DNA from: Gemmatimonadota bacterium
GTDB lineage: Bacteria; Gemmatimonadota; Gemmatimonadetes; Palauibacterales; Palauibacteraceae
Length of the DNA stretch: 59,614 nt
Reading direction: 5' to 3'
NCBI GenBank assembly: GCA_039714435.1
Contig: JBDLJJ010000003.1
Coordinates: 1 to 59,614, forward strand
Shown: piece by piece, positions 1 to 59,614 of the stretch
Layout: each line of letters opens with the position of its first letter
How positions within the stretch are numbered: position 1 is the first letter of the stretch
The notes under the pieces: model-generated
The model's input: only the letters and a program-made list of their open reading frames with translations
Database searches by the model: none
What the model was told of the DNA's origin: nothing
Translations under genes and position numbers: made by a program

Positions 1-339
1 GTGTCTCAGTCCCAGTGTGGCTGGTCGCGCTCTCACGCCAGCTACCCGTCATCGCCTTGGTAGGCCATTACCCCACCAACTAGCTGATAGGCCGCGAGCC
101 CATCCGTAGGCGGTAGCTTCTAAAGAGAGGCCACCTTTGACGCCGGGCTTCTAAGCCCACGCCATACGCGGTATTAGCTCAAGTTTCCCTGAGTTGTCCC
201 CCACCTACGGGTAGATCGCTCACGTGTTACTCACCCGTCCGCCGCTGTACTCGCCCCCGAAGGGACTTTCTCGCTCGACTTGCATGTGTTAGGCACACCG
301 CCAGCGTTCGTCCTGAGCCAGGATCAAACTCTCCATAGT
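1..339 (-). rRNA. rrs: 16S rRNA gene, 5' portion (runs off the window start)
   Basis: Reverse complement of AGAGTTTGATCCTGGCTCAG at 313-332, followed on the minus strand by conserved AACGCTGGCGG, CATGCAAGTCG, GGGTGAGTAACAC and ACTGGGACTGAGACAC. The 5' end is estimated about 7 nt upstream of the 27F site. Confidence 0.98.
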
Positions 340-516
340 TTTTACTATCGAGCTTGAGTGCAGAGTCAGACGGCGAACCGCCTGCCCTACCACTTGACTC
401 TGGAACGCTGTTGAACCTGTCGGTTCATACGCGTTCAGAAAATCACTTTTGTTCCTCATTAACGCACGGGAAGTGATGCCCGTGCTGAGGCCCACACGCC
501 ACTATACACCATCTTT

Positions 517-548
517 TCAAAAAGCAAACTGCTCAAAAAGCAAACTGC
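517..548 (-). repeat. Tandem 16-bp duplication containing a boxA-like antitermination element in the rrn leader
   Basis: TCAAAAAGCAAACTGC occurs twice (517-532, 533-548). The minus strand reads TGCTTTTTGA(AAA), which resembles boxA TGCTCTTTAACA. Confidence 0.7.
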
Positions 549-580
549 GCCGACGTGTCGCCACGCCCGCGCAGCAGTAC

Positions 581-609
581 ATACTAAACTACAAATGTCG
601 GATCGTCAA
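581..609 (-). promoter_or_regulatory. sigma70-type rRNA promoter
   Basis: Minus strand TTGACG (609-604), 17 nt spacer, TAGTAT (586-581), upstream of boxA and 16S. Confidence 0.75.
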
Positions 610-721
610 CGGGTCCGCCGAGGCGGCTCTGTATTCGATCAGCGGTCGCGAATATAGCCGTACTCTCGCACGGCGCAAGGGCCCCCGCGAATGCTGCTCA
701 GGAGTTCCCACAGGCGTCCGC

Positions 722-2140
722 TCAGGAGTCCGCATCTTCAGCGTACTTCTTCAGTTTGCGATACAGCGTTCGCCGGTCCATGCCCAGTAACTGAGCGGCC
801 TTTGTCTGGTTTCCACTCGTAGATTCGAGTACAGACAGAATCTGTTCGCGCTCCAGCCGCTCCACGCTCCAGCGTCCGCCCCGGCCCAGCTCCAGTAACC
901 GATGTTCTGGAATCGACGACGAGCCAATGGGAGGGTCGAAGCGGATGGATTCGGATCCGGCATAGATAATCATGGCCCGCTCGATAAAGCTCTGCAGTTC
1001 CCGAACGTTACCTGGCCACTCGTAATCCATCATTCGCTGGTATGTCTCAGGCGGGATCTCAGGCGGCTTAACCTGGTTCTCGTCCGCAAACTGATTTCGA
1101 AAATAGTTCGCCAGCAGCGGGATATCCTCCTTGCGGTCCCGGAGGGGAGGGACGGCGATAGGAAAGACGTTGAGCCTGAAGAAGAGGTCCTCTCGAAATC
1201 GGCCCTCCGCCACCTCGCGCGCCAGATCTACGTTCGTGGCCCCGATGAGCCTGAAGTCTACGGGGAGCCGGCTGGAGCCGCCCACTCTCTGAACGTGGCG
1301 GTCTTCCAGCACCCGCAGCAACTTGGCCTGGATAGCCGGCGAAATCGTCGAGAGCTCGTCCAAAAACAAGGTGCCGCCACTGGCTTCCTCGAACAGGCCA
1401 CGCCGGCTGGCAATCGCTCCCGTAAAGCTCCCCTTTACGTGGCCGAAAAGTTCCGACTCGAGGAGAGTCTCGGGCAGCGCGGAACAGTTGACCGGAACGA
1501 AAGATTTTTTCGCCCGGGGCGAAAGGTCGTGAACGGCCCGCGCCACGAGCTCCTTCCCTGTTCCGGTCTCTCCGGTTACGAGCACCGTGGCTCGGGTCGG
1601 AGCGACTCTCTCGATCAAGTCGAACACCCGGCCCAGGGCGCGCGATTTTCCTATCATGCGAGAGCGCGGCCCTCTCGGCACCTCACGCCGCAGCTGCGCC
1701 AACTCGCGCCGCAACTCTGTTCGCTCGCGGGCGCGCTGAATGATCAGCAGAAGCTCTTCAGGCTCGAGCGGCTTCTCCCGGTAGTCGAATGCGCCGAGCC
1801 GCATGGCCTGGACAGCGGTTTCGATATCGGCGAAGGCCGTCATCATGATGATCTCGGCGTCCGTCTGGGTGTTCGGCGCCGCCATCATGACGCTAATCCC
1901 GTCGATGCCGGGAAGGCTATAGTCGAGAAGCACCACATCGAATATGTCGCGCTGCATGATCTGGAGAGCCTCCTCGCCTGTGCGGGCGCTCACGACTTCG
2001 TATCCCGCGTCGGTCAGAAGTTCCTCCAGAAGAGTGCGCATGGGAGCCGCGTCGTCCACAACCAGGATTCGGCCATGCACCCGGGAGACGTCCTGCGCCT
2101 CGGTTTCTGGAACGTGCGCCAGGGCGCCCTGCCGGTTCAC
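722..2140 (-). CDS. NtrC/AtoC-family sigma54-dependent response regulator (REC-AAA+-Fis HTH)
   Basis: REC domain (VVDD, LLD, T, K), Walker A GETGTGKE, ESELFGH..GSFTGA, LFLDE, WPGNVREL, C-terminal AAQLLGMDRRTLYRKL. Confidence 0.96.
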   Translation of the reverse strand: MNRQGALAHVPETEAQDVSRVHGRILVVDDAAPMRTLLEELLTDAGYEVVSARTGEEALQIMQRDIFDVVLLDYSLPGIDGISVMMAAPNTQTDAEIIMMTAFADIETAVQAMRLGAFDYREKPLEPEELLLIIQRARERTELRRELAQLRREVPRGPRSRMIGKSRALGRVFDLIERVAPTRATVLVTGETGTGKELVARAVHDLSPRAKKSFVPVNCSALPETLLESELFGHVKGSFTGAIASRRGLFEEASGGTLFLDELSTISPAIQAKLLRVLEDRHVQRVGGSSRLPVDFRLIGATNVDLAREVAEGRFREDLFFRLNVFPIAVPPLRDRKEDIPLLANYFRNQFADENQVKPPEIPPETYQRMMDYEWPGNVRELQSFIERAMIIYAGSESIRFDPPIGSSSIPEHRLLELGRGGRWSVERLEREQILSVLESTSGNQTKAAQLLGMDRRTLYRKLKKYAEDADS

Positions 2141-3213
2141 ATCTCCTCCTCTCTGTCCGCCACCGGAATTCGGACTCGCACTTCGGCTCCTGCTCCCGGT
2201 GCGCTGGCCAGGTTGACCTCTCCTCCCGCGAGCGCAGCTCGCTCCCGCATCCCGAACCAGCCCAGGCCGCGCCCCGCGTCGGCGCTGCGGGCGTGGAGGG
2301 AGAATCCGCGCCCATTGTCGCTTACGGTTGCCATTACCGCCTCGTGATCCTGGGAGAAAACGATCTCCATCCTGGTCGCCCTGGAGTGCCGAATGACGTT
2401 GGTCACAGCCTCCTGAATGATCCGGTAGAGCGCTAGCTTGGGCGCGGGAGCGAGAGCTTGTGGGTCCATCGGCCCGGCAATGATCTCAGTCTCCAGGTCA
2501 AGATCGGCGGTAGCACGCCGTACGTGCGCCCGAACCGCGGCGATAACTCCGGACGCATCCAGTTCGGGGGGACGAAGACCGTGCACGATCCGGCGCACCG
2601 CGGCGTCGGCTTCCTGGAGCTCCTCGTACAGGCCTTTGAGCAACTCCTCCCTACGCTCGGGCCCTTCCGCTTTCCGAATCATCTGAACGCGCATGATGAG
2701 GGCCGATAAGCGCTGGGCCGTGTCATCGTGCAGGTCGCGCGCGACTCTCTCGCGTTCCTCTTCCATACCCCGGAGAACGCCCGAGCCGAACCGCTGCAGT
2801 CTCTTCTTGGGCGTCAGATCGTGAACGACAGCCAGGACGTGTACGTCAAGCTCGTTTGCGATCGGCGCCAGACCGACGAAGACGGGGAAATCAGAGCCGT
2901 CAAGGCGCCGAGCCTCGAATTCCTTCCGAATGGGCTGCCGTCCGGGCTCGTTCACGAAGCTCAGCAGCGCTTTCTGGTGGGATTCACGCAAATATTCGGG
3001 TACGATCGCCTCCAGAGACACACCCATCATTCTCCGGCGACCGTACCCGAACATCTCCTCCGCCCGCTGGTTGGCGAGCAGAACGCTTCCAGACGAGTCG
3101 AACACGAGGCAACCGTCCGGACAAATCTCAAACAGAACTCGTCCGTCCAGCTCCGATAGATACGCCTCTTCCTCCCGCTGTTCCCGTCCCTCGGCCCGCA
3201 GCGCGGAATCCAT
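2137..3213 (-). CDS. Cytoplasmic PAS-domain sensor histidine kinase, HisKA_3 (NarX/UhpB-type)
   Basis: PAS/PAC region (NQRAEEMFGY, PEYLRESH, RRLDGSDFPV), H-box ERERVARDLHD, QEAVTNVIRHS, DNGRGF, GMRERA. No transmembrane helix seen. Overlaps the regulator by 4 nt. Confidence 0.93.
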   Translation of the reverse strand: MDSALRAEGREQREEEAYLSELDGRVLFEICPDGCLVFDSSGSVLLANQRAEEMFGYGRRRMMGVSLEAIVPEYLRESHQKALLSFVNEPGRQPIRKEFEARRLDGSDFPVFVGLAPIANELDVHVLAVVHDLTPKKRLQRFGSGVLRGMEEERERVARDLHDDTAQRLSALIMRVQMIRKAEGPERREELLKGLYEELQEADAAVRRIVHGLRPPELDASGVIAAVRAHVRRATADLDLETEIIAGPMDPQALAPAPKLALYRIIQEAVTNVIRHSRATRMEIVFSQDHEAVMATVSDNGRGFSLHARSADAGRGLGWFGMRERAALAGGEVNLASAPGAGAEVRVRIPVADREEEM

Positions 3214-3220
3214 GGTGTGG

Positions 3221-4138
3221 CTACGCTACCGGTTGTTCATCAGTCACCGCGGCCAGCGGCTCGTCCGGACGCAACTCCTTGCCATCGCCCTTCAGGACCA
3301 ACACGGGGCACGGAGCCTGACGGAGTACTCTTTCCGCCACACTGCCGAGCAGCGTGCGCTCGTACCCGGTGTATCCATGACTGGGCATTACGATCAGATC
3401 GTAGCCGCCTTTCTCGGCCGCCTCGATTACTTCCCCTGAGGCTCTGCCAATGACGGCCCCTACTCCGGGAGTCCGATCCAACTCCATGGTCTCGGCCAGG
3501 CGAGCCAGCCGATCCTCGGCCTCTTGCCGGAGCACCTCTGGCCGGGAGGCGTTCTGCAGATATGTCTCCGGGTAAAGGGGCAACTCTACGGCGTGGAGAA
3601 GATCAACGTTGGCCCCGAAGGCTGAGGCAAGCTCTCGGGCTACGCCCACCGCGAGTGAAGTGTGGGTCGAGAAATCAACCGGGAGCAGGATCTTGTCGAC
3701 AGCCAGTGGAGCCGCCTTCTCGTCCAGCCGAACCACAAGAACCGGGCACTTGGCCAGTCGAACTACCTCTTCCGTGACACTGCCCAGCAGCAGCCGGCGA
3801 ACACCTCGGCGCCCATGCGAGCCCATCACGATCATGTCCACATCATGCTCTTCGGCGTACCCCAGAATGGCCTGCCCCGCGCTCACTCCCTGCACGGTTT
3901 CATGGTAAACCTCACCCCAGGCGATCTCCGGTACTGCCTCTTCCAGCGCCAGCCTGGCCGCCTTCTCACCAGGGTACGGGTCCCTGCGCTCCAGATAGTG
4001 TTCCGAATGCAGCACCTGGACGTGGAGCAGATGGAGGTCCGCTCCATGCAATTGTGCGAACCGGGTCGCCACGGGCAGCGCGTGCTGCGCGCAGGCGGAC
4101 AGATCCGTCGGGCAAAGTATTCTCTGAATGTTTAGCAT
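3221..4138 (-). CDS. Universal stress protein, tandem Usp domains
   Basis: Two ILxPxDxS starts and two GSHGR..LLGSV(T/A)ExVxR..CPVLV-type motifs. Confidence 0.95.
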   Translation of the reverse strand: MLNIQRILCPTDLSACAQHALPVATRFAQLHGADLHLLHVQVLHSEHYLERRDPYPGEKAARLALEEAVPEIAWGEVYHETVQGVSAGQAILGYAEEHDVDMIVMGSHGRRGVRRLLLGSVTEEVVRLAKCPVLVVRLDEKAAPLAVDKILLPVDFSTHTSLAVGVARELASAFGANVDLLHAVELPLYPETYLQNASRPEVLRQEAEDRLARLAETMELDRTPGVGAVIGRASGEVIEAAEKGGYDLIVMPSHGYTGYERTLLGSVAERVLRQAPCPVLVLKGDGKELRPDEPLAAVTDEQPVA

Positions 4139-4170
4139 CGGACTCCTCCTTCTCTCAAAGTCCTACCCCG

Positions 4171-4206
4171 CACTACCGGCCCTTCCATTACCGGCCCTTC
4201 CACTAC
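4171..4206. repeat. 15-bp tandem repeat (about 2.4 copies) in the usp 5' UTR
   Basis: CACTACCGGCCCTTC CATTACCGGCCCTTC CACTAC. Confidence 0.85.
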
Positions 4207-4212
4207 TATGAC

Positions 4213-4228
4213 AGCATGCCTTGTACCT
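4213..4228 (-). promoter_or_regulatory. Putative sigma54 (-24/-12) promoter of usp-kinase-regulator operon
   Basis: Minus strand AGGTACAAGGCATGCT (GG-N10-GC). Confidence 0.55.
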
Positions 4229-4311
4229 GCCGAGCGATTTCGCGTCAGGCTCGCAATCGACTGAGTTGCTGGCACTTGGGGCTTCCGTGCAGTTAGCCCC
4301 CGGTGCGCTAC

Positions 4312-4326
4312 GGGACTATTTGTCCC
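4312..4326. promoter_or_regulatory. Palindromic operator/UAS GGGAC-N5-GTCCC
   Basis: GGGACTATTTGTCCC lies between divergent promoters. A degenerate second site, GTGGCACATTGACCC, follows immediately. Confidence 0.65.
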
Positions 4327-4454
4327 AGCAATGTGGCACATTGACCCAGTGCTGCGCTATCCCCAGATCGTCGGCCGGCCGACCAAGCCACCAAAAGCCC
4401 CGCGTGGCGCCAGCATATGAGCGCGCTTCGGGAGTTGTGCGCGTAGCGATGAAC

Positions 4455-4470
4455 GGGCACGTTCCTCGCT
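4455..4470 (+). promoter_or_regulatory. Putative sigma54 promoter of the CBS-export-ATPase operon
   Basis: GGGCACGTTCCTCGCT (GG-N10-GC, close to TGGCACG-N4-TTGCW). Confidence 0.65.
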
Positions 4471-4535
4471 CTGTGGTATCACCGACAACGGGTGTCCCCT
4501 GGATCCCTTTTTCGCTGAAGAAGCGAGGTCTGATC

Positions 4536-5090
4536 ATGGTTACTCTTCATCACGTTATGACGACCGATGTTCAAACCGTGTCGGCGCAAGCCAGCGTTCG
4601 GGAGTTGGCCGAGTTGCTCAGTGCCAATCGAATAAGCGGTTGTCCGGTTGTGGAAGGAGACCGGGTCGTGGGCGTGGTGTCGACGAGCGATCTTCTTGAA
4701 TTCGATGCCATCACACCTGGAGTTCCAGTTCTGCGTTCAGAAGACTCCCACTCCGACATATGGGCCCCCGCAGAGACGTGGCGGGAAGGAGACGAGTCAC
4801 CGTCCGCTTTCTTTATCAACTGGTGGGAGGATGCGGGAGCCGATGTAACGGTTCGCGCTACCAGTTCGGATTCGCCGGAGTGGGATCGCCTCGAAGAGCA
4901 CACGGTGGACGAGATCATGACCAGAGCCGTCTGTGCGCTGTCTGCCGATATGGGCCTCGATATGGCGGCCAGGTACATGCTCAGGGCGGGTATCCACCGG
5001 GTACTCGTTATGGATCACGAGCGTCTGCTGGGTATCGTAACCACGACGGATCTCATCAAGGCGATAGCCCAGTACGGAATCGCGGGCTAG
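4536..5090 (+). CDS. CBS domain-containing protein
   Basis: ATG at 4536 after GAGG. CBS pair (VMTTDV..ISGCPVV..GVVSTSDL; IMTRAV..IHRVLV..GIVTTTDLI) with an acidic insertion. Confidence 0.9.
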   Translation: MVTLHHVMTTDVQTVSAQASVRELAELLSANRISGCPVVEGDRVVGVVSTSDLLEFDAITPGVPVLRSEDSHSDIWAPAETWREGDESPSAFFINWWEDAGADVTVRATSSDSPEWDRLEEHTVDEIMTRAVCALSADMGLDMAARYMLRAGIHRVLVMDHERLLGIVTTTDLIKAIAQYGIAG

Positions 5091-5101
5091 CGGGCACCTC
5101 C

Positions 5102-5887
5102 GTGTGGAGCCCGTTCTGCGCCGCGATTCGATCTGTGGTCTGCGCCGGTGCCTTCACGGTTGGCGCGATAGCGGCTTTGGCCAGCCCGCTTTCCGGGCAA
5201 GAGCCACGGGAAATCGTTGACCGGGTCGACCAGCTACTACGGGGCGAATCCAGCCGGGGTGTGGTCGAGATGGAAGTGGTCAGCTCACACTGGGAACGAA
5301 CCCGGACGATGAGAATCTGGTCGCTCGGCACCGAATACGCGCTTATTCGCATTGTCTCCCCAAAAAAGGATGCCGGTACGGCCACGCTCAAGGCAGGGGA
5401 TGAGATATGGAACTACCTGCCCCGAGTCGACCGGGCGATCAAGATTCCGACGTCTCTCATGAGTTCGTCGTGGATGGGATCGCATTTCACCAACGATGAC
5501 CTCGTCAAAGAGCACCGGCTCATAGACGACTACGCGATCGAAACCTCGTATGAAGGGCTGCGGGGCACGATCGCGGTGTGGGAACTCGATCTCACTCCGT
5601 TGCCGGAAGCACCCGTCATTTGGGAGCGGATCCTGTATCAGGTGCGGAAGCGAGACTTCATGCCCGTTTGGGCGAAATTCTACGACGAACGAAACGCGCT
5701 CGTCCGAACGCTCCACTGGTCGGAGTACCGAACTATGGGTGGTCGGCTGGTACCAACGATTCTCACGGTGATTCCAGCTGACCAACCGGAGGAGCGAACG
5801 GAGATCCGATACCTCGAGCTTGAATTCGATGTCGGACTGGAGGAATCGTTTTTCTCTCTTCGCTTCCTGCGTGAGCAGGCCGACTGA
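5102..5887 (+). CDS. LolA-like outer-membrane lipoprotein-sorting protein
   Basis: Signal-peptide-like N-terminus; motifs WNYLPRVDR.IKIP.S.M..SWMGSHFTNDDLV. GTG start at 5102 is inferred. Confidence 0.85.
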   Translation: MWSPFCAAIRSVVCAGAFTVGAIAALASPLSGQEPREIVDRVDQLLRGESSRGVVEMEVVSSHWERTRTMRIWSLGTEYALIRIVSPKKDAGTATLKAGDEIWNYLPRVDRAIKIPTSLMSSSWMGSHFTNDDLVKEHRLIDDYAIETSYEGLRGTIAVWELDLTPLPEAPVIWERILYQVRKRDFMPVWAKFYDERNALVRTLHWSEYRTMGGRLVPTILTVIPADQPEERTEIRYLELEFDVGLEESFFSLRFLREQAD

Positions 5888-5888
5888 T

Positions 5889-7148
5889 ATGCGAGCAACC
5901 CCATGGCGCCGGATCGGGTGGCGTAACCTGGGTCGGAACCGGCGGCGCACACTATTTACACTCGGCGGACTGGCCATCAGTTACACGGCGGTCGTGGTGA
6001 TGGCCGGACTGGGCCGAGGTATGGTGGCGGAGATGGTGGGGAACGGCACGGGCCTATTTAGCGGCCAGATCCAGATACACGCCGCCGAGTATCTGCCAGA
6101 ACGCAGCCTGTACAGCACGATCGGAGGGCGGAGTGGGCTGAACGTGGCGGCGACCCTGGCAGCGGTCGAGGCCGACCCCTCGGTGGATGCGGCAGCGCCC
6201 AGAGTGTACGCCGGTGGATTGGTGAGTTCCGGCGAGGCCACTGTCGCCGCAGGATTCGTCGGTGTCGATTTGGCGCTCGAACCGAAGGTCTCGACGCTCC
6301 TGGAATCGGGCCTCCGCGGGCGCCACCCCAGGTCCGGCAGAAACGAACTGTGGATCGGACAAGAAATGGCTCGACAGCTTCGTGTCGAGCCGGACGATGA
6401 GATCGTGCTCGTCGCCGCGGCTGCGGACGGATCCCTCGGAAACGACCTGTTTCAGGTGGCCGGCATCTTCAGCACGGGCATCGCCGATGTCGACCGCTCT
6501 CTCGCACTGGTTCCGATCGATGCCCTTCAGACGCTTGTGGCTCTCGAGCCGGACCGAATCCACGAGGTGGCTGTTCGGCTGGCCGATCCCTGGGAGGCTC
6601 CGCCGACTGCCGTCCGGCTGAGCGCTGCTCTTGGGTCAGGCGTACTCGACTCGGAAGTCCAACCGTGGACGGAGCTGTACCCCGAGATCGTGCAGTACGC
6701 TGAACTGTTCATTTCGGTCGAGTGGCTTCTGATCGCCATCGTTTTTGTGATTGCGGTATTCGGGGTCGCCAACACGATGCTCATGGCTACGTTTGAGCGT
6801 CGGCGGGAATTCGCGCTCTTGCGAGCGTTGGGCGCCACTCCCCGGACGGTACTGAGGCTCGTGTTCACCGAAGCAGTACTGCTCGGCGGTGTGAGTCTCA
6901 TTTGCGGCATGATGATCACGTTTCCGATCCTCGTGTGGTGGCAGCACTCTCCGCCCGACATGAGCTGGCTGTACGGCGGGTTCACTATGGCGGGAGGTCT
7001 GGTGAGGCCGACCCTGCGCGTCGAGTATCCGGGTGCCATAGTGTTCACGGCGGCCATCGCCCTGTTCGCTACAGCCCTGCTGGCAGCCACTTTTCCGGCG
7101 ATACGCTCCTCGCGAGTGGCGCCGGCAGAGACTTTGATGGGGCGATGA
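5889..7148 (+). CDS. ABC transporter permease (LolC/E, MacB-FtsX type)
   Basis: WRNLGRNRRRT N-terminus, periplasmic domain, NTMLMATFERRREFALLRALGA. Confidence 0.92.
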   Translation: MRATPWRRIGWRNLGRNRRRTLFTLGGLAISYTAVVVMAGLGRGMVAEMVGNGTGLFSGQIQIHAAEYLPERSLYSTIGGRSGLNVAATLAAVEADPSVDAAAPRVYAGGLVSSGEATVAAGFVGVDLALEPKVSTLLESGLRGRHPRSGRNELWIGQEMARQLRVEPDDEIVLVAAAADGSLGNDLFQVAGIFSTGIADVDRSLALVPIDALQTLVALEPDRIHEVAVRLADPWEAPPTAVRLSAALGSGVLDSEVQPWTELYPEIVQYAELFISVEWLLIAIVFVIAVFGVANTMLMATFERRREFALLRALGATPRTVLRLVFTEAVLLGGVSLICGMMITFPILVWWQHSPPDMSWLYGGFTMAGGLVRPTLRVEYPGAIVFTAAIALFATALLAATFPAIRSSRVAPAETLMGR

Positions 7149-8416
7149 GCGTGCACGTCTCGATCCTGACTCGGCTTGCGCTACGGAATCTGCGCCGCCA
7201 GACGCGCCGTAGCCTGCTCAGCGGTCTTGCGATGGTCGTCGGCCTGGCGCTGCTCGCGTTTTCCCGTGCCCTCGCCGCCGGCGCCCACGAAGACTGGATC
7301 GAAGCCGGGGTCCGCCTGTCGGGCGGTCATGTCACGGTCGAAGCACCCCATTTTCACGCCAGGAAGACTCTGTCGTACAGGATATCGGGTGACGAATTGC
7401 GAGCGGTAAACGATGCCCTCTCGACAGCGGGCCTGGCGGCCGATGTGCGCAGCTCTGCTGTGCGGCTGGAGATACAAGGCTTGGCCAGCACAGCAGTCTC
7501 GGCCGCACCCGTCACCGTCCTGGGCGTCCAGCCCGGGTCGGAACGCGATTTTTCACATCTGGCCGAGCGCCTCATCAATGGGCGTTATCTGGCTGAGAAT
7601 GACAGACTGCACGCGTATATAGGCGAAAAGCTTGCGGAGCGTCTCGGTCTGGGCATCGATTCCCGCCTCATCCTCACTGCCCAGGATGCGGAAGGCGAGA
7701 TTAGCGGCCAGTTGACGCGGGTCGCCGGTATTTTCCGGACGGGGATTCCGGAAGTGGATGAACGACGCGTCGAGATTCCGATCGGCATGGCTCGTGAGTG
7801 GCTGGGAGCTGACGGCTCAGCGACGTCCGTCGCGCTGCTTCTGGGCTCCAGTGATAGGGTCCAGGACGTCGTAGCCAGGTTGGACCACGAGCTGTCGTCC
7901 CGGGACGCTGATCTGGAAGTGCTGACCTGGCGTGAGGCCTCGCCTGGACTGGACGCGGCGATCCGAATGGACGACTTCGGAGATTGGGTGTTCCACTCGA
8001 TAACGCTTGTAGTAGTCGCGCTCGCCGTCGTCAACACGATACTCATGTCTGTGCTGTACAGGGTTCGCGAGTTTGGCGTTGTTCGCGCTTTGGGCCTCAC
8101 ACGGACGGAGACTGGCGTCCAGGTGCTTATTGAGGGGCTTCTGCTTTCAGTCGCCAGCGGGCTGTTGGGAATAGCGCTAGGCCTTGCGCTGACCTGGATC
8201 TTCTTCCGCGACGGGCTCGATTACTCGTTTCTGCTGGAAGAGGGATTTCGGGCGGCCGGGACCATCATGGAGCCCATCGTGCGACCCCGCTTTCACGTGA
8301 GCCAGCTTATCGGCAGCCTCGCATTCGTATTCGGGATCGGTATCCTGGCCTCGGCTTACCCGGCCTTCCGGGCGACCCGGATCGAGGTGGCTGATGCCAT
8401 GAAATTCGAGGCGTGA
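7145..8416 (+). CDS. ABC transporter permease (LolC/E, MacB-FtsX type)
   Basis: LALRNLRRQTRRS, NTILMSVLYRVREFGVVRALGL. ATGA overlap with the upstream permease. Confidence 0.92.
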   Translation: MSVHVSILTRLALRNLRRQTRRSLLSGLAMVVGLALLAFSRALAAGAHEDWIEAGVRLSGGHVTVEAPHFHARKTLSYRISGDELRAVNDALSTAGLAADVRSSAVRLEIQGLASTAVSAAPVTVLGVQPGSERDFSHLAERLINGRYLAENDRLHAYIGEKLAERLGLGIDSRLILTAQDAEGEISGQLTRVAGIFRTGIPEVDERRVEIPIGMAREWLGADGSATSVALLLGSSDRVQDVVARLDHELSSRDADLEVLTWREASPGLDAAIRMDDFGDWVFHSITLVVVALAVVNTILMSVLYRVREFGVVRALGLTRTETGVQVLIEGLLLSVASGLLGIALGLALTWIFFRDGLDYSFLLEEGFRAAGTIMEPIVRPRFHVSQLIGSLAFVFGIGILASAYPAFRATRIEVADAMKFEA

Positions 8417-9144
8417 TAATGCAAGAGGGAGAACAGTCTCGAACACCAGTGCCCGCCGTTCGTACTGAGGACCTCTGGAAGATCTTCGAGCACGATGGGC
8501 AGGTGGTCGAAGCCGTAAGAGGTGTGTCTCTCACAATCGAAGCGGGCGAATTCGTTGTATTGGCCGGGCCGTCCGGCTCTGGAAAAACCACACTCCTCAA
8601 CTTGCTGGGCGGGCTTACGAGGGCTACCCGCGGCCGGGTTTGGGTCGACGGTAATGACATCACTCGTCTACCGGAACGGCAACTCGCCAAACTCAGGCTG
8701 GAGCGGTTGGGCTTCGTGTTCCAAGCCTATAATCTTCTGCCCGTCCTTACGGCACTGGAGAACGCCGAGTTTTCCTTGCTCCTCAGGGGAGTTGGAGAGA
8801 AAGAGCGCCAGGAGCGAGTGGAGGCACTTTTTGCCAGGATCGGCATCGCGGGACTGGAGGATCGACGCCCCGGGAAATTGTCGGGCGGACAGCAGCAGAG
8901 AGTTGCCGTGGCCCGAGCTGTCGTAGGACAGCCTGCCCTCGTGTTGGCCGACGAGCCGACCGCCAACCTGGACTCGGCCACCAGTGGTTCGCTGATCGAC
9001 TTGATGGCAGAACTCAACCGCGACCTCGGATCTACCTTCGTGTTCGCAACACACGATACCCAGCTAATGGAGCGGGCCAGGCGCCTCATTCGTCTCGTCG
9101 ACGGCGCGATAGTGGACGACCAGCGGGTCGAACTGGACACCTGA
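8413..9144 (+). CDS. ABC transporter ATP-binding protein (LolD-like)
   Basis: GPSGSGKT, LSGGQQQRVA, LADEPTANLD, H-loop ATHD. Confidence 0.95.
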   Translation: MIMQEGEQSRTPVPAVRTEDLWKIFEHDGQVVEAVRGVSLTIEAGEFVVLAGPSGSGKTTLLNLLGGLTRATRGRVWVDGNDITRLPERQLAKLRLERLGFVFQAYNLLPVLTALENAEFSLLLRGVGEKERQERVEALFARIGIAGLEDRRPGKLSGGQQQRVAVARAVVGQPALVLADEPTANLDSATSGSLIDLMAELNRDLGSTFVFATHDTQLMERARRLIRLVDGAIVDDQRVELDT

Positions 9145-9147
9145 GCC

Positions 9148-10335
9148 ATGTGCCCGACCCTGCTCACCGTGTTTCTGGCCGGCTTCTCGCTTCCGCCCAC
9201 ACCTCACTTGGAGGCGCAGGCTAGCGAGATTCGTGGATACGCTCTCAACGTTGCGGCTGGCACGAACTCGGGCCCCTTCACATCCTCGAACGTATCCGAT
9301 ACGCAGATCATTCGCCTGATGGCCGCTCCGGCCATAGGGCCTGTCGAGCTGGAACTGGCACATGAGCAGTTCTTGTCGTTAACGGTGGGAGAGTCGATGC
9401 CCAGCCGCTCCGATGATTTTGCCACGCCCCGAAGCGGCACTGAGTGGCTCGACCTACAGGGGACGATCGCTTCTTCGGATCGTGCTGTTTGGCGCCACCG
9501 TGTGGACCGCCTCTCCGCTCATTTCGAACTCGGCTCAGCGGCTGACCTAACGGTCGGCCGGCAACCTATCTCATGGGCCACTACCCTGATTCTCACGCCG
9601 GCCGACCCCTTTGTTCCTTTCAACGCCGAAGATCCGTTCCGCGAATACAGGACCGGTGTAGATGCGGCGCGCCTCCGTGTGTTCCCCGGGCCATTCTCCA
9701 GTCTGGATGCAGTCTTACGTGTGGCCAAGGTCGACGGCGAGGATATCGTGACGGGCCTCGCAAGAGCGCACGCGGTTGTGGCCGGCTGGGAAGTCGGGGG
9801 CTGGGCCGGATATGTTCACGAAGAAGCATCTGTGTCGCTTGCTCTGACTCGGACGTTCGCCGGGACTGCGGGCCGGGCCGAGTTCGTGGTCCGAGACCAG
9901 GAGGAATCTATCGTTTCGAGACTTGCGCTGGGCCTGGACAGAAGCTTCTCCGTATTCGGGCGAGACCTCTATGCGGTGCTCGAATACCAACGCGACGAGC
10001 TGGGTGCGGGCGATGCCTCGCAGTTCGCGTCCGTTCTTTCCAGTCGCCCATTCCGGCGCGGAGAACTCATCGTACTGGGGCGTAACACCGCTGCACTTCA
10101 AACCACATACTCGATTCACACGCTCTGGTCCACGACCCTGCTGCTTCTGTCTAACCTGGACGACCCAAGCCTGCTGTTGGCTCCCGGACTTGGCTACTCG
10201 GTTAGTGATGAAATCGTGGCCAGGGGTGGCCTGTTCTTAGGCTTGGGCCGAAACGAGACCTCTGCGGGCACTCCAGGATCAGAGTTCGGGCCGGTACCGA
10301 CCGTGGCATGGATTTCCGCGGCGGTTTTCTTCTGA
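9148..10335 (+). CDS. Putative outer-membrane beta-barrel protein
   Basis: Signal peptide, VGRQPISW and GVDA motifs typical of OMPs in LolA-like/ABC operons, C-terminal Phe. Confidence 0.7.
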   Translation: MCPTLLTVFLAGFSLPPTPHLEAQASEIRGYALNVAAGTNSGPFTSSNVSDTQIIRLMAAPAIGPVELELAHEQFLSLTVGESMPSRSDDFATPRSGTEWLDLQGTIASSDRAVWRHRVDRLSAHFELGSAADLTVGRQPISWATTLILTPADPFVPFNAEDPFREYRTGVDAARLRVFPGPFSSLDAVLRVAKVDGEDIVTGLARAHAVVAGWEVGGWAGYVHEEASVSLALTRTFAGTAGRAEFVVRDQEESIVSRLALGLDRSFSVFGRDLYAVLEYQRDELGAGDASQFASVLSSRPFRRGELIVLGRNTAALQTTYSIHTLWSTTLLLLSNLDDPSLLLAPGLGYSVSDEIVARGGLFLGLGRNETSAGTPGSEFGPVPTVAWISAAVFF

Positions 10336-13097
10336 GTCCCCGCCTGATCCCACCCGATCCCACGGGGGTTCCTCCCCGCAAGCGCGAAGAAAGCCAGGCA
10401 TGGCACGCGTCTGAGCCTGATGCGGCGATCACGTCATTTCACACAGACAGCAAGCTCGGCCTGGACTCCGGCGAGGTCGCTCGCCGGCTGGTCACCCACG
10501 GCCCGAACATCCTTATCAGGGAGCCCAGCGCGCGATGGACTGGTGTCCTCGCGCGTCAGTTCGCCAATGCACTGAATCTAGTCCTTCTCGCTGCTGCTGG
10601 GATCGCCGTCCTGGCTGGCCAGTTGACCGACGCGGTTACGATTCTCGTCATCGTCGTGCTCAACGGCATTCTGGGATTTGTTCAGGAGTGGAAGGCCGAG
10701 CTGGCCGTCGCTGCTCTCCAGCGCATGCTGGCAATGCGCTGCACCGTAGTCAGAGACGGACACGAGACCCGGATCGACGCAGCCGAGGTCGTTCCCGGCG
10801 ATCTCGTGTGTCTCGAGACAGGTGATCGGGTACCCGCAGACATGCGGCTGACCGAACTCCTCGACCTAAGAACGGACGAATCAGCGCTTACGGGTGAATC
10901 CCTCAGCGTCCACAAGCGGATCTCCTCCGTGCCATCCGCGGCGCCGGTGGCTGAACGCGTCTCCATGGCCTGGATGGGAACCACAGTTACGGCCGGCCGC
11001 GGCCGCGGAGTCGCAGTCGCGACTGGCATGCATACCGAGTTCGGACGGATAGCCGAACTCGCTCAGGCCGTGACCCCTGACCGAACTCCCCTGCAGCGCA
11101 AGCTCGGCGTGCTAGCGCGCCAACTCGGAATGGCCTCGGTCGGTGTCGCAGCTTTGGTGGCCGCGCTGGGCTGGGCCCTGGGCCGCCCGCCCATGGAGAT
11201 GCTCCTGACCGGTATTTCCCTGGCTGTGGCCATCGTTCCGGAGGGATTGCCGGCCGTCGTGACGATCACGCTGGCGCTCGGCATCCGATCCATGTCGAGG
11301 CGAAAGGCCCTGCTGAGAAGCCTGCAGGCGGCGGAGGGTCTCGGGGCGGCCACCGTGATCTGCGCCGACAAGACTGGAACACTCACTGAGAACGAGATGA
11401 CCGTACGCCGGATCTGGCTGGCGGCGGGTGAGGTACAGACGACCGGGTCGGGTTACGACCCGGCGGGACACTTCGAGGCCGCTGGGCTGAAAGTCGATTA
11501 TTCGGCTCGGCCCGACCTGCTGGCGGCGCTCGATACGGGGCTCCGCTGCAACCACGCCAGTGTGCATCTGGAGGGTGGCCGTTGGCAGCCGGTGGGTGAA
11601 CCGACGGAAGTGGCTCTGGTGGTGGCGGCCTGCAAGGCATGGCTCGACCGTGATACCCACCCTGGGGCGGTGGCCGAGTTCTCATTCAGCTCGAGCCGCA
11701 AACGCATGTCCGTCATACAACCGGACACCTCAGGCCTCGTGGCACATGTGAAAGGGGCTCCCGAGATCATTCTGGAAAGGTGCTCGCGGATCATGGACGG
11801 CTCTTCGGAGCGCACATTGTCGGCCGCCGACCGCGAGCAGGCTCTAGAAGTGTACTCCGAGATGGCCCGTGCCGGGCTGCGAACGCTGGCGCTGGCCCGA
11901 CGCGATGTAGGAGCATCAACACCGCTCGACCCGACCGAACTCGAGACAGATCTGACCCTGCTGGCCGTCATGGGCATTCTGGATCCGCCCCGACCCGAGG
12001 TTCAAGGGGCCGTCTCGACCGCACGGGCGGCCGGGATTCGGGTGCTCATGATCACCGGAGACGCTCCGGCCACGGCGCTGGCCATCGCCGGACAGATTGG
12101 ACTTCCCGCCTCGGCTGCTATTACGGGAGCGGAGCTGGACGCGTTCGACGACAGCGAACTCGAGACGGCCCTGCAGAGGGACGTTCTGTTCGCACGCACA
12201 ACGCCGGAGCACAAGCTCCGCATCGTGGAGAGTCTGAGAGCGGGCGGCGAGGTCGTCGCCATGACGGGCGATGGGGTCAATGACGCTCCGGCGCTCAAAC
12301 GGGCCGACGTCGGTATCGCCATGGGTATACGCGGGACCGACGTGGCCAAGAGCGCCTCGGACATGGTCATCACGGACGACAACTTCGCGTCCATTATCGG
12401 AGCGGTAGAGGAAGGCCGCCGACAGCTGGACAATATCCGCAAATTCGTTTCCTACCTTCTCTCCTCAAACACCGGTGAGGTGGCCGCCATCCTGCTGAAT
12501 CTGCTTCTCGGAGGACCGCTCATCCTGCTCCCCGTGCAGATTCTGTGGATCAATCTGGTGACCGACGGCATGACGGCGCTGGGCCTCGGAGTCGAACCGG
12601 CTGAGTCGGGACTGATGCGCCGGGCGCCCCTGGATCCGGCGGAGCGCATCCTGGCCCGCCGACACCTGTGGCTGGTTCTCATTCTGGGCGGTTATATCGG
12701 CACGGCCACCTGGTGGATGTTCGATCACTATCTTTCCGTGCACGGCGCCGGTGCTGTAGCCGGCGCCAACACAGTCGCTTTCACCGGGCTCATCATCATC
12801 GAGAAGGCGAACGTTCTCAATTTCAGGGCCTTTGGGGGACCGCTGCGCAGCATCGGGTTCTTCTCCAACCGCTGGATACTGCTCGCCCTGCTCGTCACGG
12901 TAGCGCTCCAGGTGTGCGCCGTGTACGTGCCCTTCCTTCAGCGAGCCCTGCACACGGTGCCGCTGCGCGGAACCGATTGGTTGCTGATGGCGGCAGTCGC
13001 GGCGCCCATCTTCATCATACCTGAATTCCTGAAGTGGATTCTGTGGCGGCGAGACCAGAAAAGCGTGGTCAACCCGTCTCAGTCCGCGGCGGCCTGA
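10308..13097 (+). CDS. Cation-transporting P-type ATPase (P2A/CtpF-like)
   Basis: TGES, IVPEGLP, DKTGTLT, KGAPE, MITGD, GDGVNDAPAL, ILWINLVTDG. Start is uncertain. Confidence 0.95.
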   Translation: MDFRGGFLLSPRLIPPDPTGVPPRKREESQAWHASEPDAAITSFHTDSKLGLDSGEVARRLVTHGPNILIREPSARWTGVLARQFANALNLVLLAAAGIAVLAGQLTDAVTILVIVVLNGILGFVQEWKAELAVAALQRMLAMRCTVVRDGHETRIDAAEVVPGDLVCLETGDRVPADMRLTELLDLRTDESALTGESLSVHKRISSVPSAAPVAERVSMAWMGTTVTAGRGRGVAVATGMHTEFGRIAELAQAVTPDRTPLQRKLGVLARQLGMASVGVAALVAALGWALGRPPMEMLLTGISLAVAIVPEGLPAVVTITLALGIRSMSRRKALLRSLQAAEGLGAATVICADKTGTLTENEMTVRRIWLAAGEVQTTGSGYDPAGHFEAAGLKVDYSARPDLLAALDTGLRCNHASVHLEGGRWQPVGEPTEVALVVAACKAWLDRDTHPGAVAEFSFSSSRKRMSVIQPDTSGLVAHVKGAPEIILERCSRIMDGSSERTLSAADREQALEVYSEMARAGLRTLALARRDVGASTPLDPTELETDLTLLAVMGILDPPRPEVQGAVSTARAAGIRVLMITGDAPATALAIAGQIGLPASAAITGAELDAFDDSELETALQRDVLFARTTPEHKLRIVESLRAGGEVVAMTGDGVNDAPALKRADVGIAMGIRGTDVAKSASDMVITDDNFASIIGAVEEGRRQLDNIRKFVSYLLSSNTGEVAAILLNLLLGGPLILLPVQILWINLVTDGMTALGLGVEPAESGLMRRAPLDPAERILARRHLWLVLILGGYIGTATWWMFDHYLSVHGAGAVAGANTVAFTGLIIIEKANVLNFRAFGGPLRSIGFFSNRWILLALLVTVALQVCAVYVPFLQRALHTVPLRGTDWLLMAAVAAPIFIIPEFLKWILWRRDQKSVVNPSQSAAA

Positions 13098-13114
13098 CGG
13101 GACAATCTGTCCCG
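13098..13114. promoter_or_regulatory. Palindromic operator/UAS (C)GGGAC-N5-GTCCC(G)
   Basis: CGGGACAATCTGTCCCG, about 100 bp upstream of a -24/-12 motif. Confidence 0.65.
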
Positions 13115-13214
13115 GCGATCAAGCGCTATCACAGCACGCTTCTCTCCCGCCTGCGTAGCGCCCTATCGGCTAACCACTTGTGAAGCTGATTCCGGGCGCC
13201 ACTCAAGAGATATC

Positions 13215-13230
13215 AGGCACGACCAGTGCT
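13215..13230 (+). promoter_or_regulatory. Putative sigma54 promoter
   Basis: AGGCACGACCAGTGCT (GG-N10-GC), 40 bp before the ATG and its GGAGG ribosome binding site. Confidence 0.7.
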
Positions 13231-13270
13231 CTAGTTTGAGAGCAAGACCACCGAACTGAGGGAGGGTCCA

Positions 13271-13948
13271 ATGCTTAGCACTCGGGAAAGCACAGCTGCC
13301 AGAACAGGGAATATCGTGAAGGTGAATGCCGGAGACGTCATACTAGAGGGATACCTCGAAACTCCGCCCGAGCCCGTAGGCATCGTGGTGTTCGCGCACG
13401 GCAGCGGAAGCAGCCGACACAGTCCTCGAAACCGGCACGTAGCATCGATATTGAACCGGGGCGGATTGGGAACGCTTCTGTTCGACCTGCTGACTGTTCA
13501 GGAAGAACTTATTGATGTTCGTACTCGCGAACTGCGTTTCGACATCCCGTTGCTCGCATCCCGGGTGACGGCTGCCATAGATTGGATTGGCACACGCCCC
13601 GACACCGAGCAGCTAAAGGTAGGGACATTCGGAGCCAGCACCGGAGCCGCGGCTGCTCTAATCGCCGCCGCCAACCGGCCGTCCAGGGTCGGTGCTGTCG
13701 TGTCCCGGGGAGGACGGGTGGACCTGGCTGGCGAATCGCTGCGCCATGTTCGCGCACCGACGCTCTGCATAGTCGGGGAACTGGATACCGAGGTACTGGC
13801 GCTGAACCGGAGAGCTCTAATGGATATCGTCGGCAAGAAGCGGCTGGAGGTTATCGGCGGCGCCACTCATCTGTTCGAGGAACCGGGTACGTTGATCCGA
13901 GCGGCCGAGTTCGCCCGGGACTGGTTTCTTGAACACCTCGGTTCATAG
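13271..13948 (+). CDS. Dienelactone hydrolase-like alpha/beta hydrolase (type often fused to phosphoribosyltransferase)
   Basis: FAHGSGSSRHSPRN, FGASTGAAAAL, VVSRGGR.DLA, GATHLFEEPG. Confidence 0.9.
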   Translation: MLSTRESTAARTGNIVKVNAGDVILEGYLETPPEPVGIVVFAHGSGSSRHSPRNRHVASILNRGGLGTLLFDLLTVQEELIDVRTRELRFDIPLLASRVTAAIDWIGTRPDTEQLKVGTFGASTGAAAALIAAANRPSRVGAVVSRGGRVDLAGESLRHVRAPTLCIVGELDTEVLALNRRALMDIVGKKRLEVIGGATHLFEEPGTLIRAAEFARDWFLEHLGS

Positions 13949-13955
13949 CTAAAGG

Positions 13956-14774
13956 ATGGAATCGATCGGGTCGCTGTTCTGGCTCTTAATCATCCTGATC
14001 TCGCTCCAGCCCGCGCTAAGGCGGAAAGTCCGCCAGTGGGAGCGCCTCAAGGTAATTGGCCGCCTGGAAGAGAAGCGCAACTCCCGCTTGATCGTTCTCA
14101 TCCACCACCAGGAGACCCTCGCCCTGCTCGGATTTCCGTTCTTCCGCTACATCGACATCAACGATTCCGAGCAGGTGATTCGCGCCATCCGCTTGACTGA
14201 CGACGCAATACCGATCGAGATCATCCTGCACACTCCCGGTGGGCTGGTCCTCCCTTCCCTTCAGATCGCGCAGGCCCTTGAACGTCACCCGGCGAAAACG
14301 CGGGCCATCGTTCCGCACCACGCGATGAGCGGGGGCACTCTCATCGCTCTCGCGGCGGACGAAATCGTAATGGCCGACGACGCGGTCCTCGGGCCGGTGG
14401 ATCCACAGGTGGGCCGATATCCGGCCGTTTCGGTGCTTAGGGTGCTGCACCAGAAACCGCCAGAACGAATCGACGATGAGACCTATATTCTGGCCGACCA
14501 GGCCGAGAAAGCGCTGTCTCAAACCAGGTCGGAAATCGAGGAACTGTTGAGCAAGAAGATGGACCTCGAGGCCGCTAAGGAGACGGCGGCGGCGCTGTCC
14601 GAAGGGAACTGGACCCACGATCATCCGATAAGTCCTGCGGATGCGAAAGCCCTCGGGCTTCCCGTCACGACGGACTTTCCGACTGAGTTTTTCGACTTGA
14701 TGGACATGTACCCGCAGCCCGTTCGCAGAGTCAGTTCCGTCGAGTACTCCCCAGGGCCGCGATCTACCGAGTAG
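13956..14774 (+). CDS. SDH-family ClpP-fold serine protease (membrane anchored)
   Basis: N-terminal TM, ILHTPGG, AMSGGTLIALAADEI, LGPVDPQ, WTHDHPI. Confidence 0.88.
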   Translation: MESIGSLFWLLIILISLQPALRRKVRQWERLKVIGRLEEKRNSRLIVLIHHQETLALLGFPFFRYIDINDSEQVIRAIRLTDDAIPIEIILHTPGGLVLPSLQIAQALERHPAKTRAIVPHHAMSGGTLIALAADEIVMADDAVLGPVDPQVGRYPAVSVLRVLHQKPPERIDDETYILADQAEKALSQTRSEIEELLSKKMDLEAAKETAAALSEGNWTHDHPISPADAKALGLPVTTDFPTEFFDLMDMYPQPVRRVSSVEYSPGPRSTE

Positions 14775-14798
14775 GCGGCCCCGGGCTCAGGTCCAGGC

Positions 14799-15233
14799 TC
14801 AGGTCTTGGGACTCACTTCCTTCATGAGCAGGATGGGACACTGCGCCAGGATTGCTACCTTATAGCTGAGCGTGGCCCAGCCAGACCCGGGATTATCCAG
14901 ATCGACCTTATGTGAATGCAGGACGATGAGATCGGCTTCGTCTCGCTCCGCCGTCTCGACTACCATCTCGGCCCGCTTCCCGTATACGATCTTCTGGCGG
15001 AAGGGAACGTCGGCCTCCCGTAGAGGGGCCGTCATCCGGTCCATCTCCTCGGCGCTCTCCAGCTCCAATCGCTCGTAGAAGTCCCGGAACTCCTCGAACG
15101 GGGCGTCGAGCAACTCGATCACATGCAGAACCGTCAGCCGGCCAGCGGACTGCTGCGCGAGCTCGCGGGCAGCGCTGATTGCCTGAGCATTCTTGTTGGT
15201 GAGATCGACCGGAACGAGAATGTGTTTGAACAT
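14799..15233 (-). CDS. Universal stress protein (single domain)
   Basis: MFKHILVPVD..., DLIVL.SH, CPILL. Confidence 0.9.
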   Translation of the reverse strand: MFKHILVPVDLTNKNAQAISAARELAQQSAGRLTVLHVIELLDAPFEEFRDFYERLELESAEEMDRMTAPLREADVPFRQKIVYGKRAEMVVETAERDEADLIVLHSHKVDLDNPGSGWATLSYKVAILAQCPILLMKEVSPKT

Positions 15234-15247
15234 TAGACCTCCGATGG

Positions 15248-16705
15248 TCAGCCTTTGAGAACACCCAACGGATGCAGCCGGGCGACCTTTCGGCCGATCC
15301 CGGCCTTATGGACCACCTCCACCACATCGGCCACATCCTTGTATGCCTCGGGGATTTCCTCCGCCAAGGTCGCGAAAGAGGTGGCTCGCACCTCGATGCC
15401 CATGTCGCGAAACTCCTGACGCAGGTTCCGGTCGCGGGTGGACTTCTTGGCTGCTCGCCGGCTCATGCGCCGTCCGGCTCCGTGACAGGCCGAACCGTAG
15501 GTTTCCTGGAACGCGGCCTCGGTGCCCACCAGGACGAACGAATAGCGAGCCATGTCTCCCGGTATCATGACTGGTTGCCCTATGTCCCGGTAGACCTCCG
15601 GAAGCTCCGCGTGACCGGGAGGGAAAGCCCGCGTGGCCCCTTTACGGTGCACGCACAGGCGCTTCGCTTTCCCGTCCACATCATGCGTTTCCCACTTGGC
15701 GTTGTTGTGAGCCACATCGTAGACGAGATCAATCCCGAGATCAGTCCACGCCTGCCCCAGAACACGGGCAAACGCTTCCCTTACCCGGTACGTCATCACC
15801 TGGCGATTGGCGAAGGCGAAATTGGCGGCCGCGGCCATAGCCGCCAGATACCGGCTGGCTTGGGGCGAAGTCAGGGGCGCACAGGCGAGCTGCGGGTCGG
15901 GCAGATCGATGCCGTACTCCCGGCTGGCGTCCAGCATGACATCGAGGAAATCCGTGCACACCTGGTGGCCCAGACCGCGCGATCCGGAATGTATCAGCAC
16001 GGTGACGGTGTCCATCTCGAGTCCGAGCCGGCCGGCCACTTTCTCATCGAATATCTGGTCCACGTATCCGAGTTCGATGAAGTGGTTCCCCGACCCGACT
16101 GTGCCCAATTGCTTTCTGCCCCGGCGCAGAGCGCGCGCACTCACCTCCGCTGGATCCGCTCCCGCAAGCACCCCACCGCTCTCGATACGATCTAGATCCT
16201 CGGCCGCGCCAAACCCTTGGCGCACGGCCCAGGCAGCTCCTTCCACGAGCACAGCCCGCTCTTGATCAGTGGTCAGTTCGAACGACTCGTACCCCGCGCC
16301 GACACCGGCGGGCACGTCTCGCATGATCTGGTTCATGAGTCGGGCGGCGTGAGGCCGGACATCCGATACCGCCAGATCCGTGCGCAGCAGGCGCACGCCG
16401 CAGTTGATGTCGTATCCGACACCGCCCGGACTGATCACTCCTCCCTGCTCCGGGTCGAAAGCGGCCACACCACCAATGGCGAAGCCGTAGCCCCAGTGGA
16501 TGTCAGGCATACCGATCGATCGGCCTACGATTCCCGGCAGGCAGGCCACGTTAGCTACCTGCTCCAGCGCCTGGTCGCCCCGGATGTCTTCCATCAAGGT
16601 CTCGTCGGCGTAAATCAAACCGTCGACCCGCATGCAGCCCTGTCTGGGGATCAGCCAGCGGTAGTCGTCCAGCTTCCGCAGTGTAAGTTCGGTCGCCGTA
16701 GTCAT
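15248..16705 (-). CDS. rtcB: RtcB family RNA ligase (long, archaeal-type)
   Basis: MPDIHWGYGF, GYDINCG, GSGNHF.E, HSGSRG, HN, HRKGATRA, HGAGR, EE.PEAYK, C-terminal KG. Confidence 0.96.
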   Translation of the reverse strand: MTTATELTLRKLDDYRWLIPRQGCMRVDGLIYADETLMEDIRGDQALEQVANVACLPGIVGRSIGMPDIHWGYGFAIGGVAAFDPEQGGVISPGGVGYDINCGVRLLRTDLAVSDVRPHAARLMNQIMRDVPAGVGAGYESFELTTDQERAVLVEGAAWAVRQGFGAAEDLDRIESGGVLAGADPAEVSARALRRGRKQLGTVGSGNHFIELGYVDQIFDEKVAGRLGLEMDTVTVLIHSGSRGLGHQVCTDFLDVMLDASREYGIDLPDPQLACAPLTSPQASRYLAAMAAAANFAFANRQVMTYRVREAFARVLGQAWTDLGIDLVYDVAHNNAKWETHDVDGKAKRLCVHRKGATRAFPPGHAELPEVYRDIGQPVMIPGDMARYSFVLVGTEAAFQETYGSACHGAGRRMSRRAAKKSTRDRNLRQEFRDMGIEVRATSFATLAEEIPEAYKDVADVVEVVHKAGIGRKVARLHPLGVLKG

Positions 16706-17181
16706 ACGTCAAAGATCACTTTCGCCTCCCAGGCTTCCCCGGTTCGGCTTACGTTCAGCCCGTGGTAGGTGACCCCTTTCACCTCGCGTACAGGGTCGTG
16801 GCCGGCAGGGCCGAAGCCTACTCGGGCTCGCAGGTTGGTTTCGGTGAGCGCATCGAAGGCAATCCACAGCGGAGCCACTCTTTCGGTCTCAGCCTCATAC
16901 AGAAGCTCCTCCAGCCACCGCCGTAACAAGCGATCCGGTCCGTCCGCCGTGAGGGCCATCGTACGCACGAGAGAGTCTCCCCGAAGTACCGAGTCAGTCT
17001 CGATCAGGCCAGTCGCCAGGACCGGATCATCCCATACGACAGCTACCATTCCGGCAGCCGCGCGCCGGAACAGATCAGGCAGCCGGGATGCGTGGACGCT
17101 GAGCCCGATATCCGCCGTGTGGTCCAACTCCCGTACCCCGGGAATGACCTGGTCCTGTTTTAAAACCCTGGCCTCGTTCAT
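16702..17181 (-). CDS. Archease
   Basis: N-terminal LDHTADIG, C-terminal EVKGVTYH...IFDV. ATGA overlap with rtcB. Confidence 0.93.
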   Translation of the reverse strand: MNEARVLKQDQVIPGVRELDHTADIGLSVHASRLPDLFRRAAAGMVAVVWDDPVLATGLIETDSVLRGDSLVRTMALTADGPDRLLRRWLEELLYEAETERVAPLWIAFDALTETNLRARVGFGPAGHDPVREVKGVTYHGLNVSRTGEAWEAKVIFDV

Positions 17182-17212
17182 GGTGCGGTCCGTTCAGTCT
17201 ACATTTGGTTAC

Positions 17213-17228
17213 TGCGGATTCCGTGCCT
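17213..17228 (-). promoter_or_regulatory. Putative sigma54 promoter of archease-rtcB-usp
   Basis: Minus strand AGGCACGGAATCCGCA (GG-N10-GC). Confidence 0.65.
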
Positions 17229-17289
17229 CATCTAGGGGGCCCGCTATCCCGTGAGTGCTTGCCCTTTTTTCGCTTCCAGTCTAGCGGCG

Positions 17290-17343
17290 CATGGGACAAA
17301 ACGGCACCGTGAGCGGATCCGCAAACGGTCAGAATGTCCCATG
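17290..17343. promoter_or_regulatory. Pair of GGGAC-N5-GTCCC-like UAS sites between divergent promoters
   Basis: GGGACAAAACGGCAC (17293-17307) and CGGTCAGAATGTCCC (17326-17340). The outer halves form the inverted repeat CATGGGACA...TGTCCCATG. Confidence 0.6.
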
Positions 17344-17416
17344 ACGGTGCGGGCTACGGAAGAGCGGGAGCCCTCATTCGTCTACCCTGCCGTTGCTTAG
17401 CCTACTCTCTGCACAC

Positions 17417-17432
17417 CGGCCTGAATGTAGCT
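17417..17432 (+). promoter_or_regulatory. Putative sigma54 promoter (weaker match)
   Basis: CGGCCTGAATGTAGCT (GG-N10-GC), 31 bp before the PRT start. Confidence 0.45.
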
Positions 17433-17463
17433 CTCTGTAAGGCTGGAAAAGGAGTAAACTCAG

Positions 17464-18141
17464 ATGCCGACTTTTCCGCGCCAAAAGTTTCGGGACCGGG
17501 TTCACGCTGGCCGCTTACTGGCGGACGAGCTTGCCCGTGAGCCTGATTTGGAAAACGCGATCGTGCTTGGCCTTCCGCGGGGAGGCGTACCCATAGCGGC
17601 CGAAGTAGCGCTCCTGCTCGGACTCCCTCTCGATGTCCTTAATGTCCGCAAGCTGCCGCATCCATGGCAGCCCGAGTTGGCGATCGGAGCTATAGCCAGC
17701 GGCGGAGCGGTCGTGCTCAATCCGGAGGTCGTACAGACGCTGGACCGTCCTGAGAGCACGATTGAAGAGGCCATCGCGACACAGCGAGTTGAACTGGACC
17801 GCCGTGAAAAGCTCTACCGTGGAAAGCGGCCCATGCCCTCGCTCGCGGGCCGAACGGTCATTCTCGTCGATGATGGAGTTGCCACGGGGGCCACTGTCCT
17901 GTCGGCGATCGAGGCGGTGCGCCAGCACTTGGCTAAGCAGGTATTGGTAGCAGTCCCTGTGGCGCCTTTGGAGGTCTATGCCAAGCTGGAGGAGAAAGCG
18001 GATCACTGTGTATGCTTGCTGCGGCCCGATCAGTTCACGGCAGTCAGCGTCTGGTATGATGATTTCTCTGAAGTCCAAGATGCGCAGGTGCGTCGTCTTC
18101 TGGACCAATCCGCGAAGCGCTTTCACGAACACTCAGCCTGA
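17464..18141 (+). CDS. Putative phosphoribosyltransferase (Rv0571c/Rv2030c N-terminal type)
   Basis: FRDR..AGR.LA, LGLPRGGVP, PELAIGAIA, PRPP loop ILVDDGVATGAT, AVPVAP. Confidence 0.92.
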   Translation: MPTFPRQKFRDRVHAGRLLADELAREPDLENAIVLGLPRGGVPIAAEVALLLGLPLDVLNVRKLPHPWQPELAIGAIASGGAVVLNPEVVQTLDRPESTIEEAIATQRVELDRREKLYRGKRPMPSLAGRTVILVDDGVATGATVLSAIEAVRQHLAKQVLVAVPVAPLEVYAKLEEKADHCVCLLRPDQFTAVSVWYDDFSEVQDAQVRRLLDQSAKRFHEHSA

Positions 18142-18159
18142 CAAGGGGAGGATACAACC

Positions 18160-18594
18160 ATGACAGTAAGCAGGATTTGCAATCGGTCCGCGGTCGTGAC
18201 CAACGGTGATGAAACGATTCTCGTTGCGGCCAAACGAATGGCCCGACTCTCGGTGGGTACGCTCATAGTCACCGATCGGGAAAGTGGTAATCATCCGATC
18301 GGCATCGTTACCGATCGAGATGTCGTAGTTCGGTGCGTGGCGGAGCAACTGGACCCCGCGATCACGCCGGTGTCGGCAGTCATGACCGTACCGGTGAAAA
18401 CAGTCCGTGAAGACACGCCCATCGAGACTGCCCTCACGTCCATGGCGTCAGCCGGTACCAGAAGGCTCGCCGTGACGAACGAGGACGACGAACTGGTGGG
18501 CGTCCTGGCCCTCGACGATGTGATCGAGCTTCTGGTCGAAGAGGCCGAGACCATCGGCCGGCTGCTCACCAAGCAGCCCCCGGTCTGGGCCTGA
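18160..18594 (+). CDS. CBS domain-containing protein (Hrp1/Rv2626c-like)
   Basis: AAKRM...VGTLIV...GIVTDRDVV...VMT...RRLAV...GVLALDD. Confidence 0.92.
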   Translation: MTVSRICNRSAVVTNGDETILVAAKRMARLSVGTLIVTDRESGNHPIGIVTDRDVVVRCVAEQLDPAITPVSAVMTVPVKTVREDTPIETALTSMASAGTRRLAVTNEDDELVGVLALDDVIELLVEEAETIGRLLTKQPPVWA

Positions 18595-18617
18595 CGCTTC
18601 AGACAGTAGGCGCCGCT

Positions 18618-21600
18618 TCAGACGGTAGCTACCGCCCCCTGTTTGCGGCCGTCGAGAGTCCATTCGAGTTGTCCGCCCTCCGAGCGAAAGACTCGAATCT
18701 CGGCGGTGAGGGCGGGCGTGTGCATACGAATTTCGTATCCGGGCCAGTCGTCCGGGATGCGTGGATTGACTGAAAGGGTTTGGCCTTGCCTCTGGAGCCC
18801 CAGGATCTGCTCCACACCGAAGCGATAGAACCAGCCGGCAGCTCCCGTATACCAGGTCCAGCCGCCTCGCCCGACATACGGTGGCGCCCCGTAAACGTCT
18901 CCCGGCACGACGTACGGCTCTACTCGGTATTCCCTCGCGGCAGCCTCAGACGTGACCCGAAGAACGGGGTTGAGCATGCGAAACACGCCCACCGCCCGGG
19001 ACGACTGCCCGAGAAGGCCGAAGGCCCAGCCCGCCCAAACTGCGGCGTGGGTATACTGACCGCCGTTCTCCCGAACTCCGGGCGGATAGGCCTTGATATA
19101 GCCGGGATCGCGACTGGTCCGGTCGAAAGGAGGATGAAGGAGGAGTACGAGCGACTTCTCCGGGCGAAAGAGTAGCTGCGCGACCGATTCCATAGCGCGG
19201 TTCTGCCGCTCCGTTTCGGCCCCTCCCGCGAGCACGGCCCAGGCCTGGCTGATGAGGTCAATTTTGCCCTCGCGACTCGACGAAGATCCCAGCGGCGTCC
19301 CGTCCCCATAGTAGGCGCGCCGGTACCAGTCACCGTCCCAGGAAGTCTCCTCGATCCGGTCGATCAGCTCCGCGGCGCGGTCCTGGAAGACAGCGGACTG
19401 CTCAGAATCGCCCTGTAGGTCACACATCGTGGCAAACTCGCGTAGCGTAGCTGCCAAAAACCATCCCAGCCAAACGCTCTCTCCGTCGCCGGCGGCGCCT
19501 ACCCGATCCAGTCCGTCGTTCCAATCACCTGAACCGATCAGCGGCAGACCATGAGAACCGTGTGTGTCGGCCTTCCGGAGGGCCCTCAGGCAGTGCTCGT
19601 ACAACGTCTCCGGCGAGGATGATGCCACGTAACGGCCGTAACGATCTCCTTCAGAATCCCGCAGCGGCTCCGCTTCGATAAATCCCGCCAACTCGTCGAG
19701 AATCGCGGCGTCTCCGGTCCGCTGCACGTAGGTGGCCGTTGCGTACGGAAGCCAGACCAGGTCATCGCTGCATCGGGTCCGGACCCCGACCTCAGTTTCA
19801 GGATGCCACCAGTGAAGTACGTCGCCTTGCGAAAACTGGTGGCGAGCGGCAGCCAGTATATGCTCTCGTGCGTGGGAGGGTGCCAGATCAAGCAGGCTCA
19901 GGACGTCCTGGAGTTGATCGCGAAAACCGAACGCCCCCGACGATTGATAATAGCCGGTTCGACCCCAGAGCCGAGAGTTGATCACCTGGTAAGGCAGCCA
20001 GCGGTTCAGCATGATGTCCATAGCCGGTTCCGGCGTACTGACAGTGACCGAGCCGAGTAGCCGATCCCAGTACCGCTTGATACCATTCCGGGTGGACCGA
20101 ATCATGGAAGGGCGACTGAAGCGCCGGGCCAGTTGGATCGCGGCGGACCGCGTCTCGGCTTGCCCAAGAACAAAATGGAGCGATCGGCTCGCGCCAGCCG
20201 GTAGGTCGATGTGCACCTGATAGGCGGCGCACACATCCCCGTCCGGCTGAATTCTCCCCGACAGTCCGATCCTGAACAGGCTGCCTGGCTTCGCGAAGTC
20301 GCCCTCTGCGCCGAGGAATTCCTTTCGGTCCGTCGTTACTCCGTGCGCCGGTTCGCTGGATGTGAGGAAGGCATATCGCTCACTCCACGCCAGTGAGTAG
20401 GGATTCCTTACGAGCAGAGTCTGGGTGCTTCCGTCGAATTCAGGCAACAGGTGCCGCGAGGAGTTAGCACGCGAAGAACCGAGAACCAACTCGGCGAAAT
20501 AAGTGATGGTGAAACGCCGAGGTCTACGCCACTGATTGGTAAGAGTGAGTTCCACGATTTTCGCCGAATCCTCCAGAGCGCAGAAGATCCGCATTCGCTG
20601 CTCGAGCCCGTGGCTGTTTTGGCGGAACGTCGCGTAGCCTGCGCCGTATCGCACCTCTCTAGGCACATCAGGGCCAGCGGGTCTCTGGGTCGCCGACCAG
20701 ACTTGGCCCGTTTCTTCATCCCGCAGATATACGGCCTCCGATACCTCGTCCAGGACAGGATCATTACGCCACGCCGTCAGCCGGTTCTCGGAGCTGTTAG
20801 TCGCCCATGTGTAGCCGCCGCCACCCTCGGTTACCAGGCACCCAAACTCGGGATTCGCCAGCACGTGGGCCCACGGCGCCGGCGTCGTCTGACCCGGGTC
20901 CAGCCGAATCACGTACTCCTCTCCGCCGGAAGCAAAGCCTCCGAGACCACAATCGAACTCCAGCGCTTCTTCCCGATCTAAGGGCACCGTCGGCTCTGGC
21001 GCGAGCGGAGACGACGGTACCGGAACGAAGGCTGGCAGCCCGGCCGGAGTTTCTTCCAGTCGCGTCAGCTGATCGGCTAGCGTGCCACCCGTGGCGTCGA
21101 GAAACACGGAGGCGGCCGACTCGATGAAGGCCAGATCATCAGGCTGGACCTGCTCAGCGGTCACGATATGAATGCCGCCGGGGGAGGCCAGCCAATCGAT
21201 GCTTCCGCTCTCTGCCAAAGCAGCCCGCAGCGCATCCCGGGCTGGCTGTGCGTACCCGCTGGAGGCCAGGTCCTCGAGCACGAGATCGATGGCCACACCT
21301 TTCTGTCGCCAGTACGCGTGTGCTCTCAGAAGTGTCCGGGCCATCTCCAATTCCTCGGGATGCCCGAGCCGGAGTACAAGCAGCGGGAGGTCACCAGAGA
21401 TCCCAAATCGCCACAGCTCCGCTTGTGGTGCCGCGCTCACTGAACGCACATCTGCCGGAGCCCGTAGTCCGTGCCCTCCCTGGATGAGCGCCGACAGGAG
21501 ACGCTGGAAATCCTGGTGTTCCGAGGGATGTAGACCGAGCGCGGCGAGCTCTTCCTCAGCCATTTGTCGCGCACTCTCAAAGGCCCACGCACACCTCGTC

Positions 21601-24600
21601 AGCGATCGGTACTCTTCGATTCGCGCCAAGACATCCTCCTCGTTCCTACCGACCGCCGTGAGGCAGGCGAATTCGGTAGTCGCGTACGGGGGCAACCTGA
21701 ACTCGGCGCTCAGGGCCACGATGGGATCGAGGGGAGCTCCTCGCTTGCCGGACAGCTCAGCCTTTCCCCGGGCAAGGGCTTCAGGCCGAGCGCTGCTTCC
21801 GCTTCGGCCGAGAAACACCTCCCGACTCAATTCCCATGTAGAGGAGAGTCCGTCACCGTCATCGCCGACCAGGGCCTGGGCGAGATACGCACTCGGTTCT
21901 TCGGGCGACTTAGGTCGTCGCCTGTACACAACACATCCGGGGTTCCGCCGGTATTCTCCCTCCAGGAACAGCTTCGAGTACGCCGGGTGACGAAGGTCTT
22001 CGTCCCCCGATCCAAGCACGATTTCGGCATAGCTGACAGCCGCCAGCCGGCGAGTTTTGTCACTTTCGTTAGTGATCGTGAGACGGCGGATCTCCACGTC
22101 CGCATCAGGCGGAATCGTGATTCGCAGGTGAGAGGAGATCTGATGGTCCCGCCGGTTGAGCGCCGCCATATGGGGCCAGTACTCCGCGCTGACATCCCCC
22201 TCGGAGCTGCCGGTCGGCGCACGTCCCGCGGACCACAGGGCTCCAGAGTCCAGGTCGAGGAGGTACAGCCACTGGCCCTGGCACTCGCGAACCGCGTCAG
22301 GTTGCCAGCGGGTTATGGCCATGTCTTCCCACCAGCTTCCTCCCCCACCGCCGTCCGAGAGAGTGACGCGGTATCGTCCATTGGACAGGGTATGGAGACT
22401 CGCCATCGGTCCGCCCGGAGATGGACTCCACGACTCGAGCGCCACCACCCGCGACGGGCCCTTTGGAAGCGCGCCCTCCCTGGCCGCCCAGTCTGGTCGC
22501 ACCGGCACCCGCCACGGGAGGCCCTCGTGAAGGAGATACTCGACCGCTGCCATCCGAGGATCGGTGTGAAACCTGCGAATGAGAACGTCATCGTGAAGAA
22601 GGTTGTCCAGCGCGGCCAGGATCATCCCCTGATGGTGCGCCATATAGGCACGAATCACGGTCGGAGACGAGGTAGATTCGCCCTGTGAGCCAAAGTCCAG
22701 GGATTCATACATTCCCCAGCGTCCCTTCGCGCCCAGGTGGACGAGTCCCTCCACGTTTCGGGATGCTTTCAAAGGTGCGTACGGAAGCGCCAGAAAGCTG
22801 GCGTAAGGGGCTACGACCCGGCGCTCTCCCAGACCGCGTCGTAGGCCGAGACCAGGCACGCCGAAGGCGCGATACTGATATGAGTCGCCGTCGCCGCGGT
22901 GTCCGTACGCAGACTCCGAGGCCCCCCATGGAATACCATGGCGGCGTCCGAAGTTCATATGTTCGCGCACCGCCTGCCTGGAACTGTGCGCGAGCAGCGA
23001 GGTCGGCGGGGACCGCATGAAGACTGCCGGCAGAAGGTACTCGAACATCGTGGCGCTCCAGGAAAGCAGTACGGGCGATCGGCCCACAAGTCCGAAAGCG
23101 CGGCCTAACTGAAGCCAGTGAGACGACGGGAGATCTCCTTTCGCGATGCCGACGTAACTCGCCAGGCGCGCCTCTGACGCCAACAGATCGTAGTAATGGG
23201 GATCGAGCTCCTCCGCAGTCACCTGATATCCGATGTGAAGCAGCCGTCGAGACCGGTCATACAGAAAACCGAAATCCATCTCTTCGATCTGCACTGTGCA
23301 CCGATCAGTCAGTTCATCCAGACTGTCGAGCAGTCGCTTCGACTCCGCAATCGATCGAGCCAGTTCGGAGCGCAGTCCTTCGCACCACGTGACGATACAC
23401 TGCACCGAGTCCGCGTCGAAGGCGCCCGCCCGGACAACGTCCTCAAGGCGCGTCGCGTGCTCCTGGGCCTTCGACGCCATTGAGGGCACGTCGAGTGGCG
23501 AAACCGACCTCAAGAGCACCGTTCGCAGATCCGACCAGATCCGCTCCACCCGGGCCGATTCGTAGCTCCGCAAGGACGCGCCGCCGGCAAAAAGACTCGG
23601 GGGCGCAGCCAGGGATGCTGTCCAAGGATCCAGAGCGCTGCGTTCCGCGTCCCACAGATCGAGCTGGCGGTGGAGTTGGGAGAGCCAGTCACGCAGCTCG
23701 TGGATCGCCGCCCTGTTCATACTTGAATGCTCTGCGAGAGAGACTGCGCTCTCATCGATGGCGGGTAGCAGGCGCTCTCGTAGTTCCAGGTGCAGCGACA
23801 CAAATTCCAGCGCATCTGATCCGGCCAGCTGACACGCCCCGTCCAGATCTATCAAGAGGTCGTGTAGCCTTCGGGCGGCGTCCGTATGAGCGGCGGGGCC
23901 AGACTCGACAAAACGGGAGAAGGTCTGCGCAACATCCATGACTCCCCGGGAATCGACCGGACGAATCACCGGTACTCTGGCGGCGTCGAGCAGAGTTCTG
24001 CGCAGAACCACGAGAGCGGCGGCGTAGTTGCCGCTGTCCACGGACGAGACGTAGCGCGGTTCGAGCGGGCGTAAGTCCTCGGTACTATACCAATTGAGCA
24101 GATGCCCCCGGTACGATTCGAGTTGATCCACGCTGTCGAGCACGTTGCGGACCCTCGATTCCAGCGACAGCAAACCCACGTAGCCCATGTCATACGCGGC
24201 CACCAGCGAAGTCAACAGCATGCCGATATTCGTCGGCGAGGTGCGGCGCGCGAGAGCAGGCTCCCGGTCCTCCTGCCAGTTGTCAGGCGGAAGGAAGTGA
24301 TCCTCGGCCGTCACGAATTGGTCGAAGAACAGCCATGTCCGTAAGGCAATCTCCCGCAGCAGCCACTCGGCCTGGGCGGGAATCTCTCGACGCCGGCTGG
24401 GAATCGGGCGGCTGAGAAGGAATGCCACCGCTGGCGACGCCGTCCACGCTCCGAAAAAGGCCAGACTCACGCCAGGCAAGTTGCCAAGTACCGACCACAA
24501 CCAGAAGGCTCCGCCTACACCTACGAGAGGCGCCACGATCATGCGCCTCCAATGTCCGAACAAGCCCCCGTGGGCCCGGAGCGCTCGGCGCGACGCGGCC

Positions 24601-27200
24601 TCCGGCGTCCACTCCAGAAGGTGCCGCCGCGTGATCCACAAACGTGCCAGGGTTCGAAGAATGGCGTCCAGCGCGATCCATGCCTCGTACGGAAGAAACA
24701 CCCCGGCCAGAACCCACCGGCCGAGGTTTGCGGCGAGCCCGGTCCGGCCGTGGGAGGTATGCTTGCGGCCGCCCTCGCTCCTGTCGTCGGAGCGGGCAAC
24801 GTGGATGAACCGGCGAGTCGCCGTGGCCGCCCCGAGAAGTGCAGGAAAGCCTAGAACGACCATAGCGCCTACGGCCCAGCGCCAGGGAGGGCCAAGACCA
24901 AGGAACCACCCGAAGAGAAGCATGGCCATCAGGGATGGAGCCAGCAAGCTGCGACGGAGGTTGTCCCAAATCTGCCACCTGGAGATCGGTCGCAGCTGAT
25001 TCCGAATGCGAGGCCCCGCGGCCGACGGCACCCGGGGCATGAGCCAGGGAAGAAGCTGCCAGTCGCCTCGTACCCAGCGATGCAGACGACGCATGTATGC
25101 CAGTGGCTGATCCGGGAAGTCCTCCAGCAGAATCACGTCGCCCAGAAAACCGCAACGTCCGTGGGCGCCCTCGAACAGGTCGTGACTGAGCAGGCGGTTG
25201 TCGGGCACGCGTCCGGCCAGGCTCGCCTCGAACGCCCGCACGTGGAAGATCCCCTTCCCCGCGTAGATGCCCTCCGCGAACACGTCCTGGTAAACATCCG
25301 AGATCGCGTGTGTGTAGAGGTCGAGGCCGGAAGGAACTCTCCCCAGCCACGCGAACAGAGTCGGCCGACCTGGATCCAGAATCGTCTCCAGCCGCGGCTG
25401 AAGAACCGTGTAGCCGGCCACTACGCGATCCTCTTCAGTCAGCACGGGCTCGTTGAGCGGGTGAGCCATGGCCCCGATCATTCGCTCCACGGAGCCCCGT
25501 GGAAGACCCGTATCGCGGTCGAGGGTGATCACGTATTTCGTGGCCTCCAGGCCGGTGCGGGATCCTGCCATCAGAACCAGGCCCCCATCATCCACTCCCA
25601 TGAGCAGGCGGCTCAGTTCTATCAGCTTGCCCCTCTTACGCTCCCATCCCATCCAGCGCCCCTCGTGCTGATTCCACTGACGCTCCCTATGGAAGAGGAG
25701 AAACGGAGGCTCGCCATCGGTCTGGTGGCGGCGGTTCAACAGAAGCACTCCCTGGCGTGCTCTTTCCAGGAGTTCGTCCTCTTCAGGCAGATGCTTGAAA
25801 TCCGCGTCCTGAAAATCGGTGAGGAGCGTGAAGCGCAGGCGGCGCAGGCCCGTGCTTTGATAGAGAACCTCCAGATGCTCCAGAAGCTGATCCAACTCGT
25901 GCGCGTCGCCGATGAGCACCGGCAGGGCGACCAGAGTGGTACAGTCTTCGGGCACTTCGTCGCGAATCCTCAGCTTCGGCAAGACTCGAGCTGGTACCGA
26001 GTGTGAGACGATCCAGTTGAGCAAGCTTCCGGCCACCGTCAGGCCGGGGACCACGCCGCTGGCCAGCACCATGATCCGTGCACTCAGCGGCACGCCAGGC
26101 ACGCCGACAAGGAGCCACAGAGCTGCCGCGATGAGAAGCGTTAGTGTGACCACGACGCCTGTGTACAACGGGAATGCATGGCGCCGAACCCATCTGCTCA
26201 CTCGCTTCCTGGTACGGGGTCGGCAGGCCACGTGGAGTTCGAGTTCAGTACGACCTTCGGCTATGAGATAGAAGCCGACGTGTCCGCTTCTGGACTCTGT
26301 CTTGGTATCCCTACGGCTGAGCAGGACTACCGCTCCCGCGACTCCCTCCTCGCTCCACCCGGAATCGACTGCGACCTCGGCCAACACCTGCCTGTAACGA
26401 TCACGAGTAGCAAAATCCATACGCTCATAGATGCTACTGGGATCTTCACGAAGTGTTTTCTCGACCAGGCTGGTCGCGTCGAAGAACTCTCGCCAGTTCA
26501 TTCCGCCAATAAGCCGCAGACTCCCGATACAATTGGCAAGGGTCATCCAGGATGGTTGGCTCCTGGGCGGCCAATCCGGGATAGCGGTCATCGTCTCGAT
26601 CTCTAGCGCCCGTTCGGCCCCGGAGACGAGAGTCTCCAGCAGGGCGAGCTGGAGAGCTGCCGGCAGTGTCCATAGCTCGACCATTCTGAGCGGAGCGATG
26701 CTCTGATAGGCGTTGACGAAACCGACCAGAGCATCGGCATCCAGCTGCTGAGAAAGGTACTGAAGGACGCCGGCGCCAACGGCTTGCACGCGAGCCTCGG
26801 AACCTCCACCCGCACTCTCTAACCGCGGGAGTTGGCGAGAAAGGTCTCGGGCTCCCGCATCCTGTACGTCCCGCAGGGCGGATTGGATCACGTGTTCGTT
26901 GTCGAGGAGCCACTCGGCCGCGCGTGGCGCGCGTACCTCCGCCTCGGAGGTTTCTCTGAATCGGCGATAGACGACTTCGAGGCGGGGACGAAGGCTTCGT
27001 AGCCTTAGTGCGAAGCTGGGGCGGCGGCCGCGCCCGGAAGTTGTCTTGTGACGCTGGGCGAGTTCGCGGGCTATGCGCTCAAGCGCACCTCCCTCTCGGA
27101 CCTCACCCACCGGCACCGTTGTGCATAAGCTGGACTGGCCCGTGCAACTCCGCACAAGAGGGCACCTCACTTGGCACCCGCGCGCGAACCTGGGAGGCAT
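18618..27200 (-). CDS. ndvB: Cyclic beta-1,2-glucan synthase (GT84 + glucoamylase-like + GH94 phosphorylase), Cgs/NdvB family
   Basis: About 2.8 kaa; WMGWERKRGKL, LLSHDLFEG, RLHRWVRGDWQL, RTSPTNIG, YDLLASEARL, YQSSGAFGFRDQLQD, GDWNDG, RENGGQYTH. The true start is likely the GTG near 27110, overlapping the usp end. Confidence 0.94.
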   Translation of the reverse strand: MPPRFARGCQVRCPLVRSCTGQSSLCTTVPVGEVREGGALERIARELAQRHKTTSGRGRRPSFALRLRSLRPRLEVVYRRFRETSEAEVRAPRAAEWLLDNEHVIQSALRDVQDAGARDLSRQLPRLESAGGGSEARVQAVGAGVLQYLSQQLDADALVGFVNAYQSIAPLRMVELWTLPAALQLALLETLVSGAERALEIETMTAIPDWPPRSQPSWMTLANCIGSLRLIGGMNWREFFDATSLVEKTLREDPSSIYERMDFATRDRYRQVLAEVAVDSGWSEEGVAGAVVLLSRRDTKTESRSGHVGFYLIAEGRTELELHVACRPRTRKRVSRWVRRHAFPLYTGVVVTLTLLIAAALWLLVGVPGVPLSARIMVLASGVVPGLTVAGSLLNWIVSHSVPARVLPKLRIRDEVPEDCTTLVALPVLIGDAHELDQLLEHLEVLYQSTGLRRLRFTLLTDFQDADFKHLPEEDELLERARQGVLLLNRRHQTDGEPPFLLFHRERQWNQHEGRWMGWERKRGKLIELSRLLMGVDDGGLVLMAGSRTGLEATKYVITLDRDTGLPRGSVERMIGAMAHPLNEPVLTEEDRVVAGYTVLQPRLETILDPGRPTLFAWLGRVPSGLDLYTHAISDVYQDVFAEGIYAGKGIFHVRAFEASLAGRVPDNRLLSHDLFEGAHGRCGFLGDVILLEDFPDQPLAYMRRLHRWVRGDWQLLPWLMPRVPSAAGPRIRNQLRPISRWQIWDNLRRSLLAPSLMAMLLFGWFLGLGPPWRWAVGAMVVLGFPALLGAATATRRFIHVARSDDRSEGGRKHTSHGRTGLAANLGRWVLAGVFLPYEAWIALDAILRTLARLWITRRHLLEWTPEAASRRALRAHGGLFGHWRRMIVAPLVGVGGAFWLWSVLGNLPGVSLAFFGAWTASPAVAFLLSRPIPSRRREIPAQAEWLLREIALRTWLFFDQFVTAEDHFLPPDNWQEDREPALARRTSPTNIGMLLTSLVAAYDMGYVGLLSLESRVRNVLDSVDQLESYRGHLLNWYSTEDLRPLEPRYVSSVDSGNYAAALVVLRRTLLDAARVPVIRPVDSRGVMDVAQTFSRFVESGPAAHTDAARRLHDLLIDLDGACQLAGSDALEFVSLHLELRERLLPAIDESAVSLAEHSSMNRAAIHELRDWLSQLHRQLDLWDAERSALDPWTASLAAPPSLFAGGASLRSYESARVERIWSDLRTVLLRSVSPLDVPSMASKAQEHATRLEDVVRAGAFDADSVQCIVTWCEGLRSELARSIAESKRLLDSLDELTDRCTVQIEEMDFGFLYDRSRRLLHIGYQVTAEELDPHYYDLLASEARLASYVGIAKGDLPSSHWLQLGRAFGLVGRSPVLLSWSATMFEYLLPAVFMRSPPTSLLAHSSRQAVREHMNFGRRHGIPWGASESAYGHRGDGDSYQYRAFGVPGLGLRRGLGERRVVAPYASFLALPYAPLKASRNVEGLVHLGAKGRWGMYESLDFGSQGESTSSPTVIRAYMAHHQGMILAALDNLLHDDVLIRRFHTDPRMAAVEYLLHEGLPWRVPVRPDWAAREGALPKGPSRVVALESWSPSPGGPMASLHTLSNGRYRVTLSDGGGGGSWWEDMAITRWQPDAVRECQGQWLYLLDLDSGALWSAGRAPTGSSEGDVSAEYWPHMAALNRRDHQISSHLRITIPPDADVEIRRLTITNESDKTRRLAAVSYAEIVLGSGDEDLRHPAYSKLFLEGEYRRNPGCVVYRRRPKSPEEPSAYLAQALVGDDGDGLSSTWELSREVFLGRSGSSARPEALARGKAELSGKRGAPLDPIVALSAEFRLPPYATTEFACLTAVGRNEEDVLARIEEYRSLTRCAWAFESARQMAEEELAALGLHPSEHQDFQRLLSALIQGGHGLRAPADVRSVSAAPQAELWRFGISGDLPLLVLRLGHPEELEMARTLLRAHAYWRQKGVAIDLVLEDLASSGYAQPARDALRAALAESGSIDWLASPGGIHIVTAEQVQPDDLAFIESAASVFLDATGGTLADQLTRLEETPAGLPAFVPVPSSPLAPEPTVPLDREEALEFDCGLGGFASGGEEYVIRLDPGQTTPAPWAHVLANPEFGCLVTEGGGGYTWATNSSENRLTAWRNDPVLDEVSEAVYLRDEETGQVWSATQRPAGPDVPREVRYGAGYATFRQNSHGLEQRMRIFCALEDSAKIVELTLTNQWRRPRRFTITYFAELVLGSSRANSSRHLLPEFDGSTQTLLVRNPYSLAWSERYAFLTSSEPAHGVTTDRKEFLGAEGDFAKPGSLFRIGLSGRIQPDGDVCAAYQVHIDLPAGASRSLHFVLGQAETRSAAIQLARRFSRPSMIRSTRNGIKRYWDRLLGSVTVSTPEPAMDIMLNRWLPYQVINSRLWGRTGYYQSSGAFGFRDQLQDVLSLLDLAPSHAREHILAAARHQFSQGDVLHWWHPETEVGVRTRCSDDLVWLPYATATYVQRTGDAAILDELAGFIEAEPLRDSEGDRYGRYVASSSPETLYEHCLRALRKADTHGSHGLPLIGSGDWNDGLDRVGAAGDGESVWLGWFLAATLREFATMCDLQGDSEQSAVFQDRAAELIDRIEETSWDGDWYRRAYYGDGTPLGSSSSREGKIDLISQAWAVLAGGAETERQNRAMESVAQLLFRPEKSLVLLLHPPFDRTSRDPGYIKAYPPGVRENGGQYTHAAVWAGWAFGLLGQSSRAVGVFRMLNPVLRVTSEAAAREYRVEPYVVPGDVYGAPPYVGRGGWTWYTGAAGWFYRFGVEQILGLQRQGQTLSVNPRIPDDWPGYEIRMHTPALTAEIRVFRSEGGQLEWTLDGRKQGAVATV

Positions 27201-28116
27201 CCTGGAATACTAATAGCGGTTTTCGACCGTATGTAATCAGGTTGGTAGCCACGGAGCCGTACTCCCACTCGGAGTCGCCCGAAGCTCCGTGGGCGCTTGC
27301 CACGATCAGGTCTACGTCCTCCTCTTCCGCCACCTTGTGAAGGATCTTCGGAACGTTATCGGTGACCACAAGCCGGGTGCGGACTCGGAGGCGCTCACCT
27401 TCCAGTTTTCGCTTCATGTCGTCCAGGTATCGGCGCGCCGCTCGCCGGTTGGCCCGGACTAGTCTTCTACGCGCTTCTGCCTCGTGCTCAGCGGGTGGCA
27501 AGCGTCGCGGCATGTCTGGGATCTCGACCGCAAAGACAATCAGGAGGTCTGCCTGGAGCTCCCGCGCGATGCTGCCGGCGAGGCATAGCGCCCAGTCCGC
27601 TAGAGGCGACCCGTCGACCGGAACCATGATCCGTCGGTATGGATCATCAAACTCCAGCGCTAAGCCGCTTGCTGCTCGGACGAGTAGTATCGACGTGTCA
27701 CCACCACTGACGACTTTTTGTGCCACGGCTCCGAGACGCAGCGCGCTCCCACCCTCACCCTTGTCGCTTACTACAATCAGATCGATACTCTCACGCCTCG
27801 CGAAGTCACGAATCTGTTCCGCGGGCCGGCCTTCCAGAACGACAACATCTACCGGCAGATTCCTGGCCTGAAGAGCGGCCGCTTTCTCCTCCAGGTAGCA
27901 GGCAGCCTCCGCGCGACGAAGCCGAAGATCTACGTTGATAGGATCCGGTGTTCCAGACTCGGAGTGGACCACATTCAAGAAAATCGTCTCTGCCTCGTGA
28001 GCCGACGCGATCGCGGCCACGTGAGGAAGCACGCACTCCGCCAGGGTGGATCCGTCTAGTGGAACCAGAATACGTTGAATCAAAGATCCTCCTCCTGGTT
28101 CTGACGATGAATTCAC
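27103..28116 (-). CDS. Universal stress protein, tandem Usp domains
   Basis: ILVPLDGS.LAE, IMVPVDGS, DLIV.SAHG...GSVA. Confidence 0.92.
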   Translation of the reverse strand: MNSSSEPGGGSLIQRILVPLDGSTLAECVLPHVAAIASAHEAETIFLNVVHSESGTPDPINVDLRLRRAEAACYLEEKAAALQARNLPVDVVVLEGRPAEQIRDFARRESIDLIVVSDKGEGGSALRLGAVAQKVVSGGDTSILLVRAASGLALEFDDPYRRIMVPVDGSPLADWALCLAGSIARELQADLLIVFAVEIPDMPRRLPPAEHEAEARRRLVRANRRAARRYLDDMKRKLEGERLRVRTRLVVTDNVPKILHKVAEEEDVDLIVASAHGASGDSEWEYGSVATNLITYGRKPLLVFQDASQVRARVPSEVPSCAELHGPVQLMHNGAGG

Positions 28117-28253
28117 GCTGCTTCACCAGGCCGTCCGCAGGCGCTGCACTACATTACTACATTGCGCCTGGATGCCAACTACGCAAATGCCTGGCGAAGC
28201 AGACGTGAATCCTTAGCTAAGCCCTAATTCGCCGGCTTATACTGCAGCCTCGC

Positions 28254-28727
28254 CTACTTGGCTGCCTTGATCGCGATGCGGCGTCCCTTCGCCTCCGCCG
28301 TCTTGGGCATGTGAACGGTCAGGATACCGTTATCGAACTCGGCCTTGATCGCGTCCACCTTGACGGTGCTGGGCAGCGAGAACGTTCTCGAGAACTCGCC
28401 GAAGCGACGCTCCCAGATCCGCATGCGCCGATCTCCCTTGACCTCTTCCTTCTCGTACTCGTCCTTCTTGTTCCCGTGCAGAGTGAGGATGTTGCCTTCG
28501 ACTTCGATGTCGACATCCTCGTCCGTCATCCCCGGCAACTCCGCCGTGAGGAACAACTCATCATCCGTCTCCTCGACATCGACGATTGGCGCCCATGCCA
28601 GAGGAAGCGGGTCCGCGAAAGTGGGCTCGAACATGGATCGAATACGATCCTCCAGGTTGCCGAAGTCGCGCCATGGCGACACCGGAACGTTCCGGGAAGC
28701 CCATCGAGTTGGAACCAGGCTTACCAT
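28254..28727 (-). CDS. Hsp20/alpha-crystallin small heat shock protein
   Basis: ATG at 28727 after GGAGG; AELPGM...ERRFGEFSRTFSLP...AEFDNGILTV.MPK. Confidence 0.95.
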   Translation of the reverse strand: MVSLVPTRWASRNVPVSPWRDFGNLEDRIRSMFEPTFADPLPLAWAPIVDVEETDDELFLTAELPGMTDEDVDIEVEGNILTLHGNKKDEYEKEEVKGDRRMRIWERRFGEFSRTFSLPSTVKVDAIKAEFDNGILTVHMPKTAEAKGRRIAIKAAK

Positions 28728-28803
28728 GATATCCTCCAGTCTGAGGGGTGTGATGTGGACCTTGGGTGGTCCATTCAGCGGATGGGCCGCCAATTTTTTC
28801 TTA

Positions 28804-28819
28804 TGCGGGTTTCGTACCT
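28804..28819 (-). promoter_or_regulatory. Putative sigma54 promoter of hsp20
   Basis: Minus strand AGGTACGAAACCCGCA (GG-N10-GC). Confidence 0.6.
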
Positions 28820-28902
28820 CCGGGGCGCCAACCAGCGACAGATGGATGTGCCGTTCTGGCCGCGATTTGCGAGGCAGCGTAGTGGAGGCTCGCCCAGGGT
28901 GT

Positions 28903-28917
28903 GAGTCAGGCTGTCCC
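28903..28917. promoter_or_regulatory. Degenerate GGGAC-N5-GTCCC UAS
   Basis: GAGTCAGGCTGTCCC (minus strand GGGACAGCCTGACTC), about 85 bp upstream of the hsp20 -24 element. Confidence 0.5.
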
Positions 28918-28962
28918 AGTGGGGCCTTTTGGCCTGGGGAAGAGCGCCCCGGACTGACGGGA

Positions 28963-29991
28963 TCAGCGAAACAGGAAGAGCACCAATCCGTTGAGCAGAG
29001 CCATGAGAAGAAGCGTCATACTGGCCCAACCGATACGCCGGAACTCGTGCTTCTGTCCGTAGGTGAGTCCCACGATCACGATGCCGGACATGGTCATCGC
29101 CGTTATCGCCGTGAATACGTGCTGCCCGCTCGCCGCGGCGAGAAGAGAACCCGAGCTCCAGGCCAGGTCGTCGAAGGAAACGATCAACAGGTCGAAAAGA
29201 TTGGAGCCCAGCAAATTGCCGATCGCCATTTCGATCGCTCCGATTCGCACCGCTTGTACCGAAATGATCATTTCCGGCACTGAGGTGGCGAAGGCCATCA
29301 AGAAGGTTCCCACGAATGTCGCCTGCCATCCCATTCCCCTGGCTATGCCGTCTGCGGCTGCCGGGAGCACGATCCCGGCCACCACAACGGCCGCCGCGTT
29401 GCCCGCATAGCGGAAATAGATGTTCCGCGCAGTCAGCGCTGCCAGCTTGGGACTCTGCCGGGCTATTGCTTCATCTCTCTCAAGCACGTGCGCCGCACGC
29501 TCGCGCTTCTCATAGAAAAAGACGCTGCGCGCCGCTACCGCATAAACGATGAATCCGACCGGGGCGTAGATCCCTACACGGCCCAGGCCAAGACTTGGGA
29601 ACTGCTGTTCGAAGGCCAGGAGGCCGGCAATCAGTCCCAGAAGCACGATTCCGAACGCACCGGACAGCACGTGACCCTGATGCAGCCGCGTGTAGATGGA
29701 TTCGGGACGGTGCAGGAAGTCTAACACGACGATGATTAGCAGATTAAAAACGCAGCTACCGAGAGCGCCCCCTATGGCGAGATCGGGAGCATCGAGGAGG
29801 ACCACGGAGCTCAATCCGGATACCAGCTCCGGAAGCGACGTTACCCCGGCCACCAGCACGAATCCGATCCAGGCACCGCCCAGGCCTGTTCGGATGGCGA
29901 TCAAGTCTCCGTACCTGGAGAGCTGCGTCCCCGAATACAGAATCAGTAAGAGACAGGCGGCGAATGCCGACCAGGCCATTATCAGAGACAT
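28963..29991 (-). CDS. Sodium:calcium antiporter (CaCA/YrbG family)
   Basis: Alpha-repeats TSLPEL..GS.VFN and ATSVPE..GNLLGSNLF; about 10 TM helices. Confidence 0.9.
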   Translation of the reverse strand: MSLIMAWSAFAACLLLILYSGTQLSRYGDLIAIRTGLGGAWIGFVLVAGVTSLPELVSGLSSVVLLDAPDLAIGGALGSCVFNLLIIVVLDFLHRPESIYTRLHQGHVLSGAFGIVLLGLIAGLLAFEQQFPSLGLGRVGIYAPVGFIVYAVAARSVFFYEKRERAAHVLERDEAIARQSPKLAALTARNIYFRYAGNAAAVVVAGIVLPAAADGIARGMGWQATFVGTFLMAFATSVPEMIISVQAVRIGAIEMAIGNLLGSNLFDLLIVSFDDLAWSSGSLLAAASGQHVFTAITAMTMSGIVIVGLTYGQKHEFRRIGWASMTLLLMALLNGLVLFLFR

Positions 29992-30017
29992 GGTGTCGCG
30001 CTAGGGTTCCTCTCGTG

Positions 30018-30033
30018 TGGCACGTATCTAGCA
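30018..30033 (+). promoter_or_regulatory. Putative sigma54 promoter
   Basis: TGGCACGTATCTAGCA, a near-consensus -24/-12 motif, upstream of GGAGG and ATG 30063. Confidence 0.65.
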
Positions 30034-30062
30034 CTCAGACCTCTCAAACTATTGGAGGTCTA

Positions 30063-30383
30063 ATGCCGCTTCGAGTACTGCTTTGCACCTTTTTGGCCCT
30101 GTTTTCTGCGGCTGGCTGCGCAGTCGTACCCGAGTCACGGAGATTAACAGACGCCGAGCAGAAGAACTGGCAATCTGTCCATCTGCGGTGGTGGGAGACA
30201 ACCTGCCCGGGTGAGGACTGGTCGCCAATGTACTACAAGATGCGGGTCGTTGACGCCACTGACTTTCAGTATCAGGTCGTGGAAGACGAGGCCTACGGGG
30301 ATCTGCTTCTCGTCGGGAAGCGGCATCTGGGCGATTGGCCGGTGGTTACAGCGGGATTTGCGGAGGCCTGCAGCGAGGCGTAG
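30063..30383 (+). CDS. Hypothetical small lipoprotein
   Basis: GGAGG SD; signal MPLRVLLCTFLALFSAAG-C (lipobox-like). No family recognised. Confidence 0.6.
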   Translation: MPLRVLLCTFLALFSAAGCAVVPESRRLTDAEQKNWQSVHLRWWETTCPGEDWSPMYYKMRVVDATDFQYQVVEDEAYGDLLLVGKRHLGDWPVVTAGFAEACSEA

Positions 30384-30444
30384 AAGCGAGCGCCCGGTCG
30401 AAACCGGACGCTCGCGTCAGTGATAGTCGCGCCCGCAGTCGAGT

Positions 30445-30936
30445 CTACGGGATAGAGTAGGAACTCTCCCACGTGCCCGTGCTCAGATCGCCAATGATGT
30501 CTGTTCTGTGCCAGGAACCGTCGCCCGACATTCCCTCGTACTTGCCGTAGCCTCCGTAGTAAGCGAAGCTGCCGCACAGGCCGGGACAGGCCTCGGTTCC
30601 CCCCTCTTCCACAACCCACCAGTACGATACGCCATCTAGGTCCGCGTCTTTACTAAAGCATGCGCCACTGCCGGAAGTGTCGCTGCCATCCGCCGAAATC
30701 CTAAGGTGGCCGACGCAATCCGCCCGCTGATTGTCCAGTGGATGGTCCTCGTTGTCGGCGAAGGTAGACTGCACGCCGCGAAACATGAGGGCCATACTTC
30801 CATCGGCCATCTCCGCCGTATCCGCGCTGACAACATGGCTGGAGTACTGTCCCTCGGCCTGGCCTGACTGGGCCAGCAGAATCGTGGGACTGCCCATTAG
30901 AAGGGCGGACAGTAAGAGAGAAAAGGATACACGCAT
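30445..30936 (-). CDS. Hypothetical secreted beta-rich protein
   Basis: GGGAGG SD, ATG 30936, signal peptide, four Cys, and a GGYGKYEGMSGDG motif reminiscent of small beta-barrel proteins. Confidence 0.7.
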   Translation of the reverse strand: MRVSFSLLLSALLMGSPTILLAQSGQAEGQYSSHVVSADTAEMADGSMALMFRGVQSTFADNEDHPLDNQRADCVGHLRISADGSDTSGSGACFSKDADLDGVSYWWVVEEGGTEACPGLCGSFAYYGGYGKYEGMSGDGSWHRTDIIGDLSTGTWESSYSIP

Positions 30937-30990
30937 CTGAGCCTCCCAGATTGGGTATGCCTGCAAAGCGGGCTGCAGTATACAAAGGAA

Positions 30991-31182
30991 ATGGAGCTCG
31001 CGCAGTCGAAAAGCGCGATTCCGGAAGAGGACCTCAGTTTCTTCTCGACCGTGGATGAGGTTCGAGGTCGCTTTTGACCCGGACTTGGGATACCCGACGA
31101 ATGCCGACGTGGACATCTCGTTCAGATTGCAGACGAAGAGTACTCATTCACCGCCAGCGCGCTACGTGAGGAAGCGTCGTGA
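30991..31182 (+). pseudogene. Degraded gene fragment resembling a DUF6174-type domain
   Basis: Three frame segments: ...IPEEDLSFFSTVDE / FEVAFDPDLGYPTNADVDIS / QIADEEYSFTASALREEAS*. The family resemblance is from memory of the DxxxGYP...D.E pattern. Confidence 0.45.
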
Positions 31183-31329
31183 GGGCGGCGATGGGATTCG
31201 TGCACAACCGTTTGCTTTGGTGAGGGTGAGCGACGGGACTCGTGCGCAGCCGTTTACGAGCCGTGCGAGTAAACGTACCCGCGGCCATTAACTGGCGGCT
31301 GTCTTGGTGAGGGTGAGCGACGGGACTCG
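31179..31329. repeat. Direct repeats of the tRNA-His 3' end (att-like scars)
   Basis: TTGGTGAGGGTGAGCGACGGGACTCG is exact at 31217-31242 and 31304-31329. A degenerate third copy lies at 31179-31200. Confidence 0.85.
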
Positions 31330-31386
31330 AACCCGCGACCTCCAGGGCCACAACCTGGCGCTCTAACCACCTGAGCTACGCCCACC
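31312..31386 (-). tRNA. tRNA-His(GUG) with encoded G-1; CCA not encoded
   Basis: GGTGGGCGTAGCTCAGGTGGTTAGAGCGCCAGGTTGTGGCCCTGGAGGTCGCGGGTTCGAGTCCCGTCGCTCACC: anticodon stem CCAGG/CCTGG, loop TTGTGGC, T-loop GTTCGAG, discriminator C. Confidence 0.96.
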
Positions 31387-32604
31387 ATGATCCGGCCCGG
31401 CAAATGTATCGCTCAGGTCAGCCCCGGCAAGCACCGCTCCCTGCCCCGACGATGTCGCCTCCAGCAAGAGCCACGCGAAGACGCCCGCGCCCACGAGGGA
31501 GTACTCACCGGGCCACAGCGGAGTGTAGATGCTGATCCACTGCAGCAGCCAGATCGCACCGACAGCTACCCCGATTCCCCTCCATGCCACGATACTGTAG
31601 CGGGCGCGGCTCATCCACCACACCGCGGCTGGCACAGCCAGAACGAGCCCATCATAGAAATTCGTATAGATGTTGGCGGATACTACGGCCAGAACCGTCA
31701 CCGCGACCTGCTGAGCCACACTCTGGCTGCGGAGCCAAACCCGGAGGCACACGGCAAGGACGAGCGCTTCGCTGACGAGCCACAGCCAGTGGCCCGCGCC
31801 GCTGCCCAGGCCGAGTACGTTCTGGAAGAAGGAGTGCGTCGTGATCAGCTTGTTTAGGGGGTAAGCGTCCGTGTTCATGACGACGGCGCGCCAGCCCTCG
31901 CTGCTGGTCAGAAAGGCATCCCAGATTCCCCAGCCCATGGGCGCGGTCGAAGCCAGCATCAGCGCTCCCACCGCAGCGGTGGCACCCAGCGTTCGCCAGC
32001 GCCGCGTGACCGCCAGCCATAGTACAAAACCGAGCACCCAGTTCGGTTTGAATCCGAGCAGCCCGATCAGCAGGCCGGCCAGAATCTCCTTGTCCTGCTT
32101 CAGAGCCCACAGCGCGCCGGCCACCAGGAGCAGGATGAGAGCGCTGTTCTGGGCCATTACGAAGACGGAAATAAAAGCCGACGAAGCAAACACTGCGAGC
32201 GCTACAGTGTCGAACCGCGCCCCGGCGGGCAGAGAGCGCCTGAGCAGGATCAGCGCCCAGCCCGTGGCTCCCATGACCACCGCCAGAAGCAGAGCGTAGG
32301 CGACGGCCGGCGGCAGAAGCGCCGCCGGGATCCAGGCGTAAAGTGCGTAGGGCGGGTACAGCCAGAAGTATCCGGTGGAGAAATCCGTCGAGTACAGGCC
32401 CTCGGTGCCGGTCTCCAGGAAAGCCCGGGCCGCCGACCAGGCGACATACCAGTCGCGCTGCCAGAAGGCGGGGTTCAGTCGGTTCTGCCACACGGAAATC
32501 AGCCAGGCGGCGACGCCCAACACGGCAAGCGTTAGAAAGACGACGTTGAGGATTCCGAGCCGCCGGGCGGCGGCAAGCGGGGACCGGCGTGTTCTCGATG
32601 TCAT
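31363..32604 (-). CDS. Glycosyltransferase family 87 (DUF2029, GT-C fold) membrane protein
   Basis: DW...W, WLYPP, AQNS, GLLGFKP motifs; many TM helices. Confidence 0.8.
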   Translation of the reverse strand: MTSRTRRSPLAAARRLGILNVVFLTLAVLGVAAWLISVWQNRLNPAFWQRDWYVAWSAARAFLETGTEGLYSTDFSTGYFWLYPPYALYAWIPAALLPPAVAYALLLAVVMGATGWALILLRRSLPAGARFDTVALAVFASSAFISVFVMAQNSALILLLVAGALWALKQDKEILAGLLIGLLGFKPNWVLGFVLWLAVTRRWRTLGATAAVGALMLASTAPMGWGIWDAFLTSSEGWRAVVMNTDAYPLNKLITTHSFFQNVLGLGSGAGHWLWLVSEALVLAVCLRVWLRSQSVAQQVAVTVLAVVSANIYTNFYDGLVLAVPAAVWWMSRARYSIVAWRGIGVAVGAIWLLQWISIYTPLWPGEYSLVGAGVFAWLLLEATSSGQGAVLAGADLSDTFAGPDHGGRSSGG

Positions 32605-32738
32605 GTACTAAAAATGTATGTCGCGGGATGCCCGGCTACCAGCCGCGCAGGCGGGTGCTGGAGCCCGGCTTTGACAACCCGGTGCGCGAAAGTCACCTCA
32701 CCCCTATCTTCGCGGCTTCCCTGGAGAGAAATAATAGG

Positions 32739-33836
32739 ATGTCCAAGCTAGCCATAGGTGTTGTCGGTCTGCCCAACGTGGGTAAGTCGACACTGTTCCG
32801 CGCTCTCACGGCCGTGTCCGTTCCGGCCGCGAACTATCCGTTCTGCACCATCGACCCCAATGTCGGCGTGGTCGAGGTCCCGGACCCACGACTCGATCGT
32901 CTAGCTGAACTCGTGCAGCCCCAGGACGTCATCGCCACGGTAGTCGAGTTCGTGGACATCGCCGGACTCGTCAAAGGGGCTTCAGAGGGCGAAGGTCTGG
33001 GCAACAAGTTCCTCCAGAACATCCGCGAGGTGGACGCGATCGCTCATGTGATTCGCTGCTTCGAGGATGAAGCTGTGGTGCGGGTCGGACAGGATCCGCT
33101 GCACGACCGCGAGGTCGTGGAGATGGAGCTGGCGCTGTCGGACCTGGATCAGGTCGCCCGGGCTCTGGACCGTACCGAGCGCCGGGCCAGAACCGGCGAC
33201 AAAGACGCCAAGGCCGAGGCTGCCGTTCTGAGCCGGCTCGTGGCGCGCCTGGAGGCGGGTGAGCCGGCGCGGGCCGAGCCTCTCAGCGAGGATGATCGCA
33301 GGGCCGTCCGCTCTCTCAATCTTCTCACGCTCAAGCCAACGCTGTATGTGGCCAATGTGTCCGAGGACATGGTGGGCCAGGACGCACAAACCGTGCAGAC
33401 GCTGCGGGACGCACTGCTCGCCGAGGATTCCGGCGCTGTCGTCGTAGAGGTCTGCGCCCAACTGGAATCCGACGTACTCGAGCTGGACGAGTCGGAGCGC
33501 CACGAATACCTGGAGGCTCATGGGGTCGAGACGGGCGGGCTAGACCGTCTTATACACGCTGGCTACAAACTGCTCGGACTGCAGACCTTCTTTACCGTGG
33601 GCGAGAAGGAAGTCCGGGCCTGGACCCTGCATGTGGGAGCCAAAGCTCCCGAAGCCGCCGGAGAGATTCACACGGACTTCGAGAAGGGCTTTATTCGAGC
33701 CGAAACCATCGCATACGAGGACTTCGTCGAGGCGGGCTCCTTGAAACGATCACGAGAACTCGGCAAGATGCGCCTGGAAGGCAAAGAGTATGTAGTGCAG
33801 GACGGAGACGTTATGCTGTTTCGGGCTGCGCCGTAG
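32739..33836 (+). CDS. ychF: Redox-regulated ATPase YchF (Obg family)
   Basis: [58 protein letters not shown]. Confidence 0.97.
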
Positions 33837-33938
33837 GGCGCCAATGAGGGACGACGAAACCTTGACGTCCGAATAGCCGTACGAAGCAATGTGTATACTC
33901 AGCGAACGTTCGCTCTTGGAGGAGCTAGTCAGCATCCA

Positions 33939-34448
33939 ATGATGTCAGAAGCGCCTGCTGTGCGGGACGGTGAGGGTTACCGAGACGGACTCGGGTACGC
34001 CTTGTGGTGCGCCTGGTTTGTCGGCCTGGCTGGCCTGCACAGGATCTATCTGGGGAAGTATGCCTCGGGAATCCTCTGGATGTTCACGTTCGGACTGTTC
34101 GGCGTAGGTCAGATCATCGATCTGTTCTCGATGAAGAAGTTGGTCCGCGAGGCCAACATCCGGCAGGGTTACCTGCCCCACCCTCGTTGGGTCGGCGAAC
34201 TGAACCGTTACGCGCGGCCGGTCGCCGGACTCCAGGGTCCGCCGGCCAAGCCGCTCAAGCATCTCCTTCTCGACGCGGCAGTCGAACGCGGCGGAGAGCT
34301 GTCGGTCACCGAAGGCGTGGCCGCAACCGGCGCCAGCTTCGAGGCGGTCGAGAAGACTCTCGACGAGCTACTCAGCACAGGCTACGTGGACATCGACAAC
34401 CGCCCCGACAGTGGCGTGATCGTGTACCGCTTTACGGAGCTGCGTTAG
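33939..34448 (+). CDS. TM2 (NINE) domain protein with C-terminal winged-helix-like segment
   Basis: GLHRIYLGK...GILW..TFGLFG.GQIIDL. Start is uncertain (33891 or 33939). Confidence 0.8.
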   Translation: MMSEAPAVRDGEGYRDGLGYALWCAWFVGLAGLHRIYLGKYASGILWMFTFGLFGVGQIIDLFSMKKLVREANIRQGYLPHPRWVGELNRYARPVAGLQGPPAKPLKHLLLDAAVERGGELSVTEGVAATGASFEAVEKTLDELLSTGYVDIDNRPDSGVIVYRFTELR

Positions 34449-34482
34449 AGTCTTCGCCGCGCGCCCTGGCGACCGGTCCCTT

Positions 34483-35934
34483 TTACTCCGGAATCGTGAC
34501 GTCGAGCGTTACGATCTCGCCGAATTCGTCCAGCGGACGGTCCAGGCGCTCGGGATCAGCCACAGCCAGCATTACCAGCTGATCCGGGTGCAGATGCCGC
34601 TGCGCGGCCGCTTGCACGTCAGCCGTCGTGACCGCCGTGATCCCGGTTCGTATCTGCTGCAGAAAGTCCGCCGGATAGCCGTAGTACTCGTACAGCATCT
34701 GCCGGCCTACAATTTCCCCAGGTGAGTCGAAATTGAAGATGAACGAGTTGAGGAAGGCATTCTTGGCGTAGTTAAGCTCCTCTTCGCTCACTTCGCCGCT
34801 CTTCATGTACTCGATCTCCGCTAGCACAGCCTCCAGGGCCTCGGCGGTAGACTCGAGTTTCGTCTGGCCCCCGACCTGGAAAATGCCCGGGTAGTCGTAG
34901 CTTGCCCCCACGGACCCGAAGATCGAATAGGCGAGACCTTTTTCTGACCGGATCTTGTTGAACAGCCGGGACGCGAAGCCCTGACCAAAGATCTTGTTCA
35001 TGACCTGAACCGCGAAGTAGTCCGGGTTGTCTACGGTCGTGCCCAGGTGTCCGACCCGGAAGTTCGACTGAGTGAGGTCAGTCTTCTCCACGAAGTAAAC
35101 TGTCCCGGCTTTGGCCGGCGCAATCTGGAACTCCCGAGGTAGATCGACTTCCGCCCGCTCCCAGTCCCCGAACTCGCTCTCGATCGCGGCCAGTACCTCG
35201 GCCCGGTCGAAGTCGCCCGTAACTCCAAGCATGATTTGGTTGGGGTGGTAATACTTGGCGTGAAAGTCGATGAGGTCCTGGCGCGTAATCGCATCAATTG
35301 TAGCGTTTTCAGTATGCCGCGCATACGGGCTCGCAGCACCGTAAACCAGCTTGGCGAACTCGCGCCCCGTGATACTTCCCGGAGAGTCGTTCCGCCTCGC
35401 GATTGCGCTCTTTCGCTGAACCTTGGCCTCTTCGATCTTGTCGGCCTCGAACTGTGGCCGGCGCAGCATGTCGGCCAGCACTGGAAAAACATCACCGAAG
35501 CTTTCCTTCAGCACTCCCATGCCCGCGGTGCCCACACTGGATCCGATACCTCCGCCCAGAGAGGCGGCCCGGTCCTCCAGGAACAGATCCACCTCCGCGC
35601 CTGTCCGGTCACCCGCTCCACCTGTGCGCATGACGCTTGCCGTGATGCTGGCCAGCCCGACCTTCTCGACCGGTTCATAACGGCTACCCGTCCTGATTCT
35701 TACGCTCACGTTAATAAGCGGGAGCTCATGTTCCTCGAGCAGGAAGACGACCATCCCATTGGGCATTTCCACTCGCTCAGCCTGCGGGATTTCGATCTCG
35801 TTCAGTGGTGGGTACTCGATGTCGGCGGGCGTCAGGGCCTGGCCTGCCGCCTGAGGAGCCGCCACCATACCGGTAGCCGCTACAGCCAGCAGCGCGACCG
35901 TGGTCCTGGGCAGTCGGATTGTGATCGCATTCAT
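34483..35934 (-). CDS. M16 (pitrilysin) peptidase, non-catalytic subunit
   Basis: Signal peptide, M16 fold motifs, SRLF..IRSEKGLAY, lacks HxxEH. Confidence 0.88.
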   Translation of the reverse strand: MNAITIRLPRTTVALLAVAATGMVAAPQAAGQALTPADIEYPPLNEIEIPQAERVEMPNGMVVFLLEEHELPLINVSVRIRTGSRYEPVEKVGLASITASVMRTGGAGDRTGAEVDLFLEDRAASLGGGIGSSVGTAGMGVLKESFGDVFPVLADMLRRPQFEADKIEEAKVQRKSAIARRNDSPGSITGREFAKLVYGAASPYARHTENATIDAITRQDLIDFHAKYYHPNQIMLGVTGDFDRAEVLAAIESEFGDWERAEVDLPREFQIAPAKAGTVYFVEKTDLTQSNFRVGHLGTTVDNPDYFAVQVMNKIFGQGFASRLFNKIRSEKGLAYSIFGSVGASYDYPGIFQVGGQTKLESTAEALEAVLAEIEYMKSGEVSEEELNYAKNAFLNSFIFNFDSPGEIVGRQMLYEYYGYPADFLQQIRTGITAVTTADVQAAAQRHLHPDQLVMLAVADPERLDRPLDEFGEIVTLDVTIPE

Positions 35935-37442
35935 GACGTTGCCTCCTCTTTCGACTCGGTCGCGATCATGCCGACCGTGCGGCGCTGATTATCGAAGTAC
36001 TGGTTCGCGACCCGCTGCAGATCCTCCGCCGTCAACTCCTGGATCGCGTCGATGTTGTGGAACAGGTTGCGCCAGTCGCCCGTCTTGGTGTGCACGTTAG
36101 CCAGCCGCAAAGCGAGCCCGCTGTTGGAATCGAGTTGCCGGATGAGGCTGGCGCGCAGCTTTGTCTTGGCACGGTTCAGTTCCGCTTCCGACACGAGTTC
36201 AGTCTTTAGGCGCGCTACCTCGATGTCGATCGCGGAAGCGACCTCGTTGTTCTCGTGTCCGGCGGCCGTCGTCGCGTAAAAGATCATCTGGCTCGGATAC
36301 TTGTCACCGGGAAAGCCCGGAAAGGCCCCGGTGGAAAACGCGATCTTCTCGTCAGTGACGAGGCGCTTGTAGAGACGGGAGGACCTGCCGTTGGACAGAA
36401 CCGTGGACAGCACCTGCAGGGCCTGATAGTCAGGGTGCGTAACCGCCGGGATCGGATAGCCCACCAGGTACCAGGGCTGTCCCGGATCGGTAAGCTTCAC
36501 CATGCGCTCCGCCTTGACCACAGGCTCCACGGTCTCGATAGGGGCCGGTTCTTCTCCCCTGGGGATGCGGCCGAAGTATGACTCCAGCGTGGCTATCGTC
36601 TCCTCAGGCTCGATGTCCCCCACAATCGCGATCGTCATATTCTGCGGCACATAGTGCTTCTCGAAGTAGGCCTGCGCGTCTTCGCGGCTGATCGTCTTCA
36701 GATCAGACATGTGGCCCACCACCGGCTGCGCGTAGGGATGCGCGGTGAATGCGGTCGCGACGAACTGTTCGACCAGGCGCCCGATTGGCTGGCTCTCGGT
36801 CCTCAGGCGCCGCTCCTCCATTACCACGTTGCGCTCTTTGTAGAACTCGCGCAGAACTCCGCTCCGGTAGCGCTCCGACTCCAGGTAGGCCCACAGCTCG
36901 GCCTTGTTGGACGGTAGGGAGAAAAAGTAGACAGTGGCGTCGGCGTTGGTGAATGCGTTGAGGCCCTGCCCCCCCTCCCTCTCGATGATCTGTCCGAATT
37001 CGTTAGGGACCACAAAGCTCGCGGCTTCATCCTGCGCCGTCTTGAACTCGGCTTCCAGAGCGGCCAGGGCGTCTGCATCCCCCGCCCGGCGGGCCTTGAC
37101 GATCTTGGCGTAGACCACATCCACGTTGGCCATGGCCGCCTTTTCCGCTTCAGCGTCCTTCGTGCCCACGAGGTGGGTGCCCTTGAAGGCCATGTGCTCG
37201 AACAGGTGAGAGATCCCTGTCTTCCCGGTAAGCTCGTTGACGGCTCCCACATCCACCCAGTTGACGAAGGCCGTGACTGGGGCGTCGTGCTTCTCGACCA
37301 AGATCACATCAATCCCGTTCGACAGCGTCGCCTCGGTAACCTTTCCTTCGAAGTCCTCCAGACTCTGGGCTCTGAGAGTGGTGGGCACGACGGCTAGCAC
37401 TGCGAGAAGTAGATAGACAAAACGGGCGGGACTCATCTGCAC
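35931..37442 (-). CDS. M16 (pitrilysin) zinc peptidase, catalytic subunit
   Basis: GISHLFEHMAFKGT (HxxEH), NAFT, ERNVVMEERR; signal peptide. Confidence 0.93.
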   Translation of the reverse strand: MQMSPARFVYLLLAVLAVVPTTLRAQSLEDFEGKVTEATLSNGIDVILVEKHDAPVTAFVNWVDVGAVNELTGKTGISHLFEHMAFKGTHLVGTKDAEAEKAAMANVDVVYAKIVKARRAGDADALAALEAEFKTAQDEAASFVVPNEFGQIIEREGGQGLNAFTNADATVYFFSLPSNKAELWAYLESERYRSGVLREFYKERNVVMEERRLRTESQPIGRLVEQFVATAFTAHPYAQPVVGHMSDLKTISREDAQAYFEKHYVPQNMTIAIVGDIEPEETIATLESYFGRIPRGEEPAPIETVEPVVKAERMVKLTDPGQPWYLVGYPIPAVTHPDYQALQVLSTVLSNGRSSRLYKRLVTDEKIAFSTGAFPGFPGDKYPSQMIFYATTAAGHENNEVASAIDIEVARLKTELVSEAELNRAKTKLRASLIRQLDSNSGLALRLANVHTKTGDWRNLFHNIDAIQELTAEDLQRVANQYFDNQRRTVGMIATESKEEATS

Positions 37443-37605
37443 CTCCTCCTGAAACTGCAGGCACCTGCACTGATGCCGGCGAATCTAGGGGCCCGGCGGG
37501 ACTGCCGCGAGTTTTCCACACTGAAAAACTTGACCGTCGGGCGCCTCCCTTGTAGCTCAGACTACTCTTCGAGTGCCACGAGGGTCCCCCACTAGGTCGA
37601 TACGA

Positions 37606-39042
37606 ATGGTGACAATGGATTCTGACCAGACGGCGCCGGGTCCGGAGTTCCAGGACATCACGTTCCATGGCGAGCACGAGTCCGCTTGCGATCTTGATAC
37701 TCACTGCCCGTCGTGTGGCCAGTTCTATGTGCCCCGGCCTCTTGTCGTCGCGGCTGGCACGATCATGTTCATGGGCGCCTACTCCCTGAGAACCGGTCCC
37801 GCAGACCAGGCAGCCGCGATCAGCGCCGGCCTTTTTCTCATTCTGGCCTTCTATTTCATTTCGGTACTCAGAAGCCGGCCCTACGAGCTCGGGATCCTGG
37901 CCACCTCCGCGGTGGGCGTGTTCGTTCTGTTCTTTGCAGCCCGGCCTATGGCCATGTTCGCCGGATCGCCCCCCGAATTCCTGGTTCTTCTTGGTATCGT
38001 GGCCTTATTCAGTACCGTTGTCCTGGCGGGCAAGCACGGAGTGTCGGACTCGTCGGCGCTGGCGGGCGGGGAGCCAGGATCTCAGGCGGTCCTGCTCATT
38101 GCGGCGGCAAATCTGCTTCTCCTGTTCGTGATCTGGACGCTAGAAACAGTCAGCGCTGCGACCAGCCTCCGTTCCGATACCTGGCTTGCCTTTGCGGCTG
38201 AACACCTCCCGCTCATTCACTGGATATCGCTGGCCTTGGCCTGTTTTCTAGTACTCGTTTTTGCCTTCATCAGCGCATCGCGGCAGCAAGCGTGGTGGGA
38301 GGAAGTGGAGCCCAAGACCCGGGACCTGCCAGCACGAGGAGTCATCGCACGGGCTCTGGCGGCGAATTCAAACCTGCTGGCCAACATCCGGGCGGCAGCC
38401 CAGAACGGGTGGAGGGCTGTCAACGAGTTCTTTAAGGAAACCGGGCGGGCGATTCTGCGCATTGTGGCCATGACTGTCGTCAGGCTGGTCGCCGTGCTTA
38501 TCAGCTTGTCCAGACAGGGGCTCATTCTGCTAGGCCTCACCATACTGGCCGTGTTCAGCGTGACTCTGGCCATCGAGATCGCGATTCTGTGGCAGCAGCA
38601 ATCAATGTTCAAGCCGGTCCTGATATTCTGGCCGCAGGCCATCGTGCTCACCGTACTGGTGATAGCGCTCTCCACTCTCATCGGCGGACTGTCGTTCAAG
38701 AGGTGGTCGGCTCGCCCACGTGCGGGAGCCAGTGTGCGCACGCTGTTCTCAGCCACGGTCGGCACCACTCAGCAGCTGAACACAGCCCTCCGCAGCCTGG
38801 TGTTTTCGGCCGTGTGGTTCCTCTTCTATACCGCGGTTTCACTCTGGTTTGCCTGGCTCGCCGTCAATATCCTTTCCGGTGCCCAGGAAAGGGCGGTTCC
38901 AAGAACCCTCGGACTCGGTTTCATCGGCGCCTCCGTCCTGTTTGTCTTCCTCCTCTGGCAGATACGGCCCAGAAGACAGTCCCGGCTGTCCGCTAAAGCT
39001 GTTGAAAGGCCAGCCCGCCGCTTCTTCCTGGCGGGTGACTAG
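37606..39042 (+). CDS. Hypothetical polytopic membrane protein with N-terminal Cys/His cluster
   Basis: Long ORF with roughly 10 hydrophobic segments; HGEHESAC..HCPSCG near the N-terminus. Start is uncertain. Confidence 0.65.
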   Translation: MVTMDSDQTAPGPEFQDITFHGEHESACDLDTHCPSCGQFYVPRPLVVAAGTIMFMGAYSLRTGPADQAAAISAGLFLILAFYFISVLRSRPYELGILATSAVGVFVLFFAARPMAMFAGSPPEFLVLLGIVALFSTVVLAGKHGVSDSSALAGGEPGSQAVLLIAAANLLLLFVIWTLETVSAATSLRSDTWLAFAAEHLPLIHWISLALACFLVLVFAFISASRQQAWWEEVEPKTRDLPARGVIARALAANSNLLANIRAAAQNGWRAVNEFFKETGRAILRIVAMTVVRLVAVLISLSRQGLILLGLTILAVFSVTLAIEIAILWQQQSMFKPVLIFWPQAIVLTVLVIALSTLIGGLSFKRWSARPRAGASVRTLFSATVGTTQQLNTALRSLVFSAVWFLFYTAVSLWFAWLAVNILSGAQERAVPRTLGLGFIGASVLFVFLLWQIRPRRQSRLSAKAVERPARRFFLAGD

Positions 39043-39132
39043 GCGCAGGGGCAGACTCATTGCGGCCACGACGGCAGAGCGCCATCGTACGAAGGGTGAC
39101 GAGGCGGACGAGGCTGACAAGGTGAGGATTCC

Positions 39133-39585
39133 ATGCGCAAGATGATAATACTGGCTGTTCTGGCGATAGCGGGTGCGGTCAGTTTCGGCGTCTTCGCCGG
39201 CCAGGCCAGCTCGCAGCAGGTAACTGTCTACAAGTCGCCTACCTGAGGCTGCTGCGGTGAGTGGGTCACTCACCTTCGCTCGCAGGGTTTTGACGTCGAA
39301 ACGGAAGATGTTCCAAATCTCACGGTCGTGAAGCTGGAGCATGGGGTTTCCTCGGCTCTCAGCGCCTGCCACACCGCGGTCGTGGAGGGCTACGTGATCG
39401 AGGGCCACGTCCCGGCCGAAGATATCCGCCGACTGCTCGAGGAGCGGCCGGCCATTAAGGGACTTGCGGTGCCAGGCATGCCGGCCGGGTCACCGGGCAT
39501 GCCCAGCCCGATGCCTGTACGCTACGACGTGCTGGCGTTCGACGCCGAGGGCAACACCCAGGTTTTCGCCACACACGGTCCTTAG
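39133..39585 (+). CDS. DUF411/CopG-like periplasmic metal-binding protein, predicted selenoprotein (UGA at 39244-39246)
   Basis: GAGG SD, ATG 39133, signal peptide, VYKSPT-UGA-GCCGEW in frame with ACHTA..GYVIEGHVPA..GLAVPGMP.GSPGM. Family consensus is YKSPTCGCC. Confidence 0.88.
39256..39274 (+). promoter_or_regulatory. Bacterial SECIS-like hairpin
   Basis: GGTGAGT-GGGTC-ACTCACC starting +10 after the UGA; loop G at +18. Confidence 0.75.
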
Positions 39586-39676
39586 CCGGGCGCCAGCGCT
39601 CATTAGAGCGCAGGCCCCTGACACAACCTCGCGGACCTCCTCGTAGGGTGAATTGTGGCCCTAACGAGGAGGTTGG

Positions 39677-40381
39677 GTGGAGCCGACGCGCACCGATGAT
39701 GTGAACGTAGCCGCGCGAGACACCTGGATCGCGCTCGCATACTTCAGCGCTTACCTGCTCCTCCTGTTTTCTACCCTCGAATCAGAGTTCTTTCATTGGG
39801 TGACGCTGGTCGCGATCCCGCTCGCCATCGCCTGGGTCTCCCGGCCGGCCGGACAACGCACCCTCAAGGCAGCGCTCACTACTGTAGGCCTACGCCGTGG
39901 GAACCTGACCCGAGGAGTCGCTTGGGCCCTCGTTCTGGGCCTGGCTATCAGCCTGTTTCAGGTTTTCTTCTCAGCACGGTCAGGGGAAATCCAAGCGCTG
40001 ATTTCGAGTGGCCGAGCGCTGTATCTCTTCCCGCTCACTTTCGTGCTCATGATGGGACTGGCAGGATTCACGGAGGAATTCTTTTTTCGCGGATTCCTGC
40101 TGACCCGGCTCGAGCCGCTACTCAAGTCCAGGTGGCTCGCCGTGATCGCTTCCTCGCTCCTATTCGGAGTCTATCACCTCCCTTATGCGTACATGAACCC
40201 CCGCTGGCCCAGCGCGGGAGACTGGGGAGAGGCGTGGGCAGCAGCACTGGGAAACGGCGTTCCCGGCGGTCTGCTACTGGGGACCCTTTACGTGCTGACC
40301 GGGAGAAATTTGCTCGCCTGTGTTGTTCTGCATTCTTTGATCAACGCTGTTCCGGCCATGACGATGATGCGTTTCGGCTAG
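39677..40381 (+). CDS. CPBP (Abi/CAAX) family intramembrane metalloprotease
   Basis: EEFFFRG, FGVYH, H..IN motifs; multiple TMs. Confidence 0.9.
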   Translation: MEPTRTDDVNVAARDTWIALAYFSAYLLLLFSTLESEFFHWVTLVAIPLAIAWVSRPAGQRTLKAALTTVGLRRGNLTRGVAWALVLGLAISLFQVFFSARSGEIQALISSGRALYLFPLTFVLMMGLAGFTEEFFFRGFLLTRLEPLLKSRWLAVIASSLLFGVYHLPYAYMNPRWPSAGDWGEAWAAALGNGVPGGLLLGTLYVLTGRNLLACVVLHSLINAVPAMTMMRFG

Positions 40382-40391
40382 AATCAAACGG

Positions 40392-40901
40392 TCACATGCC
40401 GCGCGAGCGCGCCTCCTTGGCCAGCGAACCGCTTATCACAGCCAGGGCTTCCTCCGGAGTAAGGCGGCCCACGGCGGCTGTGCTGTAGATCGCGGTCACG
40501 ACCTTCCCCGTGGGGCCGATAACGAACCCGGTCGAATGCAGATTGCGGTGGGTCGGATTGAAGAAGGCGCCCGTCGCGGCCGCCACCTCGCGGGCGACAA
40601 GATCGTATCCCAGTGCGAATGCGATGTCGTTCTCGGAGGCGGCTTTTCGGGCGTCCTCCAGATTGTCCGTCGAAGCCGCCACGACAAGCGCCCCCAACTC
40701 CCGGAAGTCCTCTAGCCGGGCCTGAAAGTCAGCCAACTGCTGACTACAGTGCGGTCACCAGTGGCCCCGGTAGAAGAGAAGTACTGAGTATCGGCCCTCG
40801 GCGTCCGCAGGCAACTGGAGAGTCGTTCCGTCGATCAGAGGGATGCGAAGCGGCGGAAACCGGACCCCGGTGTCGAGCTTTCTGGCGGCGTCCTGGGCCA
40901 T
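40392..40901 (-). CDS. Peroxiredoxin-like (AhpC/TSA) protein, predicted selenoprotein (UGA at 40757-40755; UxxC)
   Basis: ATG 40901 (TGATG overlap with the dinB stop); LLFYRGHW-UGA-PHCSQQLADFQ continues in frame to ...VAASTD...GFVIGPTG...GRL. The family motif is FYRGxWCPxC. Confidence 0.9.
40727..40745 (-). promoter_or_regulatory. Bacterial SECIS-like hairpin
   Basis: Minus strand AGTCAGC-AGTTG-GCTGACT starting +10 after the UGA; loop G at +18. Confidence 0.75.
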
Positions 40902-41425
40902 CAAACTTCCTGCACCGCCGCGAGGGTTCGCTCGATCTGGCGCAGGTGTAAGAGATCGTGGCCGGCCGTCAGCGATATGTTGAGTCCCACGCTCTCGGGA
41001 CCGCGCTCCTCGTGTACACCTACCCGCTCCCAGGCCGGACCCCGCGCTCGCCAATAGAGCTTCACGTTGAGCTGTCGGAGGGTGCGGAACTCCGCCAGCA
41101 TCTGCCTTACGTGCCGTTCGTTGTGCTCGAGTCCGGCGGTCATGAGATCCTGGTCATAGCCCGGAATAGGGGGCTCCGGATGGGACAACATGAGACGCAC
41201 CCGGTAGCCGTACACCCACTCCGTATCGCACAGGTGTCCGATGACCTCGGCCACCGACCACGCGTCTTCGGCCGGGCGCTTGTGTAGAGTTCCCTCTTCA
41301 ACTCGAGCGACAATACTCTCGACCTTGCCGGCTGTCGCGTCCAGTACCTCCAGGGGGTCCGCGTCCCCGACGAGGTCCTGAAGCATTTGCTGATATTCCT
41401 GCGACTGGTCGACCGGATCAGTCAT
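40901..41425 (-). CDS. DinB family protein
   Basis: WSVAEVIGHL.D.E...R, YDQD, AGHDLLHLRQI (His triad). Confidence 0.9.
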   Translation of the reverse strand: MTDPVDQSQEYQQMLQDLVGDADPLEVLDATAGKVESIVARVEEGTLHKRPAEDAWSVAEVIGHLCDTEWVYGYRVRLMLSHPEPPIPGYDQDLMTAGLEHNERHVRQMLAEFRTLRQLNVKLYWRARGPAWERVGVHEERGPESVGLNISLTAGHDLLHLRQIERTLAAVQEV

Positions 41426-41468
41426 CGTAACCTCTCATCTGTATCGTGTGCATCCCGCGCCCGTGTCC

Positions 41469-42344
41469 TCATGGCTGTTCCAACGCATCCAGCTTCCTCT
41501 GGGTTCTGTCGTTCCCGGCCCTGACGGGGATCGCCCCCATCCAGTTACCGTACATCGGGTTGGGAAACATGAGCCAGCGGCGTCCCCACTTACCGACGTT
41601 GTCTGCCATGATCTGGTCCCGCTCCGTGTCAGGCAGACTGGCCAGCACGAAGTCGTTGAGATCGTCTCCCAGAAGCAGGAGAACTCGATACTTGGACGCC
41701 ACCTCCGCCCTGCGCGACGACTTGTCGGAGGTCCATTCCTCGCGCTCCCAACGCGTAAGCACCGTGTCGAAATCAGGCAGCGGACCCAGTCCGACCTCCT
41801 CCAGGTTCCGCCGGGTCCCCGGCTCGATCGCGTGATCGTGATTTGTCACGTAGAACACCGTTACACCCATGCGGTGGGCCGCGGCGACGAACTCCCGAGC
41901 ACCCGGCATGGCAATGCCTCTGGCCGCGAGCACCCAGGGGTACCACAGCTCCTCCGTAAAAGACTGACCCTTGAGAATCATGTGCCCCTGGAACACAGCG
42001 TGGGTGAGGACCGTCTCATCCACGTCGGCGATAATCGCGGGTGGAAGGCTTCCATAGCCCTCCCCCTGCTCCAGCGCCGCTGTCCAGGTAGTGTCGGCCA
42101 GGGCTTCCTCGAGAAGACGTTCGGCCATCCGGAACGTCTGCCTCGTTACGGCCTCGTACTCGGAAGACGTCTGTTGCCACAGGACGGCGTCCAGGTTGTC
42201 GTGCGGCGTGGCCCGCTCGGTCTGCTGAGCCTGAGCTTCGGCGCCGGAAGGAGACCCCACAACAACCGTCGGCTGCGTCGACGCGCAGGCCGCGGAGAGT
42301 AGAAGAAGTGGCCCAAACAGAATACGGGTTTGTCGGCAGCTCAT
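41469..42344 (-). CDS. 5'-nucleotidase/class C acid phosphatase lipoprotein (e(P4) family, HAD)
   Basis: Lipobox LSAAC, DVDET, VTN, K..RR, GDDLNDF, PNPMYG.W. Confidence 0.9.
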   Translation of the reverse strand: MSCRQTRILFGPLLLLSAACASTQPTVVVGSPSGAEAQAQQTERATPHDNLDAVLWQQTSSEYEAVTRQTFRMAERLLEEALADTTWTAALEQGEGYGSLPPAIIADVDETVLTHAVFQGHMILKGQSFTEELWYPWVLAARGIAMPGAREFVAAAHRMGVTVFYVTNHDHAIEPGTRRNLEEVGLGPLPDFDTVLTRWEREEWTSDKSSRRAEVASKYRVLLLLGDDLNDFVLASLPDTERDQIMADNVGKWGRRWLMFPNPMYGNWMGAIPVRAGNDRTQRKLDALEQP

Positions 42345-42468
42345 GAACGCAGATCCGTGTAATCGGGTGAGTCATTTCTTATCGCCGCCAAACGTGGCGG
42401 GATATGGTCAGGCGAGCAACCTGCGGGTTGTGCCGCACGTCGACGGGGCAGGAACAGCGACGGCGAAC

Positions 42469-42506
42469 AAAAAACCGGGCCGGCAGCAACCTCGCCACCG
42501 GCCCGG
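42469..42506 (-). terminator. Rho-independent terminator after the TonB-dependent receptor
   Basis: Minus strand CCGGGCCGG...CCGGCCCGG followed by TTTTTT. Confidence 0.75.
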
Positions 42507-42555
42507 CAACAGAGCCTCGCCTCGGCCGTCAGAGACGGCCGTCAACACGCGTCAG

Positions 42556-45357
42556 CTAGAGATCTAACTGAATGCGCGAGTAGTAAAACCCGCCGTTGCT
42601 TCCGAACTGCGTCACCCGACGGCTGAAGACAAACCGCTCGTCACTGCGGTTGCCTGACAGCTCGTGCTGATCGGGATAGGTGTTCAGAAGGTTGTTGGCA
42701 CCGATCGACCACCGTACTCCCTCTGAGATCTCATACGCGAGATCGAGGTCGAATATGGTCTTGGCGTCGAAGGTCTCGTCGTTGGCGTCGTTCGTCGGCT
42801 TGTACTCGACCTTGCCGAAGTAGTTGCCCCGAACAATGAGGCCGAACCGGTTCTTGTCGTACTTGACAGTCAGGGACCCCTTTTGCCTCGGAAGCGCGTC
42901 CTCGAGCCGGTTGCGCTCTTCCCGATTGAACAGTGTGCCGGTGATATCGGTCGAGCCGAAAATGGCCTGCATGCTGGCCGGCGTGTTGATCGCCGTCACA
43001 TCCGTATCGGTGATGTTGGCCGAGCCTGTCAGTGTGAGCCGGCCTCCGTTGTCCAGGTTCGCCGCGTACGATGCGACGATATCCACGCCAAACGTCTCGG
43101 TGTCGACGGCGTTGGAGAAGAACTGTGCCTCCGCCACGCCCGAAGCGGCAAACGGCGCCAGGATACCGGCAACCGTCGGATCGGAGTTTCCGAATCGACT
43201 CGTAAGCACGATCCTGTCGTCGATCGTGATGAAATACACGTCAGCCGTCAGGGAGAAGTTTGGTGTCGGCCGGGCCGTAAACCCGCCACTCACGTTCACC
43301 GACGTCTCTTCCTTCAGATTCGGCACTCCGAACGCCGTAGCCACGCCGCTCAGGTTGTTGGCCGTGAGTACCTGTCGCGCCACCAGATTGCCACCGGTAT
43401 CCAGAACGAACTGCGTGCTGATGTTGTTGAACCAGGCCTGGTGAAGCGAGGGAGCCCGGAATCCTGTGCTCACCGCTCCGCGAATGGCGAAGTTCGGAGC
43501 CGCTTCTATTCGCGCCGCGATCTTTCCGTTGACCGTACTGCCGAAGTCGGTGTAGTTCTCGTACCGGCCACCGATGTCCAGCAGTACCTGATCGTTGATC
43601 TCCATCTCGAGACCAGCGTAGGCGCTGATGCTGTTCCGGGTGCGGTTCACTTCGTTGGCGGGCTGGAATCCTGTAAAGACCTGCGAGCCGGGATTCTTTG
43701 CGGCGCCGGCCGATGTCGTATCGAAATCGACTCCGGGAACCGGGCCGCCGTTGCCCAGACTGAAGGACTCAAACTGGCCCGCCCCGATCTCGTAGTTCTC
43801 AACCCGGAACTCACCGCCCAGCACGAGCGACAGCGACTTGATCTCGTCGCCCGTGTCGAGAAGGCGCACCGCATCCACGTTTCCAGTCGTTTGACGGAAA
43901 CTCAGCGTACCCGCGTCAAAGCTGACCGGGCTGGCTGCTCCCATGGAGGCATTGTTTGTGTTTTCGATATTGAACAGGAAGGAATTGGTTCCCCTTGTCA
44001 CGCTGAGATCCAGGTCCCATCCGGCCTCCTGGCCGCGCAGGCCCACAGTCACGGACCCGTCATTGATGCCCGTCACGATTTCGGGGAGAAATCCGTTCGG
44101 ATGCAGCGACAGTATGGTCTTGTTCTCCTCGTTGGCACGGCGGAAGAATCCAGTCGCAAAACCGTCCCGGCGCGAAAGGCCGCCGAAGGCGTACAGCTCA
44201 GCGTCTTCGCCTACCGGAAACGCGCTGTTGAAGAAGGCCATTCCGACGACCGCTTCACCCTGCCCGGTCTGCATCGAGAAGTCCGCTCGCGTCAGGCCGC
44301 GTGCTGCAATCTCAGCATCCGTCGCCGCGACACCACTGATCCCGAGGAACTGGTCCTTCATTTCGAGGCCACTGCGGTTGGTGCGCTCACGGTTCAGAAA
44401 ACGGCCCGTTACGTTGAAGAAACCCTCATCCGCAATCGGAAACCCGAAGTTCACTCCTACGTCAACCTGCTCACCGTCGCAGTCCCAATCGATGTTGAGG
44501 GGGTTGCCGCTCGGGTCGCTTTCGTTCGTCAGGCAGCCACCCGTCAGTCCGGCCGTCGCGGTCGCCTGCAGGCTTTCCGTCTGCTCCTTGAGCACAACAT
44601 TGATCACACCGGCTATCGCGTCTGAGCCGTACTGAGCGGAGGCCCCATCGCGCAGCACTTCGATCCGCTCGATGGCGCTCGTCGGAATAGCGTTCATGTC
44701 GACTCCGACCGTACCCCGTCCAAACGTTCCGTTTACGTGAACGATGGCGCTCGTATGCCGCCGCTTGCCGTTAACGAGTACGAGTACCTGGTCAGGACCG
44801 AGTCCCCGAAGACTGGCCGGGTTCACGTGATCCGTGCCATCGGAGATCGTCTGATGCGACGCGTTGAAGGAGGGCACGATTTCGCGAAGAATCTGGTTCA
44901 CCTCGGTGTGCCCTGATTCGCGAATCTCCGCCGCTGTGATTACGTCGATAGGCACAGGCGTCTCGGTAGCCGTACGTGCCGTGCGCGATCCGATGGCCAC
45001 AAGCTCGTCGCCGATAACCAGGGCCTGGCTTACCAGGGCAAAGTCAGCCGTGTTAGCCTGATCGGCCGACACCGTGACCGCCTGCTCCTGCGGAGCGAAC
45101 CCGATCAGTGTGACTCTGAGTGTGTAGCTGCCCGGTCGCACCCGGAGCTGGTAGGAACCAGAAGCTCCCGTGACCGCCGTGCGGTTAGTACCGACGATGG
45201 ATACGCTGGCGCCGCTCACGGCTCCCGCCGTACTGGCATCCGTCACCGTACCGGTGACGACCGCAGGCTCCTGCGCGGCTAGCGGTGCGGCGGCGAAAAG
45301 AAACAGCGCGGCAAGAGCCGCTCCGGAAAACCGGCGAACAGACGATGCGACTTTCAT
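42556..45357 (-). CDS. TonB-dependent receptor with N-terminal carboxypeptidase-regulatory-like domain
   Basis: GGAGG SD and ATG 45357, signal peptide, VTGTVTDA.., plug LRGLGPDQVLVLVNGKRRH, IERIEVLRDGASAQYGSDAIAGVIN, GANNL. Confidence 0.93.
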   Translation of the reverse strand: MKVASSVRRFSGAALAALFLFAAAPLAAQEPAVVTGTVTDASTAGAVSGASVSIVGTNRTAVTGASGSYQLRVRPGSYTLRVTLIGFAPQEQAVTVSADQANTADFALVSQALVIGDELVAIGSRTARTATETPVPIDVITAAEIRESGHTEVNQILREIVPSFNASHQTISDGTDHVNPASLRGLGPDQVLVLVNGKRRHTSAIVHVNGTFGRGTVGVDMNAIPTSAIERIEVLRDGASAQYGSDAIAGVINVVLKEQTESLQATATAGLTGGCLTNESDPSGNPLNIDWDCDGEQVDVGVNFGFPIADEGFFNVTGRFLNRERTNRSGLEMKDQFLGISGVAATDAEIAARGLTRADFSMQTGQGEAVVGMAFFNSAFPVGEDAELYAFGGLSRRDGFATGFFRRANEENKTILSLHPNGFLPEIVTGINDGSVTVGLRGQEAGWDLDLSVTRGTNSFLFNIENTNNASMGAASPVSFDAGTLSFRQTTGNVDAVRLLDTGDEIKSLSLVLGGEFRVENYEIGAGQFESFSLGNGGPVPGVDFDTTSAGAAKNPGSQVFTGFQPANEVNRTRNSISAYAGLEMEINDQVLLDIGGRYENYTDFGSTVNGKIAARIEAAPNFAIRGAVSTGFRAPSLHQAWFNNISTQFVLDTGGNLVARQVLTANNLSGVATAFGVPNLKEETSVNVSGGFTARPTPNFSLTADVYFITIDDRIVLTSRFGNSDPTVAGILAPFAASGVAEAQFFSNAVDTETFGVDIVASYAANLDNGGRLTLTGSANITDTDVTAINTPASMQAIFGSTDITGTLFNREERNRLEDALPRQKGSLTVKYDKNRFGLIVRGNYFGKVEYKPTNDANDETFDAKTIFDLDLAYEISEGVRWSIGANNLLNTYPDQHELSGNRSDERFVFSRRVTQFGSNGGFYYSRIQLDL

Positions 45358-45421
45358 GCAATCCTCCCGTAAAGTGACACCAGGATGCACCTGTACTACC
45401 AAGTTGAGGGGCGGGAACCGG

Positions 45422-47644
45422 CTAAAGATTGGCCGCGGAAGCCAGAACGTCAACCGCAATCGCCCCGTCAGCGGTTGTAAATACTGGATTGAGTTCAACT
45501 TCCGTTAATTCATGATTGGCCAGAAAGTAGACTCCGAGACGCTGAATCAGGCGGATCAGAGACTTCAGGTCGGCGGGCGGACTACCCCGATAGCCCTGCA
45601 GGATGGGATAGAGGCGCAGCTCGGCCAGCATGTTCAGGACCTCGCGCTCAGCGACCGGCAGACCTCGGATCGACCTGTCCGGCCACACCTCGGCGGACAC
45701 GCCACCCGCCCCCACAACAAGGATCGGCCCATACTGCGGATCACGCCTGCAGCCCACCAGGAGCTCCGCGATCGGTGCGGCTAACTGCTCACAAATCAGA
45801 ACGCCGCGAAAGTCCGCCTCAGTGCCGGTTTCCCTCGCGAAGGTATCAGCTGAGTCGCGGATGCGTTCGAACGCTACCTCCACATCAACTGGCGTCAGGA
45901 GTCCCAGTGCGACCCCGCCCGCCTCGCTGCGGTGCAGAATCGTGGACGAGATCAGCTTCGCCACCGCCGGACCATCAAAGCTTCCGGCGGCGGCCACAGC
46001 CTCGGCACCCGATGTGCAAGCCTTGCCCGCCACGAGGGGCACGCCCGCCTCGGCAACCAGGCGCCGGCCTTCCGCCTCGTTGAGAGCTACCCTGCCCTCA
46101 CTTCGGGCCTGTTTGATTATCAGACTGGCTTCAGCGCCAGGCTCCGCAGCGCGTAACGGGTCCGGCGCGTCGGCGTCAGGCGAATTCGCGCCGTCCTCCT
46201 GCTGGTCCACAGCCAGGTATTCCCCCCTGGCATACAGGGCTTGAATGCAGCGGCCGGCAGTGTCGAGGGAGCCAAGGACCGGGACCCCTGCCCTGCGGAG
46301 GCGCAGCAGGGCAGCCGTGTTGTGAGCCGCGTACAGCGTATGCACCAACACGGGTACCCCCGCCTCGGCCGCGATCCGGCTCATGCGCACGGCCGCCTCC
46401 GTCTCCTCCTGCTCGAGCGACTCGTCAAACCGGATGGCGTATCCGCCGAATAGTCCAGTGAGGAGAACGCTCCCTACGGTGGACTCGGCCGCCACCACGT
46501 CCAAGCACTCAGGGAATACGGACATGTTCCTGTCCCCCGCTCCGGCCAAATCGACGGGATTACCAACCGCCGCAGCAGGACCGAGCAGCTCGCGAAGTCG
46601 TTCCTGACCTTCGGGCGACAACTCCGCCAGTCCCATACCGAGCTCCGCGAGCCGATCCACGGCGAGAGTGGCATGCCCGCCCCCGTCCGCAATGACCGCG
46701 ATCCCGTGGCTATCGTGCCCGCCGGGTGGTTGACCGCCCAGCGCCAGGGCCAGATCGAGCACTTGGTCAGATCTGGTGGTGATTGTGATGCCACGCTGTC
46801 TCAGGAGAGCTTCGAACACGTCGTATGACCCGGCGATGGCCCCTGTGTGCGACAGCGCCGCGGAACTGCCGCTATCCGACCGCCCGCCTTTCAGCACCAC
46901 TATCGGTTTGGTCCGGTTTACTCTCTCCGCGGTGGGAAAGAATGCCTGTGGGTCCGAAAAACCTTCCGCATAAATGAGGATCCCCCTGGTAGTCTCGTCT
47001 CGCTCGAGAAACTCCAGGTACTCATCGAATCGAACATCCCCTTCGTTCCCAACGCCAACATATAGGGACAGTCCGAGCCCACGGTCACGAAGCTGAGTCA
47101 TGACGTCGAGTCCCACATTGCCCGACTGAGAGAGCATCGCCAACGATCCCGCTCTTGGCGGCGGAGATCCAACAAGATTCAGGCCGATGGCCGGGCTCAG
47201 CACGCCAGACGTATTTGGACCGATGAGCCTCAGGCCCGACGCAGCGGCCGCGGACAGGACTTCTTCTTCCAGCGCCCGGCCCTGGTCGCCCGACTCCCGA
47301 AAGCCGACGGCGAGGACTATCGCTCCGGGAATGCCTCGCTCTCCACAGGCCCGTACGACGTCCGGGACACGGACCGCCGCGGTACAGATGAGAGCCAGGT
47401 CCGGTACGGCGCCCAGTTCGGCTACGGAGGGGGACACCGGGAGTCCGAGTAACTCCCCTCCGTCTGGATGCACCAGATAGATATCACCCGGATAACCGGC
47501 TTCCTGGAGGGCCCGGACCACTCGATGGCCTCGTTTGGTAGGATCACGGGAAGCCCCGACAATCGCCACAGAGCGTGGATGCAGGAGAGGCGTCAGGTCA
47601 GCGCTCATGCGAGCTCCATCCTGATCGAGCCCCTGAAGGCTCAC
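45422..47644 (-). CDS. Acetate/acyl-CoA ligase (ADP-forming) family protein
   Basis: SVAIVGAS, IGPNT.G, SQSG, VGNE.D, SHTGAIAG phospho-His, NPVDL, ATP-grasp C-terminus (ELNP). Confidence 0.9.
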   Translation of the reverse strand: MSLQGLDQDGARMSADLTPLLHPRSVAIVGASRDPTKRGHRVVRALQEAGYPGDIYLVHPDGGELLGLPVSPSVAELGAVPDLALICTAAVRVPDVVRACGERGIPGAIVLAVGFRESGDQGRALEEEVLSAAAASGLRLIGPNTSGVLSPAIGLNLVGSPPPRAGSLAMLSQSGNVGLDVMTQLRDRGLGLSLYVGVGNEGDVRFDEYLEFLERDETTRGILIYAEGFSDPQAFFPTAERVNRTKPIVVLKGGRSDSGSSAALSHTGAIAGSYDVFEALLRQRGITITTRSDQVLDLALALGGQPPGGHDSHGIAVIADGGGHATLAVDRLAELGMGLAELSPEGQERLRELLGPAAAVGNPVDLAGAGDRNMSVFPECLDVVAAESTVGSVLLTGLFGGYAIRFDESLEQEETEAAVRMSRIAAEAGVPVLVHTLYAAHNTAALLRLRRAGVPVLGSLDTAGRCIQALYARGEYLAVDQQEDGANSPDADAPDPLRAAEPGAEASLIIKQARSEGRVALNEAEGRRLVAEAGVPLVAGKACTSGAEAVAAAGSFDGPAVAKLISSTILHRSEAGGVALGLLTPVDVEVAFERIRDSADTFARETGTEADFRGVLICEQLAAPIAELLVGCRRDPQYGPILVVGAGGVSAEVWPDRSIRGLPVAEREVLNMLAELRLYPILQGYRGSPPADLKSLIRLIQRLGVYFLANHELTEVELNPVFTTADGAIAVDVLASAANL

Positions 47645-48450
47645 CGGCCCTCGAAGCGCGGATCCCTCTTCTCCTGAAACGCCTCTACACCCTCACGCCA
47701 GTCAGATGTCTCCATGCAACGAAGCAGCGCTTCGGCCTCCAGGTCCAGCACGGAGTCCAGCACCAGGTGGGGAGAGCGGTGTAGAAGATTCTTCGCGAGG
47801 GCCAACGACAGGGGCGCTTTGGCCGCCAGTTCCCTCGCTATCGAAAGCGCCTGGGCGAGCACCTGATCCGCCGGCACTGCCCGGTTCACCAGCCCCATGT
47901 CCAGCGCCTCCGCGCCCGTAAACATCGGGCACAGAAAGAGAAGCTCCCGGGCGCGAGCTCTCCCGACCACGCGGTCCAGGGTGGCCGTGACCCCTCCCCC
48001 CACGAACGTCCCCAGGCCGACTTCCGGAAAGCGGAGCTTGGCCCCGGACGCCACTACGGCCAGGTCGCAAGCGACGAGCAGCTCGAGCCCGGCCCCGATG
48101 GCGTGCCCGTTGGCCGCCGCCACTACGGGCACGGACAGTGTCTGGATACGGTGCGCCGCGGCCTGGGCCGCTTCCACATATGTGCGTTTGGCCTCGGCGC
48201 CACCCGAACCGGACGCATGCGCATCCAGGTCAGCGCCGACGCAGAAAGCCCGCCCGGCGCCGGTCAGAATGACGGCCCTAATTTCCGGGTCATCCGAAAG
48301 GGCGGCGAGTTCGGTGTCCAGAGCGCGGTAGAGCGGCAAGCTCACCGCGTTCAGACGATCGGGCCGGTTGAGAGTCACCGTCGCGATACTACCATCCCGG
48401 CTCACCAGAACCGGGGAAACACCAGTTTCTCTGTTTACGCTTTGTACCAT
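47641..48450 (-). CDS. Enoyl-CoA hydratase/isomerase family protein
   Basis: LNRPDRLNA, FCVGADL, NGHAIGAGLEL, PEV.LG, AF.EKRDPRF.GR. Start is uncertain. Confidence 0.92.
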   Translation of the reverse strand: MVQSVNRETGVSPVLVSRDGSIATVTLNRPDRLNAVSLPLYRALDTELAALSDDPEIRAVILTGAGRAFCVGADLDAHASGSGGAEAKRTYVEAAQAAAHRIQTLSVPVVAAANGHAIGAGLELLVACDLAVVASGAKLRFPEVGLGTFVGGGVTATLDRVVGRARARELLFLCPMFTGAEALDMGLVNRAVPADQVLAQALSIARELAAKAPLSLALAKNLLHRSPHLVLDSVLDLEAEALLRCMETSDWREGVEAFQEKRDPRFEGR

Positions 48451-48626
48451 CGACCTCGCCCCAGGGAGAATTTGGACAAGCTGCACATAGCCTTCCGTAG
48501 CGGCAACCGCAGTCCCACATCCGCGGCGGCTGGCGGTGACCCGGCAGACGCGTACCTTTTGCAGCTAGGCAGGACAGGTTCACCGGGCCATGACTACGGC
48601 TCTCCAAAACCTCTTCCGGAGTTTCT

Positions 48627-50756
48627 ATGGCGGTGACAGGCGGGCAGAAGCTCAAGAAGCAGTTGTCCCTGTTCGATGTCTATGCTATCGGTGTGGGCGG
48701 GATGCTGAGCGCCGGTTTCTTTCTGCTTCCCGGCCTGGCCGCCGCCCAGACAGGTCCGTCAGTGGTTCTGGCGTACTTCCTGGCCGCCGTGTTCGTCCTT
48801 CCTGCTCTGTTTAGCCTGGCCGAGCTCGCCACGGCTATGCCTCGAGCTGGCGGGCCCTACTATTTCCTCGATAGAAGCCTCGGTCCCATGGTGGGCACCG
48901 TAGGCGGCTTAGGCACCTGGCTTGTCCTGGTCTTGAAAAGCGCCTTCGCCCTCATAGCGATGGGCGCCTACCTGCAGTTGTTCGCTCACTTCGATATCAA
49001 GCCGATCGCTCTTGCTCTGACAGCTGTCTTCACGATCATAGCCGCAGTCGGCACCAAGGGGTCGAGTAATCTGCAGCGCGTTCTGGTGATCGCTGTTCTG
49101 GCTCTGATAGGTGTGTTCATTATCGCCGGAGTGGTCGCGGTGTTCGGAACCAGGGAGGTGGCGATCAGCGGGGCCGATTTCCGGCCGTTTCTTACCTTCG
49201 CGGGCGAAGGCCTGTTCGGTACGGTCGGCCTCGTATTCATATCGTACGCGGGCCTCATCAAGGTCGTGAGCGTTTCCGAGGAGGTCCAGAATCCGGACCG
49301 CAATCTTCCCCTGGGCATGGGCCTGGCTGTGCTCACCGCCTCCATCGTTTTTGTCTTGGGGGTATTCCTGATGGTGGTAGCGCTCGAGCCGGCTGAATTG
49401 CACGCTACGTACACGCCGGTGGTCGATGCTGGCCTGGCCTTCATGAACTGGCTGCCGAGACCCGTGGCCATCGGCCTGCTCGCTGCGCCCGCCCTGGCTG
49501 GACTGGCTGCGACGGGGAACGCGGGGGTGCTGGCCGCGTCCCGATACCCTCTCGCCCTGGCCAGGGACCGCCTGCTGCCCTCGCCTTTCGCATCGGTAAG
49601 TCGTTTCGGAACCCCGGTTCTCGGCCTTCTGCTCACCGCGGCCCTGATGGGATTGTCTATCTGGTTCCTGGACGTGATAACCGTCGCGAAGCTGGCCAGC
49701 ACGTTCCAGCTACTGATCTTTGCTCTGATCAGCCTGGCCGTAATCGTGATGCGGGAGAGTTGGCTGGAGGCGTACGATCCCGGCTTTCGGTCTCCTCTAT
49801 ATCCCTGGATGCAAATCTTCGGCTTGCTTGGCCCCATTCTGCTTATCGCGGTGATGGGCCTGATGCCTATCGTGTTCTCCATCGGCCTGGTGGGGATCTG
49901 TCTGGGCTGGTTCTTCTTCTACGCACGCGACAGAGTGGTTCGCGACGGGGCCGTCTTTCATTGGTTCGAGCGCCTTGGAGAGCGGCGCTTCGAAGGCCTG
50001 GACACCGAGTTGCGTGACATCATGAAGGAAAAGGGAGTCCGGGAGGGAGACCCGTTCGATGAGCTCATCGCGAGGGCCGCCGTTCTGGAACTGCCCGACA
50101 ACGCCACCTTCGAAGACGCTGTGCACAGCGCCGCCGAGTTGCTGTCCGAGCGCCTTCCCGTTGCGCCGGACAGACTGGCGGACGGTTTCCTGCGCGGGAC
50201 GAGGATGGGTGCGACGCCGGTGTCGCATGGGGCCGCCCTTCCGCACCTTCGACTCGAGGAGGCGGAATTTCCGCAGCTCGTGTTGGCTCGCTGCCGGGCA
50301 GGGCTCGCCATTTCGGTCGGCGATCAGTTTGCAGACGGCGCAGAACACGGAGAACGGGTATGCGCCCTTTTCTTCCTGGTCAGCTCGGAGGCGAATCCCG
50401 GCCAGCATCTCAGGCTGTTGGCTCAGATTGCGGGCAGGGTCGACGACGAGGGATTCATGGACGAGTGGCTGGCGGCGGAACACAAGCGCGAACTCAAGCG
50501 CGCGATACTCCGCAACGAGCGTTTTCTGTCACTCCGGATCGTCGCCGGTAAGGGGTCGGAATCTCTGATCGGCAAGAAACTCATGGACGTTGACATTCCG
50601 GAGGGTGTACTCGTCGCCCTCATTCGCAGGCATGGTGAGCATCTGGTACCGCGGGGCCAGACAGAGCTGCGTGCGGGAGACAGGCTCACGATAGTGGGAG
50701 ATCCGGTCGGCATCGCGTCTGTTGCCCGCCAATACGGAGGGCCCGGCGGTTCGTGA
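48627..50756 (+). CDS. APC-family amino acid permease fused to PTS EIIA-like and TrkA-C (RCK_C) domains
   Basis: APC core (AMPRAGG.Y, SYAGL..EEV.NP.RN.P), EIIA motif GAALPH, C-terminal LIRR...VPRG.T.L..GDRL. Confidence 0.88.
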   Translation: MAVTGGQKLKKQLSLFDVYAIGVGGMLSAGFFLLPGLAAAQTGPSVVLAYFLAAVFVLPALFSLAELATAMPRAGGPYYFLDRSLGPMVGTVGGLGTWLVLVLKSAFALIAMGAYLQLFAHFDIKPIALALTAVFTIIAAVGTKGSSNLQRVLVIAVLALIGVFIIAGVVAVFGTREVAISGADFRPFLTFAGEGLFGTVGLVFISYAGLIKVVSVSEEVQNPDRNLPLGMGLAVLTASIVFVLGVFLMVVALEPAELHATYTPVVDAGLAFMNWLPRPVAIGLLAAPALAGLAATGNAGVLAASRYPLALARDRLLPSPFASVSRFGTPVLGLLLTAALMGLSIWFLDVITVAKLASTFQLLIFALISLAVIVMRESWLEAYDPGFRSPLYPWMQIFGLLGPILLIAVMGLMPIVFSIGLVGICLGWFFFYARDRVVRDGAVFHWFERLGERRFEGLDTELRDIMKEKGVREGDPFDELIARAAVLELPDNATFEDAVHSAAELLSERLPVAPDRLADGFLRGTRMGATPVSHGAALPHLRLEEAEFPQLVLARCRAGLAISVGDQFADGAEHGERVCALFFLVSSEANPGQHLRLLAQIAGRVDDEGFMDEWLAAEHKRELKRAILRNERFLSLRIVAGKGSESLIGKKLMDVDIPEGVLVALIRRHGEHLVPRGQTELRAGDRLTIVGDPVGIASVARQYGGPGGS

Positions 50757-51445
50757 CCACTCTTCCGGCCATCTCGCTACCGGTCGCCGGTACCGGTGAG
50801 CGATTTCCAGTCGGGCGCATCTTCTGCGTGGGGCGAAACTATGCCGCGCACGCAGCGGAAATGGGGGGAGACTCGGAACGGGAAGCGCCCTTTTTTTTCG
50901 CCAAGCCGGCTGCCTCTATCTGGTCTGGGTGGGAGCGGGACGAGGACCTGCCCTACCCCGTCGCCACGAGCGAACTACACCACGAGGTGGAGCTGGTCGT
51001 TGCGCTCGGATCGGGCGCGGCCGGAGTCGCCCCGGGCGAAGCCCTGGATCACGTGTGGGGATACGGCGTCGGTGTAGATCTCACGCGGCGCGACATGCAG
51101 CGCGAGGCCAAGGAAAAACGGCGCCCCTGGGCGCTCGCCAAGGGTTTCGATCACTCCGCCCCGTGCTCGGCCCTCCATCTCGTCAGCGAAATCGGCCACC
51201 CATCCGCCGGAGCGCTGGAGTTGGCGGTGAACGGAGAAACTCGCCAACAAGGCAACCTGCGAGACCAGATCTGGTCGGTCGCTGAGACACTGGCTCACCT
51301 CTCCTCGCTGATCACCCTCCTTCCCGGCGATCTGATTTTCACCGGAACACCGGCCGGCGTCTCGGAACTCAGGCCGGGCGACGCGGTTTCCTGCCGGATC
51401 GACGGTGTCGGCGCGCTGGAGTTCAGGGTTGGGGAGCGGCCTTAG
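50753..51445 (+). CDS. Fumarylacetoacetate hydrolase family protein
   Basis: CVGRNYAAHA.EMG, HHEVEL, DLTRRD, AKGFD, GDLIFTGTPAGV. Confidence 0.93.
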   Translation: MTTLPAISLPVAGTGERFPVGRIFCVGRNYAAHAAEMGGDSEREAPFFFAKPAASIWSGWERDEDLPYPVATSELHHEVELVVALGSGAAGVAPGEALDHVWGYGVGVDLTRRDMQREAKEKRRPWALAKGFDHSAPCSALHLVSEIGHPSAGALELAVNGETRQQGNLRDQIWSVAETLAHLSSLITLLPGDLIFTGTPAGVSELRPGDAVSCRIDGVGALEFRVGERP

Positions 51446-51974
51446 CACCTCGCCTGAGCTTGAGAGCCACGCCAGTTACGGCTATTCCCACGAAGACCAT
51501 GAGCAGTCCCAGAGTGGAGATCACGGCCATGGCTCCCGCGGCCGGCTTGAAAAACAGCGCCAGCCCGAACAGCACGGACATGGCGCCCGCGAGCAACAGG
51601 AGCCACTCACCCTTCAGCACCGCCCGCAGCTCACGCGCCGCCTTGATCTCGAGCGCTCCGGCGGCCACAGCCCAGGTGGCGATCCAATACATCAAGCTCA
51701 GCGACGTGAGACCGGGCCAGAACATTACCGCCAGGCCGAGAACGACTCCCGCTACCCCGCGCGGCAACATGGCTGCCCACGCCGCGTGCGCTTTCTTGGC
51801 CCGGCGCGACACCAGGATGGCCATGATGCCGTCCACGAGTGCAAAGGCCCCGAATAACGTGATCAGGGTCTCCAGCACCGCGATCGGATAGCCTACCGTA
51901 ATCAGACCGAACAGGATCGCGAACAGTCCGCGCATCATGAGCATCGACCAGCACCGGCTGAGTCCTGCCTCCAT
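51423..51974 (-). CDS. HdeD/DUF308 family membrane protein
   Basis: W..L.MRG..AILFG...P...LFGAFALVDG pattern; 6 TMs. Confidence 0.85.
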   Translation of the reverse strand: MEAGLSRCWSMLMMRGLFAILFGLITVGYPIAVLETLITLFGAFALVDGIMAILVSRRAKKAHAAWAAMLPRGVAGVVLGLAVMFWPGLTSLSLMYWIATWAVAAGALEIKAARELRAVLKGEWLLLLAGAMSVLFGLALFFKPAAGAMAVISTLGLLMVFVGIAVTGVALKLRRGAKAAPQP

Positions 51975-51994
51975 GCAACCTCCTAGCGGCTTCT

Positions 51995-53077
51995 CTAGAC
52001 CAGACCGAATTCCTGTTTGAGGTCCGCCATTTCACGCATCATTTCGGTGACCAGGTTCTCCCGCCTGTCTTCAGGAAGAAACGAAGCCCTGGCCGCATTC
52101 AGCGCTAGAGTCTCGACCGTTTCGTGAGAAAATCCGAAAGCCTCAGCGGCCCGCAGAAACTCCTCGGTGAGCGTCGTCTCGAACATGGGCGGGTCATCTG
52201 AATTGATCGTCACGTACAGCCCCTCCTCCATGAGACGGGGCAGCGGGTGCGCCTTCATAGTCGGCGAGATGCCGAGGCACACGTTGCTGCTCGGACAGAC
52301 CTCCAGCGGAATCTGGCTCTCGCGCAGGCGGCTTACCAGCCTAGGATCCTCGAGGCAGCGCACTCCGTGGCCGATGCGGTCCGCGTGCAGCGCCTCGACA
52401 CAGCCCCTGACACTGGCGGCACCCATAGTTTCGCCCGCATGGGGCGCGCTCCGCAGGCCATGCCGCCTGGCGATGTCGAACGCCTCCGTAAACAGCTCGG
52501 GCGGAAATCCCACCTCAGGCCCTCCCAGACCCAGGGCTGAAACGCCGCTTGCTTGCCGTGTCACGGCCCATTCCGCTACGCCGACAAAGTCTTCGGGTGC
52601 CATATGCCGCGCGTAGTCGATCGTGTAGGACATGGTCACACCCCACTCCCGCTCCGCGTAGGCGGCGGCCCGATTGAGGGCCTCGAGCTGTACGTCATAT
52701 GACATACCATGGTTCAGCTTCTGCGTGAAACAGGTGTACGTAATCTCGGTGTGCTTAATGTTTTGAGAGGCCTGCTGCTCTAGAAACTCGGTCGCGATCA
52801 GTTCTATGTCCTCGGGTGTTTGCAGACATTGAACCAGAGTCAGGTAAATCTCAATGAAGTGGGGAAAGTCCCGGAACGTGTACCAGCGCCGCAGGGCCTC
52901 CGCGTCCGAAGCAGGAAGCTCCACCCGGTTACGGCGAGCCAGGACGAGCAACGTTTCGGGCCGAATGGCGCCCTCCAGATGCACGTGCAATTCCACCTTG
53001 GGCATTGCCCGAATGAAGCGCTCCAGCGGAATCACGCCTCCAGCCGGTCGGGCCGTGAGTAGAGTTCGACTTTCCAC
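51995..53077 (-). CDS. add: Adenosine deaminase
   Basis: PKVELHVHLEG, HAGE, RIGHG, EVCP.SN, NSDDP. Confidence 0.92.
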   Translation of the reverse strand: MESRTLLTARPAGGVIPLERFIRAMPKVELHVHLEGAIRPETLLVLARRNRVELPASDAEALRRWYTFRDFPHFIEIYLTLVQCLQTPEDIELIATEFLEQQASQNIKHTEITYTCFTQKLNHGMSYDVQLEALNRAAAYAEREWGVTMSYTIDYARHMAPEDFVGVAEWAVTRQASGVSALGLGGPEVGFPPELFTEAFDIARRHGLRSAPHAGETMGAASVRGCVEALHADRIGHGVRCLEDPRLVSRLRESQIPLEVCPSSNVCLGISPTMKAHPLPRLMEEGLYVTINSDDPPMFETTLTEEFLRAAEAFGFSHETVETLALNAARASFLPEDRRENLVTEMMREMADLKQEFGLV

Positions 53078-53688
53078 AGCATGGTGCCCCCAGTGAAGAC
53101 CTTCCGCAGTCCTTCGTTATGCACCCGTGCGGCAATCGACTCCGGATCATGAACGTAGGCCCGGAAAGGAATTCGCCTCAGCCAGTTCGACAGATTGAGA
53201 ATCTTCAGGGCCGCCCGCATGACAAGATTCGGCCGCGGAAATACCAGGCCGTACAATCTCCGCGCTTTGGAGGCTGACTTTCCCACCAAGGCGGGCATGT
53301 CCGGATAGCAGCACACTACCCGGTCCAGGGTGACAATGTCGGCCTCGGGAACTGACCCGGCGATGTCGACGAAATCTCCCAGTACATACTCGGATTTCTC
53401 CTCGTATCCTCTCAGGCTCGCCTCCTGCCGGGCCGCCTCCAGGTACGCCGAAGAGGCGTCCACCGAGGTCACGCTCGCAGCGCCCCAGTCCCCGGCAGCA
53501 TGCTGAATCGCCCCTATCCCGCCGCCAATGTCCAGCAGGGTGGAGGATTCTGCGCCGTGATCAAGCAGCGCGCCCAGGAGAATGCTGGTCGTGACCGACG
53601 CCCCTGACTTCCGATACTTCTTCAGGTCCCGGCGGGCCATCCGCTGACTAAACAGGGTGTCAGCTCCCTTACAGTGTGAACAGGTCAC
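53032..53688 (-). CDS. Class I SAM-dependent methyltransferase (BchM-like fold)
   Basis: LLDIGGGIG, VDAS, GDF, LDRVVCCYPD. GTG start at 53688 after GGAG is inferred. Confidence 0.85.
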   Translation of the reverse strand: MTCSHCKGADTLFSQRMARRDLKKYRKSGASVTTSILLGALLDHGAESSTLLDIGGGIGAIQHAAGDWGAASVTSVDASSAYLEAARQEASLRGYEEKSEYVLGDFVDIAGSVPEADIVTLDRVVCCYPDMPALVGKSASKARRLYGLVFPRPNLVMRAALKILNLSNWLRRIPFRAYVHDPESIAARVHNEGLRKVFTGGTMLWKVELYSRPDRLEA

Positions 53689-53767
53689 TCCGCTCTCCGC
53701 TGAAGTCGTTCTTTCTCGCACTGAGACACTGCCGGAACCCGAGCGATCACACAATAGCAGGAGCCAA

Positions 53768-53783
53768 ACTTCCTGCAGGAAGT
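53768..53783. promoter_or_regulatory. Perfect 16-bp palindrome, candidate operator/UAS
   Basis: ACTTCCTGCAGGAAGT, about 76 bp upstream of a -24/-12 motif. Confidence 0.45.
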
Positions 53784-53858
53784 ACAGAGCCGCGCAAGAA
53801 TTACTCAATCAGACCACAGGAAAGTGCTGATCGTGCTGGAATTACGGCCTGTTCGTTA

Positions 53859-53874
53859 TGGCACAGAAGTGGCA
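53859..53874 (+). promoter_or_regulatory. Putative sigma54 promoter
   Basis: TGGCACAGAAGTGGCA (GG-N10-GC). Confidence 0.6.
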
Positions 53875-53883
53875 TAAGAGGCT

Positions 53884-53990
53884 GAGCATAAGCGGGGCGA
53901 CTATAAAATGCTCCCTCCCCTCCTGATCACTTTCCTGGTGTTGCCAACCCGCGGCCGCTAAGGGAGTCCAGGTGAGGGAGGGGCTTTTTT
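53884..53990 (+). ncRNA. Candidate sigma54-dependent small RNA (about 105 nt)
   Basis: Starts about 11 nt after the -12 GC. Has a 5' stem GAGCAT/ATGCTC, a long stem CCCCTCC..TCAC..CTGG / CCAG.GTGA.GGAGGGG, then T6. No downstream plus-strand gene. Confidence 0.55.
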
Positions 53991-54018
53991 GTTGACGGCA
54001 GCTCGGACGAGCACTCAA

Positions 54019-54723
54019 CTAACCAGTCCGCAGCGATCCGATCGTGTCCAGGTACTGGGTCAGCTCTCTCTTCAGGGCTTCCAGGGATGGGAACTCGAAC
54101 AGAACCCGGTTGTGGCTCCACACCGCCTTGTCGTATCTGAGCACGGATTCCACCCGGAAGGGGCAAACCCTGGTCCTGCCCTCGACCATGCTGAGGAGCT
54201 CGTCGGCTCCTGAGATGAGACCGGCCCCAAACGCCGTACGGCGCCCGGATTCGTTCTTGACCCCGAACTCGGTCGAAAACCAGGCAAGCCGCTTGATGTT
54301 CTCGCGCTCACGCCGATCCGCGCACAGGAAGGCAGGCGCGAACAGCTCTTGCAGCTGCGCGTAAGCGGGATTCATGAAAAACGGCAGGTGGCCGAAGATG
54401 TCGTGAAACATGTCCGGCTCAGGCGTAAAGTCGAGCTCCTGCATGTCCCGCATATAGTCCGTGACGAGAAACTCCCGACGAGCGAAGTGTCCGTACCATG
54501 GTACGGCGTCCGTATAACGCACAGCGGTCCGAACCGTCTTCCAGCCTGTCAGCGGCTCTATCCGGTCGTTCAGATAGGAGAGGGACGGAACCCGGTCAGC
54601 CGGTAGCCTGAGGAGCTCCAGTCCGTCCAGATATTCGCGGCAGGCCCACTGCCGAACGCGTGGAAGCTGCCGTTCGTACAGGATGCGCCACGTCTCGTCT
54701 GCTTGCCGACTCTGCATCGTCAT
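54019..54723 (-). CDS. phhA: Phenylalanine 4-hydroxylase (pterin-dependent aromatic amino acid hydroxylase)
   Basis: TPEPDMFHDIFGH (two His iron ligands), W.S.EFG (Glu ligand), GAGLIS; bacterial catalytic-domain size. Confidence 0.88.
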   Translation of the reverse strand: MTMQSRQADETWRILYERQLPRVRQWACREYLDGLELLRLPADRVPSLSYLNDRIEPLTGWKTVRTAVRYTDAVPWYGHFARREFLVTDYMRDMQELDFTPEPDMFHDIFGHLPFFMNPAYAQLQELFAPAFLCADRRERENIKRLAWFSTEFGVKNESGRRTAFGAGLISGADELLSMVEGRTRVCPFRVESVLRYDKAVWSHNRVLFEFPSLEALKRELTQYLDTIGSLRTG

Positions 54724-54740
54724 CCTTGGGTTGTAGACAC

Positions 54741-54771
54741 AAAAAAAGAGCCACGGGGAGATCCGTGGCTC
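54741..54771 (-). terminator. Attenuator terminator upstream of phhA
   Basis: Minus strand GAGCCACGG-ATCTCC-CCGTGGCTC-TTTTTTT, ending 17 nt before the phhA ATG. Confidence 0.88.
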
Positions 54772-54804
54772 GGGTGCGCTGTCGCTCAGTATCGGTCTAC
54801 TTCG

Positions 54805-54888
54805 CTACATGAATACACCTCCGGCCACGGCGGCGGGATAGCCGGCGTAGGTATAGCTCTGGATGGCGTAATAGCGCTGTGCTGTCAT
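54805..54888 (-). CDS. Tyr-rich leader peptide (27 aa) of the phhA attenuator
   Basis: ATG ACA GCA CAG CGC TAT TAC GCC ATC CAG AGC TAT ACC TAC GCC GGC TAT ... TAG = MTAQRYYAIQSYTYAGYPAAVAGGVFM, with 5 Tyr in codons 6-17. Confidence 0.8.
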   Translation of the reverse strand: MTAQRYYAIQSYTYAGYPAAVAGGVFM

Positions 54889-54942
54889 GCGCCCAGGTTG
54901 GCTGGTTGGCGCGTCGCGCGCAAGCCTGGAGCGCGGCGGCTT

Positions 54943-56175
54943 CTAGTTCGCAAGGTCGAACCATGGACGCAGGCGTACGCCCAGCCAGGTGCCCGGCAGG
55001 GCCGAGGCGATCCACAGCCAGCCGTGCACGCTGGTCGAGGCCACCCCGGAGAAGAAGGCGCCGATCGTACAGCCGTAAGCGATGCGTGACCCGTAGCCCA
55101 GCATAAGTCCGCCTACCACAGCGGCCAGCAGCGAGCGGGCCGAGATACGCAGACCCGGCCGGAACCTGCCCCGCACGGCGGATGTGGCCAGGGCGCCGAG
55201 GACGATTCCGGCATCCATTACCGATATTCGGTCACCGAGAACGGGACCCGCTACAGCCGCGCTCTGAAATCCGGCAGTCCAGAAGGCGTTCGAACTCGGA
55301 TCCCAACCCACGAGCTGGGCTAGCTTGGCTCCCCACAGCGTGAAGCCCCAGGTCACCGTCCACGGATGTCCGGCCAGCAGCAGCGTGGCGAAGTTGAGCA
55401 GCGCCAAGCCCACGGCCCCCAGGAGCAGGAGGCGAAAGGCAGGGTTCCTTAGGAGCCGCGTGGCCCCGACCAGTGGCGGACCTGAATCCGGAACGCTGCC
55501 CGGGCTGCCGCTGCTCGGGCTGCGGCCGGAATCGTGGCCGGAGCGCCGGCGTGCCCAGCGCACGGCGAGCCCGATCAGTCCGAGCGCCCCGAGTTGCAGG
55601 CCCACCGCGGCCGGCCAGCCCAGCGTGTGGCCCAGCGAGATCGGGCCCGTGGCCGGCAGGCGGGCCCACTCGGTCATGTGCAGACTGGCCCAGAAGGCTC
55701 CCCCACAGAATGCGCCCAGGGTAATGAGCATTCGCGTATTGCCGCCGCCGACGCTGAACAACGTTCCGGATCCGCAGCCTCCGCCGAGCTGCATTCCGAG
55801 GCCGAACATGAACGCTCCCACCACGACCTGCAGGCTGACCGGGGCCGTCGCACCCCCAGCCGGCTGGCCGAACACGCTCCCCTGGGCCAGGGGGACGGCG
55901 AACAGGATCGTGGCCAGGCCCAGCATGACGAGCTGCGCGTACACAGCCGAATAATCACGCACCAGAATGGCGCGCCGATACCCGTAGGTGAAGCCGAAGG
56001 AGGTCACGTACAGCACCAATCCGAGTGCGGCGCCGACCGCCAGAAGGCTGGCGTGCCGCCAGCCGTACTGGGCTAGAAGTACGGTGCCCCAGAGCAGAAC
56101 GCCGGCGCTGATGGAAAGCGGGACCCACTGCACCCGACTGCTGGCGGAAACAGCGCTCGAGCGGACGGCGCTCAC
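54943..56175 (-). CDS. YeeE/YedE (TsuA-like) sulfur-compound transporter
   Basis: FGLGMQLGGGCGSGTL and GYGSRIAYGCTIGAFFSG motifs. GTG start overlaps the amidase stop (GTGA). Confidence 0.88.
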   Translation of the reverse strand: MSAVRSSAVSASSRVQWVPLSISAGVLLWGTVLLAQYGWRHASLLAVGAALGLVLYVTSFGFTYGYRRAILVRDYSAVYAQLVMLGLATILFAVPLAQGSVFGQPAGGATAPVSLQVVVGAFMFGLGMQLGGGCGSGTLFSVGGGNTRMLITLGAFCGGAFWASLHMTEWARLPATGPISLGHTLGWPAAVGLQLGALGLIGLAVRWARRRSGHDSGRSPSSGSPGSVPDSGPPLVGATRLLRNPAFRLLLLGAVGLALLNFATLLLAGHPWTVTWGFTLWGAKLAQLVGWDPSSNAFWTAGFQSAAVAGPVLGDRISVMDAGIVLGALATSAVRGRFRPGLRISARSLLAAVVGGLMLGYGSRIAYGCTIGAFFSGVASTSVHGWLWIASALPGTWLGVRLRPWFDLAN

Positions 56176-57557
56176 AGCGTGGGCAGACCGATAGGCCGTT
56201 CGGCCTGCAGGCGGGCGGCGATCGACAGCACCAACTCTTCTCCCTGCGGCGGGCCCACAATCTGCATTCCGACCGGGAGCCCGCTCGCGTCGAGACCACA
56301 CGGCACCGAGGCCACAGGCAGGCCGGCCAGACCGAGCACGAACGTCGGGGCCACCCAGTCGATGTAGGTCTTCATGGGCTGGCCGCCGATCGTCTCCGGA
56401 TAGTTCTGGTCCACAGGAAAGGGCGGGACAGCCATGCAGGGCGTCAGTAGAGCGGCATACGTCTCGAACAGAGCGCTAAGTTCCTCGCGCATGCGCCGCC
56501 TGGCCCGCTCCGCGTCCGACAGCTGCGGAGCCGTGACCTCGAGACCCGCCCGAATATTGTTGGCCACGTTCACCCCGTACTCGTCCAGCCGATCCAGGCC
56601 GTCGTGCAAGTGGGCCAGAAACCACAGGCCCCGCAGGGCAAGGAAGGCCTCGCGCCCGTATGACAGGTCGAGTTGGATTTCCTCACAGGCCACTGCGCAG
56701 CTGCCTTCCTGACACACGCGGCCCACGTCCGGATCGATGCCGATACCCGCGATGTCCGGACAGTAGGCGAGCCCCTGCTCGCCGCCCGGCCACTGCCTGG
56801 CCGCCGCCGCCGCGAACTCACGTCCCGCCACGGGCTGGGCGATCGGGAACTCCTTGCTGGGACCGGCCAGCGCCTGCAGCGCCAAACCCACGTCACCGGC
56901 CGTGCGGCCCATCACGCCCGTCACCTGCAGCGTGTCCCACAGGTACCAGGACGGGCTGGTGGGTATAAGGCCCGGCGAAGGACGAAGCCCCGTGACCCCG
57001 CAGAAGGAAGCCGGAATACGCAGCGAGCCGCCCAGGTCGGTTCCCTGGGCCAGCGAGAGCATCCCGGTAGCCAGGCCCGCCGCGCCGCCTCCCGTGGACC
57101 CACCCGCGCTGCGCTCTGTATTCCACGGATTTCGCGTGCGGCCGAACACCTCGTTCCAGGTATTGCCTCCCGCCGCGAACTCGGGCGTATTCGTCTTTCC
57201 CAGGATCACCGCTCCGGCGGCCCTGAAGCGGCTGACGATCTCGGCATCCTTCTCCGGCACATAGTCGGCGTAGAGAGTGGAACCATACGTTGTCCTGATG
57301 CCTGCCGTCTCCGTCACGTCCTTGATCCCGACCACGAGTCCGGCCAGCGCTCCGGGGTCCTCTCCCCGAGCCAAAGCCCGATCGACCGCGTCGGCTTCAT
57401 CCGCGGCCCGCTCGTTCACGGTCACCACAGCGTTGAGCGTGCCGTTGTGCTCGGACATCTGCTCCTGGCACGCGGCCAGCAGCTCGGCGGCCGACACGTC
57501 GCGGCTCCGGACGAGGCGCGCCTGCTCCGTGGCCGGAAGCAGGGCCAGCTTACTCAC
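56172..57557 (-). CDS. Amidase signature family enzyme
   Basis: IKD, GKTNTPEF, GGSTGG, GTDLGGSLRIPASFCG. Confidence 0.93.
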   Translation of the reverse strand: MSKLALLPATEQARLVRSRDVSAAELLAACQEQMSEHNGTLNAVVTVNERAADEADAVDRALARGEDPGALAGLVVGIKDVTETAGIRTTYGSTLYADYVPEKDAEIVSRFRAAGAVILGKTNTPEFAAGGNTWNEVFGRTRNPWNTERSAGGSTGGGAAGLATGMLSLAQGTDLGGSLRIPASFCGVTGLRPSPGLIPTSPSWYLWDTLQVTGVMGRTAGDVGLALQALAGPSKEFPIAQPVAGREFAAAAARQWPGGEQGLAYCPDIAGIGIDPDVGRVCQEGSCAVACEEIQLDLSYGREAFLALRGLWFLAHLHDGLDRLDEYGVNVANNIRAGLEVTAPQLSDAERARRRMREELSALFETYAALLTPCMAVPPFPVDQNYPETIGGQPMKTYIDWVAPTFVLGLAGLPVASVPCGLDASGLPVGMQIVGPPQGEELVLSIAARLQAERPIGLPTL

Positions 57558-57580
57558 GGCACCTGCGCGAACATGCCAGC

Positions 57581-58366
57581 TTACTCAGTGAACGCCACGG
57601 TGCGGCAGAAAGCCGCTTCTCCGCCCTTGAACAACCACGGAAAGCAGCCGATCGTCAGCCGCCGGTTCTGGAGCGCCGGGTCGGATATCTGCCCGCCGAG
57701 GTTCTCGATGTGCATGCAGTTGTGCGGGAACAAAGCGTTGTGGGTGAGCTGATAGTGGTCCTCCGGGAAGACTGCGGCGACGCCCTCGGCCCCCCCGAAC
57801 TTGGTTTCCGCTATGCGGCGCACCTTGTCGCAGTGTCCGTGCTGGCCCTTCCCCAGAAATCGGCCGATGGGAAGGTTCATGGGGTGGTCAGTGGAGATCG
57901 CGTCCACACCCCAGATCTTGATCTCCATGTCCAGAAGCCAGGCCACCATGTCCGGGTGCGCTCCCGGATGCAGATGGATGTAACGCTCCTCGTTGGCCTC
58001 GTCCCCGAATTGGGCGAAGCGGTGCCAGCCGGTGTGCAGGATGAGCAGGTCGCCTTTCCGGACATCTACCCGGCTGGTGATCATGTCCGGCGAATAGGCC
58101 CCCAGATCGCTCATCTCATCGGTCAGGTCCACGATCACGCCGGGCCCGTACAGCCACTCGAGCGGTATCTGATCGATCGTCATTCCGTTGGTGACGAAGT
58201 GGCGCGGAGCGTCCAGGTGCGTACCCATGTGGTTGGACGTCTGGATGTACTGCGCGTTGACCCCGTGCTCGGCCTTGCGCTTGATGTACTTGACCTCGAA
58301 CGGCGGATAGTAGGGCCAAGCGTAGACATCCTGGTTCAGAGGCTGTGACAGGTCGTAGATCTTCAT
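57581..58366 (-). CDS. Cyclase family (kynurenine formamidase-like) metallohydrolase
   Basis: HMGTHLDAPRH (HxGTHxDxPxH), GVDA.S.D, H..L...IENL. Confidence 0.9.
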   Translation of the reverse strand: MKIYDLSQPLNQDVYAWPYYPPFEVKYIKRKAEHGVNAQYIQTSNHMGTHLDAPRHFVTNGMTIDQIPLEWLYGPGVIVDLTDEMSDLGAYSPDMITSRVDVRKGDLLILHTGWHRFAQFGDEANEERYIHLHPGAHPDMVAWLLDMEIKIWGVDAISTDHPMNLPIGRFLGKGQHGHCDKVRRIAETKFGGAEGVAAVFPEDHYQLTHNALFPHNCMHIENLGGQISDPALQNRRLTIGCFPWLFKGGEAAFCRTVAFTE

Positions 58367-59539
58367 TCAAGTCTCCAGTTCAGCTCTAATCTCTTCGTTG
58401 TGCTCACCGAGGCGAGGAGGATACCGCCGATAGGTCGGGCCCGCAGCGGACGAGTGGATCGGATTCCCGATCGAGCGAACGATCCCGATGAGCGGATGCT
58501 CCAGTTCGACGATCATCCCACGCGCGATGGTGTGCGGATCGGCCAACACTTCATCGGGAAAATTGACCGGGCCAGCTGGAATGCCAGCCTGCACCAGATC
58601 GGCCAGCCAGGAGGCGGCATCCCGGGACGAGAGGACGTTCTCCAGTACAGTGATTAACTCGTCACGGTTCTCGTTGCGCACGCTGTTGGTGGCGAAGCGT
58701 GCGTCCGTCCGCACCTCATCGTTCAGTCCCAGCACGGCGCAGAACCTCTCCCACAAGCGCTCGCTGCCTACCGCGACCAGTATCGACTTGTCCCTGGCGC
58801 GCATGGGCTGATACGGAGTGATCGTGGGATGCACGTTGCCCAGGCGCCGCGGACGCTCCCCGGTCACGAAGTATGAGCTGCCGATGTTGGCCAGCCATGT
58901 CAGCTGGCTGTCCAGCAGCGCCACGTCCAAAAACTGCCCTTCGCCGCTTCCCCCAGCATCCCGGTCGCGGGCGTAGAGAGCCGCCAGGATACCTATCAGG
59001 GAGTAGATCCCGGCCGTAATGTCCGCCATCGCCGTGGGAAAGCGGACGGGCCCGCCGTCCGGATCACCGGTAATGGCCATGAGTCCGGCCTCGCCCTGGG
59101 CCAGCAGGTCGTAGCCCGCCTGTCCGGCCTTGGGCCCGGAGTGCCCGAAGCCGCTGATCGCCGAGTACACGAGCCTCGGGTTGCGGCCGCGTACCGTATC
59201 CGGGTCCAGCCCGCAGCGCCGCAGTGACTCCATGCGTGGATTGTTGGTCACGAAGACGTCAGCCCCGTCCAGCAGTCTGTGCAGCACGGACAGGTCGGCT
59301 TCCTGTTTGATGTCCAGCTCCACGCTGCGCTTGTTCCTGTTCACGGACAGGTAGTAGGCGCTCTCGCCCTCGGCAAAGGGAGGACCCCAGCCACGTGACT
59401 GATCGCCTACGCTGCGCCGCTCCACCTTAATCACGTCCGCTCCGAGATCACCCAGTATCATGCCACAGTAAGGCCCGGCGAGCGCTTCGGTCATGTCGAT
59501 GACCCGAAGACCGTCCAGCGGAGGGAGCTCCATGTTCAT
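58367..59539 (-). CDS. CoA-transferase family III (CaiB/BaiF)
   Basis: LDGLRVID, AGP, LGDLGADVIKVE, NRNKRS, ISGFG..GP, YD, active-site D in AMADITAG, PRLGEH. Confidence 0.94.
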   Translation of the reverse strand: MNMELPPLDGLRVIDMTEALAGPYCGMILGDLGADVIKVERRSVGDQSRGWGPPFAEGESAYYLSVNRNKRSVELDIKQEADLSVLHRLLDGADVFVTNNPRMESLRRCGLDPDTVRGRNPRLVYSAISGFGHSGPKAGQAGYDLLAQGEAGLMAITGDPDGGPVRFPTAMADITAGIYSLIGILAALYARDRDAGGSGEGQFLDVALLDSQLTWLANIGSSYFVTGERPRRLGNVHPTITPYQPMRARDKSILVAVGSERLWERFCAVLGLNDEVRTDARFATNSVRNENRDELITVLENVLSSRDAASWLADLVQAGIPAGPVNFPDEVLADPHTIARGMIVELEHPLIGIVRSIGNPIHSSAAGPTYRRYPPRLGEHNEEIRAELET

Positions 59540-59614
59540 GCGGGCGCCGAACTTGTCGCGGCGGCCCGCGTCAAGTCATCAGCCGGTGAAACGGCCGTGC
59601 CGCGCATGAGGAAC

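Follow-up and report, generated by a model that had tools for sequence, protein, structure and literature searches.

Positions 722-30383 in the genome of an uncultured marine Gemmatimonadota bacterium form a block of about 30 kb of stress-survival genes, and the question which it raises is whether these genes are controlled together and, if so, by which regulator and in response to which signal. The window (the whole stretch of DNA that was analysed) is 59,614 nucleotides long. A reading made earlier from the sequence alone (the sequence-only reading) had proposed a DosR-like dormancy regulon placed under sigma-54 control. The block closely resembles the dormancy gene set of tuberculosis, and the switch appears to be a sigma-54 activator together with a common palindrome. 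With a probability of roughly two in three, a two-component system governs the block as a sigma-54-dependent regulon, its kinase responding to a fall in O2 (or to NO, CO or redox state) and its activator acting at the palindrome.

Gene content and organisation

Every family named in the sequence-only reading (three Usp, Hsp20, two CBS, P-type ATPase, PRT, dienelactone hydrolase (DLH), archease-rtcB, PAS kinase and NtrC-type activator) was recovered by Pfam (Table 1); its observation was confirmed and its interpretation partly supported. The rpoN gene, for which it had advised a check, was found in the genome with a full DNA-binding domain. The SDH-family Clp-like protease and the Na/Ca exchanger are additions to its gene list.

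Table 1. Genes and candidate promoter elements of the block, in window positions
Feature	Position	Strand	Basis or remark
NtrC-type sigma-54 activator, last in unit 1	722..2140	-	Pfam: REC + Sigma54_activat + HTH_8 (Fis-type HTH)
Sensor kinase, cytoplasmic: FixL-like PAS + HisKA_3 + HATPase	2137..3213	-	Pfam, PDB
Tandem Usp, opens unit 1	3221..4138	-	Pfam, PDB
-24/-12-like element AGGTAC-N5-ATGCT, unit 1	4213..4228	-	weak by consensus (GGTAC type)
Palindrome GGGACTATTTGTCCC	4312..4326	.	common upstream site of divergent units 1 and 2
-24/-12 element GGGCACGTTCCTCGCT, unit 2	4455..4470	+	score 7; palindrome centre 137 nt away
CBS-pair protein, opens unit 2	4536..5090	+	Pfam
LolA-like, two FtsX/MacB permeases, ABC ATPase, 395-aa protein	5091..10335	+	Pfam; gene starts approximate
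P-type cation ATPase (P2-type, Ca-ATPase-like), closes unit 2 cluster	10308..13097	+	Pfam, NCBIfam
Perfect palindrome GGGACAATCTGTCCC	13099..13113	.	
-24/-12 element AGGCACGACCAGTGCT, unit 3	13215..13230	+	110 nt from perfect palindrome
Unit 3: DLH (13271-13948), SDH-family Clp-fold serine protease (13956-14774)	13271..14774	+	Pfam, NCBIfam
Unit 4: archease (16702-17181), RtcB RNA ligase (15248-16705), single-domain Usp (14799-15233)	14799..17181	-	Pfam
-24/-12 element AGGCACGGAATCCGCA, unit 4	17213..17228	-	score 7
Two imperfect palindromes GGGACAAAACGGCAC, CGGTCAGAATGTCCC	17293..17340	.	between divergent units 4 and 5
-24/-12-like element CGGCCTGAATGTAGCT, unit 5	17417..17432	+	score 5; weaker
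Unit 5: PRT (17464-18141), CBS-pair protein (18160-18594)	17464..18594	+	Pfam
GH94-type giant (cyclic) glucan synthase	18618..27200	-	Pfam
Unit 6: Hsp20 (28254-28793, probable ATG 28727), tandem Usp (27103-28116)	27103..28727	-	Pfam, translation
-24/-12 element AGGTACGAAACCCGCA, unit 6	28804..28819	-	
Imperfect palindrome GAGTCAGGCTGTCCC	28903..28917	.	92 nt upstream of Hsp20 -24 element
Na/Ca exchanger family protein	28963..29991	-	Pfam
Palindrome-like GAGACATGGTGTCGC	29985..29999	+	
-24/-12 element TGGCACGTATCTAGCA	30018..30033	+	best match in window
106-aa protein, lipoprotein-type signal peptide	30063..30383	+	sequence reading

The translation of the activator carries the loop motif GSFTGA, and among solved structures it is closest to NtrC-family regulators of Aquifex. 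Its start overlaps the stop of the kinase gene (GTGA), and its gene belongs to the operon that follows the first regulated promoter, pointing to the autoregulation proposed earlier. The tandem USP entries 3cis and 2jax are among the PDB matches of the unit 1 tandem Usp. In unit 2 the genes that follow the CBS gene lie on a single strand and are tightly packed. The 395-aa protein among them has no Pfam family (the nearest Atlas cluster with a family is assigned DUF1302 in 41% of its members), and the P-type ATPase is closest to type IIA Ca-ATPase models, scoring under their cut-offs. No known family was found for the 106-aa protein. PRT-DLH fusion proteins are abundant, and the two separate genes here are their split form: the DLH protein shares 56-61% identity with the corresponding portion of such fusions, and the PRT protein 48-57% with the PRT portion of DLH-PRT and erythromycin-esterase-PRT fusions.

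Promoter elements and their conservation

A 15-bp palindrome (GGGACA-N3-TGTCCC) was observed 73-137 bp upstream of GG-N10-GC (-24/-12) motifs in at least five units, namely the tandem-Usp/kinase/activator operon, the CBS-led transporter cluster, DLH-protease, archease-RtcB-Usp and Hsp20. The earlier claim that the transcription units share these two motifs held for at least five units, with the layout kept in relatives, but not for the Na/Ca exchanger, which has no motif and whose membership is without motif support, nor for the GH94 glucan synthase, which has no motif of its own. Of the envelope genes proposed as members, the LolA/ABC set lies in the CBS-led cluster with its motifs, whereas membership of the motif-free glucan synthase is uncertain; it lies on the same strand as Hsp20-Usp, downstream of both, and no minus-strand terminator-like site was found from Hsp20 to the glucan synthase.

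Searching with GGGACANNNTGTCCC at up to two mismatches gave five matches in the window (at 4312, 13099, 17326, 28903 and 29985), all in or at non-coding parts of the block, and none in 30384-59614. This count is within chance (shuffle mean 3.5; five or more in 29 of 100 shuffles), and it is position and pairing, not count alone, which carry the signal. When a crude coding filter was applied, only 3 of 5 palindromes in the block were non-coding compared to 6 of 104 elsewhere in the genome (hypergeometric estimate, p ~0.004). Nine pairs of a palindrome (up to two mismatches) and a strong -24/-12 motif 50-220 nt downstream were found genome-wide, and four of them fall within the 30-kb block, 1% of the genome.

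The -24/-12 motifs were scored out of 7 (strong, 6 or more), and five strong matches were located 45-119 nt upstream of units 2, 3, 4, 6 and the 106-aa gene; the 571 strong motifs of the genome (both strands, 2.87 Mb) predict approximately 0.15 in 10 x 150 nt, with the scores tuned on these same sites. Only 33 motifs in the whole genome score 7. Weaker matches precede two more units, the tandem Usp (unit 1) and PRT (unit 5), the promoters of which depart from the consensus. An a-priori scan with TGGCAC-N5-TTGCW (up to two mismatches) returned 15 matches compared to 22.75 expected. Enhancer use of the palindrome-like site at 29985-29999 is doubtful, as it lies only about 27 nt from its -24 element.

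Synteny of the block genes spans family and order. Of 16 related loci, 11 keep the unit 1 tandem Usp in synteny with the activator. Orthologues of the unit 2 CBS protein (53-55% identical) are encoded divergently from the tandem Usp in loci L097, L098 and L099, where the GGTAC...TGCT element of unit 1 was seen by eye 85-100 nt downstream of the palindrome, ahead of the tandem Usp. The LolA/FtsX-MacB/ABC/395-aa set is syntenic in genomes G022 and G003, and the archease-RtcB-Usp order of unit 4 is repeated in G022, G003 and G016. At the position matching the unit 4 -24/-12 element, the G022 archease has CGGCCGGATCACCGCA, behind two similar imperfect palindromes (by eye), and the Hsp20 orthologue of G295 (62% identical) is preceded by both a palindrome and TGGCACGCCTTACGCA. 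Among the seven family-level loci (those where the activator gene has its own upstream region), six have a palindrome with at most one mismatch upstream of the activator orthologue, and six a GG-N10-GC element 110-165 nt beyond the palindrome site (by eye). Of 20 oriented palindromes in distant loci, only about 9 have a -24/-12 motif by score.

The loci fetched around activator orthologues contain 12 palindromes with at most one mismatch over 311 kb and 7 over 282 kb, against approximately 0.9 and 0.8, respectively, predicted by the rate in the host genome (8 per 2.87 Mb). Perfect palindromes number at least 11 across five genomes with an activator orthologue and none in five genomes without one, four of which carry an orthologue of the NarL regulator discussed below; related genomes are not independent samples. 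In the two congeners searched, the activator, tandem Usp and RtcB are all missing together. Neither PRT nor DLH was found in five related genomes that carry the activator, which leaves their membership without a footprint. Palindromes in relatives also adjoin genes for acetate kinase, PEP synthase, pyruvate:ferredoxin oxidoreductase and an Fe-S/molybdopterin oxidoreductase.

Signal and regulator

In the proposed mechanism, the cytoplasmic kinase, with its FixL-like and probably heme-binding PAS domain, would sense falling O2 (or NO, CO or redox state) and phosphorylate the adjacent NtrC-type activator. Activator oligomers on GGGACA-N3-TGTCCC, about 70-140 bp upstream of the -24/-12 promoters, would then drive open-complex formation by sigma-54 RNA polymerase. 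Predicted targets are the tandem Usp/kinase/activator operon (giving positive feedback), the CBS-led envelope-transport and P-type ATPase cluster, DLH-protease, archease-RtcB-Usp, PRT-CBS and Hsp20-Usp, and the system may serve survival of low-oxygen growth arrest.

We infer the hypoxia or dormancy role from the FixL-like PAS domain and the gene content. The PAS domain aligns with the heme-PAS domains of FixL and DosP (PDB), and PDB relatives of the kinase core are DesK and DevS/DosT. Beyond an uncharacterised top match, all 14 PAS matches at E ≤1.1e-5 are to FixL or DosP/YddU heme-PAS oxygen sensors (two weaker matches, E 0.003-0.005, are not), and His79, invariant in seven of seven aligned kinases, aligns with the residue which we take to be the FixL heme ligand.

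The same layout may instead answer a signal other than oxygen, as a general growth-arrest, energy-depletion, RNA-damage or envelope-stress response whose likeness to DosR is a generic stress toolkit. In other bacteria, Usp, Hsp20, CBS and RtcB genes answer a wide range of stresses, and damage to RNA and to translation induces the sigma-54-dependent rtcBA operon of E. coli. PAS domains have diverse ligands, the similarity to FixL is modest (E 1e-7), and the adjacent kinase varies among relatives (in G013 it is a PAS-PAS-HisKA kinase). This explanation is nevertheless considered unlikely given the PAS matches and His79, the anaerobic-type energy enzymes beside the palindrome in relatives, and the low-oxygen induction reported for all three experimentally studied analogues (PMC11841059, PMC3721108, PMC12071387).

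A further alternative concerns the regulator. The palindrome may be a relative of the DosR box, bound by a DevR-like NarL regulator which controls the block alone or with the sigma-54 activator and is the true partner of the HisKA_3 kinase; the usual partners of such kinases are NarL-type regulators. The sequence-only reading had found no NarL/DosR-type regulator, which holds for the window and contig (no GerE gene) but not for the genome, where three GerE matches lie on contigs C13, C64 and C16. Contig C13 encodes a DevR-like NarL regulator (DevR is fourth among its matches to solved structures, at 1.2e-35) and a paralogous kinase, 37% identical to that of the window. NarL-type regulators also adjoin the activator in four relatives, with 62-66% (G005, G016) or 37-40% (G328, G252) identity to the C13 protein. 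The arms GGGAC and GTCCC are identical to the half-sites of the DosR consensus, the exact string of which appears in PMC2275270. The palindrome spacer, however, is 5 nt compared to 4 nt in the DosR box, and sites 73-137 nt upstream of -24/-12 elements have enhancer geometry. Sigma-54 promoters require an AAA+ activator. No palindrome (up to two mismatches) lies near the C13 two-component genes, and G013 and G025 have the palindrome and an activator orthologue with a best NarL match of 40% identity or none at E 1e-30. The four genomes with the NarL but no activator orthologue lack a perfect palindrome, with the caveat on independence given above. Control by a NarL protein, alone or with the activator, is judged decidedly unlikely.

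Chance clustering and motifs, with neighbours regulated separately, is disfavoured and highly improbable: window motif counts do not exceed shuffles, and GG-N10-GC is common because the genome is G+C-rich, but the palindrome and -24/-12 element are kept, at diverged sequence, upstream of orthologues in several genera, synteny extends across family and order, and the paired sites are concentrated in the block.

Comparison with known systems

The parallel with the M. tuberculosis DosR regulon agrees with published member lists (PMC5309233). Families in common are tandem USPs, alpha-crystallin, CBS (Rv2626c), cation ATPase (Rv1997), a putative PRT (Rv0571c) and Rv2630 with RtcB (Rv2631) (PMC5309233, PMC6917788). 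The Usp and CBS proteins match solved M. tuberculosis proteins at family level only (E 5e-10 and 8e-7; not best matches). The split PRT-DLH genes, with PRT also related to erythromycin-esterase-PRT proteins, extend the parallel beyond generic families, the domain make-up of Rv0571c and Rv2030c being as we presume it. Members of the DosR regulon that were not seen in the block are a nitroreductase, DGAT, ferredoxin and nitrate transporter. The kinase has the HisKA_3 transmitter type of DevS and DosT, but a PAS sensor domain in place of GAF, and the regulator, with its AAA+ domain and Fis-type HTH, is of the sigma-54 activator class, whereas DosR is a NarL/GerE protein.

RtcB and small heat-shock genes also stand on sigma-54 promoters in E. 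coli (RtcR-sigma-54-rtcBA; sigma-54-dependent ibpB), as predicted here. The sensor domain of RtcR is of CARF type, and the protein governs a single operon; to our knowledge, its system has no archease, Usp/CBS set or two-component input.

The system, judged to be real, is not unprecedented, as NmpR (PMC11841059) and lxa (PMC3721108) are published analogues. The Burkholderia cenocepacia lxa locus is likewise a single Gram-negative block (~50 kb) with six USPs, alpha-crystallin, cation ATPase, acetate kinase, ABC transporter and outer-membrane transport proteins, and its overlap with the DosR regulon is already in print (PMC3721108, PMC12071387). Its proposed drivers are FixLJ and a CRP/FNR-type regulator at TGAT-N6-ATCA rather than sigma-54, and its PHA, ribonucleotide-reductase and cytochrome genes are absent from the block (PMC3721108, PMC12071387).

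Two activator homologues in Myxococcales MAGs (42-46% identical) have no neighbours in common with the block. The M. xanthus NmpRSTU system has the wiring proposed for the block, demonstrated there by experiment on a smaller gene set: a heme-dependent sensor (heme being predicted here), an NtrC-like activator and sigma-54 promoters, with an inverted-repeat enhancer of two 5-nt arms and a 5-nt spacer (PMC11841059). NmpR targets its own operon, opened by a CBS protein, and its hypoxia-induced regulon likewise has a USP, which the authors liken to the tuberculosis dormancy regulon, and a P-type ATPase (PMC11841059). Myxococcus differs in its sensor (a protoglobin kinase and hybrid kinase phosphorelay compared to a single FixL-like PAS-HisKA_3 kinase), its site (GCGCA-N5-TGCGC compared to GGGAC-N5-GTCCC) and its targets, which mainly concern oxygen use (cbb3 oxidase, HemN, hemerythrin) where the block has Hsp20, archease-RtcB, PRT, DLH and three Usp (PMC11841059).

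Gene content and promoter elements of the block

The genome under study (G000) is a metagenome-assembled genome of 2.87 Mb (94% complete), in which contig C3 (59.6 kb) is the entire window. Pfam scans recovered each of the gene families named in the sequence-only reading, which had described the stress-gene block (722-30383) as a DosR-like dormancy regulon rebuilt under sigma-54 control, and its gene content is therefore confirmed. The block carries three Usp genes (two of them tandem), Hsp20, a DLH-type hydrolase, PRT, archease-RtcB, two CBS-pair proteins and a P2-type cation ATPase, to which Ca-ATPase models were closest. Downstream of the first CBS gene lie a LolA-like protein, two FtsX/MacB permeases, an ABC ATPase and a protein of 395 amino acids without a Pfam family; for the latter, the closest Atlas cluster having a family was DUF1302 (41% of members), while its own cluster was most frequently Acidobacteriota and the next cluster Gemmatimonadota. 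A GH94 glucan synthase of 2860 amino acids is also present, as are an SDH-family Clp-fold protease and a Na/Ca exchanger, both absent from the earlier list. Neither a globin nor a hybrid kinase was found in the block by Pfam, the PAS-HisKA_3 protein being the one kinase there, and no nitroreductase, DGAT or ferredoxin was seen in Pfam scans of the block's gene calls.

The NtrC-type activator has a sigma-54 interaction domain (PF00158, 5e-68), and its translated GAFTGA-type loop reads GSFTGA. A search of the genome located rpoN on contig C17 (Sigma54_DBD at 7e-62, 490-amino-acid open frame), along with about a dozen sigma-54 activators. No GerE/NarL domain was matched on contig C3; the claim that no NarL-type regulator is present holds for the window but not for the genome, as a DevR-like protein is encoded on contig C13.

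Two exact copies of GGGAC-N5-GTCCC were identified (4312 and 13099), and GGGACANNNTGTCCC with up to two mismatches matched five times in the window (4312, 13099, 17326, 28903 and 29985), all of them within or bordering non-coding stretches of the block, with none in the other half of the contig. This number is not above chance (shuffle mean 3.5; at least five in 29 of 100 shuffles), nor did a textbook sigma-54 consensus scan of the window give enrichment (15 matches compared to 22.75 expected); the signal is one of position and pairing rather than count. When -24/-12 elements were scored with the scheme GGCACG-N4-YYGCW (strong motifs scoring at least 6 of 7), 571 strong motifs were found on both strands of G000, of which five lay 45-119 nt upstream of block units (approximately 0.15 expected), besides two weak elements, and four of nine genomic cases of a palindrome followed 50-220 nt on by a strong motif fell in the block; these enrichment figures are indicative only, since the scoring was tuned partly on the block's own sites. 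As candidate enhancer sites, expected some 70-200 bp upstream, the palindromes agree in position and conservation, and appear to track the activator across genomes. The block very probably has a sigma-54/enhancer architecture. The transcription units as read are listed in the table.

Positions of features in the window and in fetched loci, with the candidate elements of each transcription unit
Feature	Location (strand)	Details
NtrC-type activator	722-2140 (-)	receiver + sigma-54 interaction + Fis-type HTH (Pfam)
PAS-HisKA_3-HATPase kinase	2137-3213 (-)	Pfam
DLH	13271-13948	
PRT	17464-18141	
Unit 1	palindrome 4312; GGTAC-type -24/-12, 4228-4213(-)	tandem Usp, kinase, activator
Unit 2	palindrome 4312; -24/-12 at 4455	CBS, transport set, P-type ATPase
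Unit 3	palindrome 13099; -24/-12 at 13215	DLH, protease
Unit 4	palindromes 17293 + 17326; -24/-12 17228-17213(-)	archease, RtcB, Usp
Unit 5	palindromes 17293 + 17326; weaker -24/-12, 17417	PRT, CBS
Unit 6	palindrome 28903; -24/-12 28819-28804(-)	Hsp20, tandem Usp, possibly glucan synthase
Unit 7	no palindrome at enhancer distance; -24/-12 30018, window's best	106-aa lipoprotein-like gene
Palindromes in relatives, perfect or near-perfect	L135 (G022) 370-2334; L138 (G003) 1888-3945; L136 (G003) 2830-5014; L097 7264; L098 7632	upstream of pyruvate:ferredoxin oxidoreductase, Fe-S/molybdopterin oxidoreductase pair, acetate kinase
NarL-type regulator next to activator	L088 (G005) 5-2931; L099 (G016) 556-3545	
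NarL-type regulator next to activator	L131 (G328) 9925-12884; L129 (G252) 5554-10504	
Kinase adjoining orthologous activator	L101 (G013) 3544-5106 (-)	PAS-PAS-HisKA
Kinase and NarL-type regulator of C13	L002 (G000), ~24.2-25.9 kb	FixL-like PAS-HisKA_3; DevR-like
sigma-54-like motif	53858-53877 (+)	ATGGCACAGAAGTGGCATAA
16S rRNA gene, partial	1-339 (-)	model positions 1-327
tRNA-His	31311-31385 (-)	
24-nt tRNA-His repeat	31219-31242 and 31306-31329	integration-site scar-like

In unit 1 the genes are separated by a 7-nt gap and then joined by a GTGA overlap, and for Hsp20, in unit 6, the ATG at 28727 is the probable start. Two elements of the overall interpretation stood, the sigma-54/enhancer architecture and the DosR gene-set parallel, while the absence of NarL-type regulators beyond the window and motif support for two genes did not: neither the Na/Ca exchanger nor the glucan synthase has a motif of its own. 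The glucan synthase may belong to unit 6; no minus-strand terminator-like site was found between it and Hsp20.

The other palindrome/-24/-12 pairs in G000 adjoin genes for a MacB-type permease, HlyD, peroxiredoxin, REC-HD, nucleoside hydrolase and ThiI, and were not counted as regulon members because no stress-kit gene is among their neighbours. A good sigma-54-like motif (ATGGCACAGAAGTGGCATAA) also lies outside the block in an apparently non-coding stretch, possibly as a promoter used by a different one of the approximately 12 activators.

Distribution and conservation in related genomes

Activator orthologues (53-71% identical) were found in the same family and order; a sample of 301 genomes from the phylum contained 25 with an orthologue, all 25 belonging to the same class. 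Genes in these relatives were obtained by greedy ORF picking, by which a few were mis-called (e.g. over the CBS gene of locus L097). A tandem Usp adjoins the activator in 11 of 16 family- and order-level loci, with the kinase adjacent in four of the 16 (G022, G003, G016 and G010). The ABC/FtsX/395-aa set is retained in G022 and G003 (LolA match in G022 only) and Usp-RtcB-archease in G022 and G016, while G003 has Usp-RtcB running to the contig end and G013 has RtcB-archease without Usp. At class level, matches to Usp, Hsp20/CBS or RtcB adjoined the activator in 6 of 16 loci. The activator orthologue, tandem Usp and RtcB were all missing in both congeners searched (88% and 90% complete), so that gain or loss seems to affect the module as one unit. 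Activator homologues of other phyla (41-46% identical) were rejected as the same system, with Usp, CBS, Hsp20, RtcB, PRT or DLH nearby in none of 80 loci, 15 of which had ABC or kinase matches only.

The promoter layout at the block units, a -24/-12 motif with a common palindrome, is likewise conserved. A palindrome with at most one mismatch was located 5' of the activator gene in six of the seven family loci where the gene has its own upstream region, and in six of these seven a GG-N10-GC element was seen by eye 110-165 nt beyond it; the elements vary between genera (e.g. TGGCACGGTCTGCGCG, CGGCACGGAACGAGCA and TGGCATGCTTCCGGCA). The tandem-Usp promoter of G022, G003 and G016 consists of the palindrome followed by a GGTAC...TGCT element, the two-site palindrome layout was found again at the archease promoter of G022, and the Hsp20 orthologue of G295 has GGGACAGGGTGTCTC, then TGGCACGCCTTACGCA. 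Palindromes with at most one mismatch totalled 12 and 7 in two sets of fetched loci (311 kb and 282 kb), where the G000 rate predicts approximately 0.9 and 0.8. In loci further removed, a scoring -24/-12 motif accompanied only about 9 of the 20 oriented palindromes.

Over more than 87% of its length, the window PRT shares 48-57% identity with the PRT moiety of two fusion types that are abundant, DLH+PRT (~420-480 aa) and erythromycin-esterase+PRT (~650 aa), which we take to be the architectures of Rv0571c and Rv2030c. The window DLH shares 56-61% identity with the DLH moiety of DLH+PRT fusions. Neither gene was found in five related activator-bearing genomes, so that both look like additions in G000 put under the same control. 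PRT and DLH (split here, fused in many other genomes) and archease-RtcB would be tied to one switch, a link which supports the view that these poorly understood members of the DosR regulon are a functional module and not bystanders. The closest database relatives of both proteins are fusion proteins, several labelled as actinobacterial or Chloroflexi MAG, and horizontal gain of the two genes is possible.

The sensor kinase and candidate regulators of the palindrome

No membrane segment was seen in the window kinase by Pfam or inspection. Its PAS domain matched the heme-PAS domains of FixL and DosP/YddU (E 1e-7 to 1e-5), and its core matched DesK and the ATP-binding domains of DevS and DosT. 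His79, invariant in 7/7 aligned kinases, aligns with the FixL histidine which is presumably the proximal heme ligand on the PAS F-alpha helix. In relatives, palindromes adjoin genes for acetate kinase, PEP synthase and pyruvate:ferredoxin oxidoreductase, as well as an Fe-S/molybdopterin oxidoreductase, acyl-CoA synthetase and a V-ATPase subunit; content of this kind is compatible with a response to oxygen limitation. In the genomes whose palindromes are tabulated, the predicted regulon is bigger, dispersed and richer in anaerobic-type energy metabolism. From the sequences we infer that oxygen would be the signal, that the kinase would be paired with the activator and that the block would have a role in hypoxia or dormancy. 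The probability of the whole mechanism, oxygen signal included, is put at roughly two in three.

A serious alternative is that the palindrome is read by a DevR-like NarL regulator instead of the sigma-54 activator. Its arms, GGGAC/GTCCC, are identical to the half-sites of the DosR box (consensus string in the available text of PMC2275270), but the spacer is 5 nt compared to 4 nt, and GGGAC-N4-GTCCC, which has the DosR-box spacing, has four exact matches in G000 and none on contig C3. G000 does encode a candidate reader on C13, a NarL-type regulator whose fourth-best solved relative is DevR (1.2e-35) and whose neighbouring kinase is 37% identical to the window kinase; no palindrome occurs near that operon, however, while the palindromes of the block stand at enhancer distance from sigma-54 promoters. 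In G005 and G016 the activator is followed, two genes downstream, by an orthologue of the C13 regulator, and more distant NarL-type regulators lie beside the activator in G328 and G252 with a kinase match 33-35% identical to the window kinase, yet G013 and G025 have both palindrome and activator with no close orthologue of the C13 regulator. At least 11 perfect palindromes were counted in five genomes with an activator orthologue and none in five without, four of which carry the NarL orthologue, a co-occurrence that is support rather than proof since related genomes are not independent. Control by the sigma-54 activator is thus preferred, and where relatives have a NarL-type regulator beside it, a single kinase may serve both as outputs.

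The C13 kinase/NarL pair is followed by prepilin-type genes, and a tandem Usp paralogue (47% identical) without an upstream palindrome is found 10 kb away. In G013, the kinase adjoining the orthologous activator is of the HisKA and not the HisKA_3 type; a change of sensor partner has taken place within the family.

Known low-oxygen regulons and remaining features of the window

The parallel with the DosR gene set is well supported. As listed in the accessible parts of PMC5309233 and PMC6917788, the DosR regulon includes USPs, alpha-crystallin, Rv2626c (CBS), Rv1997, Rv0571c (putative PRT) and Rv2630/Rv2631 (RtcB); the block, set against the lists of PMC5309233, has USPs, alpha-crystallin, CBS, a cation ATPase, PRT and RtcB. 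Similarity of its Usp and CBS proteins to solved M. tuberculosis structures is at family level only, the PRT and DLH being more informative, and its regulator is NtrC-type whereas DosR is of the NarL/GerE family.

The closest regulatory precedent, going by the sections of PMC11841059 available, is NmpRSTU of M. xanthus, in which a heme-dependent sensor acts on the NtrC-like NmpR. The sites bound by NmpR, GCGCA-N5-TGCGC, lie upstream of sigma-54 promoters, and the targets of NmpR under hypoxia include its own CBS-led operon, a USP and a P-type ATPase, with cbb3 oxidase, hemN and hemerythrin (PMC11841059). The GGGAC-N5-GTCCC site of the block has the same geometry but a different sequence, and autoregulation is predicted through the tandem-Usp operon, the CBS gene being a divergent neighbour with a common palindrome. 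The sensors also differ (a phosphorelay of protoglobin kinase NmpU and hybrid kinase NmpS, compared to a single PAS-HisKA_3 kinase), as do most targets. The lxa locus of B. cenocepacia, in the portions of PMC3721108 and PMC12071387 consulted, is a USP-rich low-oxygen regulon in one block of a Gram-negative genome, with genes for ABC and outer-membrane transport; an overlap with DosR has been noted in print. It is under FNR-type control, in contrast to the sigma-54 layout seen here. On comparison with all three systems, the block has DosR/lxa-like content and NmpR-like logic, with a different kinase and enhancer.

USP-rich low-oxygen regulons are known under NarL-type (DosR), FNR-type (Anr, lxa) and, since 2025, NtrC-type (NmpR) control, and the block is the nearest match to the DosR gene set found under predicted sigma-54 control. 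With a defined 15-bp enhancer and promoters conserved across a class of uncultured marine bacteria, the regulon should be traceable by sequence in metagenomes. The pairing of a HisKA_3 kinase with an adjacent NtrC-type regulator, together with the NarL-type neighbours seen in four relatives, makes a natural subject for the study of two-component partner exchange. A speculative and rather improbable extension is that the DosR-type set is a kit for low-oxygen survival, portable across phyla (tandem USP, small heat-shock protein, CBS protein, P2 ATPase, PRT-DLH either split or fused, and archease-RtcB) plugged into each lineage's oxygen-responsive regulator. In this class, the DevS-type (HisKA_3) heme-PAS kinase would have moved from a DevR-like NarL partner to a sigma-54 activator; relatives encoding both regulators side by side would represent a branched output from one kinase, and the DosR-box half-sites of the enhancer would be a trace of takeover by the sigma-54 activator.

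Outside the block, the 24 nt at the 3' end of tRNA-His recur without mismatch 87 nt beyond the gene; this repeat was rejected as the border of a stress island, as its only two copies in the window lie 87 nt apart and fail to bracket the block. The contig begins within a 16S rRNA gene, cut at the contig end, and upstream of the rRNA a tandem 15-nt repeat (AAAAAGCAAACTGC-like) is located near 517-548.

Follow-up and report, generated by a model that had tools for sequence, protein, structure and literature searches.

The window, by which we mean the whole stretch of 59,614 nucleotides that was analysed, contains a 28-kb island of about 20 genes (Table 1), in which six predicted sigma-54 promoters located in four control regions account for all transcription units between 722 and 28727. 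The gene for the tandem universal stress protein USP2a is the first of an operon that continues with a sensor kinase and a bEBP. For Hsp20 the start codon was moved to the ATG at 28727, upstream of which a GGAGG sequence is present. The islands of relatives additionally carry an eRF1-like protein and a hibernation factor.

Table 1. Genes, candidate activator sites and sigma-54 promoter elements of the island. Promoters are scored as matches out of 12 to TGGCACG-N4-TTGCW.
Feature	Position	Strand	Basis or score	Remarks
bEBP: receiver, AAA+ sigma-54 interaction domain, Fis-type HTH_8	722..2140	-	Pfam	
Sensor kinase: PAS, HisKA_3, HATPase_c	2137..3213	-	Pfam	
Tandem universal stress protein USP2a	3221..4138	-	Pfam Usp 1.2e-63, 2 stretches	
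P1 AGGTACAAGGCATGCT	4213..4228	-	8/12	serves USP2a-kinase-bEBP
Palindrome 1 GGGACTATTTGTCCC	4312..4326	.	exact	common to divergent P1 and P2
Weaker second site GTGGCACATTGACCC	4333..4347	.	9/12	21 nt from palindrome 1
P2 GGGCACGTTCCTCGCT	4455..4470	+	10/12	serves CBS...P-type ATPase operon
CBS - LolA-like - FtsX x2 - ABC - unknown - P-type ATPase operon	4536-13097	+	Pfam	P2
Palindrome 2 GGGACAATCTGTCCC	13099..13113	.	exact; 12/12 to GGGACA-N3-TGTCCC	6-bp arms
P3 AGGCACGACCAGTGCT	13215..13230	+	10/12	110 nt from palindrome 2; alpha/beta hydrolase and SDH-type protease (13271-14774)
Archease-RtcB-USP operon	14799..17181	-	Pfam Archease 6.1e-25, RtcB 1.2e-172, Usp 4.7e-17	
P4 AGGCACGGAATCCGCA	17213..17228	-	9/12	serves archease-RtcB-USP
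Two half-perfect sites GGGACAAAACGGCAC ... CGGTCAGAATGTCCC	17293..17340	.	9/12 and 10/12	inverted arrangement
P5 CGGCCTGAATGTAGCT	17417..17432	+	8/12	85 nt from 17326 site; phosphoribosyltransferase and CBS (17464-18594)
Hsp20 - tandem USP - 2860-aa GH94 glucan enzyme operon	18618..28727	-	Pfam	
P6 AGGTACGAAACCCGCA	28804..28819	-	8/12	92 nt from 28903 site; Hsp20 and genes after it
Palindrome-like site 4 GAGTCAGGCTGTCCC	28903..28917	.	10/12	

The three domains of the regulator are clearly recognized (Pfam E-values: Response_reg 7.5e-27, Sigma54_activat 5e-68, HTH_8 8.6e-17) and its translation contains a GSFTGA loop, an accepted variant of GAFTGA, such that the AAA+/GAFTGA-type signature of the NtrC class is present. 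Its best matches in the PDB are 4l4u and 1ny5 (Aquifex NtrC1/NtrC4). None of the NCBIfam equivalog cut-offs was attained by the regulator (the best model, AtoC, gave 451 bits vs 714 needed), and a contig scan of named relatives returned paralogue-level matches only, with at most 46% identity. Sigma-54 itself is encoded elsewhere in the genome (rpoN, G000:C17, a 490-aa open frame; Sigma54_DBD 7e-62, 208.7 bits). The end of the kinase gene overlaps the start of the bEBP gene by 4 nt. Among solved structures, the PAS domain of the kinase is matched best not by FixL but by the multi-sensor kinase 10jx; of the named ones, the haem-PAS sensors FixL and DosP come closest (E 1.8e-7 to 4.5e-6). His79 of the kinase, which is invariant in six orthologues, aligns with a His of FixL chains, and this FixL column is presumably that of the proximal haem ligand.

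The preliminary description had claimed perfect GGGAC-N5-GTCCC palindromes at 4312 and 13099, the second with 6-bp arms, and sites with one perfect half at 17293, 17326 and 28903. All of these are present: the 13099 copy reads GGGACA ATC TGTCCC, and each of the three degenerate sites has two mismatches. The exact palindrome occurs twice in the window as compared with a mean of 0.17 in shuffles, none of 100 of which reached two copies. Six exact copies exist genome-wide and, according to a crude, home-made codon-usage gene caller, only the two in the window are intergenic. Between 722 and 30383 the hexamers TGTCCC/GGGACA were found seven times in 1,402 intergenic nt vs six times in 28,260 genic nt. 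The 13099 copy begins 2 nt past the stop codon of the ATPase gene.

The six GG-N10-GC(A/T) elements of the same description were likewise all recovered, five of them with the GG(C/T)AC that it ascribed to them. They show the spacing, orientation and location upstream of target genes that characterize -24/-12 elements in NtrC-class systems, with scores of 10, 10, 9, 8, 8 and 8 out of 12, P5 being the weakest of the six. The enhancer-like joint positioning also held, as the -24 GG begins 73-137 nt from the centre of a palindrome (92 nt and 137 nt from palindrome 1 to P1 and P2, respectively) and thus within the range of about 70-150 bp at which dyad-symmetric enhancers of the NtrC class lie upstream. 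The genome contains 231 intergenic sigma-54-like sites with at least 9/12 matches, 5 in the island and 226 elsewhere, and a palindrome of at least 10/12 is situated 45-170 nt upstream of 3/5 of the former vs 3/226 of the latter. Intergenic enrichment of sigma-54-like sites is about 3-fold at 10/12 or better and about 10-fold at 11/12. When sigma-70-like promoters were sought, none was seen in any control region and one in 14 kb, inside a gene.

The consensus is better given as GGGACA-N3-TGTCCC with the core G[G/T]GACA..TGTC[C/A]C; its only 12/12 match in the genome is the 13099 copy. In a blind listing of palindromic dyads in the four control regions of the window GGACA-N3-TGTCC ranked first (3/4), and the same method again placed it first for the regions upstream of activator orthologues in 12 other genomes (7/12, counted with at most one mismatch and with L023 and L040 excluded from the set). 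Background frequency in unrelated intergenic DNA had been named beforehand as the finding that would count against the motif. The dyad is present in 8 of the genome's 841 background intergenic regions vs three of the four control regions and seven of the twelve orthologue regions.

Conservation in related genomes points in the same direction. A GGTAC-type -24/-12 element together with the palindrome is kept upstream of the orthologous USP2a gene in G022, G003 and G016, and the distances between the two are 92, 93, 94 and 84 nt in the four genomes including that of the window (G000). In the alignment of these four promoters (64% mean column identity) the conserved blocks are the palindrome and GGTAC-N..-TGC, while the flanks have diverged; a G-rich block at the offset of the second site at 4333 is also present in all three relatives. 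The pair of sites at 17293/17326, 32 nt apart, also exists in G022. The arrangement expected for autoregulation, i.e. palindrome and putative sigma-54 promoter directly upstream of the regulator gene, was borne out in most genomes of the family, and a sigma-54-like element follows downstream of the site in L022, L023, L025, L026, L028, L029, L030, L031 and L032. Exact 12/12 sites were found in 14 of 30 related genomes with an orthologue of the activator (19 sites) vs none of 11 without, the genomes being non-independent samples and orthologue presence being split at a gap in E-values (at most 3.9e-139 vs at least 7.9e-116); the reversed pattern, used as a control, gave 6/30 and 1/11. Outside the window's own genome, 6 of the 15 exact sites examined have a sigma-54 element of at least 9/12 at 50-200 nt and in the right orientation, where about 0.06 per site are expected.

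The site upstream of archease-RtcB is clear only in the window's genome and in G022, weak (9/12) in G016 and not seen in G013, and membership in the regulon thus appears to be labile. At 80 unrelated RtcB loci from many phyla upstream palindromes occurred at background level and mostly inside the gene; the palindrome is therefore not a general RtcB feature. Around more remote orthologues of the activator, which are 54-59% identical and come from other families of the class, the search gave no convincing site. Three of seven enlarged distant loci had one match of at least 10/12, and these were discarded: two overlap the start codon of a kinase gene and none has a canonical, well-placed -24/-12 element. 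The recognition helix DRRTLYRKLK of the HTH domain is shared by orthologues whether or not a site can be detected near them and hence does not discriminate. A search for regulon members elsewhere in the genome left three candidates: C49:8495 and C2:31526, both at a distance of 95 nt upstream from a strong sigma-54 promoter, reach 10/12 only, and C7:14080 is without a sigma-54 element.

Linked to the regulator by co-location and co-occurrence, GGGACA-N3-TGTCCC is probably the upstream activator sequence of the NtrC-family REC-AAA+-HTH_8 protein encoded at 722-2140, through which six sigma-54 promoters including that of its own operon would be driven. The most serious alternative is that the palindrome is the operator of another protein, for example a response regulator of the DosR/NarL type or a repressor whose gene lies elsewhere, and is located near sigma-54 promoters by coincidence. 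The kinase of the island possesses a HisKA_3 domain and HisKA_3 kinases usually partner NarL-type regulators. The island genes, moreover, resemble the DosR regulon, which includes USPs, alpha-crystallin/Hsp20, a CBS protein, the RtcB homologue Rv2631, the P-type ATPase Rv1997 and the phosphoribosyltransferase Rv0571c, just as USPs, Hsp20, CBS, RtcB, P-type ATPase and phosphoribosyltransferase are encoded here. Three genes with a GerE domain are present in the genome, and the GGGAC half-site equals that of the mycobacterial DosR box TTSGGGACTWWAGTCCCSAA (PMC2275270). However, the spacer is N5 as opposed to N4 in the DosR box, and the four exact N4 copies in the genome are all on other contigs than that of the island. 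No GerE gene lies in the window (the three are on C13, C64 and C16), and the gene that the kinase gene overlaps is that of the bEBP, not one for a NarL-type regulator. Furthermore, the site tracks the bEBP gene across genomes, occurring only together with its orthologue, and the enhancer-type distance to the -24/-12 elements is kept. On the grounds of spacing, regulator family (HTH_8, no GerE) and linkage we reject a DosR-type operator, and an operator of any other protein is considered improbable.

It is much less probable still that two exact palindromes and some half-matches are functionless, having arisen by chance where intergenic DNA is GC-rich and GG-N10-GC strings are common. Palindromes with up to two mismatches are not enriched in the window, being even below expectation (30 found vs 56.8), so that the degenerate copies cannot rest on counts alone, and N5 is genome-wide not favoured over N4 (4 copies) or N6 (5 copies). 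The caution of the preliminary description that bare GG-N10-GC strings are common was justified: matches of at least 8/12 occur about twice per kb everywhere, so that the four control regions, 1,021 nt in total, should contain about two, and three of the six promoters (4213-, 17417+ and 28804-) are at this chance level of 8/12. It is position and conservation, not score, that speak for the degenerate sites and for these three weakest promoters. Nevertheless, an origin by chance is contradicted by the first rank of the dyad in an independent set of orthologous regions, by its conserved position in diverged promoters and by the phyletic profile, as well as by the shuffles, which never yielded two exact copies. 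Hairpins in RNA or DNA, acting as terminators or transcript-stabilising stems instead of binding a protein, are hardly credible and were rejected: the stretch from 17285 to 17350 does fold far better than shuffles (z = -3.9) and the 13099 copy closely follows a stop codon, but for the hairpins at 13099 and 4312 the folding does not exceed that of shuffles (z = -0.63, -1.99 and -1.23), a T-run terminator was called at none of the sites, there is nothing to terminate at 4312 and 17293/17326, which are flanked by divergent promoters, and across genomes the arm sequence itself is conserved beyond mere pairing.

For the dyad as activator sequence of the bEBP we infer phosphotransfer, binding, activation and signal from the sequence features, the enrichment, the conservation and the phyletic link as follows. 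The PAS-HisKA_3 kinase would phosphorylate the receiver domain of the regulator, which may then assemble on one or two dyads at 75-140 bp upstream of the -24/-12 promoters and, using ATP, open sigma-54 holoenzyme complexes at the six promoters in the four control regions. Predicted targets are USPs, CBS proteins, the ABC/FtsX exporter, the P-type ATPase, the hydrolase and the protease and, in addition, archease-RtcB, the phosphoribosyltransferase, Hsp20 and the giant GH94 glucan enzyme. Since one of the promoters serves the regulator's own operon, positive feedback would result. Low oxygen is plausible as the signal because the PAS domain of the kinase resembles FixL/DosP haem sensors, and we tentatively put forward oxygen or redox limitation as the leading candidate.

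In NtrB-NtrC of enteric bacteria dyad enhancers are located about 100 bp upstream of -24/-12 promoters and the system autoregulates its own operon. The three-domain architecture, the predicted dyad enhancers and the predicted autoregulation of the regulator operon are features that the island has in common with NtrB-NtrC and with Aquifex NtrC1/NtrC4, whereas it differs from them in recognition sequence, signal, target genes and the HisKA_3 type of the partner kinase. RtcR of E. coli, a bEBP dedicated to sigma-54 transcription of rtcBA, is no response regulator but senses via a CARF domain. RtcB stands behind a sigma-54 promoter under a bEBP there and, by prediction, in the island, where the bEBP is of the two-component type and would have many targets besides RtcB; the island regulator scores 330.6 with the RtcR model NF038308 (cut-off 650). 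The alignment of the kinase PAS with the haem-PAS of FixL, with a His in the corresponding column, suggests a likeness to FixL-FixJ; the output in the island is a bEBP, in contrast to FixJ, which is a LuxR-type regulator.

The closest published analogue is NmpR of the Myxococcus xanthus NmpRSTU system, an NtrC-like response regulator that binds tandem dyads upstream of sigma-54 promoters, with an EMSA-proven site, GCGCA-N5-TGCGC, and a regulon with a CBS-domain protein, a universal stress protein and a P-type ATPase among its members (PMC11841059). The same paper reports that the Nmp pathway is started by a haem-dependent kinase and that expression is up in hypoxia (PMC11841059). The 5-N5-5 geometry of the dyad is the same, but the half-site is GGGAC here and GCGCA there, so that the island palindrome does not conform to GCGCA-N5-TGCGC. 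The Nmp phosphorelay consists of four proteins and its kinases are of the HisKA type, whereas the island has one kinase, PAS-HisKA_3, next to the regulator and furthermore adds RtcB-archease, Hsp20, the GH94 enzyme and an exporter. The two systems belong to different phyla.

DosR/DevR of Mycobacterium tuberculosis shares the GGGAC/GTCCC half-sites and a HisKA_3-type sensor kinase with the island (PMC2275270). DosR is a NarL/LuxR-type activator with sigma-70-type promoters and an N4 box, as opposed to AAA+ bEBP, Fis-type HTH, N5 and -24/-12 elements in the island. The sensor domain is GAF in the DosR system and PAS in the island kinase; a GerE/LuxR-type HTH is absent from the island regulator and the spacing of its site is not that of the N4 box. 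It is conceivable, albeit rather doubtful, that the island corresponds to the DosR dormancy regulon of actinobacteria but is driven by sigma-54, a FixL-like haem-PAS, DosS-type HisKA_3 kinase having come to act on an AAA+ activator of the NtrC type. If so, it would constitute an accessory 28-kb programme for hypoxia/energy stress, with USPs, Hsp20, CBS proteins, RtcB-archease, the ATPase and the glucan enzyme, that is switched via enhancers with GGGAC half-sites convergent with the DosR box; the pairing of kinase and regulator would be unusual and the same set of survival genes would have been recruited by two unrelated promoter systems.

For Gemmatimonadota, the literature searched, which did not extend to supplements, contained no transcriptional regulon and no bEBP site of this sequence, and a search on bEBP sites with TGTCCC/GGGACA returned no relevant title among the matches listed. 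The switch is of an ordinary bacterial type in a little-studied phylum, and as its mechanism is textbook, the gain consists in a new regulon and motif and not in a new principle. What emerges is a complete, testable regulatory model of a 28-kb stress island comprising sensor kinase, activator, site, six promoters and about 20 genes. It would place a survival set of USP, Hsp20, CBS and RtcB under sigma-54 control, beside the NmpR and DosR systems, and may be of use in asking how dormancy-type programmes get assembled and rewired.

The preliminary description had placed a palindrome, GGGAC-N5-GTCCC, near -24/-12 motifs in four control regions and read it as the site of the enhancer-binding protein (bEBP) encoded at 722-2140. 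The observation itself is confirmed. Exact copies are present at 4312 and 13099, against a mean of 0.17 in shuffled sequences, none of which (0/100) reached two; the three remaining copies (17293, 17326 and 28903) have one perfect half apiece, and all six GG-N10-GC(A/T) strings were found, at 4213(-), 4455(+), 13215(+), 17213(-), 17417(+) and 28804(-). In a gene map of 722-29991 based on Pfam annotation (see table), with the true start of Hsp20 at the ATG at 28727, these control regions are the only places where a sizeable gap separates transcription units, whether opposed or successive. From palindrome centre to the GG of the -24 element the distances are 92 and 137 nt for 4312, 110 nt for 13099, 73/106 and 118/85 nt for 17293/17326, and 92 nt for 28903. 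The hexamer TGTCCC/GGGACA occurs seven times in 1,402 intergenic nt between 722 and 30383, versus six times in 28,260 genic nt.

Gene map of the island (USP, universal stress protein)
Feature	Coordinates	Strand	Basis
bEBP regulator, REC + Sigma54_activat + HTH_8	722-2140	-	Pfam
PAS-HisKA_3 kinase, gene overlapping the bEBP gene	2137-3213	-	Pfam
USP2a, tandem USP	3221-4138	-	Pfam
CBS pair, LolA-like, two FtsX permeases, ABC ATPase, one protein without Pfam match, P-type ATPase	4536-13097	+	Pfam
Alpha/beta hydrolase and SDH-type protease	13271-14774	+	Pfam
Archease, RtcB, USP	14799-17181	-	Pfam
Phosphoribosyltransferase and CBS	17464-18594	+	Pfam
Hsp20, tandem USP, 2860-aa GH94 enzyme	18618-28727	-	Pfam

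The warning that bare GG-N10-GC is common was justified. Scored against the 12 positions of TGGCACG-N4-TTGCW, 8-of-12 strings occur about twice per kb whether within genes or between them, and three of the six promoters lie at this chance-like level; 17213(-) reaches 9 of 12, while 4455(+) and 13215(+) reach 10 of 12, where intergenic enrichment is about threefold. Palindromes with up to two mismatches are also rarer in the window than expected (30 versus 56.8). In the whole genome (2.87 Mb in 222 contigs, the window being one entire contig) there are only six exact palindromes, compared with four at N4 and five at N6 spacing, so that N5 is not favoured; by crude gene calls, only the two island copies are intergenic. 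Among the 231 intergenic sigma-54-like sites scoring at least 9 of 12, a palindrome matching GGGACA-N3-TGTCCC (the same register) in at least 10 of 12 positions lies 45-170 nt upstream of 3/5 in the island versus 3/226 elsewhere.

The main reading, that the palindrome is the regulator's predicted enhancer site at sigma-54 promoters, is probably correct and is supported by independent comparative evidence. All palindromic 5-mer dyads with spacers of 0-10 and at most one mismatch were listed without consulting the proposed motif. GGACA-N3-TGTCC, in register with GGGAC-N5-GTCCC, ranked top in the control regions of the window (3/4) and again in the 330 nt upstream of regulator orthologues in 12 other genomes (7/12), against a background of 8/841 intergenic regions in the window's genome. 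This set omits L023, a locus from the same genus as L022, and L040, which has no site within the 420 nt upstream examined and a 10-of-12 site farther upstream. Relatives were divided at a clean gap in E-value (orthologues ≤3.9e-139 and at least 52% identical; paralogue-level matches only, ≥7.9e-116). Of the 30 genomes with an orthologue, the window's own included, 14 contain exact GGGACA-N3-TGTCCC (19 sites, of which two identical ones near contig ends in G010 may be one), against none of the 11 without, whereas a reversed control pattern was found in 6/30 and 1/11. A sigma-54 element of at least 9 of 12, pointing away at 50-200 nt, accompanies six of the 15 non-self exact sites examined, two of these six being the same locus in a pair of congeneric genomes. 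Such counts are indicative and carry no probabilities, because kin are not independent and gene calls were home-made.

Upstream of orthologous USP2a genes, 93 (G022), 94 (G003) and 84 nt (G016) separate a palindrome-like site from a GGTAC-type -24/-12 element. In the four-genome alignment of this DNA, the palindrome and promoter blocks are conserved, as is a weaker block 21 nt beyond the palindrome, while the remainder has diverged (mean column identity 64%). The regulator gene of the closest syntenic loci is preceded by a region of its own, in which G[G/T]G.CA-N3-TGTC[C/A]C occurs, often twice, ahead of a sigma-54-like element.

As a bEBP, the regulator is of the standard NtrC class, with an NtrC1-like receiver domain and a GSFTGA loop; among solved structures it is closest to Aquifex NtrC-family proteins (4l4u, 4.8e-100), and it reached no NCBIfam equivalog cut-off. 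Sigma-54 is encoded in the genome, and no sigma-70-like promoter was found in the control regions. The palindromes fold no better than shuffles, except for a 66-nt imperfect palindrome (17285-17350; RNA fold z = -3.9) between divergent promoters. This composite is centred on GGATCC, has the two half-perfect sites as outer arms and is placed symmetrically between 17213(-) and 17417(+). Most economically, the phosphorylated regulator would assemble on the dyads and activate six sigma-54 promoters, which would cover all the transcription units of 722-28727; one of them would drive USP2a, kinase and regulator and thus provide positive feedback.

Among the best solved relatives of the kinase PAS domain are the haem sensors FixL and DosP (E 1.8e-7 to 4.5e-6), the sole higher-scoring one being an unnamed multi-sensor kinase. 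His79, invariant in six orthologous kinases, aligns with a FixL histidine that we take to be the proximal haem ligand. Related islands (L022/L025) encode acetate kinase, PEP synthase/PPDK, acid phosphatase, an eRF1-like (baeRF) protein, an S30AE-cold-shock-domain hibernation factor and DUF5335, and the acetate kinase gene of L022 has a palindrome-like site (7264) on its upstream side. Taken together, the FixL/DosP-like PAS domain, His79 and the acetate kinase, PEP synthase/PPDK, eRF1-like and ribosome hibernation genes point tentatively to oxygen or energy limitation as the signal. HisKA_3 kinases usually partner NarL-type regulators; here, overlapping genes pair one with an NtrC-type receiver (L027 and L035 were also considered). 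The kinase next to the regulator is of HisKA type in G013 and in a second family of the order, which has an extra GAF-GAF-HisKA kinase after the regulator gene.

The mycobacterial DosR box, TTSGGGACTWWAGTCCCSAA, has half-sites identical to those of the island palindrome with a spacer one base shorter, and the regulon as listed there includes Rv2631, Rv2626c, Rv1997, Rv0571c, Rv2623 and Rv2031c (PMC2275270). A DosR-type regulon is rejected because regulator family, spacing and promoter type differ, and the likeness is most simply convergence or coincidence. The functions of those six genes presumably match island genes. Among published systems, NmpR of Myxococcus xanthus comes closest; this NtrC-like protein, by EMSA and reporters, binds tandem GCGCA-N5-TGCGC in front of sigma-54 promoters. 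It controls, among others, a CBS protein, a USP and a P-type ATPase, and its hypoxia-induced pathway starts with a haem-dependent kinase (PMC11841059). The geometry and the predicted logic of the island are like those of NmpR; half-site, kinase set and phylum differ. In a sigma-54 survey, USPs are enriched among predicted targets in Planctomycetia, and Gemmatimonadota are absent from its main text (PMC12316311).

Several candidates lie outside the six promoters. A strong sigma-54-like element at 30018-30033 (TGGCACGTATCTAGCA, 11 of 12) stands ahead of a small ORF (30064-30383) that looks lipoprotein-like and matches no Pfam family; the sole palindrome-like site nearby (29985, 10 of 12) precedes it by 27 nt, too near for a usual enhancer, and the element may belong to the island as its seventh promoter or be another regulator's. 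On contig C49, an 11-of-12 promoter at 8407(-) with palindrome-like GGAACTACATGTCCC (8495) 95 nt upstream precedes a gene for a 798-aa MacB/FtsX permease, with MerR-TPR, Ku and LigD as neighbours, a possible off-island regulon member. The genome's only 12-of-12 sigma-54 consensus, C2 31438(-), likewise has a 10-of-12 palindrome-like site (31526) 95 nt upstream; downstream there is only a 76-aa ORF, with no Rfam match. In L033-L037, from the second family, a conserved sigma-54-like TGGTACG-N4-YGTGCW (e.g. L035 14738-14753) lies about 190 nt past a USP stop codon, directed back into the gene. No ORF follows it, and it may serve to transcribe an antisense or small RNA. The exporter/ATPase operon also encodes a 395-aa protein (9148-10335) that matches nothing in Pfam or NCBIfam and is kept at the equivalent position in G022 and G003 (51-52% identity).

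Across 80 RtcB loci from many phyla, palindrome matches stay at background level and are mostly intragenic. For archease-RtcB, the window's genome and G022 have a clear upstream site and G016 a weak one, and none was seen in G013 or regulator-less relatives; this patchiness makes regulon membership labile. No convincing site was found near the orthologues that other families of the class carry at 54-59% identity. Of 201 genomes sampled from the phylum, just 13 had an orthologue at E ≤ 1e-135 among the eight candidates scored per genome, and neither regulator orthologue nor RtcB was found in two genomes of the window's genus (G001 and G002, with completeness of 88 and 90%). The island appears to be accessory. 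Its GC content (722-28727) is unremarkable. Gemmatimonadota is the probable phylum, given that the nearest named RtcB relatives (68-73% identity) come from Gemmatimonadales, Gemmatimonadaceae and Gemmatimonadetes MAGs and that Gemmatimonadales is also the source of many regulator paralogues. The island would represent a putative new regulon with a new enhancer motif, operated by a kind of switch that is already well known.

Follow-up and report, generated by a model that had tools for sequence, protein, structure and literature searches.

A gene of the CopG/DUF411 family in a Gemmatimonadota genome is, with high probability, a real selenoprotein gene that relies on standard bacterial selenocysteine (Sec) recoding; insertion of selenium is what we infer from the pattern of sequence conservation. 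The gene occupies 39133..39585 on the + strand of the window, by which we mean the whole 59,614-nucleotide stretch of DNA that was analyzed. When TGA is translated as Sec (U), one + strand frame runs from an ATG at 39133 to a TAG stop at 39583-39585 and contains a single in-frame TGA at codon 38, giving 150 codons, including one Sec codon, ahead of the stop. Under translation table 11 this frame is cut into a 37-aa piece (39133-39246) and an 85-aa piece that begins on GTG (39328-39585), which agrees with the first-pass annotation of this DNA, where the open reading frame track was reported to show the C-terminal 85 aa alone. The read-through context of codon 38 is VTVYKSPT-U-GCCGEW, or in longer form QQVTVYKSPT-U-GCCGEWVTHLRS.

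The signals expected of a single recoded gene are arranged in order along the + strand. Direct reading of the sequence finds a Shine-Dalgarno-like GAGGA at 39124..39128, 4 nt 5′ of the ATG, as had been claimed. The UGA codon itself (39244..39246, residue 38) is read as position 1 of a U-G-C-C motif, and the codons for Cys40 and Cys41 (39250..39255) supply the remainder of C-x-C-C. A SECIS-like hairpin follows at 39256..39274, with an 8-bp stem (39256-39263/39267-39274) around a GGU loop (39264-39266). Its first stem base lies 10 nt past the TGA, in agreement with the hairpin reported earlier directly after the UGA. At the N-terminus, residues 1-25 (39133..39207) form a probable Sec-type signal peptide, judged by eye from a pattern of MRK, a hydrophobic run, and then VFA/GQA, with candidate cleavage sites after VFA (residue 22) or GQA (residue 25). 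Confidence of the AlphaFold2 model described below is low for residues 1-28, the solved CopG chain aligns from residue 30 onward, and both the start codon and the N-terminus are kept in a same-genus homologue (locus L016). From these sequence features the protein is probably exported.

Since both open reading frames exist in table 11, the locus might instead specify two products, a 37-residue exported peptide and an 85-residue cytoplasmic protein initiated at GTG 39328. Against such a division, the two pieces together are colinear with one single-domain protein, and a start at the GTG would cut in mid-fold, losing strands 1-2 and helix 1. In addition, third-position variation among strains persists in frame over 39247-39327, an interval that would then supposedly be non-coding. 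We consider two separate products to be extremely improbable, and we treat the locus below as one gene read through its UGA.

The read-through product falls clearly within DUF411/CopG, the family proposed in the first-pass annotation. Pfam model PF04214 (DUF411) scores 98.3 bits (cut-off 27; E = 2e-28), the model match spanning residues 76-123 alone, and the solved "DUF411 domain-containing protein" 6wis/6wje aligns over 118 residues (30-147; E = 1.8e-26) with the TGA codon paired to the first Cys of its C-G-C-C. In an alignment with 40 database relatives, codon 38 coincides with an invariant Cys column within the consensus VTVYKSPTCGCC, so that the in-frame TGA does sit at the first Cys of the family motif. 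Cys40 and Cys41 are invariant in the same alignment, as are W44, C79-H80-T81 (39367..39375, the same residues as in 6wis), and M116...G-S-P-G-M123. The last of these lies in M116-P-A-G-S-P-G-M123 (39478..39501), which carries the family's conserved Met pair and in which M116, G119, S120, P121, G122, and M123 do not vary. All family ligand positions are kept (C-x-C-C, C-H-T, and M-x6-M), with the metal motif here taking the form U-G-C-C: the Sec codon comes first, and the third and fourth residues are Cys. Sec is a chemical analogue of Cys, so C-x-C-C is kept in kind, not in letter. Searches against NCBIfam, including its selenoprotein-specific models, returned 0 families matching the protein at E ≤ 0.01. 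The best 120 database relatives are Cys-type, full-length proteins that are named "hypothetical protein" or are unnamed.

Structure prediction places the UGA-encoded residue at the canonical redox position of the fold. An AlphaFold2 model built from a 41-sequence alignment (mean pLDDT 87.6) has a strand at residues 29-34 that leads through S-P-T-U into a helix at residues 39-50. The top Foldseek matches of this model are the CopG structures 6wis/6wje (6wis_A, E = 8.5e-15), on which it superposes with a TM score of 0.92 by target length, an rmsd of 1.3-1.4 Å, and 39% identity; the matches that follow CopG are glutaredoxins and thioredoxins, and are weak. In the model, Sec38 takes the first of the two Cys places in the thioredoxin-fold CxxC site, where helix 1 has its N-terminus. 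The predicted placement means that U-G-C-C can be described as a U-x-x-C motif plus one extra Cys.

The source genome encodes the apparatus for Sec insertion. The assembly is 2.87 Mb in 222 contigs and 94% complete, and a check for selA, selB, selC, and selD, as proposed in the first-pass annotation, finds every component. SelA is present (E = 1.2e-126), SelB is recognized by its wing-3 domain within a 728-aa frame, and a tRNA-Sec with anticodon tca is detected both by ARAGORN and by Rfam RF01852 (78.6 bits) on a contig shared with selB. SelD is also present (373.8 bits) and has one in-frame TGA of its own, SelD being a known selenoprotein. The same annotation had held that a genome without Sec machinery and without other TGA-containing homologues would point to a pseudogene or sequencing error, and neither half of that description applies here. 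SelA is found in 61/61 related genomes, although weakly in one (G057), and its presence therefore cannot discriminate Sec from Cys forms within that group. Farther afield, SelA is present in 5/5 tested Sec-form genomes from outside the related group and in 0/5 Cys-form genomes, the latter being cultured proteobacteria (Marinobacter, Rhodanobacter, Halomonas, Pseudoxanthomonas, and Maricaulis).

The same TGA recurs at the same column in many other genomes. A six-frame search of the 61 related genomes with the read-through protein as query found a homologue in 54/61 and gave 31 rows with a TGA within the aligned stretch. Of these rows, 30/31, from 28/61 genomes, have the TGA exactly at the first-Cys column. 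The 31st row (L022) was rejected, being a Cys form whose TGA is its terminal stop. Sec-form genomes number 11/37 in the source genome's family, itself included, and 17/24 in the sister family. Across a phylum-wide sample, a homologue is present in 316/401 genomes, a tally that takes in three unpublished genomes (G152, G211, and G116) used for no other result. Among the best 150 of the phylum-wide rows together with 27 TGA-flagged regions, two additional families contain Sec forms. Classification of 77 regex-matched loci gave per-family counts of 10 Sec and 13 Cys forms (f1), 17 and 2 (f2), 14 and 13 (f3), 1 and 4 (f4), 0 and 1 (f5), and 0 and 2 (f6), in a sample that is enriched for Sec because 27 loci were chosen by their TGA flag. 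With 5 loci that the pattern missed (3 Sec, 2 Cys), this enriched sample comprises 45 Sec and 37 Cys forms among 82 loci (L015-L096).

Recurrence extends well beyond the phylum. Among the 80 best loci from species-representative genomes, 12/80 have TGA at the column and 68/80 have Cys. By record title, the 12 comprise Gemmatimonadota (2), Rokuibacteriota, Methylomirabilota, Burkholderiales, Vicinamibacterales, Acidobacteriota, "Streptomycetaceae" (the title of a MAG), Anaerolineae, and three delta-proteobacterial MAGs. The search for homologues with TGA at this column that the first-pass annotation had put forward thus yields 28/61 related genomes and 12/80 loci elsewhere, with the others Cys, and the appearance of one TGA column in dozens of independent genomes is beyond chance.

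These distributions bear directly on whether the TGA is a nonsense mutation, or an assembly or sequencing error, that kills a former Cys-type CopG gene. Such an origin would fit the same-genus genome G001, which has a Cys codon at the column, one base from TGA, in a homologue of 76% identity, and it would fit the fact that gene callers would split the gene. It does not fit the presence of the same TGA in 30 genes of 28/61 related genomes and in 12/80 loci elsewhere, nor the state of the two halves, which, as first reported, are intact on both sides of the TGA and are conserved at the protein level in homologues.

Strain variation argues in the same direction. We aligned contigs of three public metagenome runs to 38900-39900, one of which (X1) may be the source sample. 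X1 contigs span 38900-39273 and 39258-39900 with 0 differences and reproduce the TGA, an agreement to be read with the possible identity of X1 and the source sample in mind. The contigs also include diverged relatives with 10-22 differences each, in which the TGA is retained and third positions vary on either side of it. Of 32 variant places listed in the open reading frame, 30 are at third codon positions of one frame, comprising 8/9 upstream of the TGA and 22/23 downstream; 14 further differences exist beyond the 32. No variant among the listed places falls at the TGA or across 39244-39281. One low-depth X2 contig has a joint 39256->39388, which we set aside as a probable chimera or as derived from another organism. 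Among the public runs listed as containing this DNA, none is an RNA run. Selection continues across the UGA in one frame. We assign a pseudogene or an error a negligible probability.

Comparison of Sec and Cys forms also identifies a hairpin that accompanies the TGA. From each of 42 Sec forms we took 63 nt, counted from the TGA, and aligned them without gaps. Most of the 42 share a common register in which nt 16-24 pair with nt 28-36 around a GGU or GUU loop. In that register, scored on all 42 sequences, 82.3% of cells are paired, vs. 31-50% in controls whose 3′ side is shifted by 1-3 columns, and 0/500 shuffles attain the observed pairing or covariation score. Covariation is visible at pair 17/35 (CG in 10 sequences, AU in 8) and at pair 16/36, which shows five pair types. 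The inner seven pairs hardly vary and lie over conserved W-V-G-H-L codons, so they are uninformative taken alone, and part of the conservation of the common stem could reflect constraint on that protein sequence. Between nt 8 and nt 50 past the codon, a contiguous stem of 7 bp or more is found in 37/42 Sec forms vs. 7/35 Cys forms, and such a stem with GU in the loop in 36/42 vs. 2/35. The simple scan finds no stem of at least 7 bp in the remaining 5/42 Sec forms, among which L095 has just 4 bp. Mean folding energy over nt 10-42 is lower for Sec than for Cys forms (-10.44 vs. -8.74 kcal/mol; P = 0.0076, Mann-Whitney test), a contrast that is indicative at most, as kin are not independent.

The hairpin of the gene under study is in a register 4 nt upstream of the common one, and this alternative register occurs also in L070, L072, and L083. 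In these three loci, which belong to the same family, compensatory changes are present on both sides of the stem. The residues encoded over the stem differ among the sequences that use this register (G-E-W-V-T-H vs. G-A-W-V-R/E/K-H). Scored on all 42 Sec forms, the gene's own register is not above controls, since 4/42 sequences use it. Folding of the single sequence after the UGA gave values no better than shuffles (z = -0.79 and -0.77), and the case for the gene's own hairpin is consequently a comparative one. Single-sequence folding is of no evidential use in this G+C-rich DNA. An Rfam scan of 39000-41200 at E ≤ 10 returned chance-level matches and no SECIS family. The same-genus Cys orthologue L016 keeps the hairpin, which fits a recent one-base TGA/TGC switch. 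In Escherichia coli fdhF, the SECIS is a hairpin inside the coding sequence shortly past the UGA, with G and U in its apical loop. The present hairpin resembles it in its placement and in its GGU loop, which occupies nt 21-23 when counted from the U of UGA (in most relatives the loop occupies nt 25-27), but it differs in sequence and stem and in that two registers 4 nt apart are found within one protein family.

If the codon is translated, the inserted residue could conceivably be a standard one (Cys, Trp, or Gly), through a variant code or near-cognate suppression. Conservation demands some read-through, and the identity of the residue is deduced from sequence. However, TGA ends the Cys-form homologues L017, L018, L019, L022, and L025 as well as the neighboring Prx-like gene, and in this family it is limited to one column, with Cys elsewhere. 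The hairpin specific to Sec forms appears alongside the TGA, and SelA is found in all five of the Sec-form genomes and none of the five Cys-form genomes compared above. Incorporation of a standard residue is thus very unlikely, and Sec remains the preferred assignment.

We followed the history of the family on a quick, poorly resolved maximum-likelihood tree that holds 156 domains (54 Sec and 102 Cys; 121 columns). On it at least 14 Sec/Cys changes are needed, against a mean of 44.8 with shuffled labels; well-supported branches force 2 changes only. The protein under study groups with Cys forms, its nearest row being L016. Judged from the tree, Sec/Cys switching has occurred more than once, and given the poor resolution we claim nothing about direction, or about number past "more than one".

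We examined the genomic neighborhood for copper-related genes. A Pfam scan of neighboring ORFs assigns an M16 peptidase (35931-37442, - strand), an Rce1-like/CPBP protease (39677-40381, + strand), a DinB_2 protein (40901-41425, - strand), a Class B acid phosphatase (41469-42344, - strand), and a TonB-dependent receptor (42556-45498, - strand), and leaves a 489-aa membrane protein (37573-39042, + strand) without a Pfam match. The scan found no cop, cus, or multicopper-oxidase genes within about 6 kb of the gene. Within 2 kb are a DinB-family gene and a Prx-like gene, itself a Sec candidate, which terminates on TGA. In DNA this rich in G+C, a crude window-wide scan for other in-frame TGA candidates returned largely noise. 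Of 18 Sec-form loci examined elsewhere, 2 to 3 have a copper or efflux context: L131 has an outer-membrane efflux protein, a multicopper oxidase, and CusF around it; L172 adjoins a P-type ATPase with HMA domains; and L124 adjoins an RND pump. The remaining loci of the 18 have unrelated neighbors, some of them DUF3179 or PCYCGC genes. A radical-SAM gene is the neighbor in 3/3 sister-family loci. Linkage of CopG to copper genes is described as frequent, not obligatory, in the available part of PMC7558416.

This mixed context leaves room for a Sec protein that does not act on copper, such as a periplasmic thiol/selenol oxidoreductase or a protein for another soft metal or metalloid (Hg, Ag, As, or Se). 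Consistent with that reading, the gene has no flanking copper genes and instead has the Prx-like Sec candidate and DinB-family gene nearby, other Sec-form loci adjoin DUF3179 or PCYCGC genes, Sec occupies the canonical redox position of the fold, and glutaredoxins and thioredoxins are the weak structural matches after CopG. Most thioredoxin-fold selenoproteins catalogued in the available part of PMC13188914 are, moreover, redox proteins. On the other side, the C-x-C-C, C-H-T, and M-x6-M ligand positions are invariant, the closest solved structure is that of a protein with a copper cluster (39% identity, TM 0.92), and the Sec-form loci L131 and L172 are plain copper loci. Taken together we regard a role apart from copper as the less probable reading, though one of appreciable weight, and we lean, on the basis of homology, toward a copper function in this lineage. 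At this presumed copper site, Sec most likely replaces a thiolate.

In the available part of PMC7558416, CopG is described as a periplasmic, thioredoxin-like protein in which CxCC and two adjacent Met bind a tetranuclear Cu cluster, and it is proposed to oxidize Cu(I) or to hand Cu to multicopper oxidases. A second candidate source on CopG, PMC11672702, was rejected, as the CxCC it treats is that of COG0523 GTPases and has no bearing on CopG. The protein under study is like Pseudomonas aeruginosa CopG (PDB 6WIS/6WJE) in its fold, in its C-H-T and M-x6-M positions, and in the place of its Cys motif. It is unlike it in the UGA-encoded Sec proposed for the first Cys, in the downstream hairpin, and in having no adjoining cop/cus genes.

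Comparison with catalogued selenoproteins reveals parallels of two sorts. Sec forms of thioredoxin, glutaredoxin, DsbA-like, DsbG-like, and thiol:disulfide interchange proteins carry U-x-x-C in a thioredoxin fold (PMC13188914). Our candidate shares with these proteins a Sec that follows strand 1 and stands at the N-terminus of helix 1, a Cys three residues on, and Sec/Cys pairs among homologues, and exported members are included in the table of PMC13188914. In contrast to them, it has an extra Cys (U-x-C-C) and belongs to a family of metal-cluster binders, not of classical disulfide oxidoreductases. The metal-related selenoproteins listed in the same review are a CopZ-family (2Fe-2S)-binding protein, an SO_0444 family Cu/Zn efflux transporter (UxC), a putative mercuric transport protein, and an E1-E2 cation ATPase (PMC13188914). 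As in those proteins, Sec would here stand for a metal-ligand Cys in a protein that handles soft metals, yet their folds and families are unrelated to CopG, and none is DUF411/PF04214. Exported or metal-related selenoproteins are thus already known (DsbA/DsbG-like, SaoB/SaoX, CopZ-family, SO_0444, and mercuric transport proteins; PMC13188914), and what we describe is familiar in kind while the family is new to the lists consulted.

The first-pass annotation did not count DUF411/CopG among the classical selenoprotein families, and a May 2026 review agrees (PMC13188914): its Table 1 covers 119 prokaryotic selenoprotein families/subfamilies and contains no DUF411, PF04214, or CopG. The available parts of the GOS selenoproteome, BSepDB, and deep-Sep papers have no DUF411 or copper-protein entry, and their supplementary lists might still hold one. 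Full-text literature searches found no report tying DUF411, COG3019, or PF04214 to selenoproteins. Among the matches listed for CopG paired with selenoprotein, the papers concern the coatomer subunit or are otherwise unrelated, and titles and abstracts on Gemmatimonad selenoproteomes hold nothing on point. Against the lists covered here, DUF411/CopG is an uncatalogued selenoprotein family.

We favor the following route from gene to function. tRNA-Sec and SelB would decode the codon-38 UGA as Sec, steered by the hairpin 10 nt downstream, and read-through would yield a full-length precursor of 150 residues. The N-terminal Sec-type signal peptide would then direct passage across the inner membrane, after which the mature domain of about 125 residues would adopt the thioredoxin-like CopG fold with Sec38 at the start of helix 1. 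There a selenolate may take the place of one thiolate as a copper ligand, as a redox-active nucleophile, or as both. The resulting role would be periplasmic copper handling, for example Cu(I)/Cu(II) redox chemistry or copper transfer.

The bacterial selenoproteome gains a widespread, multi-phylum family that gene callers now truncate, and one for which a simple annotation rule can be stated: U-G-C-C, and then a hairpin with a GGU or GUU loop. The two alternative SECIS registers in one family should be useful for better bacterial SECIS models. The Sec and Cys forms also provide a natural experiment on CopG, whose mechanism is so far just proposed. Sec is found repeatedly at one ligand position that is also the nucleophile site of the thioredoxin fold, which argues for redox chemistry at the copper site. 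We tentatively suggest, as a combined proposal that we hold at less than even confidence, that this would be the first protein known with a selenolate in a multinuclear copper cluster, that repeated switching (at least 2 times, possibly about 14) singles out the first C-x-C-C cysteine as catalytic or redox-active, that CopG is a periplasmic copper oxidoreductase and not a passive binder, and that selenium supply is tied to copper tolerance. If true, this link between selenium and copper would span Gemmatimonadota, Acidobacteriota, Methylomirabilota/Rokubacteria, Chloroflexota, deltaproteobacterial lineages, and some Burkholderiales.

Selenocysteine (Sec) machinery is encoded in the genome that carries the DUF411/CopG Sec gene. 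The tRNA-Sec gene (selC; contig C16, 17895–17991) and selB (same contig, near 24482–24616) both lie on the minus strand, ~6.5 kb apart. A single in-frame TGA interrupts selD (locus L003, contig C54:6110–7039, minus strand), so this gene encodes selenophosphate synthetase in its Sec form, which is already known as a selenoprotein.

For the Sec codon of DUF411, two alternative hairpin registers occur, offset by 4 nt (columns 13–36 of A1, our ungapped alignment of the 63 nt from the TGA in 42 Sec forms). The window's own locus (L015) and three other Sec forms of the same family (L070, L072, and L083) share one register, whereas most others in A1 use the second. In this alignment RNA pairing also covaries with the residues at +5 and +8/+11, in two combinations, xAG/CUx and xCG/CGx. 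Motif position 2 varies as well: U-G-C-C is replaced by U-D-C-C in the DUF411 Sec form of a delta-proteobacterial MAG (L162) and by U-S-C-C in the Sec form at locus L082, and thus Gly is not fixed at this position of the Sec forms. Separately, in one low-depth contig from a public metagenome run (X2), position 39256 is fused directly to 39388 and the 131 nt between them are missing; this joint is probably a chimera or a homologue from another organism.

In the window, a gene for a 489-aa multi-pass membrane protein without a Pfam match (37573–39042, plus strand) ends 90 nt 5′ of the DUF411 Sec gene on the same strand, and the two are possibly cotranscribed. Two Sec-form DUF411 genes from other phyla adjoin a DUF3179 or PCYCGC (PF13798) gene (L142:2583–3281 and L175:3440–4036, both plus strand), and Sec forms are on record for both of these families (PMC13188914). 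In the sister family f2, a radical-SAM gene adjoins the DUF411 gene in 3/3 Sec-form loci examined (L028:1931–3217, L033:149–1249, and L039:2115–3221).

The window also contains a second gene with an in-frame TGA, 1.2 kb from the DUF411 Sec gene. This Prx-like AhpC/TSA gene (40392–40901, minus strand; TGA at 40755–40757) carries a U-x-x-C motif, read as ...LLFYRGHW-U-PHC..., and its ATG overlaps the stop of an upstream DinB_2 gene by one base. The read-through product matches PF00578 over profile positions 3–122 of 124 (E 1.5e-20), while the downstream ORF without read-through covers positions 45–122 only. Prx-like UxxC proteins are among the catalogued selenoprotein families. The Prx-like gene is a candidate second selenoprotein in the window.

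Follow-up and report, generated by a model that had tools for sequence, protein, structure and literature searches.

Results

A tyrosine-rich short ORF and an intrinsic terminator lie ahead of phhA

On the minus strand of the window (the whole 59,614-nucleotide stretch of DNA analysed here), a phhA-like gene at 54019..54723 encodes a 234-aa pterin-dependent aromatic amino acid hydroxylase that matches Pfam Biopterin_H (PF00351; E 1.7e-32, 113.2 bits against a cut-off of 22.7). A second ATG at 54717, for which AAGGA (54727-54723) is better placed, may be the true phhA start. The best solved relative of the product is the Chromobacterium PAH 1ltu (E 5e-35), and FHDIFGH and TEFG (the FHDxFGH and xEFG blocks) align with identical blocks of 1ltu; we take these to be the iron ligands of the hydroxylase (His-x4-His plus Glu). 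The product did not reach the NCBIfam equivalog cut-offs for phenylalanine 4-monooxygenase (NF008877, 184.9 against 247; TIGR01267, 168.5 against 264.75), so we infer its substrate and product: the enzyme belongs to a divergent short clade and, by homology, would form Tyr. A hairpin 3' of the phhA stop codon was no better than shuffles (z -0.8).

Upstream of phhA, also on the minus strand, we read from the sequence a leader ORF of 27 codons plus TAG (54805..54888; ATG at 54888, TAG at 54807-54805) that encodes MTAQRYYAIQSYTYAGYPAAVAGGVFM. Five of the 27 residues are Tyr, at codons 6 and 7 (54873-54868), 12 (54855-54853), 14 (54849-54847) and 17 (54840-54838), and these codons match the expected product of a PAH-type hydroxylase. 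A 3-way alignment with two Gemmatimonadota relatives showed a leader ORF of identical length and frame in both, with Tyr-Tyr-Tyr as codons 12-14. Between leader and gene lies an intrinsic terminator (54741..54771, minus strand) with a stem of 9 pairs, 7 of them G-C (54771-54763 with 54756-54748), a loop of 6 (54762-54757) and then T7 (54747-54741). The stem folds at -17.3 kcal/mol, and the terminator is the sole terminator-like site in 54600-55100, where shuffles averaged 0.1. A first-pass annotation of this DNA had described a 27-aa leader with five Tyr codons and without a Shine-Dalgarno sequence, followed by a 9-bp GC hairpin and U7 just before phhA. The leader and the hairpin are indeed present at these places, and no Shine-Dalgarno sequence was seen when we looked upstream of the leader ATG in the window.

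Hairpin-plus-T5 terminators are rare in the genome to which the window belongs (67 in 2.87 Mb at 63% G+C), and the phhA terminator is the only one of them with a clear amino-acid-run short ORF ahead of it. Our scan of this genome for amino-acid-run leaders before terminators returned four rows besides the phhA leader. One was an Arg-rich ORF in another frame ahead of the same phhA terminator, which we took as spurious. Another was a Cys-rich ORF on C28 that no gene follows, and a single ORF on C90, which precedes a 109-codon ORF, accounted for the remaining two rows by meeting both the Trp and the Cys thresholds. The genome does not seem to make wide use of the run-leader mechanism.

Tyr runs and terminators recur upstream of phhA orthologues

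We surveyed 72 phhA upstream regions of at least 300 nt for short ORFs, scored by the number of Tyr per 8 residues. At a threshold of 3 or more Tyr in 8 residues, 29 of the 72 regions had such an ORF on the forward strand, compared with 2 on the reverse strand; at a threshold of 4, the counts were 22 and 0. Other rare residues gave far lower forward-strand counts in the same 72 regions (F 7, H 4, C 3, M 2, W 0). The Tyr-leader loci come from Chloroflexota, Acidimicrobiia, Gemmatimonadota, Acidobacteriota and one DPANN archaeon. Among close relatives TAT and TAC interchange while Tyr itself is kept. Within a clade, segments of the peptide after the Tyr run are conserved (AETTPAALPC in Anaerolineales is one), but between clades the flanking peptide is wholly different, and the Tyr run alone is common across phyla.

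A hairpin plus T-run follows the leader stop codon in 24 of the 29 leader loci, starting 19-46 nt downstream, and a separate scan found perfect-stem terminators in 2 further leader loci; such a terminator occurred in only 2 non-leader loci in that scan. The check for Tyr-rich uORFs ahead of phhA orthologues that accompanied the first-pass annotation thus came out in its favour, with a terminator following these ORFs.

Promoter positions suggest that the leaders are leaderless

A putative promoter (54895..54923, minus strand) consists of TTGCGC (54923-54918), a 17-nt spacer and CAACCT (54900-54895), with 6 nt from the -10 hexamer to the leader ATG. It is weak, matching the consensus at 5 of 12 positions, and a promoter scan of the window reported none. 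Two relatives of the same family share this spacing, and their hexamers are better (TTGACG-17-TAGCCT-6-ATG and TTGACG-17-TAGCGT-6-ATG). Over the leader loci, 19 of 28 carry a sigma-70-like promoter (at least 8/12) with 4-13 nt between the end of its -10 hexamer and the leader ATG, an arrangement found at 3.9% of random positions, and the leaders therefore look leaderless. By this geometry, the window promoter would yield a leaderless or near-leaderless transcript. The earlier suggestion of a leaderless ORF accordingly gains support from the relatives; the window's own match is weak (5/12). Read-through into the leader from a YeeE-family gene is also possible; this gene lies upstream on the same strand and stops at 54943, 172 nt before the hairpin. 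A screen of sequencing runs listed no RNA run with this stretch; one DNA run, which may come from the source sample, covered it in full, and others covered small shares of it.

Terminator and antiterminator pairings are mutually exclusive in silico

Folding placed the antiterminator 5' strand, region 2 (CCGTGGCCGG; 54821..54830, minus strand), within leader codons 20-23. Its partner, region 3 (54763..54773, minus strand), overlaps the 5' arm of the terminator; CCGTGGC (54830-54824) is complementary to GCCACGG (54769-54763) in that arm. When the window transcript was cut before the 3' arm, 54830-54821 paired with 54773-54763 in the MFE fold. The 2:3 duplex has an energy of -23.0 kcal/mol (z -3.5), and none of 300 dinucleotide shuffles was as low; the block G[T/C]GGCCGGAG at region 2 is invariant in the 3-way Gemmatimonadota alignment. 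In silico, a ribosome placed at Tyr codon 14 lets this pairing form in the window, but one placed at the stop codon does not.

The same relation was observed across loci. When the duplex energy between the leader 3' end (last 42 nt) and the terminator 5' arm was summed over 24 loci, none of 300 dinucleotide shuffles reached the observed value. When leaders were swapped among the terminators of different loci, 2 of 20000 permutations with 16 representatives and 0 of 20000 with 19 representatives did as well as the true pairing, and with coarser clustering (5 groups) 636 of 20000 permutations were as low. The per-locus dinucleotide-shuffle control was added because G+C differences could inflate this permutation test. 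On truncated transcripts, the 5' arm was paired upstream with a mean probability of 0.73 when the ribosome was stalled at Tyr and 0.40 when it was at the stop codon; the ribosome-free value was 0.68. In many Anaerolineales loci the antiterminator pairing is weak (z +0.6 to -1.8).

A further hairpin, 1:2 (54811..54859, minus strand), is predicted by MFE folding and would act as an anti-antiterminator: its 5' strand spans Tyr codons 12, 14 and 17, and its 3' strand would sequester the antiterminator strand. It was seen in the MFE structure of the 231-nt intergenic RNA and also when a ribosome was placed at codon 6. Across loci, hairpin 1:2 showed no conservation (mean z -0.27, with 24 of 300 shuffle sums as low). 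Of the 1:2 / 2:3 / 3:4 layout proposed earlier, 3:4 and 2:3 are thus supported, whereas 1:2, though predicted in the window, lacks conservation. The antiterminator between leader CCGUGGC and terminator GCCACGG, likewise proposed before, was borne out by folding and by duplex shuffles, and statistically across loci.

On the full window transcript, the terminator fold (-54.9 kcal/mol) is more stable than the antiterminator fold (-50.1 kcal/mol) and was favoured at every ribosome position tried, so that read-through would have to be kinetic. On the truncated window transcript, the antiterminator is in the MFE structure without a ribosome; equilibrium folding therefore does not predict a default-off state for an untranslated leader. 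The alternative structures that were to be folded have been found as mutually exclusive terminator and antiterminator pairings in silico.

A candidate tyrosine T-box replaces the leader in a nested clade

In two loci, L006 and L038, a T-box stands where the leader would be (E 1.9e-9 and 3.5e-10); these matches score 48 and 51 bits, under the Rfam gathering score of 93, and emerged only under an E-value threshold. In each, UAC occupies the aligned specifier position and is followed by C instead of the usual purine. In a quick tree of PhhA, L006 and L038 are nested within the Anaerolineales leader clade, and the leader state itself occurs in at least three well-separated clades of this tree and in four bacterial phyla. 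A search of 20 non-leader loci at the Rfam gathering threshold gave no matches. In the window, the T-box model (RF00230) had no match within 53800-55100 at E up to 10, and all 4227 Rfam 15 models gave three chance-level matches only (E 3.3-9.9) in the window region.

Leader genomes mostly lack TyrA and prephenate dehydratase

The first-pass annotation had asked whether the genome lacks tyrA, and had read phhA as a biosynthetic gene here. No TyrA-family gene (PF02153, over cut-off) was found in the genome of the window, which is 94% complete, and prephenate dehydratase was also absent from it. TyrA was present in 4 of 28 leader genomes (L005, L045 and L071, plus a doubtful L050) and in 0 of 2 T-box genomes, compared with 28 of 30 non-leader genomes, and prephenate dehydratase was present in 1 of 26 leader genomes (1 of 28 leader or T-box genomes) compared with 19 of 31 others; most of the genomes in these comparisons are incomplete MAGs, and relatives among them are not independent. 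Both absences hold in three chromosome-titled records (L015, L051 and L054). Within the window's own order, TyrA is found in 40 of 145 genomes and this phhA in only 4, and the lack of TyrA is therefore typical of the lineage and not specific to leader carriers. Pterin-4a-carbinolamine dehydratase (PCD) was present in the genome of the window and in all five leader genomes tested.

Given these elements and their conservation, it is very probable that a Tyr-specific ribosome-mediated transcription attenuator controls phenylalanine hydroxylase, the cell's route to tyrosine. We weighed this reading against one in which the short ORF is translated but does not sense Tyr, and instead reports general translation capacity or stress, or works by way of Rho, re-initiation or the stability of the mRNA, with the Tyr run serving as a feature of the peptide, for instance a nascent-chain arrest motif. 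A leader without a Shine-Dalgarno sequence, an on/off switch that equilibrium folding alone does not give, an unconserved 1:2 element and a clade-wise conserved peptide after the Tyr run would all sit well with such an ORF. However, what is shared across phyla is limited to the Tyr run, with TAT and TAC interchanging and the flanking peptide differing by clade; a UAC T-box replaces the leader in a nested clade; and the controlled enzyme probably makes Tyr in genomes without TyrA. We consider an ORF blind to Tyr improbable.

We also considered that PhhA might be catabolic, or might act on another substrate (Trp, or Phe by meta-hydroxylation), so that the leader would not serve Tyr supply. The missed phenylalanine 4-monooxygenase cut-offs leave room for this, as do matches to Trp and Tyr hydroxylases (E about 1e-25) and an FAH-family gene at 50753-51445, 2.6 kb away. 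Against it, the best matches are monomeric bacterial PAHs, the enrichment is in Tyr codons and not in Phe or Trp codons, TyrA is absent from the genome, and our search for the homogentisate pathway found no homogentisate dioxygenase and no HPPD match over cut-off. Without TyrA, prephenate dehydratase or this pathway, a biosynthetic role in converting Phe to Tyr fits better than a catabolic one, in agreement with the earlier reading of phhA, and we regard a catabolic or other-substrate enzyme as quite unlikely. With prephenate dehydratase missing, phenylalanine is probably imported.

It is less plausible still that the Tyr-rich peptide is itself the product, as a small protein or a precursor modified by the adjoining hydroxylase, with the hairpin just separating two genes. 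The constant ORF length (27 codons in three Gemmatimonadota loci) would suit a product, but an efficient-looking terminator would be odd between a precursor and its enzyme, the peptide outside the Tyr run is unconserved between clades, no maturation or export genes are adjacent, and the T-box replacement points to regulation. Finally, the same-strand YeeE-family gene ending shortly before the hairpin and the weak promoter match could be read as a coincidence of that gene's terminator with a chance Tyr-rich frame, but the ORF-plus-terminator unit lies elsewhere behind unrelated genes and good promoters, and the comparative data (Tyr enrichment of 29 against 2) already contradict this, which makes it hardly credible.

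Discussion

What was established in silico is the presence of the elements described above, their conservation among loci and the mutual exclusion of the terminator and antiterminator pairings; we infer that the leader is translated, where its transcript starts, that it responds to Tyr and what the enzyme makes. The phhA leader most likely switches on Phe-derived tyrosine production when tyrosine is short. In the mechanism that we propose, RNA synthesis would begin at the leader AUG or no more than a few bases from it, and translation of the 27-codon leader would get under way. When charged tRNA-Tyr is plentiful, the ribosome would pass codons 12-17 and region 2 (54830-54821) and reach the stop codon; region 2 would be masked, or drawn back into hairpin 1:2, the terminator (9 bp plus U7) would form, and transcription would end ahead of phhA. 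When charged tRNA-Tyr is scarce, the ribosome would stall at the Tyr codons, chiefly 12 and 14, and melt the 5' strand of hairpin 1:2. Region 2 would then be free to pair with the emerging 5' arm of the terminator, so that no terminator forms and phhA is transcribed. PhhA, together with pterin-4a-carbinolamine dehydratase, would convert phenylalanine, probably imported, to tyrosine.

The principle of an attenuator, with a run of end-product codons, a terminator and an antiterminator that depends on ribosome position, has been summarised before (PMC11802643). Like trpL, pheL and hisL of Proteobacteria and trpL of Corynebacterium, the phhA leader has a short ORF with a run of end-product codons and a terminator before the structural gene, and, as in those attenuators, an antiterminator that uses the terminator 5' arm and would become available according to ribosome position. 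Unlike in those attenuators, the regulatory codons are Tyr, and the target is an amino-acid-converting hydroxylase instead of a chorismate-pathway operon. A further difference is that the antiterminator strand falls within the leader ORF, 5' of the stop codon; the ORF is also apparently leaderless, it is carried by Gemmatimonadota, Chloroflexota, Acidimicrobiia and Acidobacteriota, and no Rfam leader family matches. Our literature search, which covered few subscription journals and articles without their supplements, turned up no Tyr-codon leader, whether for phhA or for another gene. An aromatic case is the aroR leader peptide ahead of aroF in Corynebacterium glutamicum, which responds to Phe limitation while Tyr availability has no effect (PMC11802643). 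In this leader peptide, too, aromatic codons (Phe-Tyr-Phe) serve to attenuate a gene for aromatic amino acids, but Tyr is encoded once instead of in a run, and the gene under control is that for DAHP synthase.

In the Bacillus cereus group, a Tyr T-box lies upstream of phenylalanine-4-hydroxylase (PMC2494555). The same gene family is thus under a tRNA-charging sensor there, which implies a biosynthetic role, but in that system uncharged tRNA binds the RNA directly and without translation, and the window has no T-box. The notion of a biosynthetic PAH under tRNA-Tyr control, put forward in the first-pass annotation, is supported by our analysis but is not new in itself, given this published T-box (PMC2494555). 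For the leaderless arrangement, a parallel comes from mycobacteria, where leaderless polycysteine short ORFs are described as Cys-responsive attenuators (10.1101/834739). There, as we propose here, a short ORF that is leaderless and has a run of codons for one amino acid controls downstream genes for the metabolism of that amino acid; the amino acid and the phylum are different. In Dyella japonica, fitness data identify PAH as the main tyrosine route in the absence of prephenate or arogenate dehydrogenase (10.1101/741918). The genome of the window likewise lacks TyrA, and its tyrosine supply would rest on PAH; unlike in D. japonica, prephenate dehydratase is also missing here, so phenylalanine is probably acquired. 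RNA-level regulation of the D. japonica PAH is not mentioned in the part of the source covered (10.1101/741918).

If the proposed attenuator operates, tyrosine joins the amino acids sensed through leader-peptide attenuation, and the leader defines a new cis-regulatory RNA family that is missing from Rfam 15. The Tyr leader would provide regulatory evidence on the function of the divergent short PAH clade. Many uncultured Chloroflexota, Acidimicrobiia, Gemmatimonadota and others would then make tyrosine from acquired phenylalanine and not from prephenate, a route that alters the reading of auxotrophy and cross-feeding from such genomes. A leader peptide and a T-box, as unrelated sensors of tRNA-Tyr charging on orthologues of sister lineages, would form a clean natural case of regulatory replacement. 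The predicted leaderless start would extend leaderless-uORF attenuation beyond mycobacteria.

A more speculative thought, which we hold to be rather unlikely, is that the Tyr-leader and phhA form a self-contained module that spreads horizontally among amino-acid-auxotrophic uncultured lineages in at least four bacterial phyla and perhaps a DPANN archaeon. Its parts would be the promoter, the leaderless Tyr-run ORF, the antiterminator/terminator and the hydroxylase. If the archaeal unit works, it would represent a ribosome-mediated amino-acid attenuator in Archaea. Folding of the archaeal locus (L054) showed no clear terminator or switch; at this DPANN locus, an ORF of the same kind, MHKPAAQSKYSYYYYC, begins 23 nt after a TTTAAATA box, ahead of the orthologous gene.

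A tyrosine-rich leader and a terminator precede phhA

All elements of the locus lie on the minus strand, from the YeeE/Sulf_transp-family gene ending at 54943, through the leader and terminator, to phhA. The leader ORF (MTAQRYYAIQSYTYAGYPAAVAGGVFM, 27 codons; ATG at 54888, stop at 54807-54805) opens 55 nt past the end of the YeeE gene and carries Tyr codons at positions 6, 7, 12, 14 and 17. A 9-bp, G+C-rich hairpin (54771-54748) followed by T7 begins 33 nt past the leader stop; no other terminator-like site occurs in 54600-55100. The phhA ORF (start 54723, 234 aa) begins 18 nt beyond the T-run. The first-pass annotation had described a 27-residue leader with five Tyr codons and a 9-bp GC hairpin with U7 before phhA; since every element was located as described, that description is accurate. 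An Rfam search of the region matched nothing.

Pfam places the phhA product among the pterin-dependent aromatic amino acid hydroxylases (E 1.7e-32). Its nearest relatives are bacterial phenylalanine hydroxylases of the monomeric type (1ltu, E 5e-35), with which its FHDxFGH and xEFG blocks align; it scores under the NCBI equivalog cut-offs. The listed ATG at 54723 overlaps an AAGGA motif (54717-54727 stretch), and an in-frame ATG at 54717 is better placed, with normal spacing behind AAGGA; judged from the sequence, the latter may be the real start, giving a 232-aa protein. Directly past the phhA stop lies a long imperfect hairpin (53905-53990, minus strand; CCCCTCCCTC ... GAGGGGAGGG) followed by ATTTTAT, so phhA may be monocistronic; this hairpin folds no better than its shuffles (z -0.8).

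Tyr-run ORFs recur upstream of phhA orthologues

Relatives of the hydroxylase were collected from 79 loci (identity at most ~62% in the best aligned segment), and the start codon could be placed in 72. In 28 loci, of which locus L050 is doubtful, and in the window, the 400 nt upstream of phhA contain a short ORF in which a stretch of 8 residues holds 3 or more Tyr. In a control count over the 72 regions whose upstream sequence spans 300 nt or more, the coding strand scored 29 for Tyr at the threshold of at least 3 and 22 at that of at least 4, compared with 2 and 0, respectively, on the reverse complement, and thus the Tyr-rich uORFs that the first-pass annotation had proposed to look for are indeed present. 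Other rare residues do not stand out in these regions (F 7, H 4, C 3, M 2, W 0). The leader peptides of separate clades (for example MASRSHHYSYYYYT, MALQNRSRYYAYYYG and MHTLRNHHRFYYYS) are unrelated except for the Tyr run, and among the leaders of close relatives TAT and TAC are swapped with Tyr kept. The window's own genome (63% G+C, 2.87 Mb) contains 67 hairpin-plus-T5 sites, and the phhA terminator is the sole one with a clear amino-acid-run short ORF upstream.

Two other short ORFs stand before terminator-like hairpins in this genome, one with 4 Cys in 7 residues (contig C28:19423-19495, plus strand) and one with 2 Trp and 3 Cys (C90:164-266, plus strand); a related downstream gene is not obvious for either. 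On the Archaeon GW2011_AR15 chromosome, a 16-codon ORF, MHKPAAQSKYSYYYYC (L054:2861-2911), begins 23 nt past a TTTAAATA box, with the archaeal orthologue of phhA 80 nt further on. Folding placed a hairpin past its stop and found no clear terminator or switch; an archaeal element of leader-peptide control is a possible reading of this locus.

The leader is predicted to pair with the terminator arm

A hairpin with a T-run begins 19-46 nt past the leader stop in 24 of the 29 leader loci, and two of the remaining five (L039 and L045) show perfect-stem terminators in a separate count. The window segment CCGTGGCCGG (codons 20-23 of the leader, 54830-54821; hereafter region 2) is predicted to pair with 54773-54763, overlapping the terminator 5' arm, at -23.0 kcal/mol (z -3.5); none of 300 dinucleotide shuffles was as low, which upholds the antiterminator proposed between leader segment and terminator arm. 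The pairing energy summed over 24 loci was reached by 0/300 shuffles (mean z -1.3), with a weak signal in several Anaerolineales loci (z +0.6 to -1.8). When leaders were swapped between loci, the true pairing value was matched in 2 of 20000 permutations for 16 representatives and in 0 of 20000 for 19. Terminator arms vary by lineage and the leader segments match them: L049 combines CCCGCACCGG with CCGGTGCCGGG, and L032 combines CCCGTACC with GGTACGGGG.

We folded transcripts cut before the terminator 3' arm with the ribosome at different positions. Across loci, the 5' arm was paired upstream with a mean probability of 0.73 when the ribosome was stalled at the Tyr run versus 0.40 when it was at the stop codon, 0.68 without a ribosome and 0.56 with a shuffled spacer, and the window follows this pattern. 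On the full transcript, the terminator fold wins at equilibrium in every case (-54.9 vs -50.1 kcal/mol); therefore, read-through must be a kinetic outcome, as is usual for attenuators. The upstream hairpin described in the first-pass annotation as a competitor of the antiterminator also appears in the window's predicted folds (54859-54811), where it covers Tyr codons 12, 14 and 17 and sequesters region 2, but it is not conserved across loci. In silico, these analyses show the sequence elements, their conservation and the mutually exclusive pairings.

A predicted leaderless start and the proposed mechanism

Of 28 leader loci, 19 carry a sigma-70-like promoter (at least 8/12 of consensus) whose -10 ends 4-13 nt before the leader ATG, a geometry that occurs at 3.9% of random positions. 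Two relatives of the window's own family carry TTGACG-17-TAGCCT-6-ATG and TTGACG-17-TAGCGT-6-ATG; both align gap-free to the window through a leader of equal length, in which codons 12-14 are Tyr-Tyr-Tyr. The earlier suggestion of a possibly leaderless ORF agrees with this geometry, which the window shares, and with the lack of a Shine-Dalgarno sequence at its leader ATG, but the window hexamers are poor (TTGCGC, CAACCT; 5/12) and an automated scan of the window reported no promoter.

In the proposed mechanism, the ribosome would begin at the leaderless AUG. With sufficient Tyr-tRNA, it would clear the Tyr codons and move across region 2 (6-32 nt beyond the Tyr run) to the stop; the terminator would then form and transcription would stop at the U-tract. 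With scarce Tyr-tRNA, it would stall at the Tyr run, which in the family spans codons 12-14, and leave region 2 free to capture the terminator 5' arm, whereupon phhA would be transcribed and Phe converted to Tyr. That the leader is translated, where transcription begins, the Tyr response and the enzyme product are inferred. On comparative and folding evidence, phhA is very probably controlled by Tyr-responsive attenuation: the initial observation is confirmed and its interpretation supported.

Known systems and other regulation of phhA

The principle is that of classical leader-peptide attenuators, as covered in PMC11802643; the phhA leader differs in the amino acid sensed, in its target (a hydroxylase interconverting two amino acids), in having region 2 inside the ORF, in its presumably leaderless start and in its carrier phyla. 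In published work, tyrosine is listed under T-box regulation and not attenuators (PMC1262725), PAH of the Bacillus cereus group is under T-box control (PMC2494555), PAH is the main Tyr route in Dyella (10.1101/741918), the aroR leader (Phe-Tyr-Phe) is reported to be unresponsive to Tyr (PMC11802643), mycobacteria have leaderless poly-Cys attenuator ORFs (10.1101/834739), and new uORF attenuators are given for cysS and aroF and none for Tyr (PMC8632094); the word tyrosine is absent from PMC2965389. A full-text literature search, mainly of journals outside subscription, found no Tyr leader.

Two orthologues carry a T-box (RF00230) before phhA and no leader ORF (L006:2508-2732, 48 bits, E 1.9e-9; L038:2585-2865, 51 bits, E 3.5e-10), both under the Rfam gathering score of 93. 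The AGAGA and GGUGGUACCGCG blocks are present in both T-boxes, whose aligned specifier reads UAC (Tyr), and in a quick PhhA tree the pair is nested within the large Anaerolineales leader clade. Among the remaining, non-leader loci, such as L008 (2031-2712, minus strand), L009 (2116-2850, minus strand) and similar ones, phhA is divergent from adjoining pterin-related genes (FolB and HPPK in L008, a short-chain dehydrogenase in L009), and a conserved promoter-like TTGAC...GTGATA(A/C)CAT block lies directly upstream of phhA. This suggests that non-leader phhA is regulated in another mode, without an RNA leader.

Leaders and the tyrosine pathway

Enzyme searches took 55 of the 72 placed-start loci, in 59 genomes besides the window's own, with L043 and L072 lying on the same genome. 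The usual tyrosine-pathway family TyrA (PF02153 over cut-off) is absent from the own genome (94% complete), a check that the first-pass annotation had proposed; it is present in 4 of 28 leader genomes, own genome included (L005, L045, L071 and doubtful L050), in 0 of 2 T-box genomes and in 28 of 30 non-leader genomes. Prephenate dehydratase, also absent from the own genome, is present in 1 of 26 leader genomes (own left out), 0 of 2 T-box genomes and 19 of 31 non-leader genomes (including that of L050). Both absences hold in the chromosome records L015, L051 and L054. Most compared genomes are MAGs and the relatives are non-independent; on the tree, about two or three independent contrasts favour a link between leader and TyrA absence (Acidimicrobiia, the Anaerolineales clade and Gemmatimonadota) and one opposes it (L005).

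In the own genome, homogentisate dioxygenase was not found and HPPD had no match over cut-off; chorismate synthase and pterin-4a-carbinolamine dehydratase are present. The dehydratase occurs in 5/5 leader genomes tested and chorismate synthase in two of these five. In the window's order, 40 of 145 genomes have a TyrA-family gene and only 4 have this hydroxylase; thus, TyrA absence is typical of the lineage, to which the phhA-leader unit has been added sporadically. Many members of this Gemmatimonadota lineage may be auxotrophic for Phe and Tyr.
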